The notes under the pieces: generated by a model
The model's database searches: none
Seen by the model: the letters and a program-made list of their open reading frames with translations, nothing else
What the model was told of the DNA's origin: nothing
Translations under genes and position numbers: made by a program
NCBI GenBank assembly: GCA_030390025.1
Contig: CM059453.1
Coordinates: 3,720,001-3,784,000 of the forward strand
Length of the DNA: 64,000 bases
Origin: Squalus acanthias
Taxonomy: Eukaryota
Direction of reading: 5' to 3'
Part shown: piece after piece, positions 1 to 64,000 of the stretch
Layout: each line of letters opens with the position of its first letter
Position numbering within the stretch: the first letter of the stretch is position 1

Positions 1-18
1 CGATGCTCTGTTTCACAT

Positions 19-303
19 TCCCCTTGGCAAACGCACGTATCTGTATCAGTCCAGATAAACACATATTTAAACAAGATGAGGACAAGGTGACCCTGAAGTG
101 TTCGGTGATGGGATCTTATCCCACCTACTCCTGGAGCTATGGCGGGAAGCCTTTACCGGAAAACACACGGTATACACTTTCTGCCGAAAAAAGCAACCAA
201 ACAATCAATCCCTTGAAAACAACCGATAACGGAGACTTCGTCTGTAACGGAACGAACATCGTGAACACTGTTGAGAGCCCAGCAGTCAAGTTAATGATCT
301 ACG
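19..303 (+). pseudogene. Orphan inverted paralog of exon 3 (Ig C2) with a mutated acceptor
   Basis: 285 nt and open, both Ig Cys kept, G|gtgag donor kept; acceptor reads ttcacAT instead of ttcacAG. Confidence 0.85.
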
Positions 304-1856
304 GTGAGAAAACTCATTTCTATTGTTAAATACTAACTATACATTATAATAGTTCTCAAACTGTCAACTGAATCTCCGGGAGCGAAATTCGACTGTGGTG
401 GGATGTAAAACGGGCGGTATCGCATTGGCCGCCTGTTATGTGCTCCGCCAGATATCCGGTTCTATTGAAGCCATATTGAAGTGATACCGCCTGTTCTGCA
501 TCCATGCCCAAATCTATTTTTTGTCCAGGGACATATCATTGAATGTGGCAAATTCTTATTCTTACTTCTGTAGTCCATCGAAATGTTTGGATACTATGAT
601 TTCAATCTGCATGAATGTACTAGAACCGAAACTGCATATTTATCAAAGCGGCTAAGGGCATTAAACAGGGAGCGCAACAGAGACTGGATAAACTGACGGT
701 GTTTGAAATAAGATGTATCTGGTATTCAATTGAGAGGTAAAATTGCAATGCAGTTTGGCAATGATAACTGTTAAATTATTGCACATGGGTTGAAAAGGGC
801 GAGTAGACCTTGATCGGAATTGCTTTAGATCATTGAGCTGTAGGAAGACGCAGTACTGCCATCATCTCATTGATATGAAGCTGATTGGGGTGTGCACTGA
901 TAGGAAGTGGTAGCACAACTTAGCCAACCAGTCCTGATTTGACACTTCAGTAGATATTGAAGGGGTCGGGGACCCCCTCTGGGAGACATTGTGCCAGAGC
1001 TTGGCTTCAAGGTTCAATAGAGATTTAATAGCGCTGTACAAAATTATGAAGAGTTTAGATCGAGTAAATATAGAGAAACTGTTTCTACTGGTAGCAGCGT
1101 GGGTAACCAGAGGTCACTGATTTAAAATAATTGGGAAATAACCAGATGAGGAGCTTTCTTTATGCAGCGTGTTGTAGTTATCTAGAATGCGCTGCCTGAA
1201 AGGGCGGTGGAAGCAGGTTCAATAATAACTTTCAAAAGGGAATTGGATATTAACTTGAAAAGGAAACAATTGCTGGGTTATGGGGAACGGGTAGGGGAGT
1301 GGGACTGAGTTCAAAGAGCCGGTACAGACACGATGGGCTGGATGGCCTCCTTCTGTGCTGTATCATTCAAAGACGTTATGTTTTATTCCAGGGTATATAT
1401 AACTCCAGCTATGTTTGAAACCAGATTTTACAAAACTGGTCAGCTGGTCTGGTGAAAATCTTGGTACCTTAACCATCGTGTCATTGAGGCTTCTTCGTCT
1501 TGTGAACGATGTCACTGCTGCTCACACTTCTCTAAAAGTATAAAGAGAAACGAGAGATGTGCGGGGCTGTCGGCTGCACTCTGAATTCTGCATCTACTGG
1601 TCTGAGACTGATGATCAAGTCAAACTGCAGCCTTAGAAAGAGCTCGCAGTGATGGACAGATTACTATAAATGTTGTGACGATTAAATAATTTGAATGGAT
1701 GCGATTTGCCAGAGGTGAGCATAGTGAGTATGTAGCAGAGTAGAGTTTGCAGTGAACTAGAGCGGCTGGTTAAGTATTAAGTTTTATTTATTGATTCATT
1801 GATTAGCTGTTAAAATATTACTGGATAACAAATCAGTGACTGGTGATGTGGAGTGC

Positions 1857-3560
1857 GGCTGCAGAGAACAGTATCTATCCCCCTGACTATATTGTCCCCT
1901 ACTACTGCCATATTCCTTCCTTCTCCCCCCAGTTGGATGGCCCCCTGTACCACAGTGCCGTGGTCAGTTTTCCCATTCTCCCTGCAGTCCTTTTCCTCAT
2001 CCATACAGGTAGAAAGTACCTCGTACCTGTTGGACAATGTCCAGGATTGAGGCTCCTCCATCACTACATCCTGGCTCCCTATACCTTCCTCCTGTCCCTG
2101 ACCACTGACGATCTCTAAAGTACTACTTAACCTAAAGGGTGTGACTGCCTCCTGGAACAAAGTGTCCAGGTAATTCTCCCCCTCCCTGATGCATCGCAAT
2201 GTCTGCAGCTCGTACTCCAGCTCAACAATTCTGAGCCGAAGTTCCTCGAGTTGCAGACACTTACTGCAGATGTGGTTGCTCGGGATCGCGATGCTCTCCA
2301 CAGACTCCCACATGCTGCAGTTATGACACACCATCTGCCCTGCCATCTCATAGAATCATAGAAAATAGGAGCAGGAGTAGGCCATTCGGCCCCTCGAGCC
2401 TGCTCCGCCATTCAATGAGATCATGGCTGATTATCCAAATTCAGTACCCTGTCCCTGCCTTCTCCCCATATCCCTTGATCCCTTTAGCCTTAAGAAATAT
2501 ATCTAACTCCTTCTTGAATATATTTAATGAGTTGGCCTCAACTGCCTTCTGTGGTAGAGAATTCCACAGGTTCACCGCTCTCTGGGTGAAGAAATTCCTC
2601 CTCATCTCTTTCCTAAATGGCTTACCCTTATCCTTAGACTGTGACCCTTGGTTCTGGACTCCCCAGCCATCGGGAACATCCTTCCTGCATCTAGTCTGTC
2701 TAGTCCTGTTAGAATTTTATACCTTTCAATGAGATCCCCTCTCATTCTTCTAAACTCCAACGAGTATACGCCCAACCGACCCAATCTCTCCTCATACGTC
2801 ATTCCTGCCATCTCAGGTATCAGTCTGGTGAATCTTCGCTGCACTCCCTCCATGGCAATAACATCCTTCCTCAGATAAGGTGACCAAAACTGCACACAAT
2901 ACTCAAGATGTGGTCTCACCAAGGCTCTGTACAACTGCAGCAAGACATCCTTGTTCCTGTACTCGAACCCTCTCGCTGCGAAGGCCAAACTACCATTTGC
3001 ATTCTTAACTGCCTGCTGCACCTGCATGCTTACCTTCAGCGACTGGTGCACAAGGGCACCCAGGTCTCGTTGCACTTCCCCTTCTCCCAATCTATTGCCG
3101 TTCAGATAATAAGCTCTCTTCCTGTTTTTGCCACCAAAGTGGATAGCCTCGCATGTAGTGGATAACCTCGCTTTTATTTTGTTTTATTTATTAATTAATT
3201 ATTAAAACATTTTATCCAATCGATATTTTACGTTTATTGTTTGATTATTTTATTTTATTTAAATTATTAATTTAATAAGTACTGGCAAGGTACAGTTCCT
3301 CAGATCTTAATTTAACCCCCCTTCCCTAACTTAGGGAGCAAAAAAGAGCTGCATTACTCACCAACCAAACACCTACCTGCTCTCATGTGACGTCGCACTT
3401 TGTTGTTTTTGAATCGGAGCCCCGGCTGCAGCTGCTTTAATTCAGGTCTGCTCCCGGGCCTCTCTTTATCCTGTCGCCGCGGCCGCTGCTTTAATTCGGG
3501 TCCGCTCACGGGCCGCTCTTTTTCCACTCGCCGCTGCCGCCGCTTGATTGATTTTTTGTT
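1857..3560 (-). mobile_element. CR1 5'UTR/ORF1 fragment split by a second CR1 3' fragment (about 2350-3165); duplicated at about 56229-57932
   Basis: ORF MAGQMVCHNC... is homologous to 36360-36855; the inner element has RPHLEYCVQFWSP and a tail. Confidence 0.88.
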
Positions 3561-3855
3561 TGTTTTGTTATTGGTAAATGCTGATATAATGCCTTGATAT
3601 AGTGACCTGTTAGTTGACAGTTTTGCGGGCAGTAACTTGTCTTGGGTGCCAGTGCAAAACTGGCGGTATCAAAACGTCCGCCTGCCCCGCCCGATATTCT
3701 CTTCCGTTGTCATCAATGGAGCTGAATATCTGTCTGTGTGTATAACAGGCGGCCAATGCGATGCCGACCGTTTTGCACGACTGCCGGAGACAAATTTCTA
3801 CCCTCAAATCTTTTTGCTAGAACCGCGCTACCACATGTTATCACATGGTATGACA

Positions 3856-4561
3856 ATGGCCCAGATATTCCGATCCCTATGGGTGGGTACACGCTGTGTA
3901 CCCACCCGTAGGGACATCAGAAATGCCGTTTTCAGGCATGCACAGCGCCTGCGCTGAAAACCGGCATTTCCGATCTGTCAAGATTGCTCTTGACAGATCC
4001 TCTGGCTTCTGCGGGCGGATAGTTCCGCTTTTTGGAGAACCTCCACCCGCAGAAAACCTTTACAATTCTTACACCTGGAAAAAGTTGAAAAAAGTTTTTT
4101 TTTAAATTCGCCCATTTATCATTTAAAAATCCTTTAAAAAAGGTAAGTTTATTTTTAGCCCCGTATTTAACTTTATATACTTTATTCAAAAATTTAAATT
4201 TTTGTTTAAAATATTTAATTTATTGTAATTTCAAATCATTTTAAAAATGTGATTTAAAAAAATGTATTTAAAGTTTTACTATGTTTTGGGGTGATCACCA
4301 TTCATATATTTGACAGGTCTTCCTGTCAAGTGTATGAAGGGACATTCCCTTCTTTGATTGGCTCCCCATGGTCCACGTGATCTAGGGACACTTGCGAACA
4401 GCATGCACCCCTGGGATACGTAGGCCCTGCACACTTGGAGTTGGAGAGGCCCAGCATCGGAACTTTACGCACCTCGGGAGCCCTCAGGTAAGTGCGGAGA
4501 TTTTTTCCAGATCGGAGGCTTCCGCACGCGGGCAGCCTCCGATCGGTAAATACGGCCCATT
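3856..4561. mobile_element. Non-autonomous TIR element (copy B near 58228-58933; related fragment near 35885-36064)
   Basis: Imperfect TIR atggcccagatattccgatc / gatcggtaaatacggcccat with an AT-rich core. Confidence 0.6.
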
Positions 4562-6586
4562 GCCTTTCAGACTTACTGGCCGACTGCTGCTATGGGAGAA
4601 CGGGAAGCGCTGAGCGGCAAAACTGCGCGTAACACAATTCGAAATATCTTCATTTATTGGGCCGGAATTTGCGGTGGGTAATAACGGCAAAATAACAATG
4701 TTCACCGTTAATAACCCTTTGAAACTGACCACAACTTCAGGATTTAGCGCATGCGCATCCTTATGTGGAAACCTTGAAGTTGCGGTCAGTCATTCAATGC
4801 TTCCAGACAGGCTGTGCCCGCGGCACCCACCCTCCCCACCACCCCACTATAGCCAGCAATCAGTGTAATCAGGGAAACTGTCGAAAACATGGGTTTTTCA
4901 GCGGTAATAGCGCTGTTAAATACCCCATTAAAAGTTCGACCTTGTTGGATTAGGTATAACTGGGGTTATAAGAACGTATTTACTGCTAAACAAACGTTAT
5001 GGCACTGAAAAACTAATTTTAATTTTGTGGAGTGTCAAATTTCTCCATTATGATAAAAGTTAAAATTTTAAAGAAATTAAGAAGATTGTTTTAAAAAAGT
5101 TTTTTCATGATATTTCAGCTTCTACCTTATCCCCATGTGAGAGCCCCAATCTTAGTTTTGCTTCCTGTAACATTTTAAAAAGTCGGAATAAAAGAAGGTT
5201 CTCATTTAATGGTTCCCTGTCGGTGAGAATTCTGCATTGCGATTAGCTGCTCAGACAGCTTGTTGATGTCACAGCAGATTCCACTCGGGAATCCCTGCTA
5301 TAAAGTGCTGAAATCACTTAAAAACATAGAAACATAGAACAGTACAGCACTGTACAGGCCCTTCGGCCCTCGATGTTGTGCCGAGCATTGTCCGAGACCA
5401 AGATCAAGCTATCACACTCCCTATCACTCTGGTGTGCTCCATGTGCTTATCCAATAACCGCTTGAAAGTTCCTAAAGTGTCCGACTCCACTATCACAGCA
5501 GGCAGTCCATTCCACACCCCAACCACTCTCTGAGTAAAGAATCTACCTCGGACATCCCTTCTATATCTCCCCCCATGCACCTTATAGTTATGCGCCCTTG
5601 TAACAGCTGCCTCTACCCGAGGAAATAGTCTCTGAACATCCACTCTATCTATCCCCCTCATCATCTTATAAACCTCTATTAAGTCGCCTCTCATCCTCCT
5701 CCGCTCTAAAGAGAAAAGCCCCAACTCCCTCAATCTTTCCTCATAAGACCTCCCCCCCAAACCAGGCAGTATCCTGGTAAATCTCCTTTGCACTCTTTCC
5801 AATGCTTCCACGTCCTTCCTATAGTGAGGTGACCAGAACTGCACACAATATTCCAAATGTGGTCTCACCAAGGTCCTGTACAGTTGCAGCATAACCTCAC
5901 GGTTCTTAAACTCAAACCCTCTGTTAATAAACGCCAACACACCATAGGCCTTCTTTACTGCTCTGTCCACTTCAGTGGCAACCTTCAGAGATCTGTGGAT
6001 ATGAACCCCCAGATCCCTCTGCTCCTCCACGTTCCTCAGAACCCTGCCGTTGACCCTGTAATCCTTATTCAAATTTGCCCTACCAAAATGAATCACCTCG
6101 CACTTATCAGGGTTAAATTCCATCTGCCATTTTTCGGCCCAGCTCTGCATCCTATCAATGTCTCTTTGCAGCCGACAACAGCCCTCCACCTCATCCACTG
6201 CTCCACCAATCTTGGTGTCATCAGCAAATTTACTGATCCACCCTTCAGTCCCCTCCTCCAAGTCATTGATAAAAATCACAAACAGCAGAGGACCCAGCAC
6301 CGACCCCTGTGGCACACCGCTGGTAACTGGTCTCCAGTCCGAAAATATTCCATCCACCACCACCCTCTGCCTTCTATGAGATAGCCAGTTACTTATCCAA
6401 TCGGCCAAATTTCCCTCGATCCCACAACTCCTTACTTTCTCCATGAGCCGACCATGGGGAACCTTATCAAACGCCTTACTAAAATCCATGTATACGACAT
6501 CAACTGCTCTACCTTCATCTACACACTTAGTTACCTCCTCAAAGAATTCAATCAAATTTGTTAGGCAAGACTTACCCTTCACGAAT

Positions 6587-8320
6587 ACGATAGCAAAATA
6601 CTGCGGATGCTGGAAATCTGAAATAACAACAGAAAACGCTGGAAAAACTCAGCTGGCCAGGCAGCATCCGTGGAGAGAGAAAGAGAGTTAACGTTTCAGG
6701 TCGATGACCTTTCGTCAGAACTGTGAAGAGCCGGAAATCAAATAGATTTAAGGCCAGAGTAAAGCTGGGAAAAGGGGGAGGGGATAAAAGAACAAAGGGG
6801 GAGATGAAGAGACATTAAGAGACATTAAGAGATATGCAAGGCTAGAGGTGGTGTTAATGTGACAGATTAAGGCTGAATGAAGTGTGAAATCCACTGGCAG
6901 AATGAAGGACAGCTGCCAGCTTCTAGGAGGAAAAAAAAAAGGTGGGGGTGGGGGCAAACAAAAGGGTGGAAAAAATAAAATATAAATGTGATTGGAGCTG
7001 AGGTTATGATCTAAAATTGTTGAACTCGATATTGAGTCCAGAGGGCTGTAGCGTGTCTAAACGAACGATGAGGTGCTGTTCCTCGAGCTTATGCTGCGCT
7101 TCCGTGGAACAGTGTAATAGGCCGAGGACGGTGAGGTCAGAGTGGGAGTGAAGCGGTGAATTAAAGTGACAGGCCACCGGGAGCTCGGGGTCCCCCTTAC
7201 GGACTGAACGGAGGTGTTCCGCAAAGCGGTCACCCAATCTGCGTTTGGTCTCCCCAGTGTAGAGGAGACCACATCGTGAGCAGCGAATACAGTATACTAA
7301 ATTGCAGGAAGTACAAGTAAATCGCTGTTTCACCTGGAAGGGGGTGTTTGGGGCCCTGGACAGTGGGAAGAGGGGAGGTGTAAGGGCATGTGTTGCATCT
7401 CCTGCGCGTGCACAGGAAGGTGCCGGGCGAAGGGGAAGGGGTGCTGGGGGTGGTAGAGGAGTGGACTAGGGTGTCGCGGAGGGAGCGGTCCCTGCGGAAT
7501 GCTGAAAGGGGAGGTGAGGGGAAGATGTGTTTGGTGGTGGGATCATGCTGGAGGTGGCGGAAATGGCGGAGGATGATCCATTGAATGTGGAGGCTGGTGG
7601 GGTGAAAGGTGAGGACAAGGGGAACCCTATCGTGGTTCCGGGAGGGAGGGGCAGGGGTGAGGGCAGAAGTGTGGGAGATAGAACGGACACAGTCGAGGGC
7701 CGTGTCAACCATGGTAGAGGGGAATCCTCGGTTGAGGAAAAAGGAAGACATGTCGGAAGCACTGGTATGGAAGATGGCATCATCAGAGCAGATGCGGCGG
7801 AGACGGAGAAACTGGGAGAATGGAATAGAGTCCTTACAGGAGGCGGGGTGGGAGGAAGTGTAGTCCAGGTAGCTGTGGGAGTCAGTGGGCTTGTAGTGAA
7901 TGTTAGTCAATAACCTATCCCCAGAGATGGAGATGGAGAAGTCGAGGAAGGGAAGGGAAGAGTCGAAGATGGACCATGTGAAGGTGAGGGAACGGTGGAA
8001 ATTGGAAGCATAGTGAATGAAATGTTCTAGTTCAGGGCGAGAGCAGGAGACGGCACCGATACAGTCATCAATGTACCGGAAAAAGAGGTGAGGGAGGGGA
8101 CCCGAGTAGGACTGGAACAAAGAGTGTTCCACATATCCCACGAAAAGGCAGGCATAGCTAGGACCCATGCGGGTACCCATAGCAACACCTTTAATTTGGA
8201 GGAAATGGGTAGAGTCAAAGGAGAAGTTGTTCAATGTGAGAACAAGTTCAGCCAGGCGGAGGAGGGTGGTGGTGGATGGGGACTGGTTGGGCGTCTGTTC
8301 AAGGAAGAAGCGGAGCGCCC
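6587..8320 (-). mobile_element. Penelope-like element (5'-truncated RT + GIY-YIG endonuclease + terminal repeat)
   Basis: GVAMGTRMGP, RYIDD, LVYCIRC..C..LYTGET..R...RF.EH; TSD tcacgaat at 6579-6586 and 8321-8328; frameshift near 7345. Confidence 0.93.
6686..6722 (-). ncRNA. Minimal type I hammerhead ribozyme motif in the Penelope terminal repeat
   Basis: agtt-CTGACGA-a-aggtc-atc-gacct-GAAAC-GTT-aact: conserved core, helix II, helix I (AGTT/AACT) and a palindromic loopless helix III. Confidence 0.65.
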
Positions 8321-11300
8321 TCACGAATCCGTGTTGACTATCCCTGATTAAGTTGCCCCTTTCCAAATGGTCATAAACCCTATCCCTCAGGACCTTTTCC
8401 ATTATCTTACCAACCACCGAAGTAAGACTAACCGGCCTATAATTACCAGGGTCATTCCTATTTCCTTTCTTGAAGAGAGGAACAACATTCGCCACTCTCC
8501 AGTCCTCTGGCACCATTCCCGTGGACAGTGAGGACCCAAAGATCAAAGCCAGAGGCTCTGCAATCTTCTCCCTTGCCTCCCAAAGAATCCTAGGATATAT
8601 CCCATCTGGCCCAGGGGACTTATCGACCCTCAGGTTCTTCAAAATTGCTAAAACATCTTCCCTCAGAACATCTACCACCTCCAGCCTATCCACCTTTATC
8701 ACACTCTCATCCTCAAGAACATGGCCCCTCTCCTCGGTGAACACTGACGAAAAGTATTCATTCATCACCTCTCCTATTTCTTCTGACTCCATGCACAAGT
8801 TTTCACTACTGTCCTTGACCGGCCCTACCCTCACCCTGGTCATTCTTTTATTTCTCACATAAGAGTAAAAGGCCTTGGGGTTTTTCTTGATCCGAAGCGC
8901 CAAGGACTTCTCATGCCCCCTCCTAGCTCTCCTAAGCTCTTTTTTTAGCTCATTCCTTGCTACCTTGTACCCCTCAATCGACCCAACTGAACCTGTTTTC
9001 TCATCCTTACATACGCTTCCTTTTTCCTCTTGACTAGACATTCAACCTCTTTTGTGAACCATGGTTCTCTCACTCGGCCATTTCCTCCCTGCCTGACAGG
9101 GACATACCTATCAAGGACACGCAGTAATTGCTCCATGAAAAAGCTCCACTTTTCGTTTGTGCCTTTCCCTGATAGTTTCTGTTCCCATCTTATACTCCCT
9201 AATTCTTGCCTAATCGCATCATAATTACCCCTCCCCCAATTATAAACCCTGCCCTGCCGTATGGCCCTATCCCTCTCCATTGCAATAGTGAAAGTTACCG
9301 AATTGTGGTCACTATCTCCAAAGTGCTCTCCCACATACAAATCAAACACTTGGCCCGGTTCATTACCCAGTACCAAATCCAACGTGGCCCCACCTCTTGT
9401 CGGCCTATCCACATATTGTGTCAGGAAACCCTCCTGCACACACTCTGCAAAAACTATCCCATCCGAACTGTTTGACCTATAAAGGTTCCAATCAATATTT
9501 GGAAAGTTGAAGTCACCCATGACAACTTCTCTGTGACCTCCACACCTATTCATAATCTGCTTTGCAATTTCTTCCTCCACATCTCTATTACTATTTGGGG
9601 GCCTGTAGAAAACTCCTAACAACGTGACCGCTCCTTTCCGATTTCTAACTTCAGCCCATATTACCTCAGACGGCAGATCCCCCTCGAACTGCCTTTCTGC
9701 CGCTGTTAAACTATCCTTGATTAACAATGCTACTCCTCCACCTTTCTTACCAACTTCCCTACTCTTACTGAAACATCTATACCCCGGAACTTCCAACAAC
9801 CATTCCTGTCCCTGTTCTAACCATGTCTCCGTAATGGCCACCACATCGTAGTCCCAAGTACCAATCCATGCTCCAAGTTCTCCTACCTTATTCCGGATGC
9901 TCCTTGAATTGAAGTAGACACACTTACACATCGAAAAATGCAGACAGCTTTCTTCAGGGCCAACAGCAAACGCCTTTACTGCACCACTGACCACAAATTC
10001 AGTGTCATTTTATTTCATGCATGTGCATTACCAAGCTAATAGTGACCAGTGTTAATAATGAAATACATTCTTGATTCATCTTCTTTATGTGCATTTATGG
10101 CTACGTGTTAGCCGTGGCTCATTGGGTAGCCCTCTCGTCACTGAATGATAAGACTCGCGGGTTCACAATCCAACATCCAGAGGATTGAGCACAAAATCTA
10201 GGCCGACATTCTTGGTGCGGTACTGAGGGAGTTATGTAATTAACCCGGGTCGCCGTTTGCCCTCTCAGGTGGAAGTAAAATACCCCAGGTCCACTATTCG
10301 ATGAAGAACCCGTGAGTTATCCCAATACCTTGGCCAATATTTATTGCTTAGTCAGTACCGAAAAAAGATTATCTTGTCATTATCACTGATTATGGGATCT
10401 TGCTGTTCGCAAATTGGCTGTCCATTTTCCTACATTGCACTTCAAAAGTACGTCATTGTCTGTAAAGAGTTTCAGAGCATCCAGAGGTCGTGAAAGGCGT
10501 GAAATAAATCCAAGTCTTTCTTTTTTTGAATGTGGGCAACGTTGGTGAGTGATTATTGATTGTCCCTCTGTAGTTGCTCTGAGGCCATTAAGATTCAGCC
10601 AAATAGCATGGTACTGGAGTTACTCGTAGGTCAGACTGGGTAGTGGTTGGCACGCTCCCTTCCCTTTAAGATAGTTCGTTCGGTTTTGCGGCACAATTGC
10701 AGGAAACTCGTATATAAGACTCTCCAATTTAGCAGTGGAGCCAGTTTTACCAGCGGAAATAAATGCAGGTGGAGAGATCGGGAGACGATCGTACAACATC
10801 GAGAAGATTTGGGCTGATTGTACTTGTACCGTTATTCACTTACACCCAAAATTCCACGATCTATTAGGCGGCCTCATTGTTTTGCTGCCCGGTTGCACGT
10901 TTCTCTGAGCGCAAATATGGAGGAAATTTAATGAGGAAAATATTTTATATCCATGATATTCACTGGAATTTACCTCTGCACAAGACTTACTCAAGGCAAT
11001 TCTCTGACTCAGCGATTAAATAATTCTCCAGCCCTAAGTGATCCAACTGTCTAGAGACCCAATTGGCCCTTCTTCCCTGAAAGTAACCTGTCTGCGACTT
11101 GTTTGGATTATTGGGCCCACACTCGTCCTTGCCTTCTTCATGGAGTAGATTGTCTCCATTTCCCTTTCTGAGCAAGTTTACAAGTGTAAAAAAGACATGA
11201 AAAAGTTTCTCTCCTTCAAAGAACTCTGTCTTTATGCTTCATCTGTCCTGGTGTAAATGAAAGGTTCCATTGCCGGAATACAAAGCAGTAGGCTTCCACT

Positions 11301-12159
11301 TCAGTCATCCGCCAAACACTGTTAAGATCAAAGAGCAAAGGGCCTTCCAGTCGCTCCTGTGTGGGATTGCCCTTAGTACACATGCCGTCTGAGTGAGGTT
11401 ACCAACTCACTGCTAATTTGTGGCAGTATTTTTTAGGATGATACGGTTCAATATCATACAAAATCCTGTCGCACTGTATCCATACATCCTGCGAAGAGAG
11501 GAGGCTTGAATTCGCTCAGTCTCTGATAGGTAGCTACTGGAACCTTAGGAAGGGGCGGGGAGGTGGGGCTGGACAACTGTACTAGCCCCTGTTTGCAACC
11601 AACCCTTCAATCGTAAATATATTAATGGAGATCTCTTATGGCCACTGTTTCCCCGCGAAATCCGAGGCGAGATAGAAACAAGTCACTATTTGTAGCCACC
11701 CAGATACTTCGACTCCCGCATTCTGAGGTTAACGAACAGTACGTCAATCGACAGATTCACGGACTCTGCTCATGCTAATGAAATTATTTCGTACACGGTA
11801 ATGATATGTATACCCTCGCATTTCTGGTATCATCCTTGTAAATTCTCACTGCACCCTCTCCAGTGCCTCTATATCCTTTTTTATAATATGGCGACCAGAA
11901 CTGTATGCAGTGCTCCAAGTGTGGTCTAACCGAGGTTTGATACAGGTTTAGCATAAATATAGCGTATAGTGAGTTAAAATCTACAGTACTTGGGGTGCTG
12001 TGTTCAAATTTGGTCAGCACGCCACAAAAAAAGAACATTCCTACATTGGAGGGAACGTGGAAAAGTCTGACAGGAAATTAACCCAAGTGTAAAAAAAACT
12101 TATGATTACAGAAATTAAAATATTAATGACGTGCGAAACAGAGAGCAATATCATAAAAT

Positions 12160-12608
12160 AAACTTTCATTTATATCGCGCTTTTCATGACCACCGGATGT
12201 CTCAAAGTAGTCTACAGCCAATGAAATACTTTTGAAGTGGAGTCACTGTTGTAAGGTGGGAAACGTGGAAACAGCAAGCTCCCACAAACAGCAATGTGAT
12301 AATGACCAGATAATCTGTTTTTGTTTTGTTGGTCGAGTGATACATATTGGCCAAGACACCAGGGATAAATCCCCTGCTCTTCTTCAAAATAATGCCTGTG
12401 GATCTTTTTCGTCCACCTGAGGGAGTAGACGGGGCCTCGGTTGATAGTCTCATTCGAAAGACGGCACCTCCGACAGTGCAACACTCCCTCAGCATTGCAC
12501 TGGAGTGTCAGCGTAGCTTTATGTGTTCAGGTCGCTGGAATAGGAATTGAACCCATAACCTTCTGACTCAGAGGTGAGTGTGCTACCAACTGAACCACAC
12601 CTGACACA
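12160..12608 (-). mobile_element. tRNA-derived SINE with an L2-like tail (SacSINE1/DeuSINE-like); also near 10105-10525 +, 40400-40605 -, 40950-41245 -, 48030-48520 -, 52525-52755 +
   Basis: Box A/B-like head (tggttcagttggtagcac...gggttcaattcc) and a shared body and tail across copies. Confidence 0.75.
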
Positions 12609-15221
12609 ACATTGCTTAATGCACAAACGGTAAACATGGAATATTATTACAAATCAGTCACATCTGTAGTGGTAGGTATTATATATTTAATTAGCTGAAA
12701 GTTAACTCAAAATGCACTTGGAAAGCATTGCTCTACTCAATGGAGAATGAACGTGTCTAATATTCCATCAGGTGGACTGATCGTGGCAAAAGAATTTTGC
12801 TTTCTAAATGCAATGAGATGATTTCCTGGTTGAGTTACATAGAATGACATAGAATGCACAGCACAAAAACGAGCCTTTCGGCCGGTGCTAATGCTCCACA
12901 CGAGCCTCCTCCCACCCCTCTTCGTCGCAGCCTATCAGCGTATCCTTCTGTTCCTTTCTCCCTCATGCGTTTATCTAACTTCCTCTTAAAGGTTATAAGA
13001 GGTCGAGGACGATTGAGGTTCCATGGACGGAATCAGCTTTTATTGGTCATTCATTTTTTCGATTGCGTTTTGTGAATTCGTGCGATTTCCCAACATAAGG
13101 TGATCATCGCTTTATATATACTACGGAAATCACACTTCAAGGCCCTTTATATATTTTAGGAACACTCTTTTATTGTTGATATTCTAAAATTGAATTTGAA
13201 GCTCTCTCTGGCAGTTTATTGTTGGGAACAGGTTAGGCATTCACTGTGGGGTCAGAGATTAAGCGAGTGAGAGGCAGAAAGCTCCATGGGTTGAATGTTG
13301 CATTGACATTGTATCTGCAGCGGCCGTTCTCGCTGAGCGTTTACTTTGCTTGGCTATTGCCTGGTTAGAACTCTAATTGTAAGTCCATGAATGTAACATT
13401 GCTCATGCAAAGAGCTCTCACAACTACTAGAAACTTAAAAAAGCTTCAGGGAGAGGGAGAACTCCTGTTCTCTAAACATTTAAATTGGGATCTTTAGGAT
13501 TAACGGGTGTCGAGGGTGTTGAATTTGTAAACTGAAGTTTTACGCCACACCGGGTTAATTCTTTATGACTTGATAATTTGTGCGACTCTTGCCTTAAGAG
13601 AGCCTAACTCAGGTAAAACCACGACTAGGTCAGGCCCTGACTCATTTTCATTATTCTTCCCTCTGGATCAGGCCGAATTCGCTTTGCACCACCGCTAACC
13701 CTTGTTGTTTACACTCCTTAAACAATCTCATCCCACTCACCATCCTATTCACAATTAACTTTCCTCTGGCCTTGAATATTTATGTTTTGAAATTTGATAG
13801 GCACTCTGTGCATATTTCCGAATGCTTTCAATACTTGGAAAATATGCCCATTAGTGCTATCTTTTATGGGATGAATTTCCTCAGCAGTTTATTAGCCACG
13901 TGACAAAAATAACCAAGCTCATCAAAGTGAAGTCGTCAGATGAAGACAATGAATCTTCCGTGTTCCTTCGCTTTTTCCCAGTCTTTGTGTGGTTGATTCG
14001 AAATTACAGTTTCGAATTGAAGGTGAACAGATTTGATGTATCCGTGGATGAAGATGTAGAAAATGGCCCCAAACTTAGGCAAGGTAGCATCATCCTATCA
14101 GACTATCAGAGAGCAGGCGCATGGGAACACCACCACCTCCAAGTTCCCCTCCAAGTCACACACCATCCTGACTTAGAAGTATATCGCCGATCCTTCATCA
14201 TCACTGGGTCAAAATCCTGGAACTCCCTACCTAACAGCACTGTGGGAGCACCTTCACCACACGGACTGCAGCGGTTCAAGAAGGCGGGTCACCACCATCT
14301 TCTCAAGGGCAATTAAGGATGGGCAATAAATGCTGGCCTTGCCAGCGGCGCCCACATCCCATAAAAACGAATTAAGAAAAGCTATTTTCCGAGCAGTAAG
14401 TGCTTTGTCCTCGACAGGCCAGCCCACAGGAAAGGCTCCAGGATGTTGGCAGAACCTCCAGAGAGTAGCCTAGAACCTGAATAGGTGAAAGACTACAAGG
14501 AGTTCGGGAATTACATTTACAGAGATGCCCAGACAAAGACCGTTAAAAGTGGCCATGACCATTGGGAGCAGTAAGTGAGTGGCTGGAATTTCCAACCATC
14601 TCATGTTACAAGGGTGGGAATTTTAACTTTTGGTGATCGTGTAAAACGGGCAATATTGGATCGGTCGCCCGTTATGCACCACTCGCGATTTTCCTTTCCA
14701 TTGAAGTCAATATTTGTGTCGGGCTTTGGATAATTCTGCCCAAATTTGATATACTTGCAAAGATCAGGAGATAAGCCCAAACAAGGAATTGGTGTAAAAT
14801 ATAGCGTGCAGTTAATTGGGTGCAATTTTAACTATAAGCGATAATGCAAAATGAATGATATGGAACTCAATGCCCATTATATGCCCCACCCGAATGTTGC
14901 CGTCCATTGATGTAAATGGAGAGCAAAATCAAGCAAGGGCACTTTCGGCAAAGTATTGTTAAGTTTACACTAGAAATTGAATGGCGTGTTTGGAACAAAT
15001 AACTAGATCGAACCTTTGCTGTGCACATATGGTGCTTAATAAATCCATTTGGACTATATATGCACAGCAGTATGTACAGAGAGACACGCTGACAGGTAGG
15101 AAGAGGCCGTGAGATGCCATTTTTCTCAAGTTAGTGAGTTGCCCAACATATCACAATGAGAACCAAAGCAACTCTGAGTCAATGTACATTGATCCTGATC
15201 CCATAGTCTGTATCTCATCAA

Positions 15222-16140
15222 TAAGAACATAAGAACATAAGAAACAGGAGCAGGAGAAGACCAATCGGCCCCTCGATCCTGCTCCACCATTCAATAAGAT
15301 CTTGGCTGATCCAATCTTGGCCTCAACACTACTTACCCGCTCCCTCCCCATACCCCTTGACTCCCTTGTAGTTCAAATATCTGTCAATCTCCTCCTTGAA
15401 TATATTCAATGACCCCGCCTCCACAGCTCTCTGGGGTAGAGAATTCCAACGATTCATGACCAAACGAGAGAAGAAATTCCTCCTCATCTCCGTCTTAAAT
15501 GGCGACCCCTTATTCTGAAACTATGCACCGTAGTTCTAGATACCCCCACTAGGGGAAACATCCTCTCAGCATCCACCCTGTCAAACCCCCTCAGAATCTT
15601 ACATATTTCAATAAGATCCCCTCTCATTCTTCTAAACTCCAATGAGTATAGGCCCAACCTGCTCAACCTTTCGTCATACGTCAACCCCTTCATCCCAGGA
15701 ATCAACCGAGTGAACCTTCTCTGCACTGCCTCCAATGCAAGTATATCCTTCGTTAAATATGGAGACCAAATCTGTACGCAGTACACCAGGTGCGGTCTCA
15801 CCAGTGCCCTGTAAAGTTGCATCAAAACCTCCCGACTTTTATACTCCATACCCTTTGCAATAAACGCCAACATTCCATTAGCCTTCCTAATTACTTGCTG
15901 TACCTGCATGTTAACTTTTTGTTCTGACGAAGGGTCATCGAACTGAAACGTTAACTCTGTTTCTCTCTCCACAGATGCTGCCTGACCTGCTCAGAATTTC
16001 CAGCATTTTCTGTATTTATTTCAGAGTTCCAGCATCCGCAGTAATTTGCTTTTGTGCTAACTTTTTGTGATTCATGTACTAGGACCCCCGGATCCCTTTG
16101 TACCGCAGCATTTTGTAGTCTCATTCCATTTAAATAATAA
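15222..16140 (-). mobile_element. CR1 3' fragment
   Basis: LYRALVRPHL..CVQ.WSP; (CATAAGAA)n tail on the + strand. Confidence 0.9.
15923..16054 (+). mobile_element. Standalone ~130-bp Penelope terminal-repeat insertion carrying the hammerhead core
   Basis: tCTGACGAagggtcatcgaactGAAACGTTaact...; inserted in a CR1 with a ~14-bp TSD tg(t/c)taactttttgt. Confidence 0.85.
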
Positions 16141-16619
16141 TTGAAATAAATCAATGAATGAAGCTGGTGTTTCCGTTTACTTATTTACATTTTTAATGGA
16201 TCAATACCAAATTACAGTGTCATTAACAGTGACAGCGGAAATATTATACAATATAAGGCAAACAGTAAACTTGCTGAATACAGTTTGAAGTAGCTTTGAC
16301 GCATGTTTTCCATTTTGTCAGTGGAGAACGCTAATCTCCCATCTGTTTTATTTGTGCGGCTATCGCCCATCCCAGGTTGCCCTAACACTGAACGGCAATG
16401 TAAAACGACCAAGTAACAAGACTAATAACAAAAAGTTGCATTTATATAGCGCCTTTAACGTAGTAAAACGTCCCAAGGTGGTTCACAGGAGCGATTATCA
16501 AATAAATTTGATACCGAGCCATATAAGGATATATTATGACAGGTGAGCAAAACCTTAGCCACAGTGTTATGTTTTAAGGAACGCCACCGGCTGCACTTAT
16601 ACCGGAAGTTGATCTATCC

Positions 16620-17150
16620 CAACAACAAGGAATACAGCAACAACAACAACTTACATTTATATAGTGCGTTTAACATAATGAAATGTGCAAAGGCGCTTCA
16701 CAGGTGTATTATAAGAAAAAATCAATTGACAGCGAGCCACATAAGGAGCAATTGGGGCAGATGACCAAAAGCTTGGTCAAAGAGGTAGGTTTTAAGGAGC
16801 AACTTAAAGGTGGAATGAGAGGCGGAGCCGTTAAGGCAGAGAATTCCAGAGCTGAAGGCCTAAGCAATTCAAGGCACTGCAACCAATAATTGATTGATCA
16901 TAAACAGGGCTGCTCAATAGGGCAGAATTAGAGGAGCGTAGTTATCTCGGGGGGTTGTGGGGCTGAAGGAGATGACAGAGATAGAGGGACGAGGCCATGG
17001 AGGGATTTGAAAACAAGGATGAAAATTTTGAAATCGAGGCGTTGTTTAACCGGGAGCCAATGCAGGTCAGCGAGCACAGGGGAGATGGGTGAACGGGACT
17101 TGGTGCGAGTTCTGACACAGACAGCCGAATATTGGATGACCTCAATATTA
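16620..17150 (-). mobile_element. L2-type LINE 3' ends (also near 16400-16580, 28170-28720 +, 44470-44860 +, 53550-53940 -)
   Basis: Recurrent gcgctatataaatgcaagttgttg tail with an L2-like RT C-terminus. Confidence 0.75.
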
Positions 17151-18195
17151 TTAGGGTAGATTGTAACTTAATACTCATGTAAACTCTCACATAAACCATT
17201 GCATTATTTCATTGTTATTGATGGTGGTATATATTGATGGATATCTATTGATGGGAGTTGCTCTTCAAATATCACATGGCTGGAGTGAGTTTCTCAGGTG
17301 TGGCTCTGCATCATGCGCAGATCTCAGATGGGCGGGTCTTAGAGATGTAATTTCAGAGGACAGGTTGCATAAACTTCGCTTGTATTCCCTTGAGTATGAA
17401 GATTGAGGAGTGAACTGATCGAGGTGTTGAAAATGTTGAAAGGATTCGATAGGATAGATGTGGAGGTACTATTTCATCGGGTGGGGGAGTCCAGGACGAG
17501 GGGCATAATCATAGCAGTAGAGCTAGGCCGTTCAGGAGTGAAATTAGGAAGCACGGTTCAACACAAAGGGCTGTAGAAATCAGAAATTATTTGCCCCAAA
17601 AGGTTGTGGACGCTAGGAAACAATTGGGGCATTCAAGACTGAGATCAATAGATGTGTGTTAGCTGAGGGTGTCGAGGCGGAGCTAAGGTGGGGTAAATGG
17701 AGCAGATGTACAAATCAGCCGTGATCTAATTGAATGGCGGAGCAGGCCAGAGGGGCTATACGGCCTAATAATGTTCCTGTTCCTGTATTTCTATTGTGTA
17801 ATCAATAACGCGTTCATTGGGTAATGAATAATTGCTTATCTTATCTTAAGGCTTGGAAGACTTCTGAAGGAAATCATTTAAGATGTTACCCGCATTGAAA
17901 AGGCGAAAGTAGATCCGAGAACACCGCGGGATTGTTTGGAGCCTTGAAATTTGCCTGAGATATCAACCTGAAATTGATGTCGGCTATATTTGCGACCCAT
18001 TACTTATCAGTGAGAAGCGTTTCAGAGGGACCAATGAAGCATTGGCACCTGATGTCCAAATTTGTAATCTCAGGACCATAGAGATTACCGCACCAATAAA
18101 TCAGGCCTGCAGCTGGTCGTTTTGATGACTTTGCATTTTCCTACACTTAAAATCGACATGTTGAAGCATTGATGGAAAGAACTAACTCGGAGAGA

Positions 18196-18204
18196 CTACA
18201 GGTG
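18196..18204 (-). CDS. Probable terminal coding exon (His-Leu-stop), completing HIYQHL*
   Basis: ctctaactgtatacag|CAC CTG TAG in phase 0, in the first unique sequence beyond the intronic CR1; completes a YxxL motif. The pyrimidine tract is weak. Confidence 0.45.
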   Translation of the reverse strand, partial: HL

Positions 18205-18289
18205 CTGTATACAGTTAGAGCAGGACATACTCTTGCTATTAACGTGTAACTGTTTGACTGTCATGTCAAATCCGAGTGCACGTCTCCAT

Positions 18290-21045
18290 TATTTGGACAG
18301 ACAAAAAGGAAAAGGAGGTGGCGTAGCGCAATTAATAAGGGATGAGATCGGTTCGGTAGAGATAAAAGATCTTGGCTTGGCAGATCGTGATGTAGAACTG
18401 GAATCAGTTTGGGTGAAGCTAAGAAACAGCAAACGGCAGAAAACATTGGTGGGAGTTGTGTACAGGTCACCAAACAGTAGTGGTAATGTAGGGCACAGTA
18501 TCAATCAAGAGATTAGAAGTGCATGTAACAAGGGCAATACGGTAGTCATGGGGGACTTTAATCTACATATTGACTGGGCAAATCAAATTACCACTAATGG
18601 TGTGGAGGAAGAATTCTTGGAATGCATGCGAGATGGTTTCTTGAATCAGTATGTGGAGGAACCAACCAGGGAACAGGCTATTCTGGATCTGGTACTGTGT
18701 AATGAGGAAGGGCTAATCAATAATCTTGTGGTAAATGGGTCTTCAGGGACAAGTGACCATAATATGATTGAATTTTATATTAAGTTTGAGAGTGATGTAG
18801 TCCAATCTGAAACTAAGGTCTTCAATCTAAACAGATGAAACTACATGCGTACGAGGGACAAGTTGGCCATGGTAGATCGGGAGACTACACTAAAAGGTCT
18901 GAAGGTGGACATACAATGGCTAACATTCAAGGAAATAATGCATCATTTGCAACAAACATATATTCCTCTAGGGCATAAAAACCCAAAAGGAAAAGTGATC
19001 CAACCACGGCTAACAAAATAAATTAAAGCTACTTAACTATTTAGTCAAAGGAGGAAGCTTATAAAGTTGCCAGAAAAAGCGGTCAGCCTGAGGATTGGGA
19101 TCTTTTTAGAAATCAGCAAAGGGGGACCAATACATTGATAAAGAAAGGGAAAATGGAATATGAGCACTAACTAGCAAAAAATATAAAAAGGGATTGTAAA
19201 AGCTTCTATAGTATGTGAAAAGGAAAAGACTGGCGATGGTAAATGTAGGCCCTTTACAGTCAGAGACGGAAGAATTTATAATGGGGAATGAGGAAATGGC
19301 GGGGAAATTAAATAACTACTTTGTTTCTGTCTTCATGGAGGAAGAAACAAAAAACCTCCCAGAAATACTAGAAAACCAAGGGTGTGGCGAGAATGAGGAA
19401 CTTAAAGAAATTATTATTAGTAAGAAAACAGTACTAGCAAAATTAATGTGACTAAAAGTCGATAAATCTCAAGGACCGGACGACCTACATCCTAGGGTTT
19501 TGAAAGAGGTGGCCATTGGGATACTGGACGCATTGGTTGTCATCTTCCAAAATTCTATGGATTCTGGAACGGTTCCTGCAGATTGGAGGATAGCAAATGT
19601 AACCCCGCTATTTAAGAAAGGAGGGAGAGAGAAAACGGGGAACTACAGACCTGTTAGCCTCACATCAGTAGTTTGAAAAATGCTGTAATTTATTATAAAG
19701 GATGCAATAACTGGGCACTTAGAAACTAATTGTAAGATTGGGCAGAGTCAACATGGATTTATGAAAGGGAAGTCCTGTTTGACAAACCTATTGGAGTTCT
19801 TTGAGGATATAACTAGTGGAGTAGACAAAGGGGAACCGGTAGATGTGGTGTATTTGGATTTTCAGAAGGCCTTCGATAAGGTCCCACACAAGAGGTTGGT
19901 GAACAAAATTAGGGCACATGGAATTGGGGTTAATATATTAGCATGGATTGAGAATTGGTTAACAGACAGAAAACAAAGAATAGGGATAAACGGGTCTTTT
20001 TCAGGATGGCAGGCTGTGACTAGTGGGGTCCCGCAAGGATCGGTGCTTGGGCCCCAGCTATTCACAATCTATATCAATGATCAAGGACTAAATGTAACAT
20101 TTCCAAATTTGCTGATGACACAAAGCTAGGTGGCAGTGTCAGTTGCGAAGAGGATGTGAAGAGGCTTCAAGGTGATCTCGACAGGCTCAGTGAGTGGTCG
20201 AGAACATGGCAGATGGATTATAATGTGGATAAATGTGAAGTTATCCACTTTGTTAGAAAAAACAGAAAGACAGAGTATTTCATAAATGGTGAAAGATTGG
20301 GGAATGCAGATGCTCAAAGGGAAATGGGTGTCCTTGTACATGAGTCACTGAAAGTGAATGTTCAGGTGCAGCAAGCCATTAGGAAGGCAAATGGCATGCT
20401 GGCCTTCATTGCAAGGGGATTTGAGTGCAGGAGTAAAGAAGTCTTACTCCAATTATATAAGGCCTTGCTGAGACCACACCTGGAGTACTGTGTACAATTT
20501 TGGTCTCCTTACCTAAGGAAGGATATAATTACCACAGAGGGAGTGCAACGAAAGTTCATGAGATTAATTCCTGATGTGGCGGGACTGTCGTATGAGAAGA
20601 GATTGAGTAAACTAGGCCTGTATTCTCTTGAATTCAGAAGAATGAGAGGGGATCTCATTGAAGCATACAAAAAAAATACAGGGCTTCATAGGGTGGATGC
20701 TGGGAGAATGTTTCCCTTGGCAGGGGATTCTACAACCAGGGGCCACAGCCTCAAGATAAAGGGTAGGCCATTCAGAACTGAGATGAGCAGAAATTTCTTC
20801 ACACAGAGGGTGCTGAATCTTTAGAATTCTCTACCCCAGAGGGCTGTGGAGGCTCAGTCATTGGGTATATTCAAATCAGAAGTCGCTAGATTTCTGACTA
20901 GTAAGGGCCTCAACGGATATGGCGATAAGGCCGGTGAATGGAATTGAAGCAGAAGCTCAGCCAAGATTTCATTGAATGGCGGAGCGGGCTCGAAGGGCCG
21001 AATGGCCTACTCCTGCTCCTATTTCTTATGTTCTTATGTTCTTAT
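18290..21045 (+). mobile_element. Decayed CR1 ORF2 to 3' tail
   Basis: GDFN, SDH, YLDFQKAFD and GVPQGSVLGP motifs; (TTCTTATG)3 tail. Confidence 0.93.
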
Positions 21046-21140
21046 GATGCTCTGTAGGAAGGAAATAAAAGTTAAAACACGTTTGATTGGGACCAAATTA
21101 ACTCTGTGGTAGACAAGTGCTCAATGAATGAAGATCTCAC

Positions 21141-21194
21141 CTGGTAGATGTGTTGTGCTGGTATCTGGGGCGGACCGCCACTGCACGGCACGTT
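21141..21194 (-). CDS. Exon 12: cytoplasmic
   Basis: ttcttgtcttacag| ... CAG|gtgag; 54 nt, phase 0-0; NVPCSGGPPQIPAQHIYQ. Confidence 0.75.
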
Positions 21195-22342
21195 CTGTAA
21201 GACAAGAATTGCATAGAAATTATAAAATGGAAACAGGCCGTTCGAAGTACCTGTTCTGTTCCCATATCCCTTTGTTCGCCTTTCCTTCAACCAATGGCCT
21301 AACATATACTTACCAATGCAGTTGATTTATTTTCTGCCTATCAAATATAAAGCTCAAAAGTGACTATCTTATATTCACCTCATGTTATATTGTCATGCAA
21401 GTATCCATCGGAATTTCATTATATAATCACGAGCGCGGATTTCCAGCAAATGGTCAACCCCCGCCCCCCAAACCCCACCATGACCAGCGCGGCCATGTGG
21501 ACAGCCCAATCGTTGGTCACCCTACACCGAACCCCAGCAGAAGCGTTGCTGATCAGACTTTCAGTTCCCTTGTCTGGAGAAACGGACACCATGGGATAGA
21601 AATTGACGCGGGCGGAGACGCATCGGCCGTCTAAAATTGACCCCGGTCGATATTCCATTCCATTCGCTTATAATAGGCGGCGGATTTTCAACACATTGCT
21701 AACAACTTTCCCGTGTCTCGTATTTCTCACTGTAGGAAAACTGCACTGATTGCTCACAGAGCTTGAAATTCGAATTTAATAAAGGGCGAAAATACTGCTT
21801 TCCGGAAGTCCATTCAACTCAATGATTGCAAACGTACCACATATGTATGATGTTCTGACGGGTCTCTCGCCAAATAAACCTTTAAAATTAGAAAAGAATT
21901 GACATAATTAATCAGTATCGATAGAATTTCCGCAACAAAATTCAACCTCGGCGGAAAAGCTGCAGAAATGGGGAAGAGAAATTAAATTGATAGCATTTTA
22001 CGATTTGTAGATCACAAAACCGACAAAGTTAGATCTTGTATGCGTGGAACGATGCCACCTGGGCGGGTTGTGTTCACGACAACGTGAATATGGGGGGGGG
22101 GGGGTGGATTTCCCATAATCAATTTCGAGCCCAACGGTGAAGGTGTTTTAAAGGAACTCTTGCACACTTGATTGGAAGTAGGAAACCAAGGAACATCTTT
22201 TGCTCTGCTTCCGGTGTTGCTTTGACAACCATACAGGATCACCCGTTGGTAATAATACATTTGCATAGACTTTGTTTATTTTGTCTCTAGCATTTCCTAC
22301 ATTCCTATTAAATTCGTTACTGCAAACGAACATAATTCTTAC

Positions 22343-22419
22343 CTGCGCTGATATTTCCTCATAGTGTCGATCGGGATTTGGAGTTGTCTCTGTGTTCAGT
22401 GAAGACCGCGTTGAGGTTT
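22343..22419 (-). CDS. Exon 11: cytoplasmic, contains YEEI
   Basis: ttccttttttgccag| ... CAG|gtaag; 77 nt, phase 1-0; ETSTRSSLNTETTPNPDRHYEEISAQ. Confidence 0.82.
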
Positions 22420-23064
22420 CTGGCAAAAAAGGAAATTGAGGAATATGACTGGAAGTGTGGAGTAAAATTGCATACCTCTCTTCTTATGTACAAATCATTT
22501 AGTCACGCTGGGGAGATGACTGAACAGAACCCTGGCAGCTCTCCAGTATCTCACCCAAGTGGCTGTTTATCGGTATTGAACCTGGAGGCCAAAGGGCGCA
22601 ATTGCAGCCGGGACCTGACACTATCTGCAGCGGATCTGCACACGCGTGTATTCTCCTGAAAGAGGCGCCCAGCACTAATCAGAAACACAAACCTGTGCTG
22701 CACCTTCACCATCCTGCGGCAAGAGCAACAATTTTAGCGCCCCACCGCGGCCTGTTAGGGATATGACTGTATTCACCATAAATAGAGCACTGAGCGCTGG
22801 AGTTCTTGATAGCTCATTGTTGCACGGGACACGCATTTTTGTCATTGACCCCTTCGAAGAGAGATTTGTTCAATATTTACTTCCTGGAATGATTTGTTAA
22901 GATGGCTTGCATTATTTCAATAGTAATTACAGACAATACTAAACACGATTTAGACAAATATTGTTTGTGAACGGTTTAGTGTCAATTACAGCAACCAGCT
23001 GATCCATTGCCACAGAAGTTGAATTTTAGCATGCAATTGTTTCAGATCGAATTTGTCGAAATAT

Positions 23065-23826
23065 TGGCCCAGAAATTGCAGTGTCTGTGATGGCGTACTC
23101 TCAGAGTACACCGCCGAATTCCCTTTGAAATGCCCCGCAGGTTCCGGATTTTCTCCTACGCTTGCGCATGCGCGAAATCCGAAAGTTGCAATCTGTCAAT
23201 ATGCGCGTTGACAAGCCACCCTTGTGGGGTACGAAAAAGCAATCGCTGGCGCAGGTTTGGGCTATTTGCCCAGCGGCTGGCCAGCAATTGCTCATGTAAG
23301 TCTTATGGTTGATGCAAGCTGGCTTAGGGCCTGCTTGCATCAGTGTAAGGGGATATCTAAGGCTTAAATTAAACATGTTTACATCTTAATTTAAGCACAT
23401 ACACGTTACTAAACGAGTTTATGGAAATATTGGCCCCGATTAAATTATTACTGATGTATAAAATTATCAAAACATTATTTTTTATTGAGGTTGTTGCAAT
23501 GAAGGAACTTATGAGTGAAATTGTAATTCTCTACATTGTATGATTATTACATATGGGGATTCCATTGCACATCATTAGGGGATACACTTCGTAAATGATT
23601 GCAATGGAATTCTGCTCATTGGTTGGAGGACCGGACCCACATGATCCCAGGTACGCTTCCGACCCGCCTTCCTCCCTGGGATCCGTGGCCCATTACACAG
23701 CCCTCTGCCTCGAGGCCTGAGACCGCAAGTCTTCACAGCCTGGGTGCCAGAAGGTACTTTCGTAATTCTTTCACAGGGCGGAGACGTACGCAGGAGGTAC
23801 GCCTCCGAACGCAATTTCTAGCCCAC
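23065..23826. mobile_element. Non-autonomous TIR element
   Basis: tggcccagaaattgc ... gcaatttctagccca (13/15 inverted match). Confidence 0.65.
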
Positions 23827-24077
23827 TGTTATTTATGCGTCTCGCTCCTCCAGTTCCGCAGGCGCCTTCAAAATAGTTTAGAAGAATAAAAGTAACCATT
23901 TATTAAGTTCCAGTGCGATCTGTGTCTGGGATGTAGTTTTATTCCCAATTCAGATTCTTTTCATGCAATTTAGACAAACCAATAGAACATTTGCTTCGAG
24001 TAATTTTTACTGGTATATTCGCTCACTCATTCGTTGATTATTCATTCATTGCACTTCATTTTTCATTCATTACTTAC

Positions 24078-24179
24078 CTCGTGTCCGCTTACGGTATATG
24101 CAAAATACCACAAATGATGAAATCGCCACGCCAGCTATGGTTCCAAGAGTTGCTCCGACTATGAGTCCAATATTCACTG
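24078..24179 (-). CDS. Exon 10: transmembrane segment
   Basis: ttattttgcag|CAG (NAGNAG) ... G|gtaag; 102 nt; AVNIGLIVGATLGTIAGVAISSFVVFCIY followed by the RKRTR stop-transfer. Not in the ORF track. Confidence 0.9.
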
Positions 24180-25842
24180 CTGCAAAATAACCCAATAATA
24201 TCTCATTACAATTGTAAGTCAAGCCTTGTAGGAACCATGCAGTGTTAGGACCATCCAGCTTTCTCTGATGGAGTTAGCAGATGGGGCTATTGTACTTTAA
24301 AAAGGCCCCGTGAATCTCAGACTGAATATGAACTAAGGGAATGTTGACAAAATTTTCCTAGTATTAATTGACAGATTGGTAATGATCAATTTGACACAAA
24401 TTTATTAAAGTAATTACTGCGCTTTTTCTTAGTTTAGGTATAAAACAATATTAAATGAAGTGTGAGTAAATGAATGCATAATTATTAGCATTAAACGGAA
24501 AATCCGGTAATTTATTCCCTCTAAATATCGCCATGGAAACAGTTTCATCAACATCGAATATTTAGCTGGATTCTATGCTAGTCATTCCCCACCAAATAGG
24601 CTTTCATCTGCTTGTCCTCCTCTTTAAGTCCCTCAATTGCCCCAGTCCATCTAACGTAACCGTACTCCCACAACCATAGGCTGCATCAAATAGCTCTGCA
24701 CCTTGACTGCTGATTGACTGCCGAGCTTCCCTATCTTACAGCATTGGCTAGTCTTCAAAAGTAGCTCATTGCCTGTGATGCACTTGGGAACATCCTAAGG
24801 TCGTAACAGGCGCTACCTCAATGCCAGTTCTTTCTTTCTTCAATGCCCCCTTCACCCTACGGTAGGAAGCCCAGACTCCAGTCGCTATGTCCCTGCCTCT
24901 AGCATTTCCTTCCAAAATCATTTGTCTCGCCGCCTCCTTGCACGCCGTGCTGAAATGGAGCCAATTTTCCCATCCGGGCCTCCCACATCATGAGCAGATT
25001 GCAAGAGAATTGGAGGTGCAATTCCATACATTAAGGTAAATTTTAAAATAAAGTGCGCACTGCGTGCAGTTTTCCGCAGGGTTAGTGGATGGAATATTAT
25101 GGTAAGCAAGTACCTGGTAAACATCACGAATGATTCCTGTATGCGAAATGTTGACGTCTATATGCTTTTCTTAATCCCCATCCCGCACCTCCCACCACCC
25201 ACACAGACACATACATACAACTTTCTCCTTCCCCCAGAATAGACCTCACATTTTCTTATTCAGAACTCCCAGACTTCGGCGTAGAAATCAGTCTTGGCGG
25301 TAACGCTGCAGTATCCCGTCAGCTGCCTGTTACATCCCCTCCCCACCTCCCCCCAACACACACACACACATATTATATTCCGTTTTATTGAAGTCAAAGG
25401 AACTGATATTTTAAAATTCATTCATGGGATGTTGGCGTCGCTGGCAAGGCCGGCATTTATTGCCCATCCCTGAATTGCCCTTGGTGGTGGTGAGCCGCCT
25501 TCTTGAACTGCTGCAGTCCGTGTGGTAACGTTACTCCCACAGTGCTGTTAGCGAGCGAGTTCCAGGGTGTTGACCCAACGAGAATGAAGGAACGGCGATA
25601 CATTTCCAAGTCAGGATGGTGTGTGACTTGGAGGGGACCTTGGAGGTGGTGGTGTTCCCATGCGCCTGCTGCCCAAGGTGGTCGAGGTCACGGTTTGGGC
25701 AGGAAGTAAAAAGGGCTGCCAATTCGCTTTGATACCATTTCTATCTGATGGTGTGGACCAATTTCACCCCATTACATTAAGGAGAGCTACACAGCACGCA
25801 GGTAGGATGCTGATATTGCCACTTTTGGCTCCAGTGTCTCAC

Positions 25843-26157
25843 CTTGCCCTTCCAAATACACTTCAAATTCAAAGGCTTTCTCTCCAATTGCATTTCTCGC
25901 AAGGCAGGAGTATTTCCCTCCATCCGCCGTTTCAAAACTCTTGATGGCTAATTGAGAAAAGGTGCGGTTTGAAGTGATGGTGAACTTGGTGTCGGACGCC
26001 GTGATCGATGAGTTCCCTTTCGACCAGGCGAAGGTCGCCGGTAATAGTTCGGTAGCTGAGACTCGCACCCACTCGGTTAACGACACGTCTAAGGCAATGT
26101 CGGCATTCAGAGCCACGTTCAAATGCGGCCCGGAGGGTGAAGAGAGCTGGGGTTCAT
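25843..26157 (-). CDS. Exon 9: membrane-proximal I-set-like Ig domain lacking the B-strand Cys
   Basis: gatttacttag| ... G|gtgag; 315 nt; FAWSKG...SQLAIKSFETADGGKYSCLARNAIG. Confidence 0.88.
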
Positions 26158-26729
26158 CTAAGTAAATCACAAGGGTATAAGCAGATTGAAATGTCATTGG
26201 TCTCCTGAGCAAAATGCGAAAGGATAGTTACAGGTCATCACACGCAGGAACATCAGCAAAGAAAGACAGGTAATTAATACTGAAGTAATTAGGGGAGAGG
26301 GGTGATGATTTGAGCTTGTTGGAGCAGTTGGCCATTGCCTGAAAGCCCTTAGGTATATGTTGGTACCTGGTTCTGATTGGCGTATCTGGTTTAGCTTGGC
26401 AACAGCATGGCCATTCAGGTTGTCTAGTGCCTGATAATCCTGTTATAACTATTTACAGGCGAATTATACTCGCAGCACATGTGGAGATTGGATCCCCACA
26501 CGTTTCTTTTCTGACGAACTAGATTTCATTCTAAACATACCACAGGCTCCATCCGACAACCCAACAAAGAAAAAGTATTTATGAGAATGAGTTGATTTAA
26601 CTAGCATATGTAACAGCATTGTACACACACGTGTGAATATATACACATATATATATAGGTGTGTGCGCGCGCGCCATCATAATGCACAAATTCATATAAT
26701 AACAAAAAACAGAATTTTGTTTTACTCAC

Positions 26730-26969
26730 CCAAAGCCAATCTACAAGTCCCTGCGGAGATTACGTGCTGTCCGGTGCACAGTAGTTCCATTGGTGTGTTG
26801 AGATATTTCTTTCCAATGGTGTAACGTTGTTCCTTTGATCCAGTTAGAGTGACCGAGTCAACCGTGAGCGCAATGGTAGTGTTCGGTACCCCACCCGCCC
26901 AGGAGCAGCACAAGTCCAATTGGTCTCCTCTGTCTGTGGCATCACACGTGATCTGTTCTGAAGGTTGCT
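26730..26969 (-). CDS. Exon 8: short Cys-rich Ig domain (VSIG10/VSIG10L-like)
   Basis: ttttgtcctgcgcacag| ... G|gtgag; 240 nt; ITC...LCCSWAGGVP...LLCTGQH...C resembles the CxWxGGxP domain of VSIG10/VSIG10L. Confidence 0.85.
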
Positions 26970-27949
26970 CTGTGCGCAGGACAAAAAATAATCTTCGTTC
27001 ATTGATCATGCTTTTTGCTTCCTTTAATTTAAAGAAATGTGACTTTTGATGGGACCGAATACAGGTTTCCACAGTTGCGTGCAGTCGTTTGTCTCAATGC
27101 CTCAGACTCTGCGCTGAAGATGAACTCGGAGCACATCAAGCTGAAATGAAAAGGGTAAGAGGAGATCTGGAGGAGGAGTTCACAATAATGAATCGTTCTG
27201 ATAATTTAACTGTTGCAAGAATCTCTTTGTGAGATCTTTGATGCCAAATGGCTCGACATTGACCCATATTGGTGGCAATGGTTAATAGTTTACTGAGCAC
27301 AAGCAAGAATCAATGTAATTACTGTATCGTAAGCAGAATTTACAAGGTAAAATTACGAGTTAAAGTACCCCGTTTATTCCTTGGGTAAAAGTCACGGTAA
27401 GAATTGTCTGCAACCATCTGGCCGTGCCTCGGGCCCGTATTCGCCTCTGAGTGTCTCCGAGATTTACTTGAATCCTCCTCAGTCTTCTTCTACACTTAAA
27501 CCCTACTGGTGTCCCTTTCTTATACCATTTCTTTCAATTCAAATCTATGGAGCTTGACCCGAATCTGTCACTCAACTTCTCATCCTCCCCTGATAGGCCC
27601 TCTCACTGCTCCTCTGATCTCACACCGTCCCTCACCTTCTGTTACTTTCCACTGAAGAATACCTATTTCCAGAGATGTTATTTGTGGCTCACGCTCCCCT
27701 TCTTATCTATTCAGTGAAACTCCCTCATCAGTCTGGTTCCTATGGTTGCATAGATTCCCTCCCCAGCTACGGCTTGTTTTACTCAACTTATTAAACTCCT
27801 CTCTGTTCAAGGTATGTGACTTCATGCCTTTTCACTGTGTTTTGTTCAGCTACAGTCTACTCTGATAAAAATGTCAAGCTCATCATTCTTTTTCCCATCA
27901 CTCTTTTCGCTAAGCTGGTTACTTTGCCATGTAAGCTAATTCTAATGGC

Positions 27950-28062
27950 ATCTATATATATATATGTGTGTGTGTGTGTGCGTGTGTGTGTAAGTGTTAA
28001 TAAACAAGTTAGTAACTGCATGTATATATATGTATATATATATATATATATATATGTGTGTA
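27950..28062. repeat. (TA)n/(TG)n microsatellites
   Basis: Direct observation. Confidence 0.9.
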
Positions 28063-29481
28063 TAAAGCAAATAAATGTTAATAGACAAATTATTAAGTAA
28101 ATTGACTATAATCTTACACAAGGGGGGAAACTATTTCCTCCGGCTGGCCTCCGACATTCTACCCTACGTTAACTTGAGGTCATCTGTAACTCTGCCGCCC
28201 GTGTTCGAACTCGCACCAAGTCCCGTTCACCCATCACACCTCTGCTCGCTGACCTTCAATGGCTGCCGGTTAAGCAACGCCTCGATTTTAAAATTCAGAT
28301 CCTTCTTTTCAAATTCCTCCATGGTTTAGCCTCTCCCCATCTATGTCATCTCCTCCAACCCCACAACCGCCCCCCCCCCCCACCCCACCCCGAGATATCT
28401 GCGCGCCTCTAATTCTGGCCTGTTTGAGCATTCCTGATTATAATCGCTCAACCATTGACGGTCGTGCCTTCAGCTGCCTGGGGCCGAAACTCCGGAGTTC
28501 CCGCCCTACACCTCTCCGCCTCGCTACCGTTCTTTCCTCCCTTAAGACGCACCTTAAAACCTACCTCTTTGACCAAGCTTTTGGTCACCTGCCATAATAT
28601 CTCCTTATGTGGCTCGGTGTCAAATTTTGTTATATAACGCTCCTGTGAAGCGCCTTGGGGTATTTTACTATGTTAAAGGTGCTAATTAAATATAAATACA
28701 AGTTGTTATTGGTGTTGTTGTGGTGAAGAAGTCGTCAATCAGAGGCCGTCAGCTTAAAGGTGTTTCCAAATTGGGAAGTTGGATTATTTTTGTGTTACAT
28801 GGAGCGTTGTTGTGCCATGCAATGCCAGAAAGAGTAGTGGAAGCAAATCCACAGTAACTGTTAAAAAGAGAGAGACTGAATATATGATAAAGAAAAAAAG
28901 TATCACTGGGAACGAGTAGGGCTTTGGGACAGAGAACAAGCAAAGCGCCCTGGTGCGAGTGGGCCCCCTTTTGTGCTGAAGTCTCTCTGATTCCATGAAA
29001 ATACACAGGCAATCCAGCTCACTCACCTAACATTAAAACATAAACTGGGAGCATTCTGGATATAGGAGAGACCACAAGCTACACATGACTTCATAAAGGG
29101 GAAATTGAAGCAAAGAAATGCAAAAGAGGCGGGTCAGACAAGCGTCTTGTCGTAATTGAAGATGTAAGAAATATCATGCTGAGTCTTAAATACCGGAAAC
29201 CCTTAAGGTTTATTACTTTGGGTGAGGAACTGGTGAGTTAAGTTCAATGTTCTCCTTTGCCTCCGAAGGACAGATTATTATACATCAAAACCATTCAAAG
29301 TTAGTGCACTCGATCCTCCAGACCACAGCCTACTGATAGAGGGAGAGTGACAGAGAGACACAGAGAGGGAGAGAGAGGGAGATAGAGAGAAGCAGAGAGA
29401 GAGAGTGTGTTAGATACACAAAACCTCCCAACGTAACATGCAACTACGAGGAAGAAGCATTGTCCTTGTCAACTAACTTAC

Positions 29482-29766
29482 TGTATACAAGGATTGAAAC
29501 GACTGAATCGTTGCTTTTCTTGGTATAACTGTTCTCTGCAAAGCAGGTATAATTCCCAGTGTTGCTGAACGCCGCGCTTTGTATCACATGAGTGGATTTT
29601 TTGCCCGTTGTGTCTCCATTGTGCAGCCAGGTGTAGTTACAGTCTGGAACAGACTGAGTCTGACAGAGCAGAGTCACTGCAGCCCCTTCCTTCACACAAT
29701 ACTGTCCCGGGTATTTGCTACCGCACCGCTCGGCAGTGGTACTTGTCTGGGCTGAGTCGGGTCCAT
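29482..29766 (-). CDS. Exon 7: Ig C2 domain starting YGPD (CEACAM B-type), with extra Cys
   Basis: tttcctatttag| ... A|gtaag; 285 nt; YGPDSAQTSTTAERCGSKYPGQYCVKEGAAVTLLC...YTW...GNYTC. Confidence 0.9.
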
Positions 29767-30605
29767 CTAAATAGGAAATAGCGATGGGATTAATGCAGAT
29801 AGATAAATAACAGGTCGATGAAAATCCGTGAGGAACGTAAATAGATTGAAATTTGTCCTGGGCCGTCGTGGAAAGCGGGCGATGGCAAATCGGTGGCCCG
29901 TGTTATACTCTGGGGGATTGAATGGAAAATAAATTTGGGCGGAGTGTAAGACGGGCTGGACTTGGTCGGTAGCACATGGGCAGCCCCTTACACTTCAATT
30001 ACCCTCAATGGAACTGAAGATCAGGCGTTGCGCACCCACCCAAAACCAATTTCTAAAATTACCCAGATTAACATTGCGAACATTTCTTCAACCCATAATA
30101 GAACCGACACAACAAAACATTCAAACAGCTCTTCATTCACATTCGGTTAAGATAAATTTAAGCACTGCTGGTCGAGCAACAGGACAGCGGAGAAATTTTT
30201 CACCCAGAGGGTGGTGGGGGTTCTGGAACTCACTGTCTGAAAGGGTGGTAGAGGCAGAAACCCTCATCACATTTAAAAAGAACTTGCATATGCACTTGAA
30301 GTGCCCGAGCCTACAGGGCTACGGACCAAGAGCTGGAAAGTGGGATTAGGCTCGATAGCTCTTTTTCGGCCGGCACAGACACGATGGGCTGAATGGCCTC
30401 CTTCTGTGCCGTAAATGTCTATGATTCTGTGATCTAAAGAAGTATTCAGTTGCCAGCAACTTGTGTTCTTCCTATCTTCCAATCAGAACGGTAATCTAAA
30501 TAAATGGTGCAGTTTCTACAGTATGTGAATTAAATGTTATGTTTTATTTCCGATTTTTTAATATAGTTTCATCGACTTTTAATGGCATTATTTGAATTTA
30601 CTCAC

Positions 30606-30890
30606 AGTAAATCGTTAAATTGACTGCTGTGCTGCGATCACTGCTCACGGCATTCGTGGCTATGCAGATTAACCCTTCACCATCGGATCTGAGCACGGGT
30701 CTGATTGTCAGGCCGCTGTGATCTGCAGAAAGTGTATATCGTGGGTTTTCCGGTAAAGGTTTTTCAGCAGCGCTCCAGGAGTAGGTTGGGGAGGTTCCCC
30801 CGGCTGCACACTTCAGGGTCACAGTATCTTTATCCTCCACAGATCCAACTGACGTTGGACTTATACTGACACTCACATTGGATATCCGAG
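30606..30890 (-). CDS. Exon 6: Ig C2-type domain 4
   Basis: ttttttttacag| ... T|gtgag; 285 nt; VTLKC...YSW...KPLPENPRYTLSAD...LIC. Confidence 0.9.
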
Positions 30891-31714
30891 CTGTAAAAAA
30901 AAATGAATACAGGAAAATGTCATGGGGAGCTTTGACATTTACATCACATTTAGCTTTGCTTTTGATGTAGCTACAATGGACGGATAGGGAACGAAAAAGG
31001 AGAGGGGGTTATCAGTACTGATCGAAGATACAGTTACAGTACTGGAAAGGGGTGATGACGGCTCTGGGGCAGAATCTATTTGGGTAGCGTTAGAAGCAGA
31101 AGAGGAGCTGTTGTGCTGCTGGGTGTGTACTTTCGACCTCAAAGAGTGGGAAGGAGATGGAGGAGCAAAACTGCAAGCAAATTTCGGAAAGATGTGAGAA
31201 CAATTGAGTCGTGGTAATGGGGAACTTCAATTATCCTGACACATACTGCAGTACAAAGACAGTGCAAAGGGCAAGGGTGTGCGTGTGTGGGAGTGTGTGG
31301 CAGGGTGGACAATGCTGAAATGTGTACAGGAGAACTTTCTTAATCAGTGTGTTTCCCACCCAACGAGGAAGGAAGCGGTACTGTATCTAGTCCTGGGAAA
31401 TGAAGTGCAGCAGTTGGAAGCCTACAAGGAGGAGATAGTTCGGGTGCAGACTAAACAAATTCCTACGAGGGTGGAAGCAACGGCGTCCAAAGGTCGGGCT
31501 CCCTGTGTGACGAAAGAAACTGAGATTAAAATTACAGGAAAAAGAGGTTATGATAAACTTCAGGTCCATATTGCAGAAAAGAATCAAGCCGAATGCAAAA
31601 AGTGCAGAGGAGAACTGAGAAAGGAACTAAGAGGGGCTGAGTTTACATTTTTCTCATTAGCAAACGTAGCATAAAGAGAACGTTAAAGTCTTTCATAAAC
31701 ATGTAAAGAGTAAT

Positions 31715-32270
31715 AAAGCCTTTCCACAATCTACAAGGCACAAGTCAGGAGTGTGATGGAATACTCTCCACTTGCCTGGATGAGTGCAGCTCCAACAACA
31801 CTCAAGAAGCTCGACACCATCCAGGACAAAGCAACCAGTTTGATTGGCACCCCATCCACCATCTTAAACATTCACTCCCGCCACCACCGGCGTACCGTGG
31901 CTGCAGTGTGTACCATCTACAAGATGCACTGCAGCAACTCGCCAAGTCTTCTTCGGCAGCACCTGCCAAACCCACGACCTCTTCCACCTAGAAGGACAAG
32001 GGCAGCAGGCGCATGGGAACACCACCACCTCCAAGTTCCCCTCCAAGCCACACACCATCCTGATTTAGAAGTATATGGCCGATCCTTCATCGTCGCCGGG
32101 TCAAAATCCTGGAACTCCCTACCTAACAGCACTGTGGGCGCACCTTCACCACATGGACTGCAGCGGTTCAAAAGGCGGCTCACCACCACCTTCTCAAGGG
32201 CAATTAGGAATGGGCAATAAATGCTGGGCTTACCAGCGACGCCCAGATTGCATAAGCGAATAAGAAAAAA
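31715..32270 (+). mobile_element. 3' fragment of a different jockey-group LINE (also near 14105-14380 +, 25415-25700 -, 46130-46280 -, 49585-49870 -)
   Basis: IYKAQVRSVMEYSPLAW...HHRRTVAAVCTIYKMH is an RT C-terminus; near-identical 3' ends recur. Confidence 0.75.
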
Positions 32271-33349
32271 GTAAAAGGTTAGTCAAAGGAATGGTGGGCC
32301 GATTAGAGACCAAAATGGGAATGTTCGTGTGCAGGCAGAGGACACTAAATGAATAGTGTTCCAGACTGCCTGTCTTTTCTGATCGTCAAGTACCCTGGAA
32401 TACTTAGTTCCAAACTTTGGTCACCTTGCAACCACGTCTCTGTAATGGCTATTAGATCAAAGCCATTTATCTCTATTTGTTCCATTAACTCGGCTATCTA
32501 GTTATGAATGCTTCGTGCATTCAGATAAAGAGCCTTTAATTTTGACTTTTTACCATTATTTCTTGCTTTCGCCTTATTCACTGATGCACTTTTACCGTTA
32601 AACTCTCTGGGTGAGAAATGCATGTACTAACTGCCACTCCGTAGCGCCATGAAATTACAATAAAATGGTGGCCGCCACGCTTTCGCCAGCTGAAGGCAGT
32701 TCCAGCGGCAGCCACCATATACCTCTTCCCCTTAGCGCTGCCGGTAACTGGCAGCGCCCTGCAATGAAATGCTTTCTTGGTTACATCAATCAGTGTGCAA
32801 TGCGGATTAACGTCACCAACTCGAACTTTGGCCCAAGCTCTGAATTCAGCGCTTGGGGCCGACGCACACCAGGTGACTTAATGTGCAAGCAGATTGACAG
32901 TGGCTGACAGTGGCAATGTCTGCAGCTCTTAATGGTACACACACTTCATTGAGGTAAGTTTGAATTGAAGGGTTTGCACTGTTTTTTTTATTTTATTGAA
33001 GTGTTGTCTTGCTGCAATAGATGTGAATAAATTTTAAGTGTGTAGGCAGTGCTGCTGGACACTTGCAATGGCTCGGATGGTAAATGAAGGCCTTGAGAAG
33101 ACAGAACATGCTGCGAATACTCAGCAGGTCACACAACATCCGTAGAGAAAGAAACAGAATTTACGTCTCAGGTCGACATGCTGCATGACCAAATGAGTAT
33201 TTCCAGCATTTTATGGTGTAATTTCAAATTTACAGCATCCGCTTGCAGAGGGAAGAGGATGACGTGGAAAAGAAGGAAGCTGAAGAGGACGAATCAGGTG
33301 CATCCCAGACAGCCCCTTTGTGGCCGGGATATCCCGGTTGGAATTATAG

Positions 33350-34770
33350 TGTCATAAAGTCATAGAGTTATACAACACAGAAAGAGGCCCTTCAGCCCAT
33401 TGTGTCTGCGCCGGCCATCAAGCCCTGTCTATTCTAATACCATTTCTCAGCACTTGGTCCGTAGCCTTGTTTCAAGTGCTCATCTAAATGCTTCTTGAAT
33501 TTTGTGAATGTTCCTGCCTCTACCACCCTTTCAGGCAGTGACTTCCAGATTCCAACCACCCTCTGGGTGAAAAAGTATTTCCTCAAATCCCCTCTAAACC
33601 TCCTGCCCCTTACCTTGAAACTATACTCCCTGGTTATTGACCCCTCTATTAAGGGGAAAAGTTCCTTTCTATCGACCCTATCTATGCCCCTCATAATTTT
33701 GTACACCTCAATCAGGTCCCCCCTCAGCCATCTCTGCTCTAAGGAAAACAACCCCAGCCTGTCCAGTCTCTCTTCATATCTGAAGCGCTCCAGCCCAGAT
33801 AACATCCTGGTGAATCTCCTCTGCAACTGCTCCAATGCCGTCACATCCTTCCTATAGTGTGACGACCAGAACTGCACACAGTATTCCAGCTGTGGCCTAA
33901 CTAGCGTTTTGTACAGCTCCATCATAACCTCCCTGCTCTTATATTCTATGCCTCGGCTAATGAAGGCAAGTATCCCATATGCCTTTTTAACCACCTTATC
34001 TACCTGTCCTGCTGCCTTCAGGGATCTATGTACAAGCATACCAGGGTCCCTCTGATCCTCTGTCCTTCCTAGGGTCCTACCATTCATTGTGTATTCCCTT
34101 GCCTTGTTAGTCCTCCCAAGATTCATCACCTCACATTTTTCAGGGTTAAATTCCATTTGCCACTGTTCTGCCCATCTAACCATCCCATCTATATCGTCCT
34201 GTAGTCTGAGGCTTTCCTCCTCACTATTTACCACTCCACCAATTTTCGTGTCATCTGTGAACTTACTGATCATACCTCCTACATTCATATCTAAATCATT
34301 AATGTACACTACAAACAGCAAAGGACCCAGCACTTATCCCTGCGGAACACCACTGGACACAGGCTTCCAGTCACAAAAACAACCTTCGACGATGATCTCA
34401 TTGAAACATATAAGATTCGGAGGGGGATTGACAGCGTAGCTGAGAAGTTGTTTCCCCTGGCTAGAGAGTCTAGAACTAGGGGGCACAGTCTCAGAATAAC
34501 GGGTCGGCCATTTAAGACTGAGATGAGGAGGAATTTCTTCACTCAGAGGGTTGCGATTCTTTGCAATTCTCTACCCCAGCGGGCTGCGGATGTTGAATCT
34601 TAGATTACATTCAAGGCTGAGATAGATAGATTTTTGGTCTCTAGGGGAATCGAGGTATATGGGGATCGGGCGGGAAAGTGGAGTTGAGGTCGAAGATCAG
34701 CCATGATCTTATTGAATGTCGGAGCAGGCCCGAGGGGCCGAATGGCCGACTCCTGCTCCTAATTCTTATG
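33350..34770. mobile_element. Two abutting CR1 3' fragments in opposite orientation (- 33350-34390; + 34395-34770)
   Basis: 299-aa RT C-terminal ORF on the minus strand; + strand 3'UTR and tail similar to 40000-40385. Confidence 0.88.
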
Positions 34771-34824
34771 CTTTTAAAAGGCCGCTTTGAATCAATTGCC
34801 AAAGTCTAATATTTCCCCACTTAC

Positions 34825-35080
34825 CAAAAATCTTTAAAGTGACCGCTTTGCCTTGAGCGTTACTCACAGCGTTGCTTGCTGTGCAGACAAACTCTTTGCT
34901 GTCAGTTGTTTTCACTGGTCTGATTGACAGGCTGCTGTTATCTGCAGAAAGTGTGTACCGCGGCTTCCCATCGTAGTTCCACGAATAGGTGGGATCAGTT
35001 CCCTTTGCTGAACATTTCAGAGTCACGTCATCTACATTTTCAGTATATATGTCCTTCGCTGGACTGATACTGATTCCCAC
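34825..35080 (-). pseudogene. Tandem partial duplicate of exon 5 without an acceptor
   Basis: Starts 4 nt after the exon 5 end; lacks the first 14 nt and the acceptor; has a 15-nt deletion (LLKNP); keeps its own G|gtaag donor; out of frame with exon 5 read-through. Confidence 0.85.
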
Positions 35081-35084
35081 TTAC

Positions 35085-35369
35085 CGAAAATCTTTAAAGT
35101 CACCGCTTTGCCTTTAGCGCTATTCACAGCGTTGCTTGCTGTGCAGACAAACTCTTTGTTGTCAGTTGTTTTCACTGGTCTGATTGACAGGCTGCTGTTA
35201 TCTGCAGAAAGTGTGTACCGCGGATTCTTCAGTAAAGGCTTCCCATCGTAGTTCCACGAATAGGTGGGATCAGTTCCCTTTGCTGAACATTTCAGAGTCA
35301 CGTCATCTACATTTTCAGTATATATGTCCTTCGCTGGACTGATACTGATTCCCACGTTCGATACTCGGG
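35085..35369 (-). CDS. Exon 5: Ig C2-type domain 3
   Basis: ttattttgcag| ... G|gtaag; 285 nt; ARVSNVGISISPAKD...VTLKC...YSW...FVC. Confidence 0.88.
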
Positions 35370-36064
35370 CTGCAAAATAAATATTTGTGAAAAATATGTT
35401 CCTGCTGCATTAATATTAACCTCAGTACTTCTTTCTGGTGGACAGGCGTGTTTTTGGAAAGCTTTGTTTTAAAGAATAATATACATGAGTATAGTTTGGA
35501 ACAGAAATATAACTGAATACGGTATAATTCTTCCAATAGGGACCTGACTAAGGAGCGGGTCCAGATGTTGTATTTGTTTGGGAAAAGTTGATGAAATATT
35601 CTTTGCACCGTGATGGTCTTGAGGATGGGTCCAGAGGAATGTGATATTTAACAAGCAGTTTTAAAGCTGGGATATGGGAGACATTGAAAGATGTCCACTT
35701 GAATATTATTGGGGTTAGGAAGTAAAAGATCGCGATCTCTCTCGCGGCTCAATAATTGGGACAGAACACTCGATGGTTTGAATTGAGTCTGAAACTTGAT
35801 GGGCGTTCAAAGGAAAACTGGATTTCAGAGCTCAACATTGTAGGAAACGCGGCAGCCACTTTGCGCAAGGACCTCAATGAGATAATGGGCCGGAATTCCG
35901 ATCTCTACTGGTGTGTACGCGCTGTGTACCCATCGAAAATGTCGGTTTCAGGCATGCACTGCCCATGACAGATCCTCCGGCTGCCCTGGAGAAGGGCCTC
36001 TGCAGGCGGATAGTTCCGCTTTCTAAAGACCCTCCGCCCGCAGAAAACCCTTACAATTCTTACG

Positions 36065-39000
36065 CCCGGGAGCAGTCCTGAATTGAAGCAGCGGCAGTGC
36101 GAGGCTCCGATTCAAAAAGTGCATCAAAGAGTGGCGTCACAGGAGAGCAGCTAGGTGATTGGTTGATGAGTATTGCAGCTCTTTGTTGCTCTCTAAGTTA
36201 GGGAAGGGGGTTAATTAAGATTTGAGAATCTTTAACTTGCTAGTACTTATTAAATTAATAATTTGAACTAAATACAATAATCAAAGAATAAACCTGAAAA
36301 TATCGATTGAATAAAATCTTGAACGAATTAATTAATAAATAAATAAAACAAGTTTAGAGATGACAGGGCAGGTGTTGTGTCATAACTGCAGCATGTGAGA
36401 GTCTGTGGAGAGCAACGCGATCCCGAGCAACCACATCTGCACTAAGTGTCTGCAACTCGAGGAACTTCGGCACAGAATTGTTGAGCTGGAGTGCGAGCTG
36501 CAGATATTGCGATGCATCAGGGAGGGGGAGAGTTACCTGGGCACTTTGTTCCAGGAGGCAGTCACACCCTTTAGGTTAAGTAGTACTTTAGAGTCCGTCA
36601 GGGACAGGAGGGTGTGACTGCGAGTCAGGAAGGTATGGGGACCCAGGATGTAGTGATGGAGGAGCCTCAGCCCTGGACCTTGTCCAAAAGGTACGAGGTA
36701 CTTCCTACCTGTATTGATGAGGAAAAGGACTGCAGGGACGATGGGCAAACTGACCACGGCACTGTGGTACAGGGGGCCATCCAAGTGGGGGGAGAAGGAA
36801 GGAATGTGGCAATAGTAGGGAACAGTATAGTCAGGGGGATAGATGCTGTTACCTGCAGCTGTGAAAGTGAGTCCCGAAGGCTGTGTTGCCTGCCCGGTGT
36901 CAGGGTTAAGGATATCTCCTCACGGCTGGAGAATAACTTGGAGTGGGAGGGGGAGGATCCAGTTGTCGTGTTCCATGAAGGAAACAACGATATAGTTAAA
37001 ACTAACAATGAGGTTCTGCTGAGGGAGTTTGAGGAGCTAGGATCTAAATTAATAAGTAGAACAACAAGGGTAAATTCTCTGGATTACTATCTGAGCCAGG
37101 CGCAAATTGGCATAGGGTCTAGCAGATCAGAGAGTTAAATGCGTGGCTCAAAGAGTGGTGTGGGAAAAGGGGGTTTCAATTCATGGGGCACTGGCAGCAG
37201 TATTGGGGAAAGAGGGAGCTGTTCCATCGGGACGGGCTCCACTTAAACTGGGCTAGGACTAGCATCCTGGCGAATTGAATAACTAGGGCTGTAGATAGGG
37301 CTTTAAACTAAACAAAGGGGGGGAGGGGTCAGGTAAGGAGAAATTTAGAAATTTAAAGAGGAAGGCCAGGGCAACAGAGCCGTGTAGCGTTTTGGGTAAA
37401 AATAAGCAGAGTGTGACAGGAAGGGACAGAGAGTTTAATGGTAGCAGTGCAGCAGAGAATAAGGTCAAAGCAGGGAATAATGGTAACTTTTTAAATTAAA
37501 GCACTTTATCTGAATGCACGAAGCATTCGTAACAAGATAGACGAACTAATGGCACAAATAGAGATAAATGGGTTTGATCTAATAGACATTACAGAGACAT
37601 GGTTGCAAGGTGGCCAAGGTTGGGAACTTAATGTTCCAGGGTACTGGACGTTTCAAAAAGACAGGCAGAATGGAAAAGGAGGGGGAGTAGCTCTGATAAT
37701 AAAGGATGACCCAAGGACAGTAGTGAGAAAGGATCTCGGCTCAGAAGATCAGGAAGTAAAATCAGTATGGGTGGAGATAAGGAATAACAAGGGGCAGAAA
37801 ATATTGGTAGGAGTAGTATATAGCCCCCCTAACAGTAGCTGTACTGTAGGGACAGAATATTAATCAAGAAATAGTAGGAGCAAGTAACAAGGTAATGCAA
37901 TCGTCTTTGGGGACTTTAATCTTCATATTGACTGGATAAATCAAATTGGCAAAGGTAGTCTGTAGGACGAGTTCATGGAATGCATTCGGGACAGTTTCCT
38001 CGAACAATATGTCATGGAACCAAACAGGGAACAGGCTATTTTAGATCTTGTACTGTGTAATGAGCCAGGGTTAATTTGCAATCTCATAGTAAAGAACCCT
38101 CTGGGGCAGAGTGATCATGATATGACAAGATTTCACGTTAATTTTGAGAGTGACTTTCTTAAGTCCGAAACTAGAGTCTTAAACTTAAAGAAAGGCAATT
38201 ACAGAGGTATGAAGGGCGAGTTGGATAAGGTATATTGGAAAAATAGATTAACAGGTATGGCGGTAGATAAGCTGTGGCTAGCATTTAAAGAAATATTTCA
38301 TAATTCTCAACAAAAATACATTCCATTGAGAAACAAAAACTCCACGGGAAAAGTGATCCAACCATGGCTAACTAAAGAAGTTAAGAAAAGTATTAGATTG
38401 AAAGAAGAGACTCATAATGTTGCAAAGAATAATAGTAAGCCTGAGGATTGGGAGAGTTTCAGAAACCAAAAACGTTGACCAAAAACTTAATAAAAGGGAA
38501 AATATAGAATATGAGAGAAAACTAGCAAGAAATATAAAAGCAGATTGTAAGAGCTTCTATAAGTATGTAAAAAGGAAGAGAGTGGCAAAAGTAAACGTTG
38601 GTCCCTTAGAGGCGGAGACAGGAGAAATTATTATGGGGAATAAGGGAATGGCAGAAACGATAAACAAATATTTTGTATCTGTCTTCAAAGTAGAAGACAC
38701 AAAAAGCATACCAAAAATGGTGGGGAACCAAGGGTCAAATGAGGGTGAGCAACTTAACGTAATTAATATAAGTAGCAAAAAAGTACTAGAGAAACTAATG
38801 AGACTAAAAGCAAACAAATCCCCTGGACCTGACGGCTAAAGGGTTCTAAAAGAGGTGATTGAAGAGATAGTGGATGCATTGGTTTTGATCTTCCTAAATC
38901 CCCCAGATTCTAGAATGGTCGCAGTGGATTCGAAGGTCACAAATGTAACACTACTATTCAAGAAAGAAGGGAGAGAAAAAAGAGGGAACTACAGGCCAGT

Positions 39001-40385
39001 TAGCCTAACATCAGTCATCGGGAAAATGCTGGAATCCGTTGTTAAGGAAGTGGTATCAGGGCACTTAGAAAATCATAACATGATTAGGCAGAGTCAAAAT
39101 GGTTTTATGAAAGGGAAATCGTGTTTGAAAAAATTATTAGAGTTTTTTGAGGATGTAACTAGAAGGGTAGATAAAGGGGAAACAGTGAATGTAGTATATT
39201 TGGATTTCCAAATGGCATTCGATAAGATGCCACCTGAAAGGTAATTACACAAGATTAGGGCTCATGGTGTCCGGGGTAATATAATAGCATGGATAGAGGA
39301 TTGGTTAACGGACAGAAAACAGAGAGTAGGGTTAAACGGATCTTTTTCAGGTTGGCAGGCTGTAACTAGTGGGGTGTCACAAGGATCAGTGTTGGGGCCT
39401 TATTTATTTACAATCTATATTAATGATCTAGATGAAGGGACCGAATGTAATGTATCCAAGTTTGCTGATGATACAAAGCTAGGTTGGACAGTAATCTGTG
39501 AGGAGAACACAAAGAGTCTGCAAAGGGATACAGATAGACTAAGTGAGTGGGAGTAAGTGGCAGATGGAGTATAATGTAGGGAAATGTGAGGTTATTCACT
39601 TTGGTAGGAAGAATAGAAAAACAGAATATTTTTTAGAAGGTGAGAAACTTTCAAATGTTGGTGTTCAGAGAGATTTGGGTGTCCTCGTGCAAGAAACACA
39701 GAAAGCTAGCATGCAGGTACAGCAAGCAATAAGGAAGGCAAACGGCATGTTGGCCTTTATTGCAAGAGGGTTGGAGTATCAGAGTAAGGAAGTCTTGCTA
39801 CAATTTTACAGGGCCTTGGTGAGACCACACCTGGAGTACTGTGCACAGTTTTGGTCTTCTTATTTAAGGAAGGATATACTTGCCTTGGAGGCGCTGCAAC
39901 TAGATTGATTCCTGGGATGAGAGGGCTGTCCTATGATGAGAGATTGTGTAGAATGGGCCTATACACGCTGCAGTTTAGAAGAATGAGATGTGATCTCGTT
40001 GAAACATACACGATTCTGAAGGGAATTGACAGGGTAGATGCTGAGAGGTTGTTTCCTCTGGCTGGCGTGCATAGAACTAGAGGGCATCGTCTCAGGATAA
40101 GGGGTAGGCCATTTAAGACTGAGATGAGGAGGAATTTCTGCACTCAGAGGGTTGTGAATCTTTAGAATTCTCTGCTCCAGAGGGCTGTGAATGCTGAATC
40201 TTTGAATATATTCAAGGCTGAGATAGATAGATTTTTGGACTCTCGGGGAATCAAGGGATATGGAGATCGCGCGGGAAAGTGGAGTTGAGGTCGATGATTA
40301 GCCATGATCTTATTGAATGGTGGAGCAGGATCGAGGGGCCGTATGGCCTACTTCTGCTCTTATTTCTTATGTTCTTATGTTCTTA
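36065..40385 (+). mobile_element. Near full-length decayed CR1 LINE (5'UTR, ORF1 with Cys motif, zipper and esterase; ORF2 APE+RT)
   Basis: CxxC...CxxC then leucine heptads; GNSIVRG and HEGNND (degenerate SGNH esterase); ORF2 fragments with stops; (TTCTTATG)n tail. Confidence 0.93.
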
Positions 40386-40660
40386 ATTTGAAATGTTGCT
40401 TTCGGATCTTTTACGTCCACCTGAGAGAGCAGACGGGGTTTAACATCTCATCCGAAAGACGGCACCTCCTACAGTGCAGCACTACCTCAGTACTGCACTG
40501 GGAGTGTCAGCCGAGCTTGATGTGCTCAAGCCTCTGGAGTTGGGATTTCAACCCACAACCTTATGGCTCAGAGGGGAGAGTGCTGCCAACTGAGCCACAG
40601 CTAGCCCTGTTAAATTACCGCTTTGCAACAATTGCCAATGTCTATCATTTCCACACTCAC

Positions 40661-40945
40661 CGAAAATCTTTAAATTCACCGCTTTGCCTTGATCGCTACT
40701 CACAGCGTTGCTTGCTGTGCAGACAAACGCTTTGCTGTCACTTGTGTGCACGGGTTTGATTGACAGGCTGCTTTTATCTGCAGAAAGTGTGTACCGCGGA
40801 TTCTCCGGTAAAGGTTTCCCATCGAATTTCCAGGAATAGATGGGATCAGTTCCCGTCGCTGAACATTTCAGAGTCACGTTATCTACATTTTCAGTAAAGA
40901 CGTCTTTCTCTGGAGTGACACTGATTCTCACATTCGATACTCGCA
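40661..40945 (-). CDS. Exon 4: Ig C2-type domain 2
   Basis: ctttctttacag| ... G|gtgag; 285 nt; VTLKC...YSW...KPLPENPRYTLSADKSSLSI...FVC. Confidence 0.9.
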
Positions 40946-42954
40946 CTGTAAAGAAAGAAAAACATGCTTTTGTATAGCGCCTTTCAGGACGTCCCAAAGC
41001 GCTTTACAGCGAATGAAGTACTTTTGAAGTGTCGTTACTGTGGTAATGTAGGAAACATGGCAGCCAAAATGGCCACAGTACCCTCCCACAAACAGCAATG
41101 GGAGAATGACCAGATAATCTGATGTGGTGATGTCGGTTCAAGGATAAATATTGGCTCAGGACACCGGGGAGAACTCTCCTGCTGGTCTTCGAAATAGTGC
41201 CATGGGATCGTTTACATCCACCCGAGAGGGCAGAGGTTTAACATGTTTTCATTTTGATAGTTTTTGTCGAGCAAACAGAAAGAGCTGGCATTCCATTGAT
41301 CTTAAGTCAGTGCATAACAATAGCTTTTCTCACTCACAGAAGTGTGAGAAAGAAACGCAGGTTATCGGTACCCAACCACTGGATATAAAGCCTCTGCAAA
41401 ATTCTCTCCATCCGTTTTCTAACGCACATGCTCGATCATAGAATCACCCGGTCATAGAATTCACACCATAGGAGGAGGCCATTCAGCCCATTGCACCAGC
41501 GCCTCGCTATTCCTGCCTGTTTCTGTGTAATCACCTCTTGTAATGTGCTTTCGGGACCCTCTCTTCTTGTTGCTCTGTATTTCTCATGCTCAGTACTGTT
41601 GAGCTGAAGCAAGTCCAGTTGGGCACATTTCCCGCAACTGTGGTTGTCTCGGACACTGATAGGTGGGTAAAATTCAACTTTGACGGAGGCGCAAAATGGG
41701 CGCCAGCGCACCGGCCGCTGGTTATACAAACCGACCGATTATCTTACACGTTTATTTCCAAGGGCGGGGTGCATAATCTGCTGTAGATCCGCAAGCGCGA
41801 ATTGAAATTGATCACCACAACTCCCACATCATGCATGTTCCACACAACACCGGTTGTCACTGTGCTGCCGCACTGAATGGCCTCAAGTCGGCTCCGGAAG
41901 TAATAAATAAACTGAAAGTAGCTTCGAACCAACTATTTTTCAGTTTCACACTCCACATCAGGATAAATACGAGTCACTGACTTGTTATCCAGTAATATTT
42001 TAACAGCTATTCAATGAATGAATAAATAAAACGTAATACTTAACCAGCCGCTCTAGTTCACTGCAAACTCTCCTCTGCTACCTACTCACTAGGCTCATCT
42101 CTGGAAAATTGCATTGACTATTCAATTATTAAATCGTAACAACATTTATAATAATCTTTCCATCACTGCAAGCTCTCTCTACGGCTGCAGTTTGACTTTC
42201 TCATCAGTCTCAGACTAGTAGAGGTTGAATTCAGAGTGCAGCCGACAGCCCTGCACCTCTCCCGTTTCTTTTTATACTTTTAGAGATGTGTGAGCAGCAA
42301 TGACATCGTTCACAACACGAAGAAGTCACAATGACACGTTTGTTAAGGTACCAAGATTATCACCAGGCCAACTGACCACTTTTGCAAAACACGGTTTCAA
42401 ACATAGCTGGAATTATTCATACCCTGGAATAAAACATGACGTCACAGAATGATGCAGCTCAGAAGGAGGCCATTCAGCCCATCGTGTCTGAACTTAGTCC
42501 CACTCCCCTACCCGTTCCCCATAACGTTGGAATTGTTTACTTTTCAAGTTAATATACCATTCACTTTTGAAATTTACCGCTCTTTTAGGCAGTGCATTCT
42601 AGATAACTACAATATGCTGCATAAAGAAAGCTCCTCACCTGGTTATTTTGCCAATTATTTAAAATCAGTGTCCTCTGGTGCCAGTGAAAATAGTTTCTCT
42701 ATATTTACTCGATCTAAACGCTTTATAAATTTGAACAGCGCTATTAAATATCTGCTCAACCTTGAAGCCAAGCTCTGGCACAATGTCTCCCAGAGGTGGT
42801 TAAAGACCCCTTTACTATCTACTGAAGTGTCAGATCAGGACTGGATAGCTAAGCTATGCTACCACTTCCTGTCAGTGCACACCCCAACCAGCTTCATATC
42901 AATGAGATGATGGCAGTATTGCGTCTTCCTACAGCTCCCTGTTCTAATGCAGTT

Positions 42955-43548
42955 CCACTCATGGTCTACTCACCCTTTTCAACCCATGTGCAATAATTTA
43001 ACATTTATCATTGCCAAACTGCATTGCAATGTTACCTCTCAATTGAATACCAGGTACAACTAATTTCAAACACCGCTGGTTTATCCTGTCTCTGTTACTC
43101 TCCCTGATTAATGCCCTCAGCATGTTTAATACATATAGACAGTTTCTGTTCCAGTACATTCATGCAGATTGAAAGCATCGTATTCAAGCATTTCGATGGA
43201 CTACAACAGTAAGAATAAGACTTTGCCACATTCGAATTATATGTTCCTGGACAAAAAAATCCACTCATGGTCTACTCACCCTTTTCAAACCATGTGCAAT
43301 AATTTAACATTTATCATTTCCAAACTGCATTTCCATTTTACATCTCAATTGATTACCAGATACATCTTAATTCAAACACCGTCGGTTTATCCTTTCTCTG
43401 CTTAATGCCCTCAGTCTGTTTGATAAATAGGCACAGTTTCTGTTCCAGTACATTCATGCAGATTGAAAGCATAGTATCCAAGCATTTCGATGGACTACAG
43501 AAGTAAGAATAAGAATTTTCCATGTTCGAATTATATGTCCCTGGACAA
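42955..43548. repeat. Diverged ~306-bp tandem duplication in intron 3
   Basis: ccactcatggtctactcacccttttcaa at 42955 and 43261; single copy in the inverted paralog. Confidence 0.85.
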
Positions 43549-43763
43549 AATTTCGATTTGGGTGGGGTGCAGAACAGGCGGTAACGCTTCAATATGACTT
43601 CAATAGAACCGGATATCTGGCGGGGCATATAACAGGCGGCCAATGCGATACCGCCCGTTTTGCATCCCGCCCCAGTCGAATTTCGCTCCGGAGATTCAGT
43701 TGACGGTTTGAGAACTATTATATTGTATAGTTGGTATTTATCAATAGAAATTAGTTTACTCAC

Positions 43764-44048
43764 CGTAGATCTTTACCTTGACTGCTTGGCTCTCGACAGT
43801 GTTCACGATGTTCATTACTTTACAGACGAAGTCTCCGTTATCGGTTGTTTTCAAGGGATGGATTAATAGGCTGCTGTTTTCGGCAGTAAGTGTATACCGT
43901 GGGTTTTCCGGTAAAGGTTTCCCGCCAAAGCTCCAGGCGTAGGTGGGAAAAGATCCCTTCACCGAACACTTCATGGTCACCTTGTCCTCATCTTGTATAA
44001 ATATGTCTTTCACTGGACTGATACTGATACGTGCGTTTGACAAGGGGA
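43764..44048 (-). CDS. Exon 3: Ig C2-type domain 1
   Basis: tttcacag| ... G|gtgag; 285 nt, phase 1-1; VTMKC...YAW...RYTLTAENSSLLI...DNGDFVC. Confidence 0.9.
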
Positions 44049-46992
44049 CTGTGAAACAAAGCATCGGTTCAGAAACTGGTTCTCCGCGCATCGACGCTCA
44101 TCTTGGACTTTAGTGGCAATTTTAACTCACACAGCCCGGCGGAAACCGAAAGGAACGGGAGTTAAAATCGAGCGACTCTCTCTGCTTCCAATTCCACCCC
44201 GAAACAGATTTACCCCCCTTGCTTTTTGCAGGAGCTCAGGCGGACATTGACTCGGGTAGGGGCCTCATTAATATGCTAATCTGGGTCCTATGTGGTGCAT
44301 GGACCCATTTAGTAAAATCTATCAGGAAAGGAACGAAAAGAAAAAAATATAACTTATTTGGCCACCTGGAGGAGTGGGAGTATTTCCATTGGCCCAAAAA
44401 TGACAATCGCACCTCTGATGCCCAGGTACTCCCCAAACCCCCACCTCCACCCCAGTTTCCTGCGCTTGCCAGCAGTCGGCCAGCTCCCTTTTCTCATCCT
44501 TGTGTTGAAATTCCTCCGTGGCCTCGCCACTCCCTATCTCACTAACCTCCACCAGCCCGACAAACCTCCGAGATCTCTACGCTCCGCCAATTTTAGCCTC
44601 TTGTGCACCTCAAATTTCCTTCGCTCTGCCATTGGCGACTGTGCCTTCAGCCGCCTAGGCCCTAATACTGAAATGCCGTCTCTATCCGCTTCTCTACCTC
44701 TCTCTCCTCATTTAAGACGCTCCTTAAAATCTATTTTGATCAAGCTTTTGTTTATCTGCCTCATATCTCCTTAAGAGGCTCGGTGTCAAATTGTATTTGA
44801 TAACGCTCCTGGGACGTTTTACTACGTCAAATGCGCTATATAAATGCAATGTTATTGTTTTTTATTGCCTGCAGTTAGCCGCAGGATGTAAATGAGACCT
44901 GGCCGGTATTCCCACTGAGATCCACGGGTGGGCTGATGCAATTTGGGAAGCTGGTGAGTTTAATTTCCCCCTTTTATTTCTGATCATGTGATGTTGCAGG
45001 CACTTCACTGAAGGAACGTCACCTCACAGTTTGGAAATGTTTGAGGTGCAACGGGTGGGTGTGTATCTTTCACCGCTCTGACACTTACGGCAGCGCGGCA
45101 AGACTTCACTTACGTGGCGAGAATAGAGAAGCTGGGGTTGTTCTCCTTAGAGCAGAGAAGGTTGAGGGGAGATTTGATAGATTTGTTCAAAATAATGAAG
45201 TGCTTCGATAGAGTAAATAGGGAGAAACTGTTTTCAGTGATATAAGGGTCAGTAACCAGAGGAAATAGATTTAAGGTGATTTGCAAAAGAATCAGAGATG
45301 ACATGAGAAATAAAATGTGCAGTTGTTATGACCTGGAATGCGCGGCCTGAAAGGATGGTGAAAACAGATTCAATAATAACTTTCAAAAAGGAATTGGGTA
45401 TATACTTGCAGCGGGGAAATCTTAGACTTGGATCACCTTAGACTTTAGTGGGAATTTTAACTCCCTCCACCCCACGGAAATTGAGCGAAACGAGAGTTAA
45501 AATCGATCAACTCTATTTGTTTCCATTCTTGCCCCGAACCAGATTTAACCCCTTTACTTTTGCTCGGGCTTAGGTGGCCCTTGACTTGGGCAACGGCTTC
45601 AGTAACACGCTAATTTGAGTTCTTTGACGTACATGTCCCACTCAGTAAAACTTATCAGGAAAGAAACTAAATGGAAGTTTGGAACTTAACTTTGACGCCT
45701 GGAGGAGAAGGAACAATCTAGGCCCCAACAGGAATGTATGCACCTCTATTGTCCCGGTACTCAGCCCACCTCACCCAACTTTCCTGACTACCTGCCCAGG
45801 CTGCCCAATCTTCGCTTGCCAGCTCAGGAGAAACGTCTTCACCCACAGAGTGGTTAGAATGCGGAACTCGCTACAGCAAGTAGTTGAGGTCAATACATAG
45901 ATTCGTTAAAGAGGCAGCTAGATAAACACACGAGGGAGAAAGGAATAGAAATGTTACATGAAGACGGGTGGGAGGAGGTTTGTGTGGAGCATAAACACCT
46001 ACAAACACCAGTTGGGCCAAATGGTTGTTCTGAGCTGTACAATTCTATGTGATAAGTCCTGGTTCCTTGGGCATTCGCTGAGGCTGCTCATATTCCTCAT
46101 AGAGGGGCACCGGCTCAGGCCTTCCCTGATTCATTCATGGGATGTGGGCGTCACTGGCAAGGCCAACATTTATTGCCCATCCCTAATTGCTCTTGATAAG
46201 GTGGTGGTGAGCCGCCTTCTTGAACCGCTGCAGTCCGTGTGGTGAAGGTCCTCCCATAGTGCTGTTAGGGAGGGAGTTCTAAGTGTACTTCTTTGCAGTT
46301 TTTTTTTACAACTGAGTGGCTTGCTCGGCCATTTCAGAGGGGTAGTTAAGAGTCAACCACATTGATGTGGGCCTGGAGTCTCATATAGGCCAGACCGGGT
46401 AAGGGCGGCAGATTTCCTTCCCTAAAAGACATTAGTGAACCAGATGGGATATTGCAACAATCCGATAGTTTCAAGGCCACCATTACTGATACTAGCTTTT
46501 TATTGCAGAATTATTTTATTGAATTTAAATTCTCCAGCTGCCCTGGTGGGTTTTGAACTCATGTCTCGGGATTAGTAGTAACAGAACCACTATGCTACTG
46601 TCCCCGCGAACCCAGGGGCAAGTTGTATTCTGCATCACAAGCGATATCTGACCTTTTGCCCGCACGCATTGTTTCGACGGACATCTTGCTTCGTTATCCT
46701 TTTCCCCACCAAATATTAACACAACCAAATTCAAAATACTGAAGGAAGGATTCTTCGGGTTTGAGCGGTTGGTGTCGCTATGAGTATGGGCTAGATCGGT
46801 GGGTTATCAAAATAATTTCACGTAGCTTTGCCTCAAGAAGATTATTGAGGCTTCCCACGTCGAGATGGCCAATAGCACAGTGGGATATTGCGGGTTTTTA
46901 ATATGAGTCGTCCTAATACTTGCAGTAATCGTTTAAGTAGGAAATAAACTAGGTTGTGGTCTGCGGCCTGTGTGATTGAATTCTGTACTCAC

Positions 46993-47313
46993 CGTGTACT
47001 CGCAGTGTGATTTCCGCGGATGATATATATCCGATGGTTATGTCGCTCACCACCACTTGGTACAAACCCGAGTCTTGCAGTGTAACATCATCCAGACGTA
47101 AAGTTCCATTGTTGGTGAAAAGCTCAGCTCTGCCTTTATATGCCGGTGAATACTGTGGATTAGATCCCTGTCCTTTCACTATTAAATTGTTGGTATTGAA
47201 TTTCCAACTTGTAGAAAAACCTCCCGAGACTTCGGGTTTGACCAAAAAATACACGGAGTTTCCGAGAATGCTGTCAATGAGGTTCTCAGAAACAATAAGA
47301 GTGAAAGCGAGTT
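46993..47313 (-). CDS. Exon 2: N-terminal IgV-like domain without the canonical disulfide
   Basis: ttacttacag| acceptor and G|gtgag donor; 321 nt, phase 1-1. ELAFTLIVSENLIDSILGNSVYFLVKP...W...YKGRAELFTNNGTLRLDDVTLQDSGLYQV...LRVH has the DSGxY motif and no Cys, as in CEACAM N and CD2-family domains. Confidence 0.9.
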
Positions 47314-47525
47314 CTGTAAGTAATAAACAACAGAGAGGATCGTCAGTTACTAGTGCTTACATGTGTAACATATTCACGATTATACTTGTAACTAATGCGG
47401 GGATCCGCCCCGTGTGTAAGAACTGAACTCGGGAGAAAACAAACCGAGTAACCGCGAAACGGTCGACAGTTTGCGCATGCGATGCTTTTCCTATGATGAG
47501 GAATGGGATGAACTGTAGAACTCAC

Positions 47526-47571
47526 CCAGGTTAGCGAACAGCAGAAATAAAACGGACAGCAACCTCGCCAT
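47526..47571 (-). CDS. Exon 1 (signal peptide) of a CEACAM/VSIG10L-like IgSF type I receptor
   Basis: cagacATGG Kozak-like context; MARLLSVLFLLFANL(G) is hydrophobic; ends G|gtgag in phase 1. Too short for the ORF track. Confidence 0.85.
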
Positions 47572-47639
47572 GTCTGATCACTGCCACAATCTCACACTAA
47601 CAGGCAAAGGACGATCTGAACGCTTGGCCTCCTCTATCG

Positions 47640-47895
47640 AAAGGTTCAAAGTCTAGAGTCAGTGCGCTGTTGTCATAGTGATAAGGTGATGTTCTGTAGA
47701 TAGCAGGTAATAAACTCGCTGTTTATCATCCCTGTTTGTTGATGATTTTATGCTCTTCCTTATTCCGCAGCGCACTCCGGATTAAGAAGGGAAAACAAAA
47801 TTACTGATTAAGGGGGAAGAATTGTTCTGCTCTCTGTAGGCAGAGTCAAACTAAATGTACCAGGAATATTTCCTATAATCGCTTTTGATAGCGAA
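47640..47895 (-). promoter_or_regulatory. Putative proximal promoter/5' region with GATA, HNF4-, HNF1- and CDX-like motifs
   Basis: Unique sequence upstream of the ATG. WGATAR at 47679, 47698, 47723 and 47886; GGTTCAAAGTCTA at 47643; GTAATAAA at 47707; ATTACTGATTAAG at 47800. TSS unknown. Confidence 0.4.
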
Positions 47896-48799
47896 ATCAC
47901 AGACTCCACTTTTTTGATTCCTTGATCGAATTCGCTAGAAATACTGACCAGAAGAAATCTTCATGATGCATTTACAATTTCATCTACAGAGCTGCCCACA
48001 TCCATCCTCAGTGCCGCACCAAGTAAGAGAGAACCTGCAATTATGTAGCGCCTTTCACCGCCTCAGGACGTCCCAAAAAGCTTTAGGGCCAATTCATTAC
48101 TTTTTGAAGAGCAGTCACTGTTGAAATGTAGGAAACGCGGCAGCACACAGCAAGATCCCACAAACAGCAATGAGATGATGGCCAGATAATCTGTTTTGAT
48201 GATGTTGGTTGAGGGATAATTATTGGTCAGGACACTGTGGAGAACTCCCGTGCCCTTGATCAAAAGAGTGCTAATGGATCTATTTGGGGGTGGCGAGGGG
48301 GGGGGGGGAATTCGGTTGCTTTGTGCCTTCCGTTAGGGCCCCAAAGGGGGCGCCACCGAATTGTTCACCCAATAGGGCATACAGAGCCTCTGTTTAAGGT
48401 CTAGCCTGAAAGAAAGCACTTCGGACATTGCAGCACTCCGTCAGTACTTGCTCAAATCTCTGAACAGGGAATTAAGCCTGCAACCTCCTGCCTCAGAGGC
48501 AAGTTTGCGTCCAACTGCCACACATGACCACAGGCCCCCAGGAATTCAGTACTTGTACTTAGAAGAAGCCTGAATCATTCTGCAGTCTATGCGTCTTTTT
48601 ATTTGTGAGATTAAAGTGTTTTCGTAGCAATGGAGTAAAAAAAAACACTGGAATGTTTAAATCATAGTGTCATGGATGAATTACTTTTTGTTAGTGGTGA
48701 TCTTTTTGCTAGAAACACGATATCACAAATGTTCACAATGTGAAGGTCTGTGAGTTTGTCTGAGAAGTTGAAAGGCGGGGAAGAGACCCACTCTCATTC

Positions 48800-49515
48800 T
48801 TACATAGGAACAGGAGTCGGTCGTTCAGCCCCTCGAGCCTGTTCCCCCATTCACTGAGATCCTGGCTGATCTGTATCCTAACTCCATCCACCCGCCTTGG
48901 CTCCATATCCCTTAATAACCTTGGTGAGCAAAAATCTATTGATCTTAGATTTAACATTATTAATTGAGCTGGCATCTACTGCTTTTTGACGGTCAGATGT
49001 CCACACTTCTACTACCCTTTGTGTGAAGAAATATGTCTTAACTTCTCTCCAGATGACCTGGCTCTGATTGTAATGTTATGCCTCCTTGTCCTAGTCTTCT
49101 CCACCAGTGGAAAAAGTTTCTCTCCATCTACCCTATCAATTCCTTTCAAAATCATAAAAACCTTAATCAAATCAGCCCTTAACCATGTATATTCCAGGGA
49201 ACACAAGCCTAGTTTATGTAATCTCTCCTCATAATCAGCGCTGGTGACATTCTAGTGAATCTGCGCTGCATTCCTTCTAAGGCCAACATATCCTTTCTAA
49301 GGTGTGGTGCCCAGATTTGTACACAGTAGTCCAGATGTGGCCTAACTAGGGCTTTGTATAGCGGCAGCAAACCTTCCACCCCTTTATATTCTAGCCCTCT
49401 AGTTATAAAGGCTAACATTCCGTTAGTCCTTTTGATTATTTCTTGTACCTGACCACCACATTTTAGTGATCTGTCACCATGGACCCCTGAATCTCTTTGG
49501 ACTGCACAGTTCCTA
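48800..49515 (-). mobile_element. CR1 3' fragment (other CR1 remnants near 1010-1370, 11810-11960, 17340-17790, 30185-30430, 30960-31710, 45105-45420, 51590-52175 and 52755-53330)
   Basis: CR1 RT C-terminal or endonuclease peptide similarity and typical 3'UTRs. Confidence 0.8.
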
Positions 49516-49932
49516 AGGTAAGCAGAATAGAAATGTATTTGCTTATAAAGATCATTCTAAATATCTGTGAGTGAAGAGTTGTTCGTTCATGGAATGTGGG
49601 CGTCGCTGGCAAGGCCAGCATTTATTGCCCATTCCTAATTGCCCTTGAGAAGGTGGTGGTGAGCCCCCTTCTTGAACCGCTGCAGTCCGTGTGGTGAAAG
49701 TACTCCCACAGTGCTGTTACGGAGGGAGTTCCAGCATTTAACCAAGCGACGATGAAGGATCGGCGATATATTTCCAAATCAGGATGGTGCGTAACTTGGA
49801 ATGGATCTTGCAGGTGATGGTGTTCCCATGTGCCTGCTGCCCATGTCCTTCTAGGTGGTAGAGGTCGCGGGTTCTTTAATTACATATGGAACCAGCAGGA
49901 ACCACAACAAGCAGTAACATCTCAATTTATTA

Positions 49933-50062
49933 CAAAAGCAAAATACTGTGGATGCTGGAAAGCTGAAATAAAAACAGAAAATGCTGGAAACACTCAGCAG
50001 GTCAGGCAGCATCTGTGGAGAGAGCAGTAGAGTTAACGTTTCAGATCGATGACCTTTCATGA
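49933..50062 (-). mobile_element. Penelope terminal-repeat fragment (further degenerate copies near 33100-33245 and 52178-52275)
   Basis: agcaaaatactgtggatgctgg...gttaacgtttcagatcgatgacctttca matches 6592-6718. Confidence 0.8.
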
Positions 50063-50654
50063 AAGGTAATTTTAATGGTATTCTGTACATTATGGAAGTA
50101 AATTGGATTCATATCACATCTGTGAGGCTTAACTGCGTAATTTGTGCATGCATGTTTATGTTCATTTTGCAGGTATTTAATATATAGACCTATATTGTAC
50201 AGGACAGCAACTATAGGGTTATATCAATGTAACTGAACTGTTGTTTAGAAATCGAGGCAGCCAAGTTACATGTAGCAAAGTCGCATAAACAGAAAATAGA
50301 CTATGTACCTCTACCTCCTGGAACACGCAACCTCTACCACCTAGCATGACAAGGGCAGCAGGCGCATGGGAGCACTAATATAAACAACATACACGGACTT
50401 GGGTATTCAGGCCACAATTTCCAAGTTTGCGGATGACTCGAAACTCGGAAATGTATTAAACAGTATGGAGGGTAGTAAAACATTTTAGGACAATTTAGGC
50501 AGGCTAGTGAAATGGGCGGACACATGACAGATGAAATTCAGCACAGAGAAGTGTGATGTGATGCATTTTGGAAGGAAGATTGCGGAGAGGCAGTGTAATC
50601 TAAATGGTACAATTTTAAACAGGGTGCAGGAATAGAGAGACCTGGGGATGTAGG

Positions 50655-51590
50655 TACTGTAAGATTATAGTCAATTTACTTATTCATTTGTCCAACAACA
50701 CTTGTTTTTTTATACACATTTATATGCATGCAGTTACTNNNNNNNNNNNNNNNNNNNNNNNNNNNNNNNNNNNNNNNNNNNNNNNNNNNNNNNNNNNNNN
50801 NNNNNNNNNNNNNNNNNNNNNNNNNNNNNNNNNNNNNNNNNNNNNNNNNNNNNNNNNNNNNNNNNNNNNNNNNNGGCAAATTAAACAGTTTAGTGAAAAG
50901 ACTGATGGTCAAAACACTGATCAGTTTGGCATTTTTATCAGAGTAGATTATAACTGAACAAAACACAGGGAAAAGGCATGCAGCCTTGAACCTTGAACAG
51001 ACAGTAGTTTAATAACCTGAGAAAAACAAGGCGTAGGTGGGGCTGGAACCAGAGCAACCATAGCAACTAGACTGATAAGGGAGTTTCACTGGACAGATAA
51101 GAAGGGGCCTGCGTGCTAGAAATAACATCTCTTGAAGTAGGTGTTTTTCAGTGGTATGTAACAGAAGGAGTGGGACCGTGTGAGATCAGAGGAGAAGAGA
51201 GAGGACCTATTAGGGGAGAAAGGGACGCTGAGTGACAGATCCGAGGGAAATTATATAGGATAGAATTGAAAGAAATGTTATAAGAAAGGGACACCAGCAG
51301 AGGTTAAGTGTAGCAGGAGGCTGAGGAGGATTTGTGCAATTCTCCGAGACACTCAGAGGCGAATACGGGCTGAGGCAGGGCCAGATTGGTGCAGACAACT
51401 TTTACCGTGACTTTTACCCGAGGCATAAACGGGGCCGTATAACTCGTAATTATACCTTGTAAACTGCTGCTTAAGATGCAGTGATTGCACTGATTTTTGC
51501 TTATGCTGAATAAACTATTAACCACTGCCACCAATACAGGTTAATGTCGAATCATTTGGAATCAAAGGTCTCACAAAGAGATTCTTGCAC
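50655..51590 (+). repeat. Diverged inverted copy of about 27215-28120 (intron 7)
   Basis: gtaagattatagtcaatttactta and tctcacaaagagattcttgca match the reverse complement of intron 7. Confidence 0.88.
50739..50874. other. 136-nt N gap
   Basis: Run of N at the position homologous to the (TA)n(TG)n tract near 27950. Confidence 0.99.
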
Positions 51591-53334
51591 TACACAAGTC
51601 TTTGAAGGTGGCACGACAAGTTGAGAAGACTGTTAAAAAGTCATACAGAATACTTGGCTTTATCAATAGAGGCAGAGAGTGCAAAAGCAAGGAAGTCATG
51701 CCAAACGTTTATAAAACAGTGATTAGAGCGCAGCTGGAGTATTGTGGGCAATACTGGGCACCACACTTTAAGAAGGATGTCTATGACATAGAGAGGTTGC
51801 AGTGCAGATTTACAAGAATGATACCAGGGATGGGGGACTTCAGTTACGTGGAGAGACTGGAGAAGCTGGGGTTGTTCTTCTTCAAGCAGAGAAGTTTAAT
51901 GGGTATTTGATAGAGGTGTTCAAAACAATAAGGGTTTTGATAGAATAAATTTGGATAAACTGCTTTCAGTGACTGATGTGTCGCGAATCAGAGTTTTAAG
52001 GTAATTGGCAAAAGAACCATAGTTGTTCTGAATAACTTTCAAAAGAAATTGCTATATAGTTGCGGGGGGAAATTTGCAGGGCTATGGTTAACGTGCAGGG
52101 GAGTGGGCAACGAGCCGGCATGGACACGTTGGGCCGAATGGCCTCCACCTGTGCTGTATTATTGTATGATTCTATGAAAAGCAAAATACTGGGCATCTGA
52201 AATAAAAACAGAACTAGCTGGAAAACTCCGGCAACATCTGTGGAGAGAGAGAAACACATTTAACGTTTCAAGGTAATCTGTTCTGCTAGTTTTCCCTCAG
52301 TACCGCACTGACCAATGAGCCCAGGTTGTGTGCTAAAGTCCTGGAGTGACAAACCGCTGCCTCAGAGGCGAGTCCTTTTAACGAGTTAATTCCCGATCAT
52401 TGCTTCTCAGTGGCCAATGAGAAAACCCCATAGTCGGCAGTTTGGGAAGCTGAGTCATGGACTTTTATCACGAAGGCTGTGTCACATTGGGTTAGAAATC
52501 CGGATTTGTTGGTAGTGCACCACAGGTGGTATCAGCAATGGCACAGTTGGTAGCACCATCGCCTCTGATTCAGAAGATTGTGTGGTTCAATTTCCACTCC
52601 AGAGACTTGGGCACAAAATCTAGGCAGCTCCTGTGCAATACTGAGCAAGTGCTGCACTGTTTGAGGTGTCGTCTTTCGGATGTGACCTTAAAACGAACAG
52701 CTATCTTCCCTCGCAGATGGACGTAAAAGATTCTATGGCACTGTTTCAAAGAAGAGGGCGAAAGGGATAGACCGAGTAATTACAGACCAGTCAGCCTAAC
52801 CTCGGTGGTGGGAAAATTATTGGAAAAATTCTGAGGGACAGGATACATTTTCATTTAGAAAGACACGGATTAATCAGGGACAGTCAGCGTGGATTGTTAA
52901 GGGAAGGCCGTGTCTGACTAACTTGATTGAATTTTTTGTGGAGGCAACAATGAGGGTCAATGAGGGTATTGCGTTTGATGTAGTCTATATGGATTTCAGC
53001 AAGGCTTTTGTTAAGGTCCCGCATGGCAGACTGGTCACGAAAGTAAAAGCCAATGGGATCCAAGGCAAAGTGGCAAGTGGGATCCGAATTGGCTCAGAGG
53101 CAGGAAACAAAGTGTAATGGTCGAAGGGTGTTTTTGTGACTGGAATGCTGTTTCCAGTGGGGTTCTGGAGGGCTCAGTACTGGGTCCTCTGCTTTTTGTG
53201 GTATATGTCAATGACTTACACTTGAATGTAGGAAGTAAGATTAAGAAGTTTCAGATGATACAAACATTGGCTGTGTGGTTGATAATGAAGAAGAAAACTG
53301 CAGACTGCAGGAAGATATCAATGGACTAGTCCCA

Positions 53335-56228
53335 GCAGTGAAAGAAACACACCTACCCTTTGCACCTCAAATATGTCCAAACTGTGAGGTGACGTTCCTT
53401 CAGTGAAGTGCCTATAACCTCACTTGCTCATGAATAAAAGGGGGAAAGTAAACTCACTGGCTTCCCGATTTGCACCAGCCCGCCCGTGGGTCTCAGATGG
53501 AATACCGGCCAGGTCCCATTTACATCCTGTGGATAACTGCTGGCTACAAAAAACAACAACTTGCATTAATGTAGCGCCTCAAACGTAGTAAAACGTCACG
53601 GAAGCGTTATCAAATATAATTTGACACCGAGCCACTTAAGGAGATATTTGGGCAGATGTCCAAAGGCTTGGTCAAAGTAAATGTTAAGGAGCGTCTTAAA
53701 TGAGGAGAGAGAGGTGGAGAAGCGGATAGGGAGGGCATTTCAGAAATAGGGCCGAGGCAGCTGAAAGTACGGTCGCCAATGGATGAGCGAAGGGGATTGG
53801 AGATGCACAAGAGGTTAAAATTGGAGGAGCGCAGAGATCTCGGAGGTTTGTAGGGCTGGAGGAGGTTAGTGAGATAGGGAGTGGCGAGGCTACGGAGGGG
53901 TTTCAACAGAAGGATGAGAAAAGGCAGCTGGCCGACTGCTGTCAAGCGCAGAACGCGTGGCTTGGGCAGCAATCAGGAAAGTGGGGTGGGGGTTGGGGAA
54001 GGGGAGAAGTACTGGGGCATTCGAGGTTTGATTTTCGTTTTGGGGCCAATGGAAACACTCCTAATCCAGATGGTCAGATAAGTTCAAAACTTTTCTTTTC
54101 GTTCCTTTCCTGATACATTTTACTAAATGGGTCCATACACCTCGTAGTACCCAGATTAGCATATTAATGAGGTGCCTACCCGAGTCAATGTCCGCCTGAG
54201 CGCCTGCAAAATGCAAGGGGGGTGGGGGGCATCTGCTTCGGGGCGGAATTTGAAGCAGAGAGAGTCGCTCGATTTTAACTCCTGTTCCTTTCGGTTTCCG
54301 CCCGGCGGAGTGAGCTAAAATTCCCACTAAATCTAAGATGAGCGTCGACGCGTGGAGAACCAGTTTCTAAACCGATGCTCGGTTTCACATTCCCCTTGGC
54401 AAACGCACGTATCTGTATCAGTCCAGATAAACACATATTTAAACAAGATGAGGACAAGGTGACCCTGAAGTGTTCGGTGATGGGATCTTATCCCACCTAC
54501 TCCTGGAGCTATGGCGGGAAGCCTTTACCGGAAAACACACGGTATACACTTTCTGCCGAAAAAAGCAACCAAACAATCAATCCCTTGAAAACAACCGATA
54601 ACAGAGACTTCGTCTGTAACGGAACGAACATCGTGAACACTGTTGAGAGCCCAGCAGTCAAGTTAATGATCTACGGTGAGAAAACTCATTTCTATTGTTA
54701 AATACTAACTATACATTATAATAGTTCTCAAACTGTCAACTGAATCTCCGGGAGCGAAATTCGACTGTGGTGGGATGTAAAACGGGCGGTATCGCATTGG
54801 CCGCCTGTTATGTGCTCCGCCAGATATCCGGTTCTATTGAAGCCATATTGAAGTGATACCGCCTGTTCTGCATCCATGCCCAAATCTATTTTTTGTCCAG
54901 GGACATATCATTGAATGTGGCAAATTCTTATTCTTACTTCTGTAGTCCATCGAAATGTTTGGATACTATGATTTCAATCTGCATGAATGTACTAGAACCG
55001 AAACTGCATATTTATCAAAGCGGCTAAGGGCATTAAACAGGGAGCGCAACAGAGACTGGATAAACTGACGGTGTTTGAAATAAGATGTATCTGGTATTCA
55101 ATTGAGAGGTAAAATTGCAATGCAGTTTGGCAATGATAACTGTTAAATTATTGCACATGGGTTGAAAAGGGCGAGTAGACCTTGATCGGAATTGCTTTAG
55201 ATCATTGAGCTGTAGGAAGACGCAGTACTGCCATCATCTCATTGATATGAAGCTGATTGGGGTGTGCACTGATAGGAAGTGGTAGCACAACTTAGCCAAC
55301 CAGTCCTGATTTGACACTTCAGTAGATATTGAAGGGGTCGGGGACCCCCTCTGGGAGACATTGTGCCAGAGCTTGGCTTCAAGGTTCAATAGAGATTTAA
55401 TAGCGCTGTACAAAATTATGAAGAGTTTAGATCGAGTAAATATAGAGAAACTGTTTCTACTGGTAGCAGCGTGGGTAACCAGAGGTCACTGATTTAAAAT
55501 AATTGGGAAATAACCAGATGAGGAGCTTTCTTTATGCAGCGTGTTGTAGTTATCTAGAATGCGCTGCCTGAAAGGGCGGTGGAAGCAGGTTCAATAATAA
55601 CTTTCAAAAGGGAATTGGATATTAACTTGAAAAGGAAACAATTGCTGGGTTATGGGGAACGGGTAGGGGAGTGGGACTGAGTTCAAAGAGCCGGTACAGA
55701 CACGATGGGCTGGATGGCCTCCTTCTGTGCTGTATCATTCAAAGACGTTATGTTTTATTCCAGGGTATATATAACTCCAGCTATGTTTGAAACCAGATTT
55801 TACAAAACTGGTCAGCTGGTCTGGTGAAAATCTTGGTACCTTAACCATCGTGTCATTGAGGCTTCTTCGTCTTGTGAACGATGTCACTGCTGCTCACACT
55901 TCTCTAAAAGTATAAAGAGAAACGAGAGATGTGCGGGGCTGTCGGCTGCACTCTGAATTCTGCATCTACTGGTCTGAGACTGATGATCAAGTCAAACTGC
56001 AGCCTTAGAAAGAGCTCGCAGTGATGGACAGATTACTATAAATGTTGTGACGATGAAATAAATCGAATGGATGCGATTTGCCAGAGGTGAGCATAGTGAG
56101 TATGTAGCAGAGTAGAGTTTGCAGTGAACTAGAGCGGCTGGTTAAGTATTAAGTTTTATTTATTGATTCATTGATTAGCTGTTAAAATATTACTGGATAA
56201 CAAATCAGTGACTGGTGATGTGGAGTGC
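53335..56228 (+). repeat. Diverged inverted copy of about 41950-45075 (intron 2, exon 3, intron 3)
   Basis: Reverse-complement matches at both ends and throughout, e.g. aactgtgaggtgacgttccttcagtgaagtg and gcagtgaactagagcggctggttaagtatt. Confidence 0.9.
54391..54675 (+). pseudogene. Second copy of the orphan exon 3 paralog
   Basis: Same as 19-303 except G>R (DNGD to DNRD); same AG>AT acceptor lesion. Confidence 0.85.
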
Positions 56229-59200
56229 GGCTGCAGAGAACAGTATCTATCCCCCTGACTATATTGTCCCCTACTACTGCCATATTCCTTCCTTCTCCCC
56301 CCAGTTGGATGGCCCCCTGTACCACAGTGCCGTGGTCAGTTTTCCCATTCTCCCTGCAGTCCTTTTCCTCATCCATACAGGTAGAAAGTACCTCGTACCT
56401 GTTGGACAATGTCCAGGATTGAGGCTCCTCCATCACTACATCCTGGGTCCCTATACCTTCCTCCTCTCCCTGACCACTGACGATCTCTAAAGTACTACTT
56501 AACCTAAAGGGTGTGACTGCCTCCTGGAACAAAGTGTCCAGGTAACTCTCCCCCTCCCTGATGTATCGCAATGTCTGCAGCTCGTACTCCAGCTCAACAA
56601 TTCTGAGCCGAAGTTCCTCGAGTTGCAGACACTTACTGCAGATGTGGTTGCTCGGGATCGCGATGCTCTCCACAGACTCCCACATGCTGCAGTTATGACA
56701 CACCATCTGCCCTGCCATCTCATAGAATCATAGAAAATAGGAGCAGGAGTAGGCCATTCGGCCCCTCGAGCCTGCTCCGCCATTCAATGAGATCATGGCT
56801 GATTATCCAAATTCAGTACCCTGTCCCTGCCTTCTCCCCATATCCCTTGATCCCTTTAGCCTTAAGAAATATATCTAACTCCTTCTTGAATATATTTAAT
56901 GAGTTGGCCTCAACTGCCTTCTGTGGTAGAGAATTCCACAGGTTCACCGCTCTCTGGGTGAAGAAATTCCTCCTCATCTCAGTCCTAAATGGCTTACCCT
57001 TATCCTTAGACTGTGACCCTTGGTTCTGGACTCCCCAGCCATCGGGAACATCCTTCCTGCATCTAGTCTGTCTAGTCCTGTTAGAATTTTATACCTTTCA
57101 ATGAGATCCCCTCTCATTCTTCTAAACTCCAGCGAGTATACGCCCAACCGACCCAATCTCTCCTCATACGTCATTCCTGCCATCCCAGGTATCAGGCTGG
57201 TGAATCTTCGCTGCACTCCCTCCATGGCAATAACATCCTTCCTCAGATAAGGTGACCAAAACTGCACACAATACTCAAGATGTGGTCTCACCAAGGCTCT
57301 GTACAACTGCAGCAAGACATCCTTGTTCCTGTACTCGAACCCTCTCGCTGCGAAGGCCAAACTACCATTTGCATTCTTAACTGCCTGCTGCACCTGCATG
57401 CTTACCTTCAGCGACTGGTGCACAAGGGCACCCAGGTCTCGTTGCACTTCCCCTTCTCCCAATCTATTGCCGTTCAGATAATAAGCTCTCTTCCTGTTTT
57501 TGCCACCAAAGTGGATAGCCTCGCATGTAGTGGATAACCTCGCGTTTATTTTGTTTTATTTATTAATTAATTATTAAAACATTTTATCCAATCGATATTT
57601 TACGTTTATTGTTTGATTATTTTATTTTATTTAAATTATTAATTTAATAAGTACTGGCAAGGTACAGTTCCTCAGATCTTAATTTAACCCCCCTTCCCTA
57701 ACTTAGGGAGCAAAAAAGAGCTGTATTACTCACCAACCAAACACCTACCTGCTCTCATGTGACGTCGCACTTTGTTGTTTTTGAATCGGAGCCCCGGCTG
57801 CAGCTGCTTTAATTCAGGTCTGCTCCCGGGCCTCTCTTTATCCTGTCGCCGCGGCCGCTGCTTTAATTCGGGTCCGCTCACGGGCCGCTCTTTTTCCACT
57901 CGCCGCTGCCGCCGCTTGATTGATTTTTTGTTTGTTTTGTTATTGGTAAATGCTGATATAATGCCTTGATATAGTGACCTGTTAGTTGACAGTTTTGCGG
58001 GCAGTAACTTGTCTTGGGTGCCAGTGCAAAACTGGCGGTATCAAAACGTCCGCCTGCCCCGCCCGATATTCTCTTCCGTTGTCATCAATGGAGCTGAATA
58101 TCTGTCTGTGTGTATAACAGGCGGCCAATGCGATGCCGACCGTTTTGCACTACTGCCGGAGACAAATTTCTACCCTCAAATCTTTTTGCTAGAACCGCGC
58201 TACCACATGTTATCACATGGTATGACAATGGCCCAGATATTCCGATCCCTATGGGTGGGTACACGCTGTGTACCCACCCGTAGGGACATCAGAAATGCCG
58301 TTTTCAGGCATGCACAGCGCCTGCGCTGAAAACCGGCATTTCCGATCTGTCAAGATTGCTCTTGACAGATCCTCTGGCTTCTGCGGGCGGATAGTTCCGC
58401 TTTTTGGAGAACCTCCACCCGCAGAAAACCTTTACAATTCTTACACCTGGAAAAAGTTGAAAAAAGTTTTTTTTTAAATTCGCCCATTTATCATTTAAAA
58501 ATCCTTTAAAAAAGGTAAGTTTATTTTTAGCCCCGTATTTAACTTTATATACTTTATTCAAAAATTTAAATTTTTGTTTAAAATATTTAATTTATTGTAA
58601 ATTCAAATCATTTTAAAAATGTGATTTAAAAAAATGTATTTAAAGTTTTACTATGTTTTGGGGTGATCACCATTCATATATTTGACAGGTCTTCCTGTCA
58701 AGTGTATGAAGGGACATTCCCTTCTTTGATTGGCTCCCCATGGTCCACGTGATCTAGGGACACTTGCGAACAGCATGCACCCCTGGGATACGTAGGCCCT
58801 GCACACTTGGAGTTGGAGAGGCCCAGCATCGGAACTTTACGCACCTCGGGAGCCCTCAGGTAAGTGCGGAGATTTTTTCCAGATCGGAGGCTTCCGCACG
58901 CGGGCAGCCTCCGATCGGTAAATACGGCCCATTGCCTTTCAGACTTACTGGCCGACTGCTGCTATGGGAGAACGGGAAGCGCTGAGCGGCAAAACTGCGC
59001 GTAACACAATTCGAAATATCTTCATTTATTGGGCCGGAATTTGCGGTGGGTAATAACGGCAAAATAACAATGTTCACCGTTAATAACCCTTTGAAACTGA
59101 CCACAACTTCAGGATTTAGCGCATGCGCATCCTTATGTGGAAACCTTGAAGTTGCGGTCAGTCATTCAATGCTTCCAGACAGGCTGTGCCCGCGGCACCC

Positions 59201-60958
59201 ACCCTCCCCACCACCCCACTATAGCCAGCAATCAGTGTAATCAGGGAAACTGTCGAAAACATGGGTTTTTCAGCGGTAATAGCGCTGTTAAATACCCCAT
59301 TAAAAGTTCGACCTTGTTGGATTAGGTATAACTGGGGTTATAAGAACGTATTTACTGCTAAACAAACGTTATGGCACTGAAAAACTAATTTTAATTTTGT
59401 GGAGTGTCAAATTTCTCCATTATGATAAAAGTTAAAATTTTAAAGAAATTAAGAAGATTGTTTTAAAAAAGTTTTTTCATGATATTTCAGCTTCTACCTT
59501 ATCCCCATGTGAGAGCCCCAATCTTAGTTTTGCTTCCTGTAACATTTTAAAAAGTCGGAATAAAAGAAGGTTCTCATTTAATGGTTCCCTGTCGGTGAGA
59601 ATTCTGCATTGCGATTAGCTGCTCAGACAGCTTGTTGATGTCACAGCAGATTCCACTCGGGAATCCCTGCTATAAAGTGCTGAAATCACTTAAAAACATA
59701 GAAACATAGAACAGTACAGCACTGTACAGGCCCTTCGGCCCTCGATGTTGTGCCGAGCATTGTCCGAGACCAAGATCAAGCTATCACACTCCCTATCACT
59801 CTGGTGTGCTCCATGTGCTTATCCAATAACCGCTTGAAAGTTCCTAAAGTGTCCGACTCCACTGTCACAGCAGGCAGTCCATTCCACACCCCAACCACTC
59901 TCTGAGTAAAGAATCTACCTCGGACATCCCTTCTATATCTCCCCCCATGCACCTTATAGTTATGCGCCCTTGTAACAGCTGCCTCTACCCGAGGAAATAG
60001 TCTCTGAACATCCACTCTATCTATCCCCCTCATCATCTTATAAACCTCTATTAAGTCGCCTCTCATCCTCCTCCGCTCTAAAGAGAAAAGCCCCAACTCC
60101 CTCAATCTTTCCTCATAAGACCTCCCCCCCAAACCAGGCAGTATCCTGGTAAATCTCCTTTGCACTCTTTCCAATGCTTCCACGTCCTTCCTATAGTGAG
60201 GTGACCAGAACTGCACACAATATTCCAAATGTGGTCTCACCAAGGTCCTGTACAGTTGCAGCATAACCTCACGGTTCTTAAACTCAAACCCTCTGTTAAT
60301 AAACGCCAACACACCATAGGCCTTCTTTACTGCTCTGTCCACTTCAGTGGCAACCTTCAGAGATCTGTGGATATGAACCCCCAGATCCCTCTGCTCCTCC
60401 ACGTTCCTCAGAACCCTGCCGTTGACCCTGTAATCCTTATTCAAATTTGCCCTACCAAAATGAATCACCTCGCACTTATCAGGGTTAAATTCCATCTGCC
60501 ATTTTTCGGCCCAGCTCTGCATCCTATCAATGTCTCTTTGCAGCCGACAACAGCCCTCCACCTCATCCACTGCTCCACCAATCTTGGTGTCATCAGCAAA
60601 TTTACTGATCCACCCTTCAGTCCCCTCCTCCAAGTCATTGATAAAAATCACAAACAGCAGAGGACCCAGCACCGACCCCTGTGGCACACCGCTGGTAACT
60701 GGTCTCCAGTCCGAAAATATTCAATCCACCACCACCCTCTGCCTTCTATGAGATAGCCAGTTACTTATCCAATCGGCCAAATTTCCCTCGATCCCACAAC
60801 TCCTTACTTTCTCCATGAGCCGACCATGGGGAACCTTATCAAACGCCTTACTAAAATCCATGTATACGACATCAACTGCTCTACCTTCATCTACACACTT
60901 AGTTACCTCCTCAAAGAATTCAATCAAATTTGTTAGGCAAGACTTACCCTTCACGAAT

Positions 60959-62692
60959 ACGATAGCAAAATACTGCGGATGCTGGAAATCTGAAATAACA
61001 ACAGAAAACGCTGGAAAAACTCAGCTGGCCAGGCAGCATCCGTGGAGAGAGAAAGAGAGTTAACGTTTCAGGTCGATGACCTTTCGTCAGAACTGTGAAG
61101 AGCCGGAAATCAAATAGATTTAAGGCCAGAGTAAAGCTGGGAAAAGGGGGAGGGGATAAAAGAACAAAGGGGGAGATGAAGAGACATTAAGAGACATTAA
61201 GAGATATGCAAGGGTAGAGGTGGTGTTAATGTGACAGATTAAGGCTGAATGAAGTGTGAAATCCACTGGCAGAATGAAGGACAGCTGCCAGCTTCTAGGA
61301 GGAAAAAAAAAAGGTGGGGGGGGGGGGCAAATAAAAGGGTGGAAAAAATAAAATATAAATGTGATTGGAGCTGAGGTTATGATCTAAAATTGTTGAACTC
61401 GATATTGAGTCCAGAGGGCTGTAGCGTGTCTAAACGAAAGATGAGGTGCTGTTCCTCGAGCTTACGCTGCGCTTCCGTGGAACAGTGTAATAGGCCGAGG
61501 ACGGTGAGGTCAGAGTGGGAGTGAAGCGGTGAATTAAAGTGACAGGCCACCGGGAGCTCGGGGTCCCCCTTACGGACTGAACGGAGGTGTTCCGCAAAGC
61601 GGTCACCCAATCTGCGTTTGGTCTCCCCAGTGTAGAGGAGACCACATCGTGAGCAGCGAATACAGTATACTAAATTGCAGGAAGTACAAGTAAATCGCTG
61701 TTTCACCTGGAAGGGGGTTTTGGGGCCCTGGACAGTGGGAAGAGGGGAGGTGTAAGGGCATGTGTTGCATCTCCTGCGCGTGCACAGGAAGGTGCCGGGC
61801 GAAGTGGAAGGGGTGCTGGGGGTGGTAGAGGAGTGGACTAGGGTGTCGCGGAGGGAGCGGTCCCTGCGGAATGCTGAAAGGGGAGGTGAGGGTAAGATGT
61901 GTTTGGTGGTGGGATCATGCTGGAGGTGGCGGAAATGGCGGAGGATGATCCATTGAATGTGGAGGCTGGTGGGGTGAAAGGTGAGGACAAGGGGAACCCT
62001 ATCGTGGTTCCGGGAGGGAGGGGCAGGGGTGAGGGCAGAAGTGCGGGAGATAGAACGGACACGGTCGAGGGCCGTGTCAACCATGGTAGAGGGGAATCCT
62101 CGGTTGAGGAAAAAGGAAGACATGTTGGAAGCACTGGTATGGAAGATGGCATCATCAGAGCAGATGCGGCGGAGACGGAGAAACTGGGAGAATGGAATAG
62201 AGTCCTTACAGGAGGCGGGGTGGGAGGAAGTGTAGTCCAGGTAGCTGTGGGAGTCAGTGGGCTTGTAGTGAATGTTAGTCAATAACCTATCCCCAGAGAT
62301 GGAGATGGAGAAGTCGAGGAAGGGAAGGGAAGAGTCGAAGATGGACCATGTGAAGGTGAGGGAAGGGTGGAAATTGGAAGCATAGTGAATGAAATGTTCT
62401 AGTTCAGGGCGAGAGCAGGAGACGGCACCGATACAGTCATCAATGTACCGGAAAAAGAGGTGAGGGAGGGGACCCGAGTAGGACTGGAACAAAGAGTGTT
62501 CCACATATCCCACGAAAAGGCAGGCATAGCTAGGACCCATGCGGGTACCCATAGCAACACCTTTAATTTGGAGGAAATGGGTAGAGTCAAAGGAGAAGTT
62601 GTTCAATGTGAGAACAAGTTCAGCCAGGCGGAGGAGGGTGGTGGTGGATGGGGACTGGTTGGGCGTCTGTTCAAGGAAGAAGCGGAGCGCCC
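60959..62692 (-). mobile_element. Penelope-like element, copy B (RT-GIY-YIG frame intact)
   Basis: As copy A but without the frameshift; forms the C-terminal part of the 678-aa ORF 61377-63413. Confidence 0.93.
61058..61094 (-). ncRNA. Hammerhead motif, copy B
   Basis: Identical to 6686-6722. Confidence 0.65.
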
Positions 62693-64000
62693 TCACGAAT
62701 CCGTGTTGACTATCCCTGATTAAGTTGCCCCTTTCCAAATGGTCATAAACCCTATCCCTCAGGACCTTTTCCATTATCTTACCAACCACCGAAGTAAGAC
62801 TAACCGGCCTATAATTACCAGGGTCATTCCTATTTCCTTTCTTGAAGAGAGGAACAACATTCGCCACTCTCCAGTCCTCTGGCACCATTCCCGTGGACAG
62901 TGAGGACCCAAAGATCAAAGCCAGAGGCTCTGCAATCTTCTCCCTTGCCTCCCAAAGAATCCTAGGATATATCCCATCTGGCCCAGGGGACTTATCGACC
63001 CTCAGGTTCTTCAAAATTGCTAAAACATCTTCCCTCAGAACATCTACCACCTCCAGCCTATCCACCTTTATCACACTCTCATCCTCAAGAACATGGCCCC
63101 TCTCCTCGGTGAACACTGACGAAAAGTATTCATTCATCACCTCTCCTATTTCTTCTGACTCCATGCACAAGTTTTCACTACTGTCCTTGACCGGCCCTAC
63201 CCTCACCCTGGTCATTCTTTTATTTCTCACATAAGAGTAAAAGGCCTTGGGGTTTTTCTTGATCCGAAGCGCCAAGGACTTCTCATGCCCCCTCCTAGCT
63301 CTCCTAAGCTCTTTTTTTAGCTCATTCCTTGCTACCTTGTACCCCTCCATCGACCCAACTGAACCTGTTTTCTCATCCTTACATACGCTTCCTTTTTCCT
63401 CTTGACTAGACATTCAACCTCTTTTGTGAACCATGGTTCTCTCACTCGGCCATTTCCTCCCTGCCTGACAGGGACATACCTATCAAGGACACGCAGTAAT
63501 TGCTCCATGAAAAAGCTCCACTTTTCGTTTGTGCCTTTCCCTGATAGTTTCTGTTCCCATCTTATACTCCCTAATTCTTGCCTAATCGCATCATAATTAC
63601 CCCTCCCCCAATTATAAACCCTGCCCTGCCGTATGGCCCTATCCCTCTCCATTGCAATAGTGAAAGTTACCGAATTGTGGTCACTATCTCCAAAGTGCTC
63701 TCCCACATACAAATCAAACACTTGGCCCGGTTCATTACCCAGTGCCAAATCCAACGTGGCCCCACCTCTTGTCGGCCTATCCACATATTGTGTCAGGAAA
63801 CCCTCCTGCACACACTCTGCAAAAACTATCCCATCCGAACTGTTTGACCTATAAAGGTTCCAATCAATATTTGGAAAGTTGAAGTCACCCATGACAACTT
63901 CTCTGTGACCTCCACACCTATTCATAATCTGCTTTGCAATTTCTTCCTCCACATCTCTATTACTATTTGGGGGCCTGTAGAAAACTCCTAACAACGTGAC

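Follow-up and report, generated by a model that had tools for sequence, protein, structure and literature searches.

The window analysed here, 64,000 nucleotides of Squalus acanthias contig CM059453.1, begins and ends with two nearly identical blocks in the same orientation, and an intact immunoglobulin (Ig) receptor gene lies between them. We propose as the single most likely reading, with a little better than an even chance, that this is a real head-to-tail duplication whose unit of about 54.4 kb includes the receptor gene. The window would then hold one full period plus 9.6 kb of the duplication, and a near-identical second gene would be expected near 72.6-102 kb or upstream of base 1. Earlier work on the letters of this DNA (hereafter the sequence-only reading) had predicted that second gene at about 72.5-102 kb, and its arithmetic is correct.

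Extent and composition of the direct repeat

Self-BLAST shows that positions 1-9628 recur at 54373-64000 on the plus strand (offset 54,372, 99.637% identity), with 33 mismatches and 2 gaps over 9,628 bases. The same coordinates, an identity above 99% and two open copies had been given by the sequence-only reading; indeed, the match begins at base 1 and finishes at base 64000, so that both copies run off the window. Because the next-longest self-match of the window, a LINE pair, reaches only 74% identity, neither chance nor ordinary homology between transposable elements accounts for the 54,372-offset repeat. Tandem segmental duplications are recognised as stretches of at least 1 kb with at least 90% identity, in the same orientation and nearby; the present repeat has 9,628 bases, 99.64% identity, plus-strand orientation and an offset of 54,372. 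The main features of the repeat and of the sequence next to it are as follows.

1..9628, plus strand: left-hand repeat copy (copy A), running off the left end of the window; it holds fragments of presumed CR1 and Penelope LINEs together with SINEs and one dead Ig exon
54373..64000, plus strand: right-hand repeat copy (copy B), running off the right end of the window, at 99.64% identity to copy A
18..308, plus strand: within copy A, an orphan duplicate of I-set exon 1 in inverted orientation, whose acceptor reads AT in place of AG
54390..54680, plus strand: the same orphan exon in copy B, with the dead acceptor (AT) and a Gly-to-Arg change in the DxGxxxC motif
53334..56216, no strand: older inverted duplicate (86%) of 41969-45077, crossing the start of copy B unbroken
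50739..50874, no strand: 136-base N-run between the copies, both of its flanks being colinear with an inverted homologue of 83% identity at 27214-28118

Copy A is about 79% repeat-like and 56% of its length matches LINE proteins, with reverse-transcriptase and endonuclease domains (Pfam) in fragments that we take, from their motifs, to be CR1 and Penelope. The sole gene-derived piece is the I-set exon at 18-308 and 54390-54680, which belongs to the older inverted duplicate (86%) of 41969-45077. This exon was rejected as part of a plus-strand gene, its acceptor being dead and the plus strand containing no further Ig exon. Direct repeats of LTR or transposon type were likewise discarded, as LINE debris and one dead exon make up the block, and neither an LTR nor a transposon structure is present in it.

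Global alignment of the copies gives 33 substitutions (14 transitions, 19 transversions) and, at G-rich sites, two one-base G indels (6943/61316 and 7346/61718), for a divergence of 0.34% (95% interval 0.24-0.48). The sequence-only reading had described scattered substitutions and small indels. Its kinds of change are those found (33 substitutions, two one-base indels); its scatter is not, since the differences are clustered rather than even (dispersion p=0.002): two LINE fragments diverge by 0.69% and 0.62% and a 285-base stretch by 1.05%, against 0.15-0.27% in the remainder. Nine of the 33 substituted sites lie outside the young LINEs.

For 16 of the 33 substitutions an outgroup was present in the window, and the change was derived in copy B at nine sites, in copy A at six and undecided at one (site 231 was polarised by its closest outgroup, at 88%, and not by majority vote). 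The transition/transversion ratio, 14/19, does not differ from the ratios among variants listed for three of the species' public runs (19/20, 8/14 and 9/16; p 0.64-0.79). Since both copies carry derived changes and the ratio matches that of natural variants, the differences look biological. The low ratio was therefore dropped as a sign of consensus error, natural variants showing an equal one. An error-driven (homotype) false duplicate is unlikely in view of the derived changes on both copies, the natural-like ratio and the presence of only 2 indels in 35 differences.

The receptor gene and older duplicates at the locus

The gene has 13 coding exons on the minus strand with canonical AG/GT splice sites, and encodes 865 aa with zero internal stops. 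Its coding exons, from 47571 to 21034, lie wholly between the copies, so that this part of the sequence-only reading, a receptor gene bracketed by the repeat, stands. The first ten exons are supported by homology and the first tail exon by a weak match; the last two are predicted.

21034..47571, minus strand: intact CEACAM/VSIG10-type Ig receptor gene, 13 coding exons (homology, splice sites, reading frame)
47526..47571, minus strand: signal-peptide exon
46993..47313, minus strand: V-set exon, cysteine-free, CEACAM-N-like
43764..44048, minus strand: I-set exon 1
40661..40945, minus strand: I-set exon 2
35085..35369, minus strand: I-set exon 3 (one of four such domains, against three in the sawshark protein)
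34811..35080, minus strand: 5'-truncated tandem duplicate of I-set exon 3 that has lost 15 bases and lacks a splice acceptor
30606..30890, minus strand: I-set exon 4
29482..29766, minus strand: Ig exon 5
26730..26969, minus strand: short Ig-like exon 6, no Pfam match, 61% identity to sawshark model P0001
25843..26157, minus strand: I-set exon 7
24078..24179, minus strand: transmembrane exon
22343..22419, minus strand: cytoplasmic exon 1 with a YEEI motif (splice sites and frame; weak match to P0001)
21141..21194, minus strand: putative cytoplasmic exon 2 (splice sites, phase, likeness to the elephant-shark tail)
21034..21051, minus strand: putative last coding exon as now read, its stop supplied by the CR1 tail
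18290..21046, plus strand: 5'-truncated CR1 LINE, inserted 5 bases into the last exon, with a 2-base duplication flanking it

From the N- to the C-terminus the protein comprises a signal peptide, a Cys-free V domain, four I-set domains, two Ig-like domains, an I-set domain, a transmembrane helix and a short tail. The closest protein found is a Pristiophorus japonicus (sawshark) model named "CEACAM5-like" (P0001; 61-78% identity per exon), with which the exon order is colinear; the next relatives are models of two other sharks and of the elephant shark, named CD22-like or VSIG10-like. A permissive tblastn search for tail exons of sawshark type in 9.6-24 kb returned a single weak match.

The V exon has no cysteine, and an Arg and an Asp align with those of CEACAM1; in the N-terminal IgV domain of CEACAMs, as described in the accessible part of PMC4079198, an Arg/Asp salt bridge replaces the disulfide. 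The best PDB match of the V domain is a CEACAM1, at a weak E value (1e-6). As in CEACAMs, IgC-like domains with paired cysteines follow, and then a transmembrane helix. The ITIM consensus expects a hydrophobic residue at Y-2. The predicted tail, whose last two exons are putative, contains no canonical ITIM or ITAM; its two YxxI motifs are spaced by 19 residues, and both lack a hydrophobic residue at this position. The LINE insertion appears to re-end this tail, turning a YxxM into a YxxI motif.

Among ten neighbours by predicted structure of residues 405-725 of the sawshark homologue, six carry the name VSIG10, VSIG10-like or VSIG10-like 2 (TM 0.37-0.52), and a feature search favours other IgSF names; the membrane-proximal likeness to VSIG10 may serve as a lead and not as orthology. 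We label the gene CEACAM/VSIG10-type and file it in neither family. CEACAM synteny involves ATP1A3, LIPE and TOMM40 (PMC3628338, in the portion available); the 64-kb window holds no second gene besides the receptor. By analogy with the V-domain interactions treated in part of PMC4079198, the protein would act in adhesion or microbe binding, with tyrosine-based signalling.

The locus has been duplicated repeatedly, as seen from the fourth I-set exon, the tandem exon fragment and two inverted duplicates. This history bears on a second reading, which we regard as quite improbable, namely that the duplication is real and partial: either only a block of at least 9.6 kb was copied to the far side of the gene, or the unit is tandem and its second gene is truncated or deleted. 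Only flank sequence is visible twice, several of the older duplicates are themselves partial (orphan exon, tandem exon fragment, inverted 3.1-kb block), and two gene models of the family in Callorhinchus milii are incomplete, at 252 and 360 aa. However, both copies leave the window with no end visible, a block of LINE debris and a dead exon contains nothing to move it as a unit, and one tandem event would explain the direct repeat more simply. If such a partial duplication were true, the two blocks could act as substrates for unequal crossover that deletes or duplicates the gene.

Paralogues or alleles

The main rival of a whole-unit duplication is a heterotype false duplication, in which maternal and paternal versions of a polymorphic, repeat-rich region were placed in series, A and B then being alleles; we judge it possible, though rather unlikely. 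An N-run, which the sequence-only reading did not mention, does lie between the copies, and gaps in this place are typical of false duplicates (PMC9516828, in the part accessible). Against this, the N-run flanks are colinear with the homologue at 27214-28118, which has a microsatellite at the corresponding place, and public contigs reach 40-44 letters into the run, so many N perhaps standing for a microsatellite that was masked and not for a gap. The run at 50739-50874 is the only one between the copies, and a gapless path back to the start of the unit would itself need a real repeat. A back-jump at the N-run would need a further copy of the flanking element 54 kb off, with both contigs broken at the same point; it is possible and less simple.

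Other places for a false join were considered and rejected. The 86% inverted homology between 41969-45077 and 53334-56216 passes unbroken through position 54373, and a join inside the gene is contradicted by the exon order, colinear with that of the homologue. This search by repeat continuity applies outside about 7.4 kb of intergenic sequence without homologue (5,306 bases in 9629-18272 and 2,137 in 47572-53334). Among the 15 contig joints listed (of 808) there was no credible junction, all having at most 30 letters on the short side. Neither the window nor the contig pieces listed for 45100-64000 included a second gene copy, a junction or a spanning read.

Five of eleven listed public runs of the species hold at least half of the sampled words, all as contigs. 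Over 45100-64000 we compared X1, X3 and X4, contigs only; X2 is near-identical to X1 and was counted once. Differences were taken from the eight longest listed pieces of each run, two high-depth repeat pieces of X3 being excluded, and are bounded by a 97% filter; these pieces represent a small share of the output, which extends to over 214,000 further pieces and 26 further variant rows. Among them, the differences from the window number 18 in 2,215 bases for X1, 24 in 1,135 for X3 and 10 in 2,413 for X4. Inside copy B, the listed low-depth pieces give 10/646 for X1 (1.55%), 7/516 for X3 (1.36%) and 2/631 for X4 (0.32%); public runs of the species differ from the window by 0.3-1.6%. The divergence of X1 from copy B exceeds that between A and B (p=0.0003), and that of X4 (0.32%) is not different from it (0.34%). 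Copies A and B are therefore closer to each other than X1 and X3 are to B, and as close as X4 is, a result that fits sister copies and also fits two alleles. Indeed, 0.34% is on the allelic scale of this locus (X4, X3 and X1 as above), which speaks for a false duplication.

None of the ten listed copy-B differences of X1 coincides with an A/B site. Only 2 of the 33 A/B sites fall inside listed low-depth pieces, the longest of which has 508 letters; X3 has the B letter at 58151, and contigs drop one allele. In the 3' half of the gene the shares of sampled words (0.67-0.78) correspond to at most 0.8-1.3% divergence, from which we consider the locus variable; variable loci are the setting in which such assembly errors arise (PMC8081667, in the part available). 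Contig depth over copy B (11.6-17.7 in X1, 10.5-13.5 in X4) is not above that at 50.9-52.6 kb, an uncalibrated result that suits a false duplication and also a wholly duplicated unit, and depth is flat across 54373, again uncalibrated. Single X1 contigs are deeper at 47.4-48.0 kb (28.9-52.4) than at 50.9-58.0 kb (11.6-17.7), which X4 bin means do not repeat. Contig depth, being uncalibrated and with the X1 excess near the 5' end of the gene not repeated in X4, was rejected as a measure of copy number.

We favour duplication of the whole unit because there is no junction at 54373, the N-run flanks are colinear, both copies carry derived changes, two runs are farther from B than A is, C. milii apparently has a gene cluster and the locus has been duplicated repeatedly. 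The whole-unit tandem arrangement put forward by the sequence-only reading is thus retained as the likeliest one. The 54.4-kb unit of this LINE-rich receptor locus was most likely duplicated in tandem by unequal crossover or by a replication-based process. Continuing exchange between paralogues or abundant LINE copies, through unequal crossover or gene conversion, could afterwards maintain the likeness of the copies, as established knowledge of such loci would suggest, and would make animals differ in copy number, which is the case in mammalian CEACAM/PSG clusters.

The qualification "very recent", given earlier to this array, is not supported in absolute terms. At a shark rate of 7e-10 per base per generation (PMC10587355, in part), 0.34% amounts to 2.4 million generations (1.2-12 million over the interval of that pedigree rate), and at the phylogenetic shark rates of 3.92e-9 to 2.17e-8 used in PMC9826928 (in part) it amounts to 0.08-0.44 million. 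The published rates thus span 0.08-2.4 million generations, recent solely in relation to the other duplicates of the window. Diversity in the epaulette shark is 0.002 (PMC10587355, same portion), and therefore alleles can be as old as the split between A and B. If the copies are paralogues, 0.34% would date the duplication or the last homogenisation to about 10^5-10^6 generations.

Comparison with known systems

At least four models of the receptor family in Callorhinchus milii (XP_042201582, 590, 591-593 and 596, named VSIG10-like, "hemicentin-1-like" or "CEACAM1-like") lie apparently on one 259,846-base contig, a multi-gene precedent that argues against a false duplication. They have the same domain series and a similar two-tyrosine tail as the window gene, with one membrane-distal I-set domain where the latter has four. 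Two full-length models differ at 14/104 positions in V, 16/97 in Ig5, 0/101 in the last Ig domain and 1/90 in transmembrane helix plus tail, and among copies the last Ig domain differs at 0-2/101; this pattern is as expected of a young, homogenised receptor cluster, as far as automated models from another lineage can indicate. Shallow searches of three other sharks returned one locus each, which weighs against the whole-unit reading. Their models, P0001, P0002 (Mustelus asterias, "CD22-like") and P0003 (Scyliorhinus torazame, "VSIG10-like"), have ectodomains colinear with that of the window gene, and carry three, two and one I-set repeats, respectively, against four in the window gene; their tails contain repeated YAQV/YAKV/YSQV motifs, which the window gene lacks.

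It is a decidedly speculative idea, to which we give little weight, that sharks and chimaeras have a CEACAM-like cluster that became copy-number variable independently, with near-identical membrane-proximal parts, a fast-changing V domain and tails that may vary between copies; this would be a pathogen-driven system of paired receptors or decoys some 400 million years older than the mammalian examples. We found no description of the shark gene or cluster in the literature searched, from which most subscription papers were absent. If the duplication is real, this is an undescribed shark Ig-receptor locus with probable copy-number variation and a target for shark immunogenetics, mammalian members of the family binding pathogens through the V domain. 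If it is false, it is a 54-kb assembly error that would inflate the gene count and distort the calling of variants at this variable locus.

Copy-number polymorphism by segmental duplication is common in the human CEACAM/PSG genes (PMC3628338, in the portion available). As in the window, the human genes encode Ig-superfamily receptors with a Cys-free V domain, near-identical duplicated blocks surround whole genes, and copy number is changed by large duplications; in contrast, the human variants are shown in populations, span hundreds of kb and include several genes, whereas in the window only flanks are seen twice. Heterotype false duplications, as far as the accessible parts of PMC8081667 and PMC9516828 describe them, share with the window tandem near-identical copies, an allelic level of divergence, an N-run between the copies and a variable, repeat-rich region, but the N-run flanks of the window are colinear and show no back-jump. 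A near-identical duplication around an Ig receptor is of a known kind and its artefactual mimic is also known, so that the mechanism is familiar either way and the value of the locus lies in annotation and assembly checking rather than in new biology.

Small repeats and a chimeric frame around the gene

Besides the direct repeat flanking the receptor gene, the window contains the following smaller repeated features:

27214-28118 and 50658-51589: low-copy element of 0.9 kb with an internal microsatellite; two occurrences, inverted, 83% identical
42954-43550: tandem repeat, two copies of a 294-base unit, in intron 3 of the receptor gene
61377-63413 (copy B) and 7004-9041 (copy A): Penelope-like fragment adjoining CR1

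The 294-base unit of intron 3 is present as a single copy in the inverted duplicate (53334-56216). In copy B of the direct repeat, the join between the Penelope-like fragment and CR1 is read as a single chimeric open frame of 678 aa, of which the copy A counterpart is interrupted by a one-base shift. We regard this frame as a probable by-product of element nesting, not a gene.

Genotype and depth in the public runs

The public sequencing runs X1 and X4 carry a common sample code. Among the 40 variant rows listed for positions 45100-56000, X1 had the other letter and X4 the window letter at 12 places, and the reverse was found at 0; the two runs may represent different genotypes despite the common code. 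The X1 contig depth over intron 1 and the promoter (47393-47973) was two to three times that at 51-58 kb, an uncalibrated value which weakly hints at extra 5' gene ends in this data set.

I-set repeats and cytoplasmic tail

The number of membrane-distal I-set repeats differs between species, with four in this gene (30606-44048) and 3, 2, 1 and 1 in the homologues. Two further features concern the exons themselves:

34811-35080: tandemly repeated I-set exon 3 sequence, beginning directly at the donor site of I-set exon 3
18290-21046: CR1 LINE of 2.8 kb, located 5 bases into the presumed last coding exon (21034-21051)

The I-set exon 3 copy has a 15-base deletion and lacks an acceptor. The exon 21034-21051 is the presumed last coding exon. 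Under this assignment, the stop codon would come from the 8-base tail repeat of the CR1 LINE, whose insertion would have turned the final tyrosine motif, YQSM, into YQSI; read across the insertion, the gene end would be slightly longer and similar to the elephant-shark tail.

Comparison of positions 21034-22419 with the homologues P0001-P0004 distinguished two tail types in the family, which could be paralogues differing in signalling. This gene and that of elephant shark are alike, each tail having two single tyrosine motifs, whereas the sawshark, smoothhound and catshark models (P0001-P0003) have repeated YAQV-type motifs.

What the first reader, a model, noticed from the sequence alone, without database searches (positions are those of the whole stretch)
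18196..47571. Intact ~862-aa CEACAM/VSIG10L-like receptor with an unusual eight-Ig-domain architecture
Seen: 12 exons join with canonical splice sites into one stop-free 2580-nt frame: SP, Cys-less V, 4 x C2, YGPD-C2, CSWAGGVP domain, I-set, TM, tail. Known: Cys-less V domains with DSGxY and YGPD linkers typify CEACAMs, whose N domains are bound by bacterial adhesins; CxWxGGxP typifies VSIG10/VSIG10L. Inference: a lineage-specific epithelial or immune receptor combining features of both families, in an actively duplicating locus.
Basis: partly seen in the sequence, partly recalled or inferred. Interest (0 to 1): 0.8.

Follow-up and report, generated by a model that had tools for sequence, protein, structure and literature searches.

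The report
Shark CEACAM receptor with broken ITAM
This is an open-frame shark gene for a CEACAM-type cell-surface receptor whose layout also occurs in chimaeras, coelacanth and amphibians; it is likely the activating partner of a receptor pair, but a retrotransposon sits in what is likely the exon for the second half of its activation signal, so it would act as a weakened or decoy receptor.

Summary
The 12 exons are real: GT-AG introns, 2580 nt, 860 codons without a stop. The layout is not lineage-specific. The same V-(A)n-B-X-I core occurs in sawshark, smooth-hound, catshark, chimaera and coelacanth, and the CSWxGG domain in 19 amphibian CEACAM-like proteins; only the A-repeat count varies. 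The gene is one of four near-identical tandem copies, in opposite orientation to a paralog with repeated YAxV tail motifs, the CEACAM paired-receptor arrangement. The last exon ends Tyr-x at a phase-0 intron, the CEACAM ITAM split. The strong acceptor 89 nt on starts Ser-Ile and is cut after 5 nt by a 2.75-kb CR1 LINE. Beyond the LINE lies DV-H-SDL-stop, against V-Y-SDL in intact ITAM paralogs on the same contig. All four copies share this. The predicted product is 865-873 aa with half an ITAM. V exons diverge faster than C exons, but dN/dS above 1 is not significant. No RNA support was obtained and synteny is unresolved. The scan's earlier notes showed no look-alike. Verdict: new member of a known kind.

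The parts
47526..47571 (-). Exon 1, signal peptide (46 nt)
   Evidence: same peptide start as sawshark P0001
46993..47313 (-). Exon 2, Cys-less IgV N domain
   Evidence: Pfam V-set; best PDB sequence hit mouse CEACAM1, E 1e-6; model pLDDT 91.3
43764..44048 (-). Exon 3, IgC A-type domain 1
40661..40945 (-). Exon 4, IgC A-type domain 2
35085..35369 (-). Exon 5, IgC A-type domain 3
34825..35079 (-). Partial tandem duplicate of exon 5, only in this copy; no pyrimidine tract before its AG, likely skipped
30606..30890 (-). Exon 6, IgC A-type domain 4
29482..29766 (-). Exon 7, B-type IgC domain (YGPD linker, extra Cys pair)
   Evidence: best PDB hit CEA
26730..26969 (-). Exon 8, short CSWxGG Ig domain (X), four conserved Cys
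25843..26157 (-). Exon 9, membrane-proximal I-set domain
24078..24179 (-). Exon 10, transmembrane helix, no charged residue
22343..22419 (-). Cytoplasmic exon with upstream tyrosine motif HYEEI
   Evidence: compare HYETI in chimaera P0042 and YENI in paralogs
21314..21337 (-).
   Evidence: splice sites kept in copies C and F, changed in D
21141..21194 (-). Cytoplasmic exon ending Tyr-Gln at a phase-0 donor: first half of a split ITAM motif
21034..21051 (-). Predicted present last coding exon: 5 nt of the old ITAM exon, then the LINE tail, reading SIIRT-stop
   Evidence: acceptor 13 of 15 pyrimidines
18295..21046 (+). 5'-truncated CR1-type LINE (about 2.75 kb), antisense to the gene, shared by all four copies
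18261..18294 (-). Likely stranded rest of the ITAM exon (NNGDV-H-SDL-T-stop), His where intact paralogs have Tyr
18196..18204 (-).
54373..64000 (+). 99.6% copy of window 1-9628: edge of the tandem unit, with an inverted stray A1 exon (21-302 and 54393-54674, + strand)

Best explanation
The gene has an open frame for a type I CEACAM-like receptor of the fish/amphibian kind and is likely the activating-type (ITAM) member of a paired-receptor cluster, with its ITAM likely cut in half by a CR1 insertion before the gene was copied four times. Shown: exon chain, domain order, tandem copies, the inverted partner gene G with YAxV repeats, the LINE and what flanks it. Inferred: the N domain binds a ligand (by analogy a microbial adhesin or a sister CEACAM) at the tip of a long glycosylated stalk; the ancestral tail carried an upstream YxxI plus a full ITAM split by a phase-0 intron; splicing now ends in YQSI-IRT-stop, leaving two isolated YxxI motifs 23-31 residues apart that could support Src-kinase phosphorylation and uptake but not canonical tandem-SH2 docking. 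The protein would thus be a decoy or endocytic receptor with weak activation.
For: Open frame and splice sites. CEACAM5/1/6 are the top PDB sequence hits of the V-led profile. The V tree groups it with chondrichthyan, coelacanth and frog CEACAM-like V domains apart from mammalian and caecilian ones (97/99, rough), and the X tree groups it with amphibian CEACAM-like proteins apart from teleost VSIG10L2 (96/100). Phase-0 split of YxxL is described as characteristic of CEACAM ITAMs (PMC2832619, PMC5112662). Paralogs at C30 4.42 and 4.46 Mb show TYM | GL-x7-Y(S/N)DL, and chimaera P0004 has YMDL-x7-YHNL. The LINE tail starts 5 nt after the best acceptor; among 11 CR1 tails found in 564 kb only the 4 copies of this one insertion have a strong acceptor that close. 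Opposite orientation of F and G with 94-97% identity over leader to B domain but unalignable introns beyond is the conversion pattern of paired CEACAMs. F versus G: V exon differs at 48 of 321 nt, flanks at 76 of 2176 (p 6e-14). E versus F and G: 21 and 30 of 89 V residues differ against 24 and 35 of 470 in the five C domains.
Against: No transcript evidence for any junction. The remnant match is short: a loose null gives 10% chance, nucleotide similarity to the intact exon is not significant (5-13% of random windows), and the stricter 0.03% null used a motif chosen after the fact. Spacing in the remnant is 5 residues against 7 in intact paralogs, and no target-site duplication was seen. V dN/dS is 1.3-1.8 in E-F, E-G, F-G but 0.5-0.6 in E-C and E-D, none significant. 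For E against F the V exon (10%) is no more divergent than upstream and intron-2 DNA (9-12%). Variable V positions are not enriched on the CC'C''FG strands (19 of 37 against 21 of 52, p 0.21; p 0.03 only when the BC loop is added). Partner G has a 1-nt frameshift in its V exon, and G's YAxV motifs lack the hydrophobic -2 residue of a strict ITIM. Synteny unresolved.
Confidence: 0.62

Rival explanations
1. The gene is a young relic: the frame is still open, but the subfamily has been decaying since the ITAM exon was broken, and the protein is not made or does nothing.
For: Copies C and D have a GT-to-CT change at the leader donor; C has a frameshift in A4; D has about 69 kb inserted between I-set and TM exons; G has a V frameshift; P has a V stop; A and B have stops. 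Non-V dN/dS among the four copies is 0.58-0.86. Loss of one paired partner is followed by cluster decay in Xenopus (PMC5112662).
Against: E and F keep all exons and splice sites to the last Tyr exon. A-domain exons of E are 96-98% identical to F where surrounding 1-kb windows are 88-95%, which suggests constraint or exon-limited conversion. Non-V dN/dS to G is 0.44-0.51.
Confidence: 0.25
2. It is mainly an epithelial adhesion molecule of the VSIG10L kind, with the tail tyrosines secondary.
For: The B-X-I stalk is shared with teleost VSIG10L2; several shark relatives carry the automatic name VSIG10-like; VSIG10L maintains squamous epithelium and desmosomes (PMC12960849, passages).
Against: X domains of VSIG10L2 form a separate clade (96/100); VSIG10L2 P0019 has doubled X domains and lacks the V-A start; the cluster shows fast turnover and three tail types.
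Confidence: 0.08
3. One reading: an 862-aa lineage-specific chimera ending in His-Leu-stop at 18196.
For: That join is in frame and has an AG with a branch-like site; it would also give a YxxL.
Against: Weaker acceptor, 2.9 kb further away; architecture shared across jawed vertebrates.
Confidence: 0.05

Closest known systems
RefSeq/UniRef-predicted chondrichthyan proteins: Pristiophorus UPI00398EF6C0 (P0001), Mustelus XP_078093183.1, Scyliorhinus XP_072325153.1, Callorhinchus XP_042201595.1 and XP_042201587.1
   Same: V-(A)n-B-X-I-TM order; V 51-71% identical; chimaera XP_042201595.1 has the same tail plan with a full ITAM.
   Different: Four A domains rather than 1-3; ITAM exon interrupted by a LINE. 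P0001, P0003 and P0048 have YAQV-type tails like neighbour gene G, not like this gene.
Xenopus group 1 Ceacams and paired receptors (Zimmermann and Kammerer 2016, PMC5112662)
   Same: Clustered IgV-IgC receptors with inhibitory and ITAM members in opposite orientation, conversion between them, fast N exons; group 1 N domains are said to be closest to those of cartilaginous and bony fish. X. laevis XP_041425505.1, named CEACAM1, has the X-I stalk and ITIM/ITSM.
   Different: In Xenopus conversion keeps the N exons alike; here the N exon is the least alike part of the converted block. That the frog hits are the paper's group 1 was not checked: supplements were not seen.
Human CEACAM3 / CEACAM1 pair
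   Same: Cys-less N domain, A/B IgC exons, YxxL split by phase-0 introns, top PDB sequence hits.
   Different: Mammalian hits show V, A and B only, no X-I stalk; V groups apart; ligand unknown here.
VSIG10L2 of teleosts (XP_076744910.1, XP_035383022.1)
   Same: YGPD B domain followed by CSWxGG domain and a membrane-proximal I-set domain.
   Different: Doubled X domains, repeated module, extra C-terminal domain, no ITAM; separate X clade.

Membership tests
CEACAM family | N-terminal IgV domain without the disulfide, with Arg-Asp salt-bridge residues | tested here: met
   No Cys; R61 and D80 invariant in 19 rows; feature as in PMC4079198; V fold model
CEACAM family | One exon per Ig domain, phase 1, A- and B-type IgC domains | tested here: met
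CEACAM family | Best sequence matches among characterised proteins are CEACAMs | tested here: met
   single-domain scores are weak (V: E 1e-6)
CEACAM family | N-domain fold closer to CEACAM than to other V domains | tested here: inconclusive
   CEACAM7 N Z 14.3, rmsd 2.2, 102 aligned, rank 34; top Z 15.7 is a generic V domain
CEACAM family | Synteny with LIPE, BCL3, TOMM40, XRCC1, CNFN, TMEM145 | tested here: inconclusive
   LIPE on C3472 and XRCC1 on C2295; no Porin_3 or TMEM145-family hit on C30; PLAC8 search blank; 138 of 194 flank ORFs scanned gave no marker
CEACAM ITAM-type paired receptor | YxxL split by a phase-0 intron | tested here: met
   HIYQ | SI; intact analogues; definition
CEACAM ITAM-type paired receptor | Complete ITAM, YxxL/I-x6-8-YxxL/I | tested here: not met
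   LINE in the exon and His at the second Tyr position in 4 of 4 copies; no convincing other completing exon among 31 relaxed candidates
CEACAM ITAM-type paired receptor | Inhibitory partner in opposite orientation with a closely similar N domain | tested here: inconclusive
   G is inverted and 94-97% alike to F over leader to B, but V is 63-66% identical in residues, frameshifted, and its motifs are not strict ITIMs
CEACAM ITAM-type paired receptor | Binds a pathogen adhesin and triggers uptake | not testable with these tools
   needs experiment
VSIG10L / VSIG10L2 | CSWxGGxP Ig domain after a YGPD domain | tested here: met
VSIG10L / VSIG10L2 | Groups with VSIG10L2 in the X-domain tree and shares its doubled-X layout | tested here: not met

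The most novel reading that the evidence does not exclude
Sharks already ran a full CEACAM arms-race kit in one cluster: inhibitory-type, ITAM-type and stop-in-TM (GPI-like) members on an ancestral long stalk shared with VSIG10L2 and lost in mammals; and here a LINE insertion turned the activating receptor into a half-ITAM decoy that was then selected, amplified fourfold and given diverging N domains.
Probability: 0.25. Interest if true: 0.65.

Novelty: new member of a known kind. Interest (0 to 1): 0.4.

Why it matters
The papers found report cartilaginous-fish CEACAMs only from skate ESTs (PMC3628338, PMC4079198, passages). This cluster shows the paired-receptor layout known from frogs, reptiles and mammals in a shark, which would date it to the first jawed vertebrates. 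It also ties the CEACAM and VSIG10L2 stalks together and gives a dated natural case of a LINE editing a receptor's signalling tail. The single gene is not architecturally new.

Tried and rejected
RNA: no RNA holder listed. Four contig sets laid on 9700-27100 gave mostly repeat signal; one X1 contig covered the I-set exon at about 88% and one X4 contig lay at 18001-18230, neither with a splice joint; on 21100-22500 only a 90-nt repeat patch was covered. Uninformative either way. Word-indexed homolog searches with single exons found none. The Atlas did not hold the X domain. Synteny marker searches were uninformative; the flank ORF scan (138 of 194 candidates) gave only retroelement domains, one Pro-rich and one GBP_C weak hit. 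Other terminal exons (18140, 11488, 20512 inside the LINE) were rejected: no ITAM completion or not conserved among copies. Inclusion of the partial exon 34825-35079 keeps the frame but lacks a pyrimidine tract. No uninterrupted copy of the terminal exon exists among 4 of 4 genome matches. Assembly artefact for the tandem copies was considered: mosaic 88-100% identity and copy-specific lesions argue against, but no DNA reads were available. Literature: 'CEACAM + cartilaginous fish + shark' (16 papers, 15 listed), 'CEACAM + elephant shark + ITAM' (1), 'carcinoembryonic antigen + chondrichthyan + gene cluster + genome' (0) showed no description of a shark CEACAM cluster; subscription journals are not covered. 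No complex was predicted: no candidate ligand.

Full report
Setting. The window is G000:C30:3720001-3784000 of a 3.7-Gb genome, rich in CR1- and Penelope-like repeats (class names from my knowledge). Its closest protein relatives are from sharks, so I call it shark.

Observation. The order is leader, Cys-less V, four A-type IgC domains (46-76% identical to each other), a B-type YGPD domain, a 79-residue CSWAGG domain (X), an I-set domain, TM and tail, with 13 N-glycosylation sequons. Pfam recognised 7 of the 8 Ig exons. X had no hit but folds as a short Ig sandwich. A 24-nt in-frame tail exon was missed, and a partial duplicate of the third A exon is present only in this copy.

Family. A profile of eight X domains from this genome found 40 representatives. 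I looked up names for 29 of them: 5 chondrichthyan, 1 coelacanth, 19 amphibian and 4 teleost, none amniote. Profile parsing gave V-(A)n-B-X-I with n = 3 in sawshark, 2 in smooth-hound and chimaera, 1 in catshark and coelacanth; amphibian proteins mostly have V-A-A-X-I; the mammalian CEACAM hits have only V, A and B. In this genome n is 2, 4, 5 or 6. Lizard CEACAM1 has 4 to 16 IgC exons (PMC13278318, passages). So eight Ig domains is a repeat count, not a new design. CEA, CEACAM1 and CEACAM6 lead the PDB sequence hits. The V tree (28 rows, bootstrap not settled) sets the gene with chondrichthyan, coelacanth and frog V domains; the X tree (39 rows) separates these from teleost VSIG10L2 at 96/100. 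This fits the group 1 Ceacams of Xenopus, said to be closest to fish CEACAMs (PMC5112662, parts 1-4 of 6 and passages read). Synteny could not be settled.

Cluster. The V exon has 34 matches in the genome, 20 on C30 between 3.50 and 4.92 Mb; X has 10. Around the window lie four same-strand copies with this tail (C, D, E = this gene, F), a fragment P, the inverted gene G whose leader is 2.5 kb from that of F, and genes A, B and H (C29) with a stop at the end of the TM exon. G continues into 57-nt exons carrying YANV, YAQV, YAQV and YARV and matches the sawshark tail. Only E and F are open throughout; C and D have lost the leader donor, C has a frameshift, D a 69-kb interruption, G a 1-nt V frameshift. 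F and G are 94-97% alike from leader to B domain, introns included, and do not align in introns beyond, which suggests conversion between inverted partners.

Tail. CEACAM ITAMs have this split (PMC2832619 and PMC5112662, passages). Chimaera P0004 reads YMDL-x7-YHNL and its sister model P0042 diverges right after YM, as read-through at such an intron would (inference). Paralogs on the same contig show it in DNA: an exon ending TYM, a short intron, then GL-x7-YSDL or YNDL (intact at 4.42 and 4.46 Mb, with a stop at 4.40 Mb). In the window the acceptor at 21051 (13 of 15 pyrimidines, equal to the best of the gene's 12) gives Ser-Ile, and a CR1 tail begins 5 nt later. At the far end of the 2.75-kb element the same frame reads NNGDV-H-SDL-T-stop. 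All four copies share the element (97.5-99.3% identical) and the His; C also has a stop there. I read this as the old ITAM exon, split and mutated. The chance of such a remnant is 10% under a loose pattern and 0.03% under a post-hoc one, and DNA similarity to the intact exon is not significant, so this step is likely, not proven. The predicted product ends HIYQSIIRT at 865 or 873 residues.

Selection. V differs from paralogs far more than the C domains do. Between F and G the V exon is four times as divergent as its flanks, with 38 nonsynonymous and 8 synonymous changes. For E the picture is weaker: against F the V exon matches flank divergence, dN/dS values run from 0.5 to 1.8 and none is significant, and changes are not clearly on the ligand face. 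Diversifying selection or exon-limited conversion from other donors is suggested, not shown.

Mechanism. Most likely an ITAM-type CEACAM receptor with a halved ITAM, acting as a decoy or uptake receptor beside an inhibitory-type partner (0.62). A decaying relic is the main rival (0.25). Expression is untested: no RNA holder was listed.

Literature seen. PMC4079198, PMC3628338, PMC12960849, PMC13278318, PMC2832619: passages only. PMC5112662: parts 1-4 of 6 plus passages. Supplements not seen; they bear on the group 1 assignment. Three searches found no account of a shark CEACAM cluster. Earlier scan notes gave one lead, a Siglec-like gene 2.8 Mb further along C30, which I did not test, and no look-alike of the B domain.

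Verdict. Real gene, known family, ordinary architecture for non-amniote jawed vertebrates; the paired-receptor cluster and the LINE-broken ITAM are the parts worth a second look. Interest 0.4.

Noticed in passing
G000:C30:3404536-3404634, 3514424-3514522; C29:19615822-19615923 (L065, L046, L074): Three paralogs have a stop right after the hydrophobic TM stretch and no donor, as in the origin of GPI-anchored primate CEACAMs (PMC2832619); A and B also carry stops in Ig exons, the C29 gene showed none in the exons read.
   Followed up: partly
G000:C30:3832445-3900720 (L031-L038): Gene G: ten Ig exons (A1-A2 pair duplicated), tail of repeated 57-nt exons with YAxV motifs, head to head with F; 1-nt frameshift near the end of its V exon, real or assembly error unknown.
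   Followed up: partly
G000:C30:4195001-4475000 (L079, L080, L144-L163): A second CEACAM subfamily with V-A-B repeats or V-A-TM and intact split ITAM exons; its V type is also used by genes A, B and H on the X-I stalk, which suggests N-domain swapping between subfamilies.
   Followed up: partly
L112:1334-5959 and L115:27-8002 (C30 3.24-3.28 Mb): Two retrovirus-like or LTR elements with RT, RNase H and integrase domains and a further long ORF; observed only.
   Followed up: no
L123:2043-2456 (-): ORF with a guanylate-binding protein C-terminal domain (E 2e-8) at the left edge of the cluster.
   Followed up: no
window 1-1844 and 53334-56216 (+): Inverted 86-88% copies of the A1 exon region (window 41969-45077) sit between the tandem genes.
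   Followed up: partly
G000:C3362, C3351, C1010, C392: Small contigs carry near-copies of C30 and C29 family exons; may be alternate haplotypes or unplaced cluster parts.
   Followed up: no
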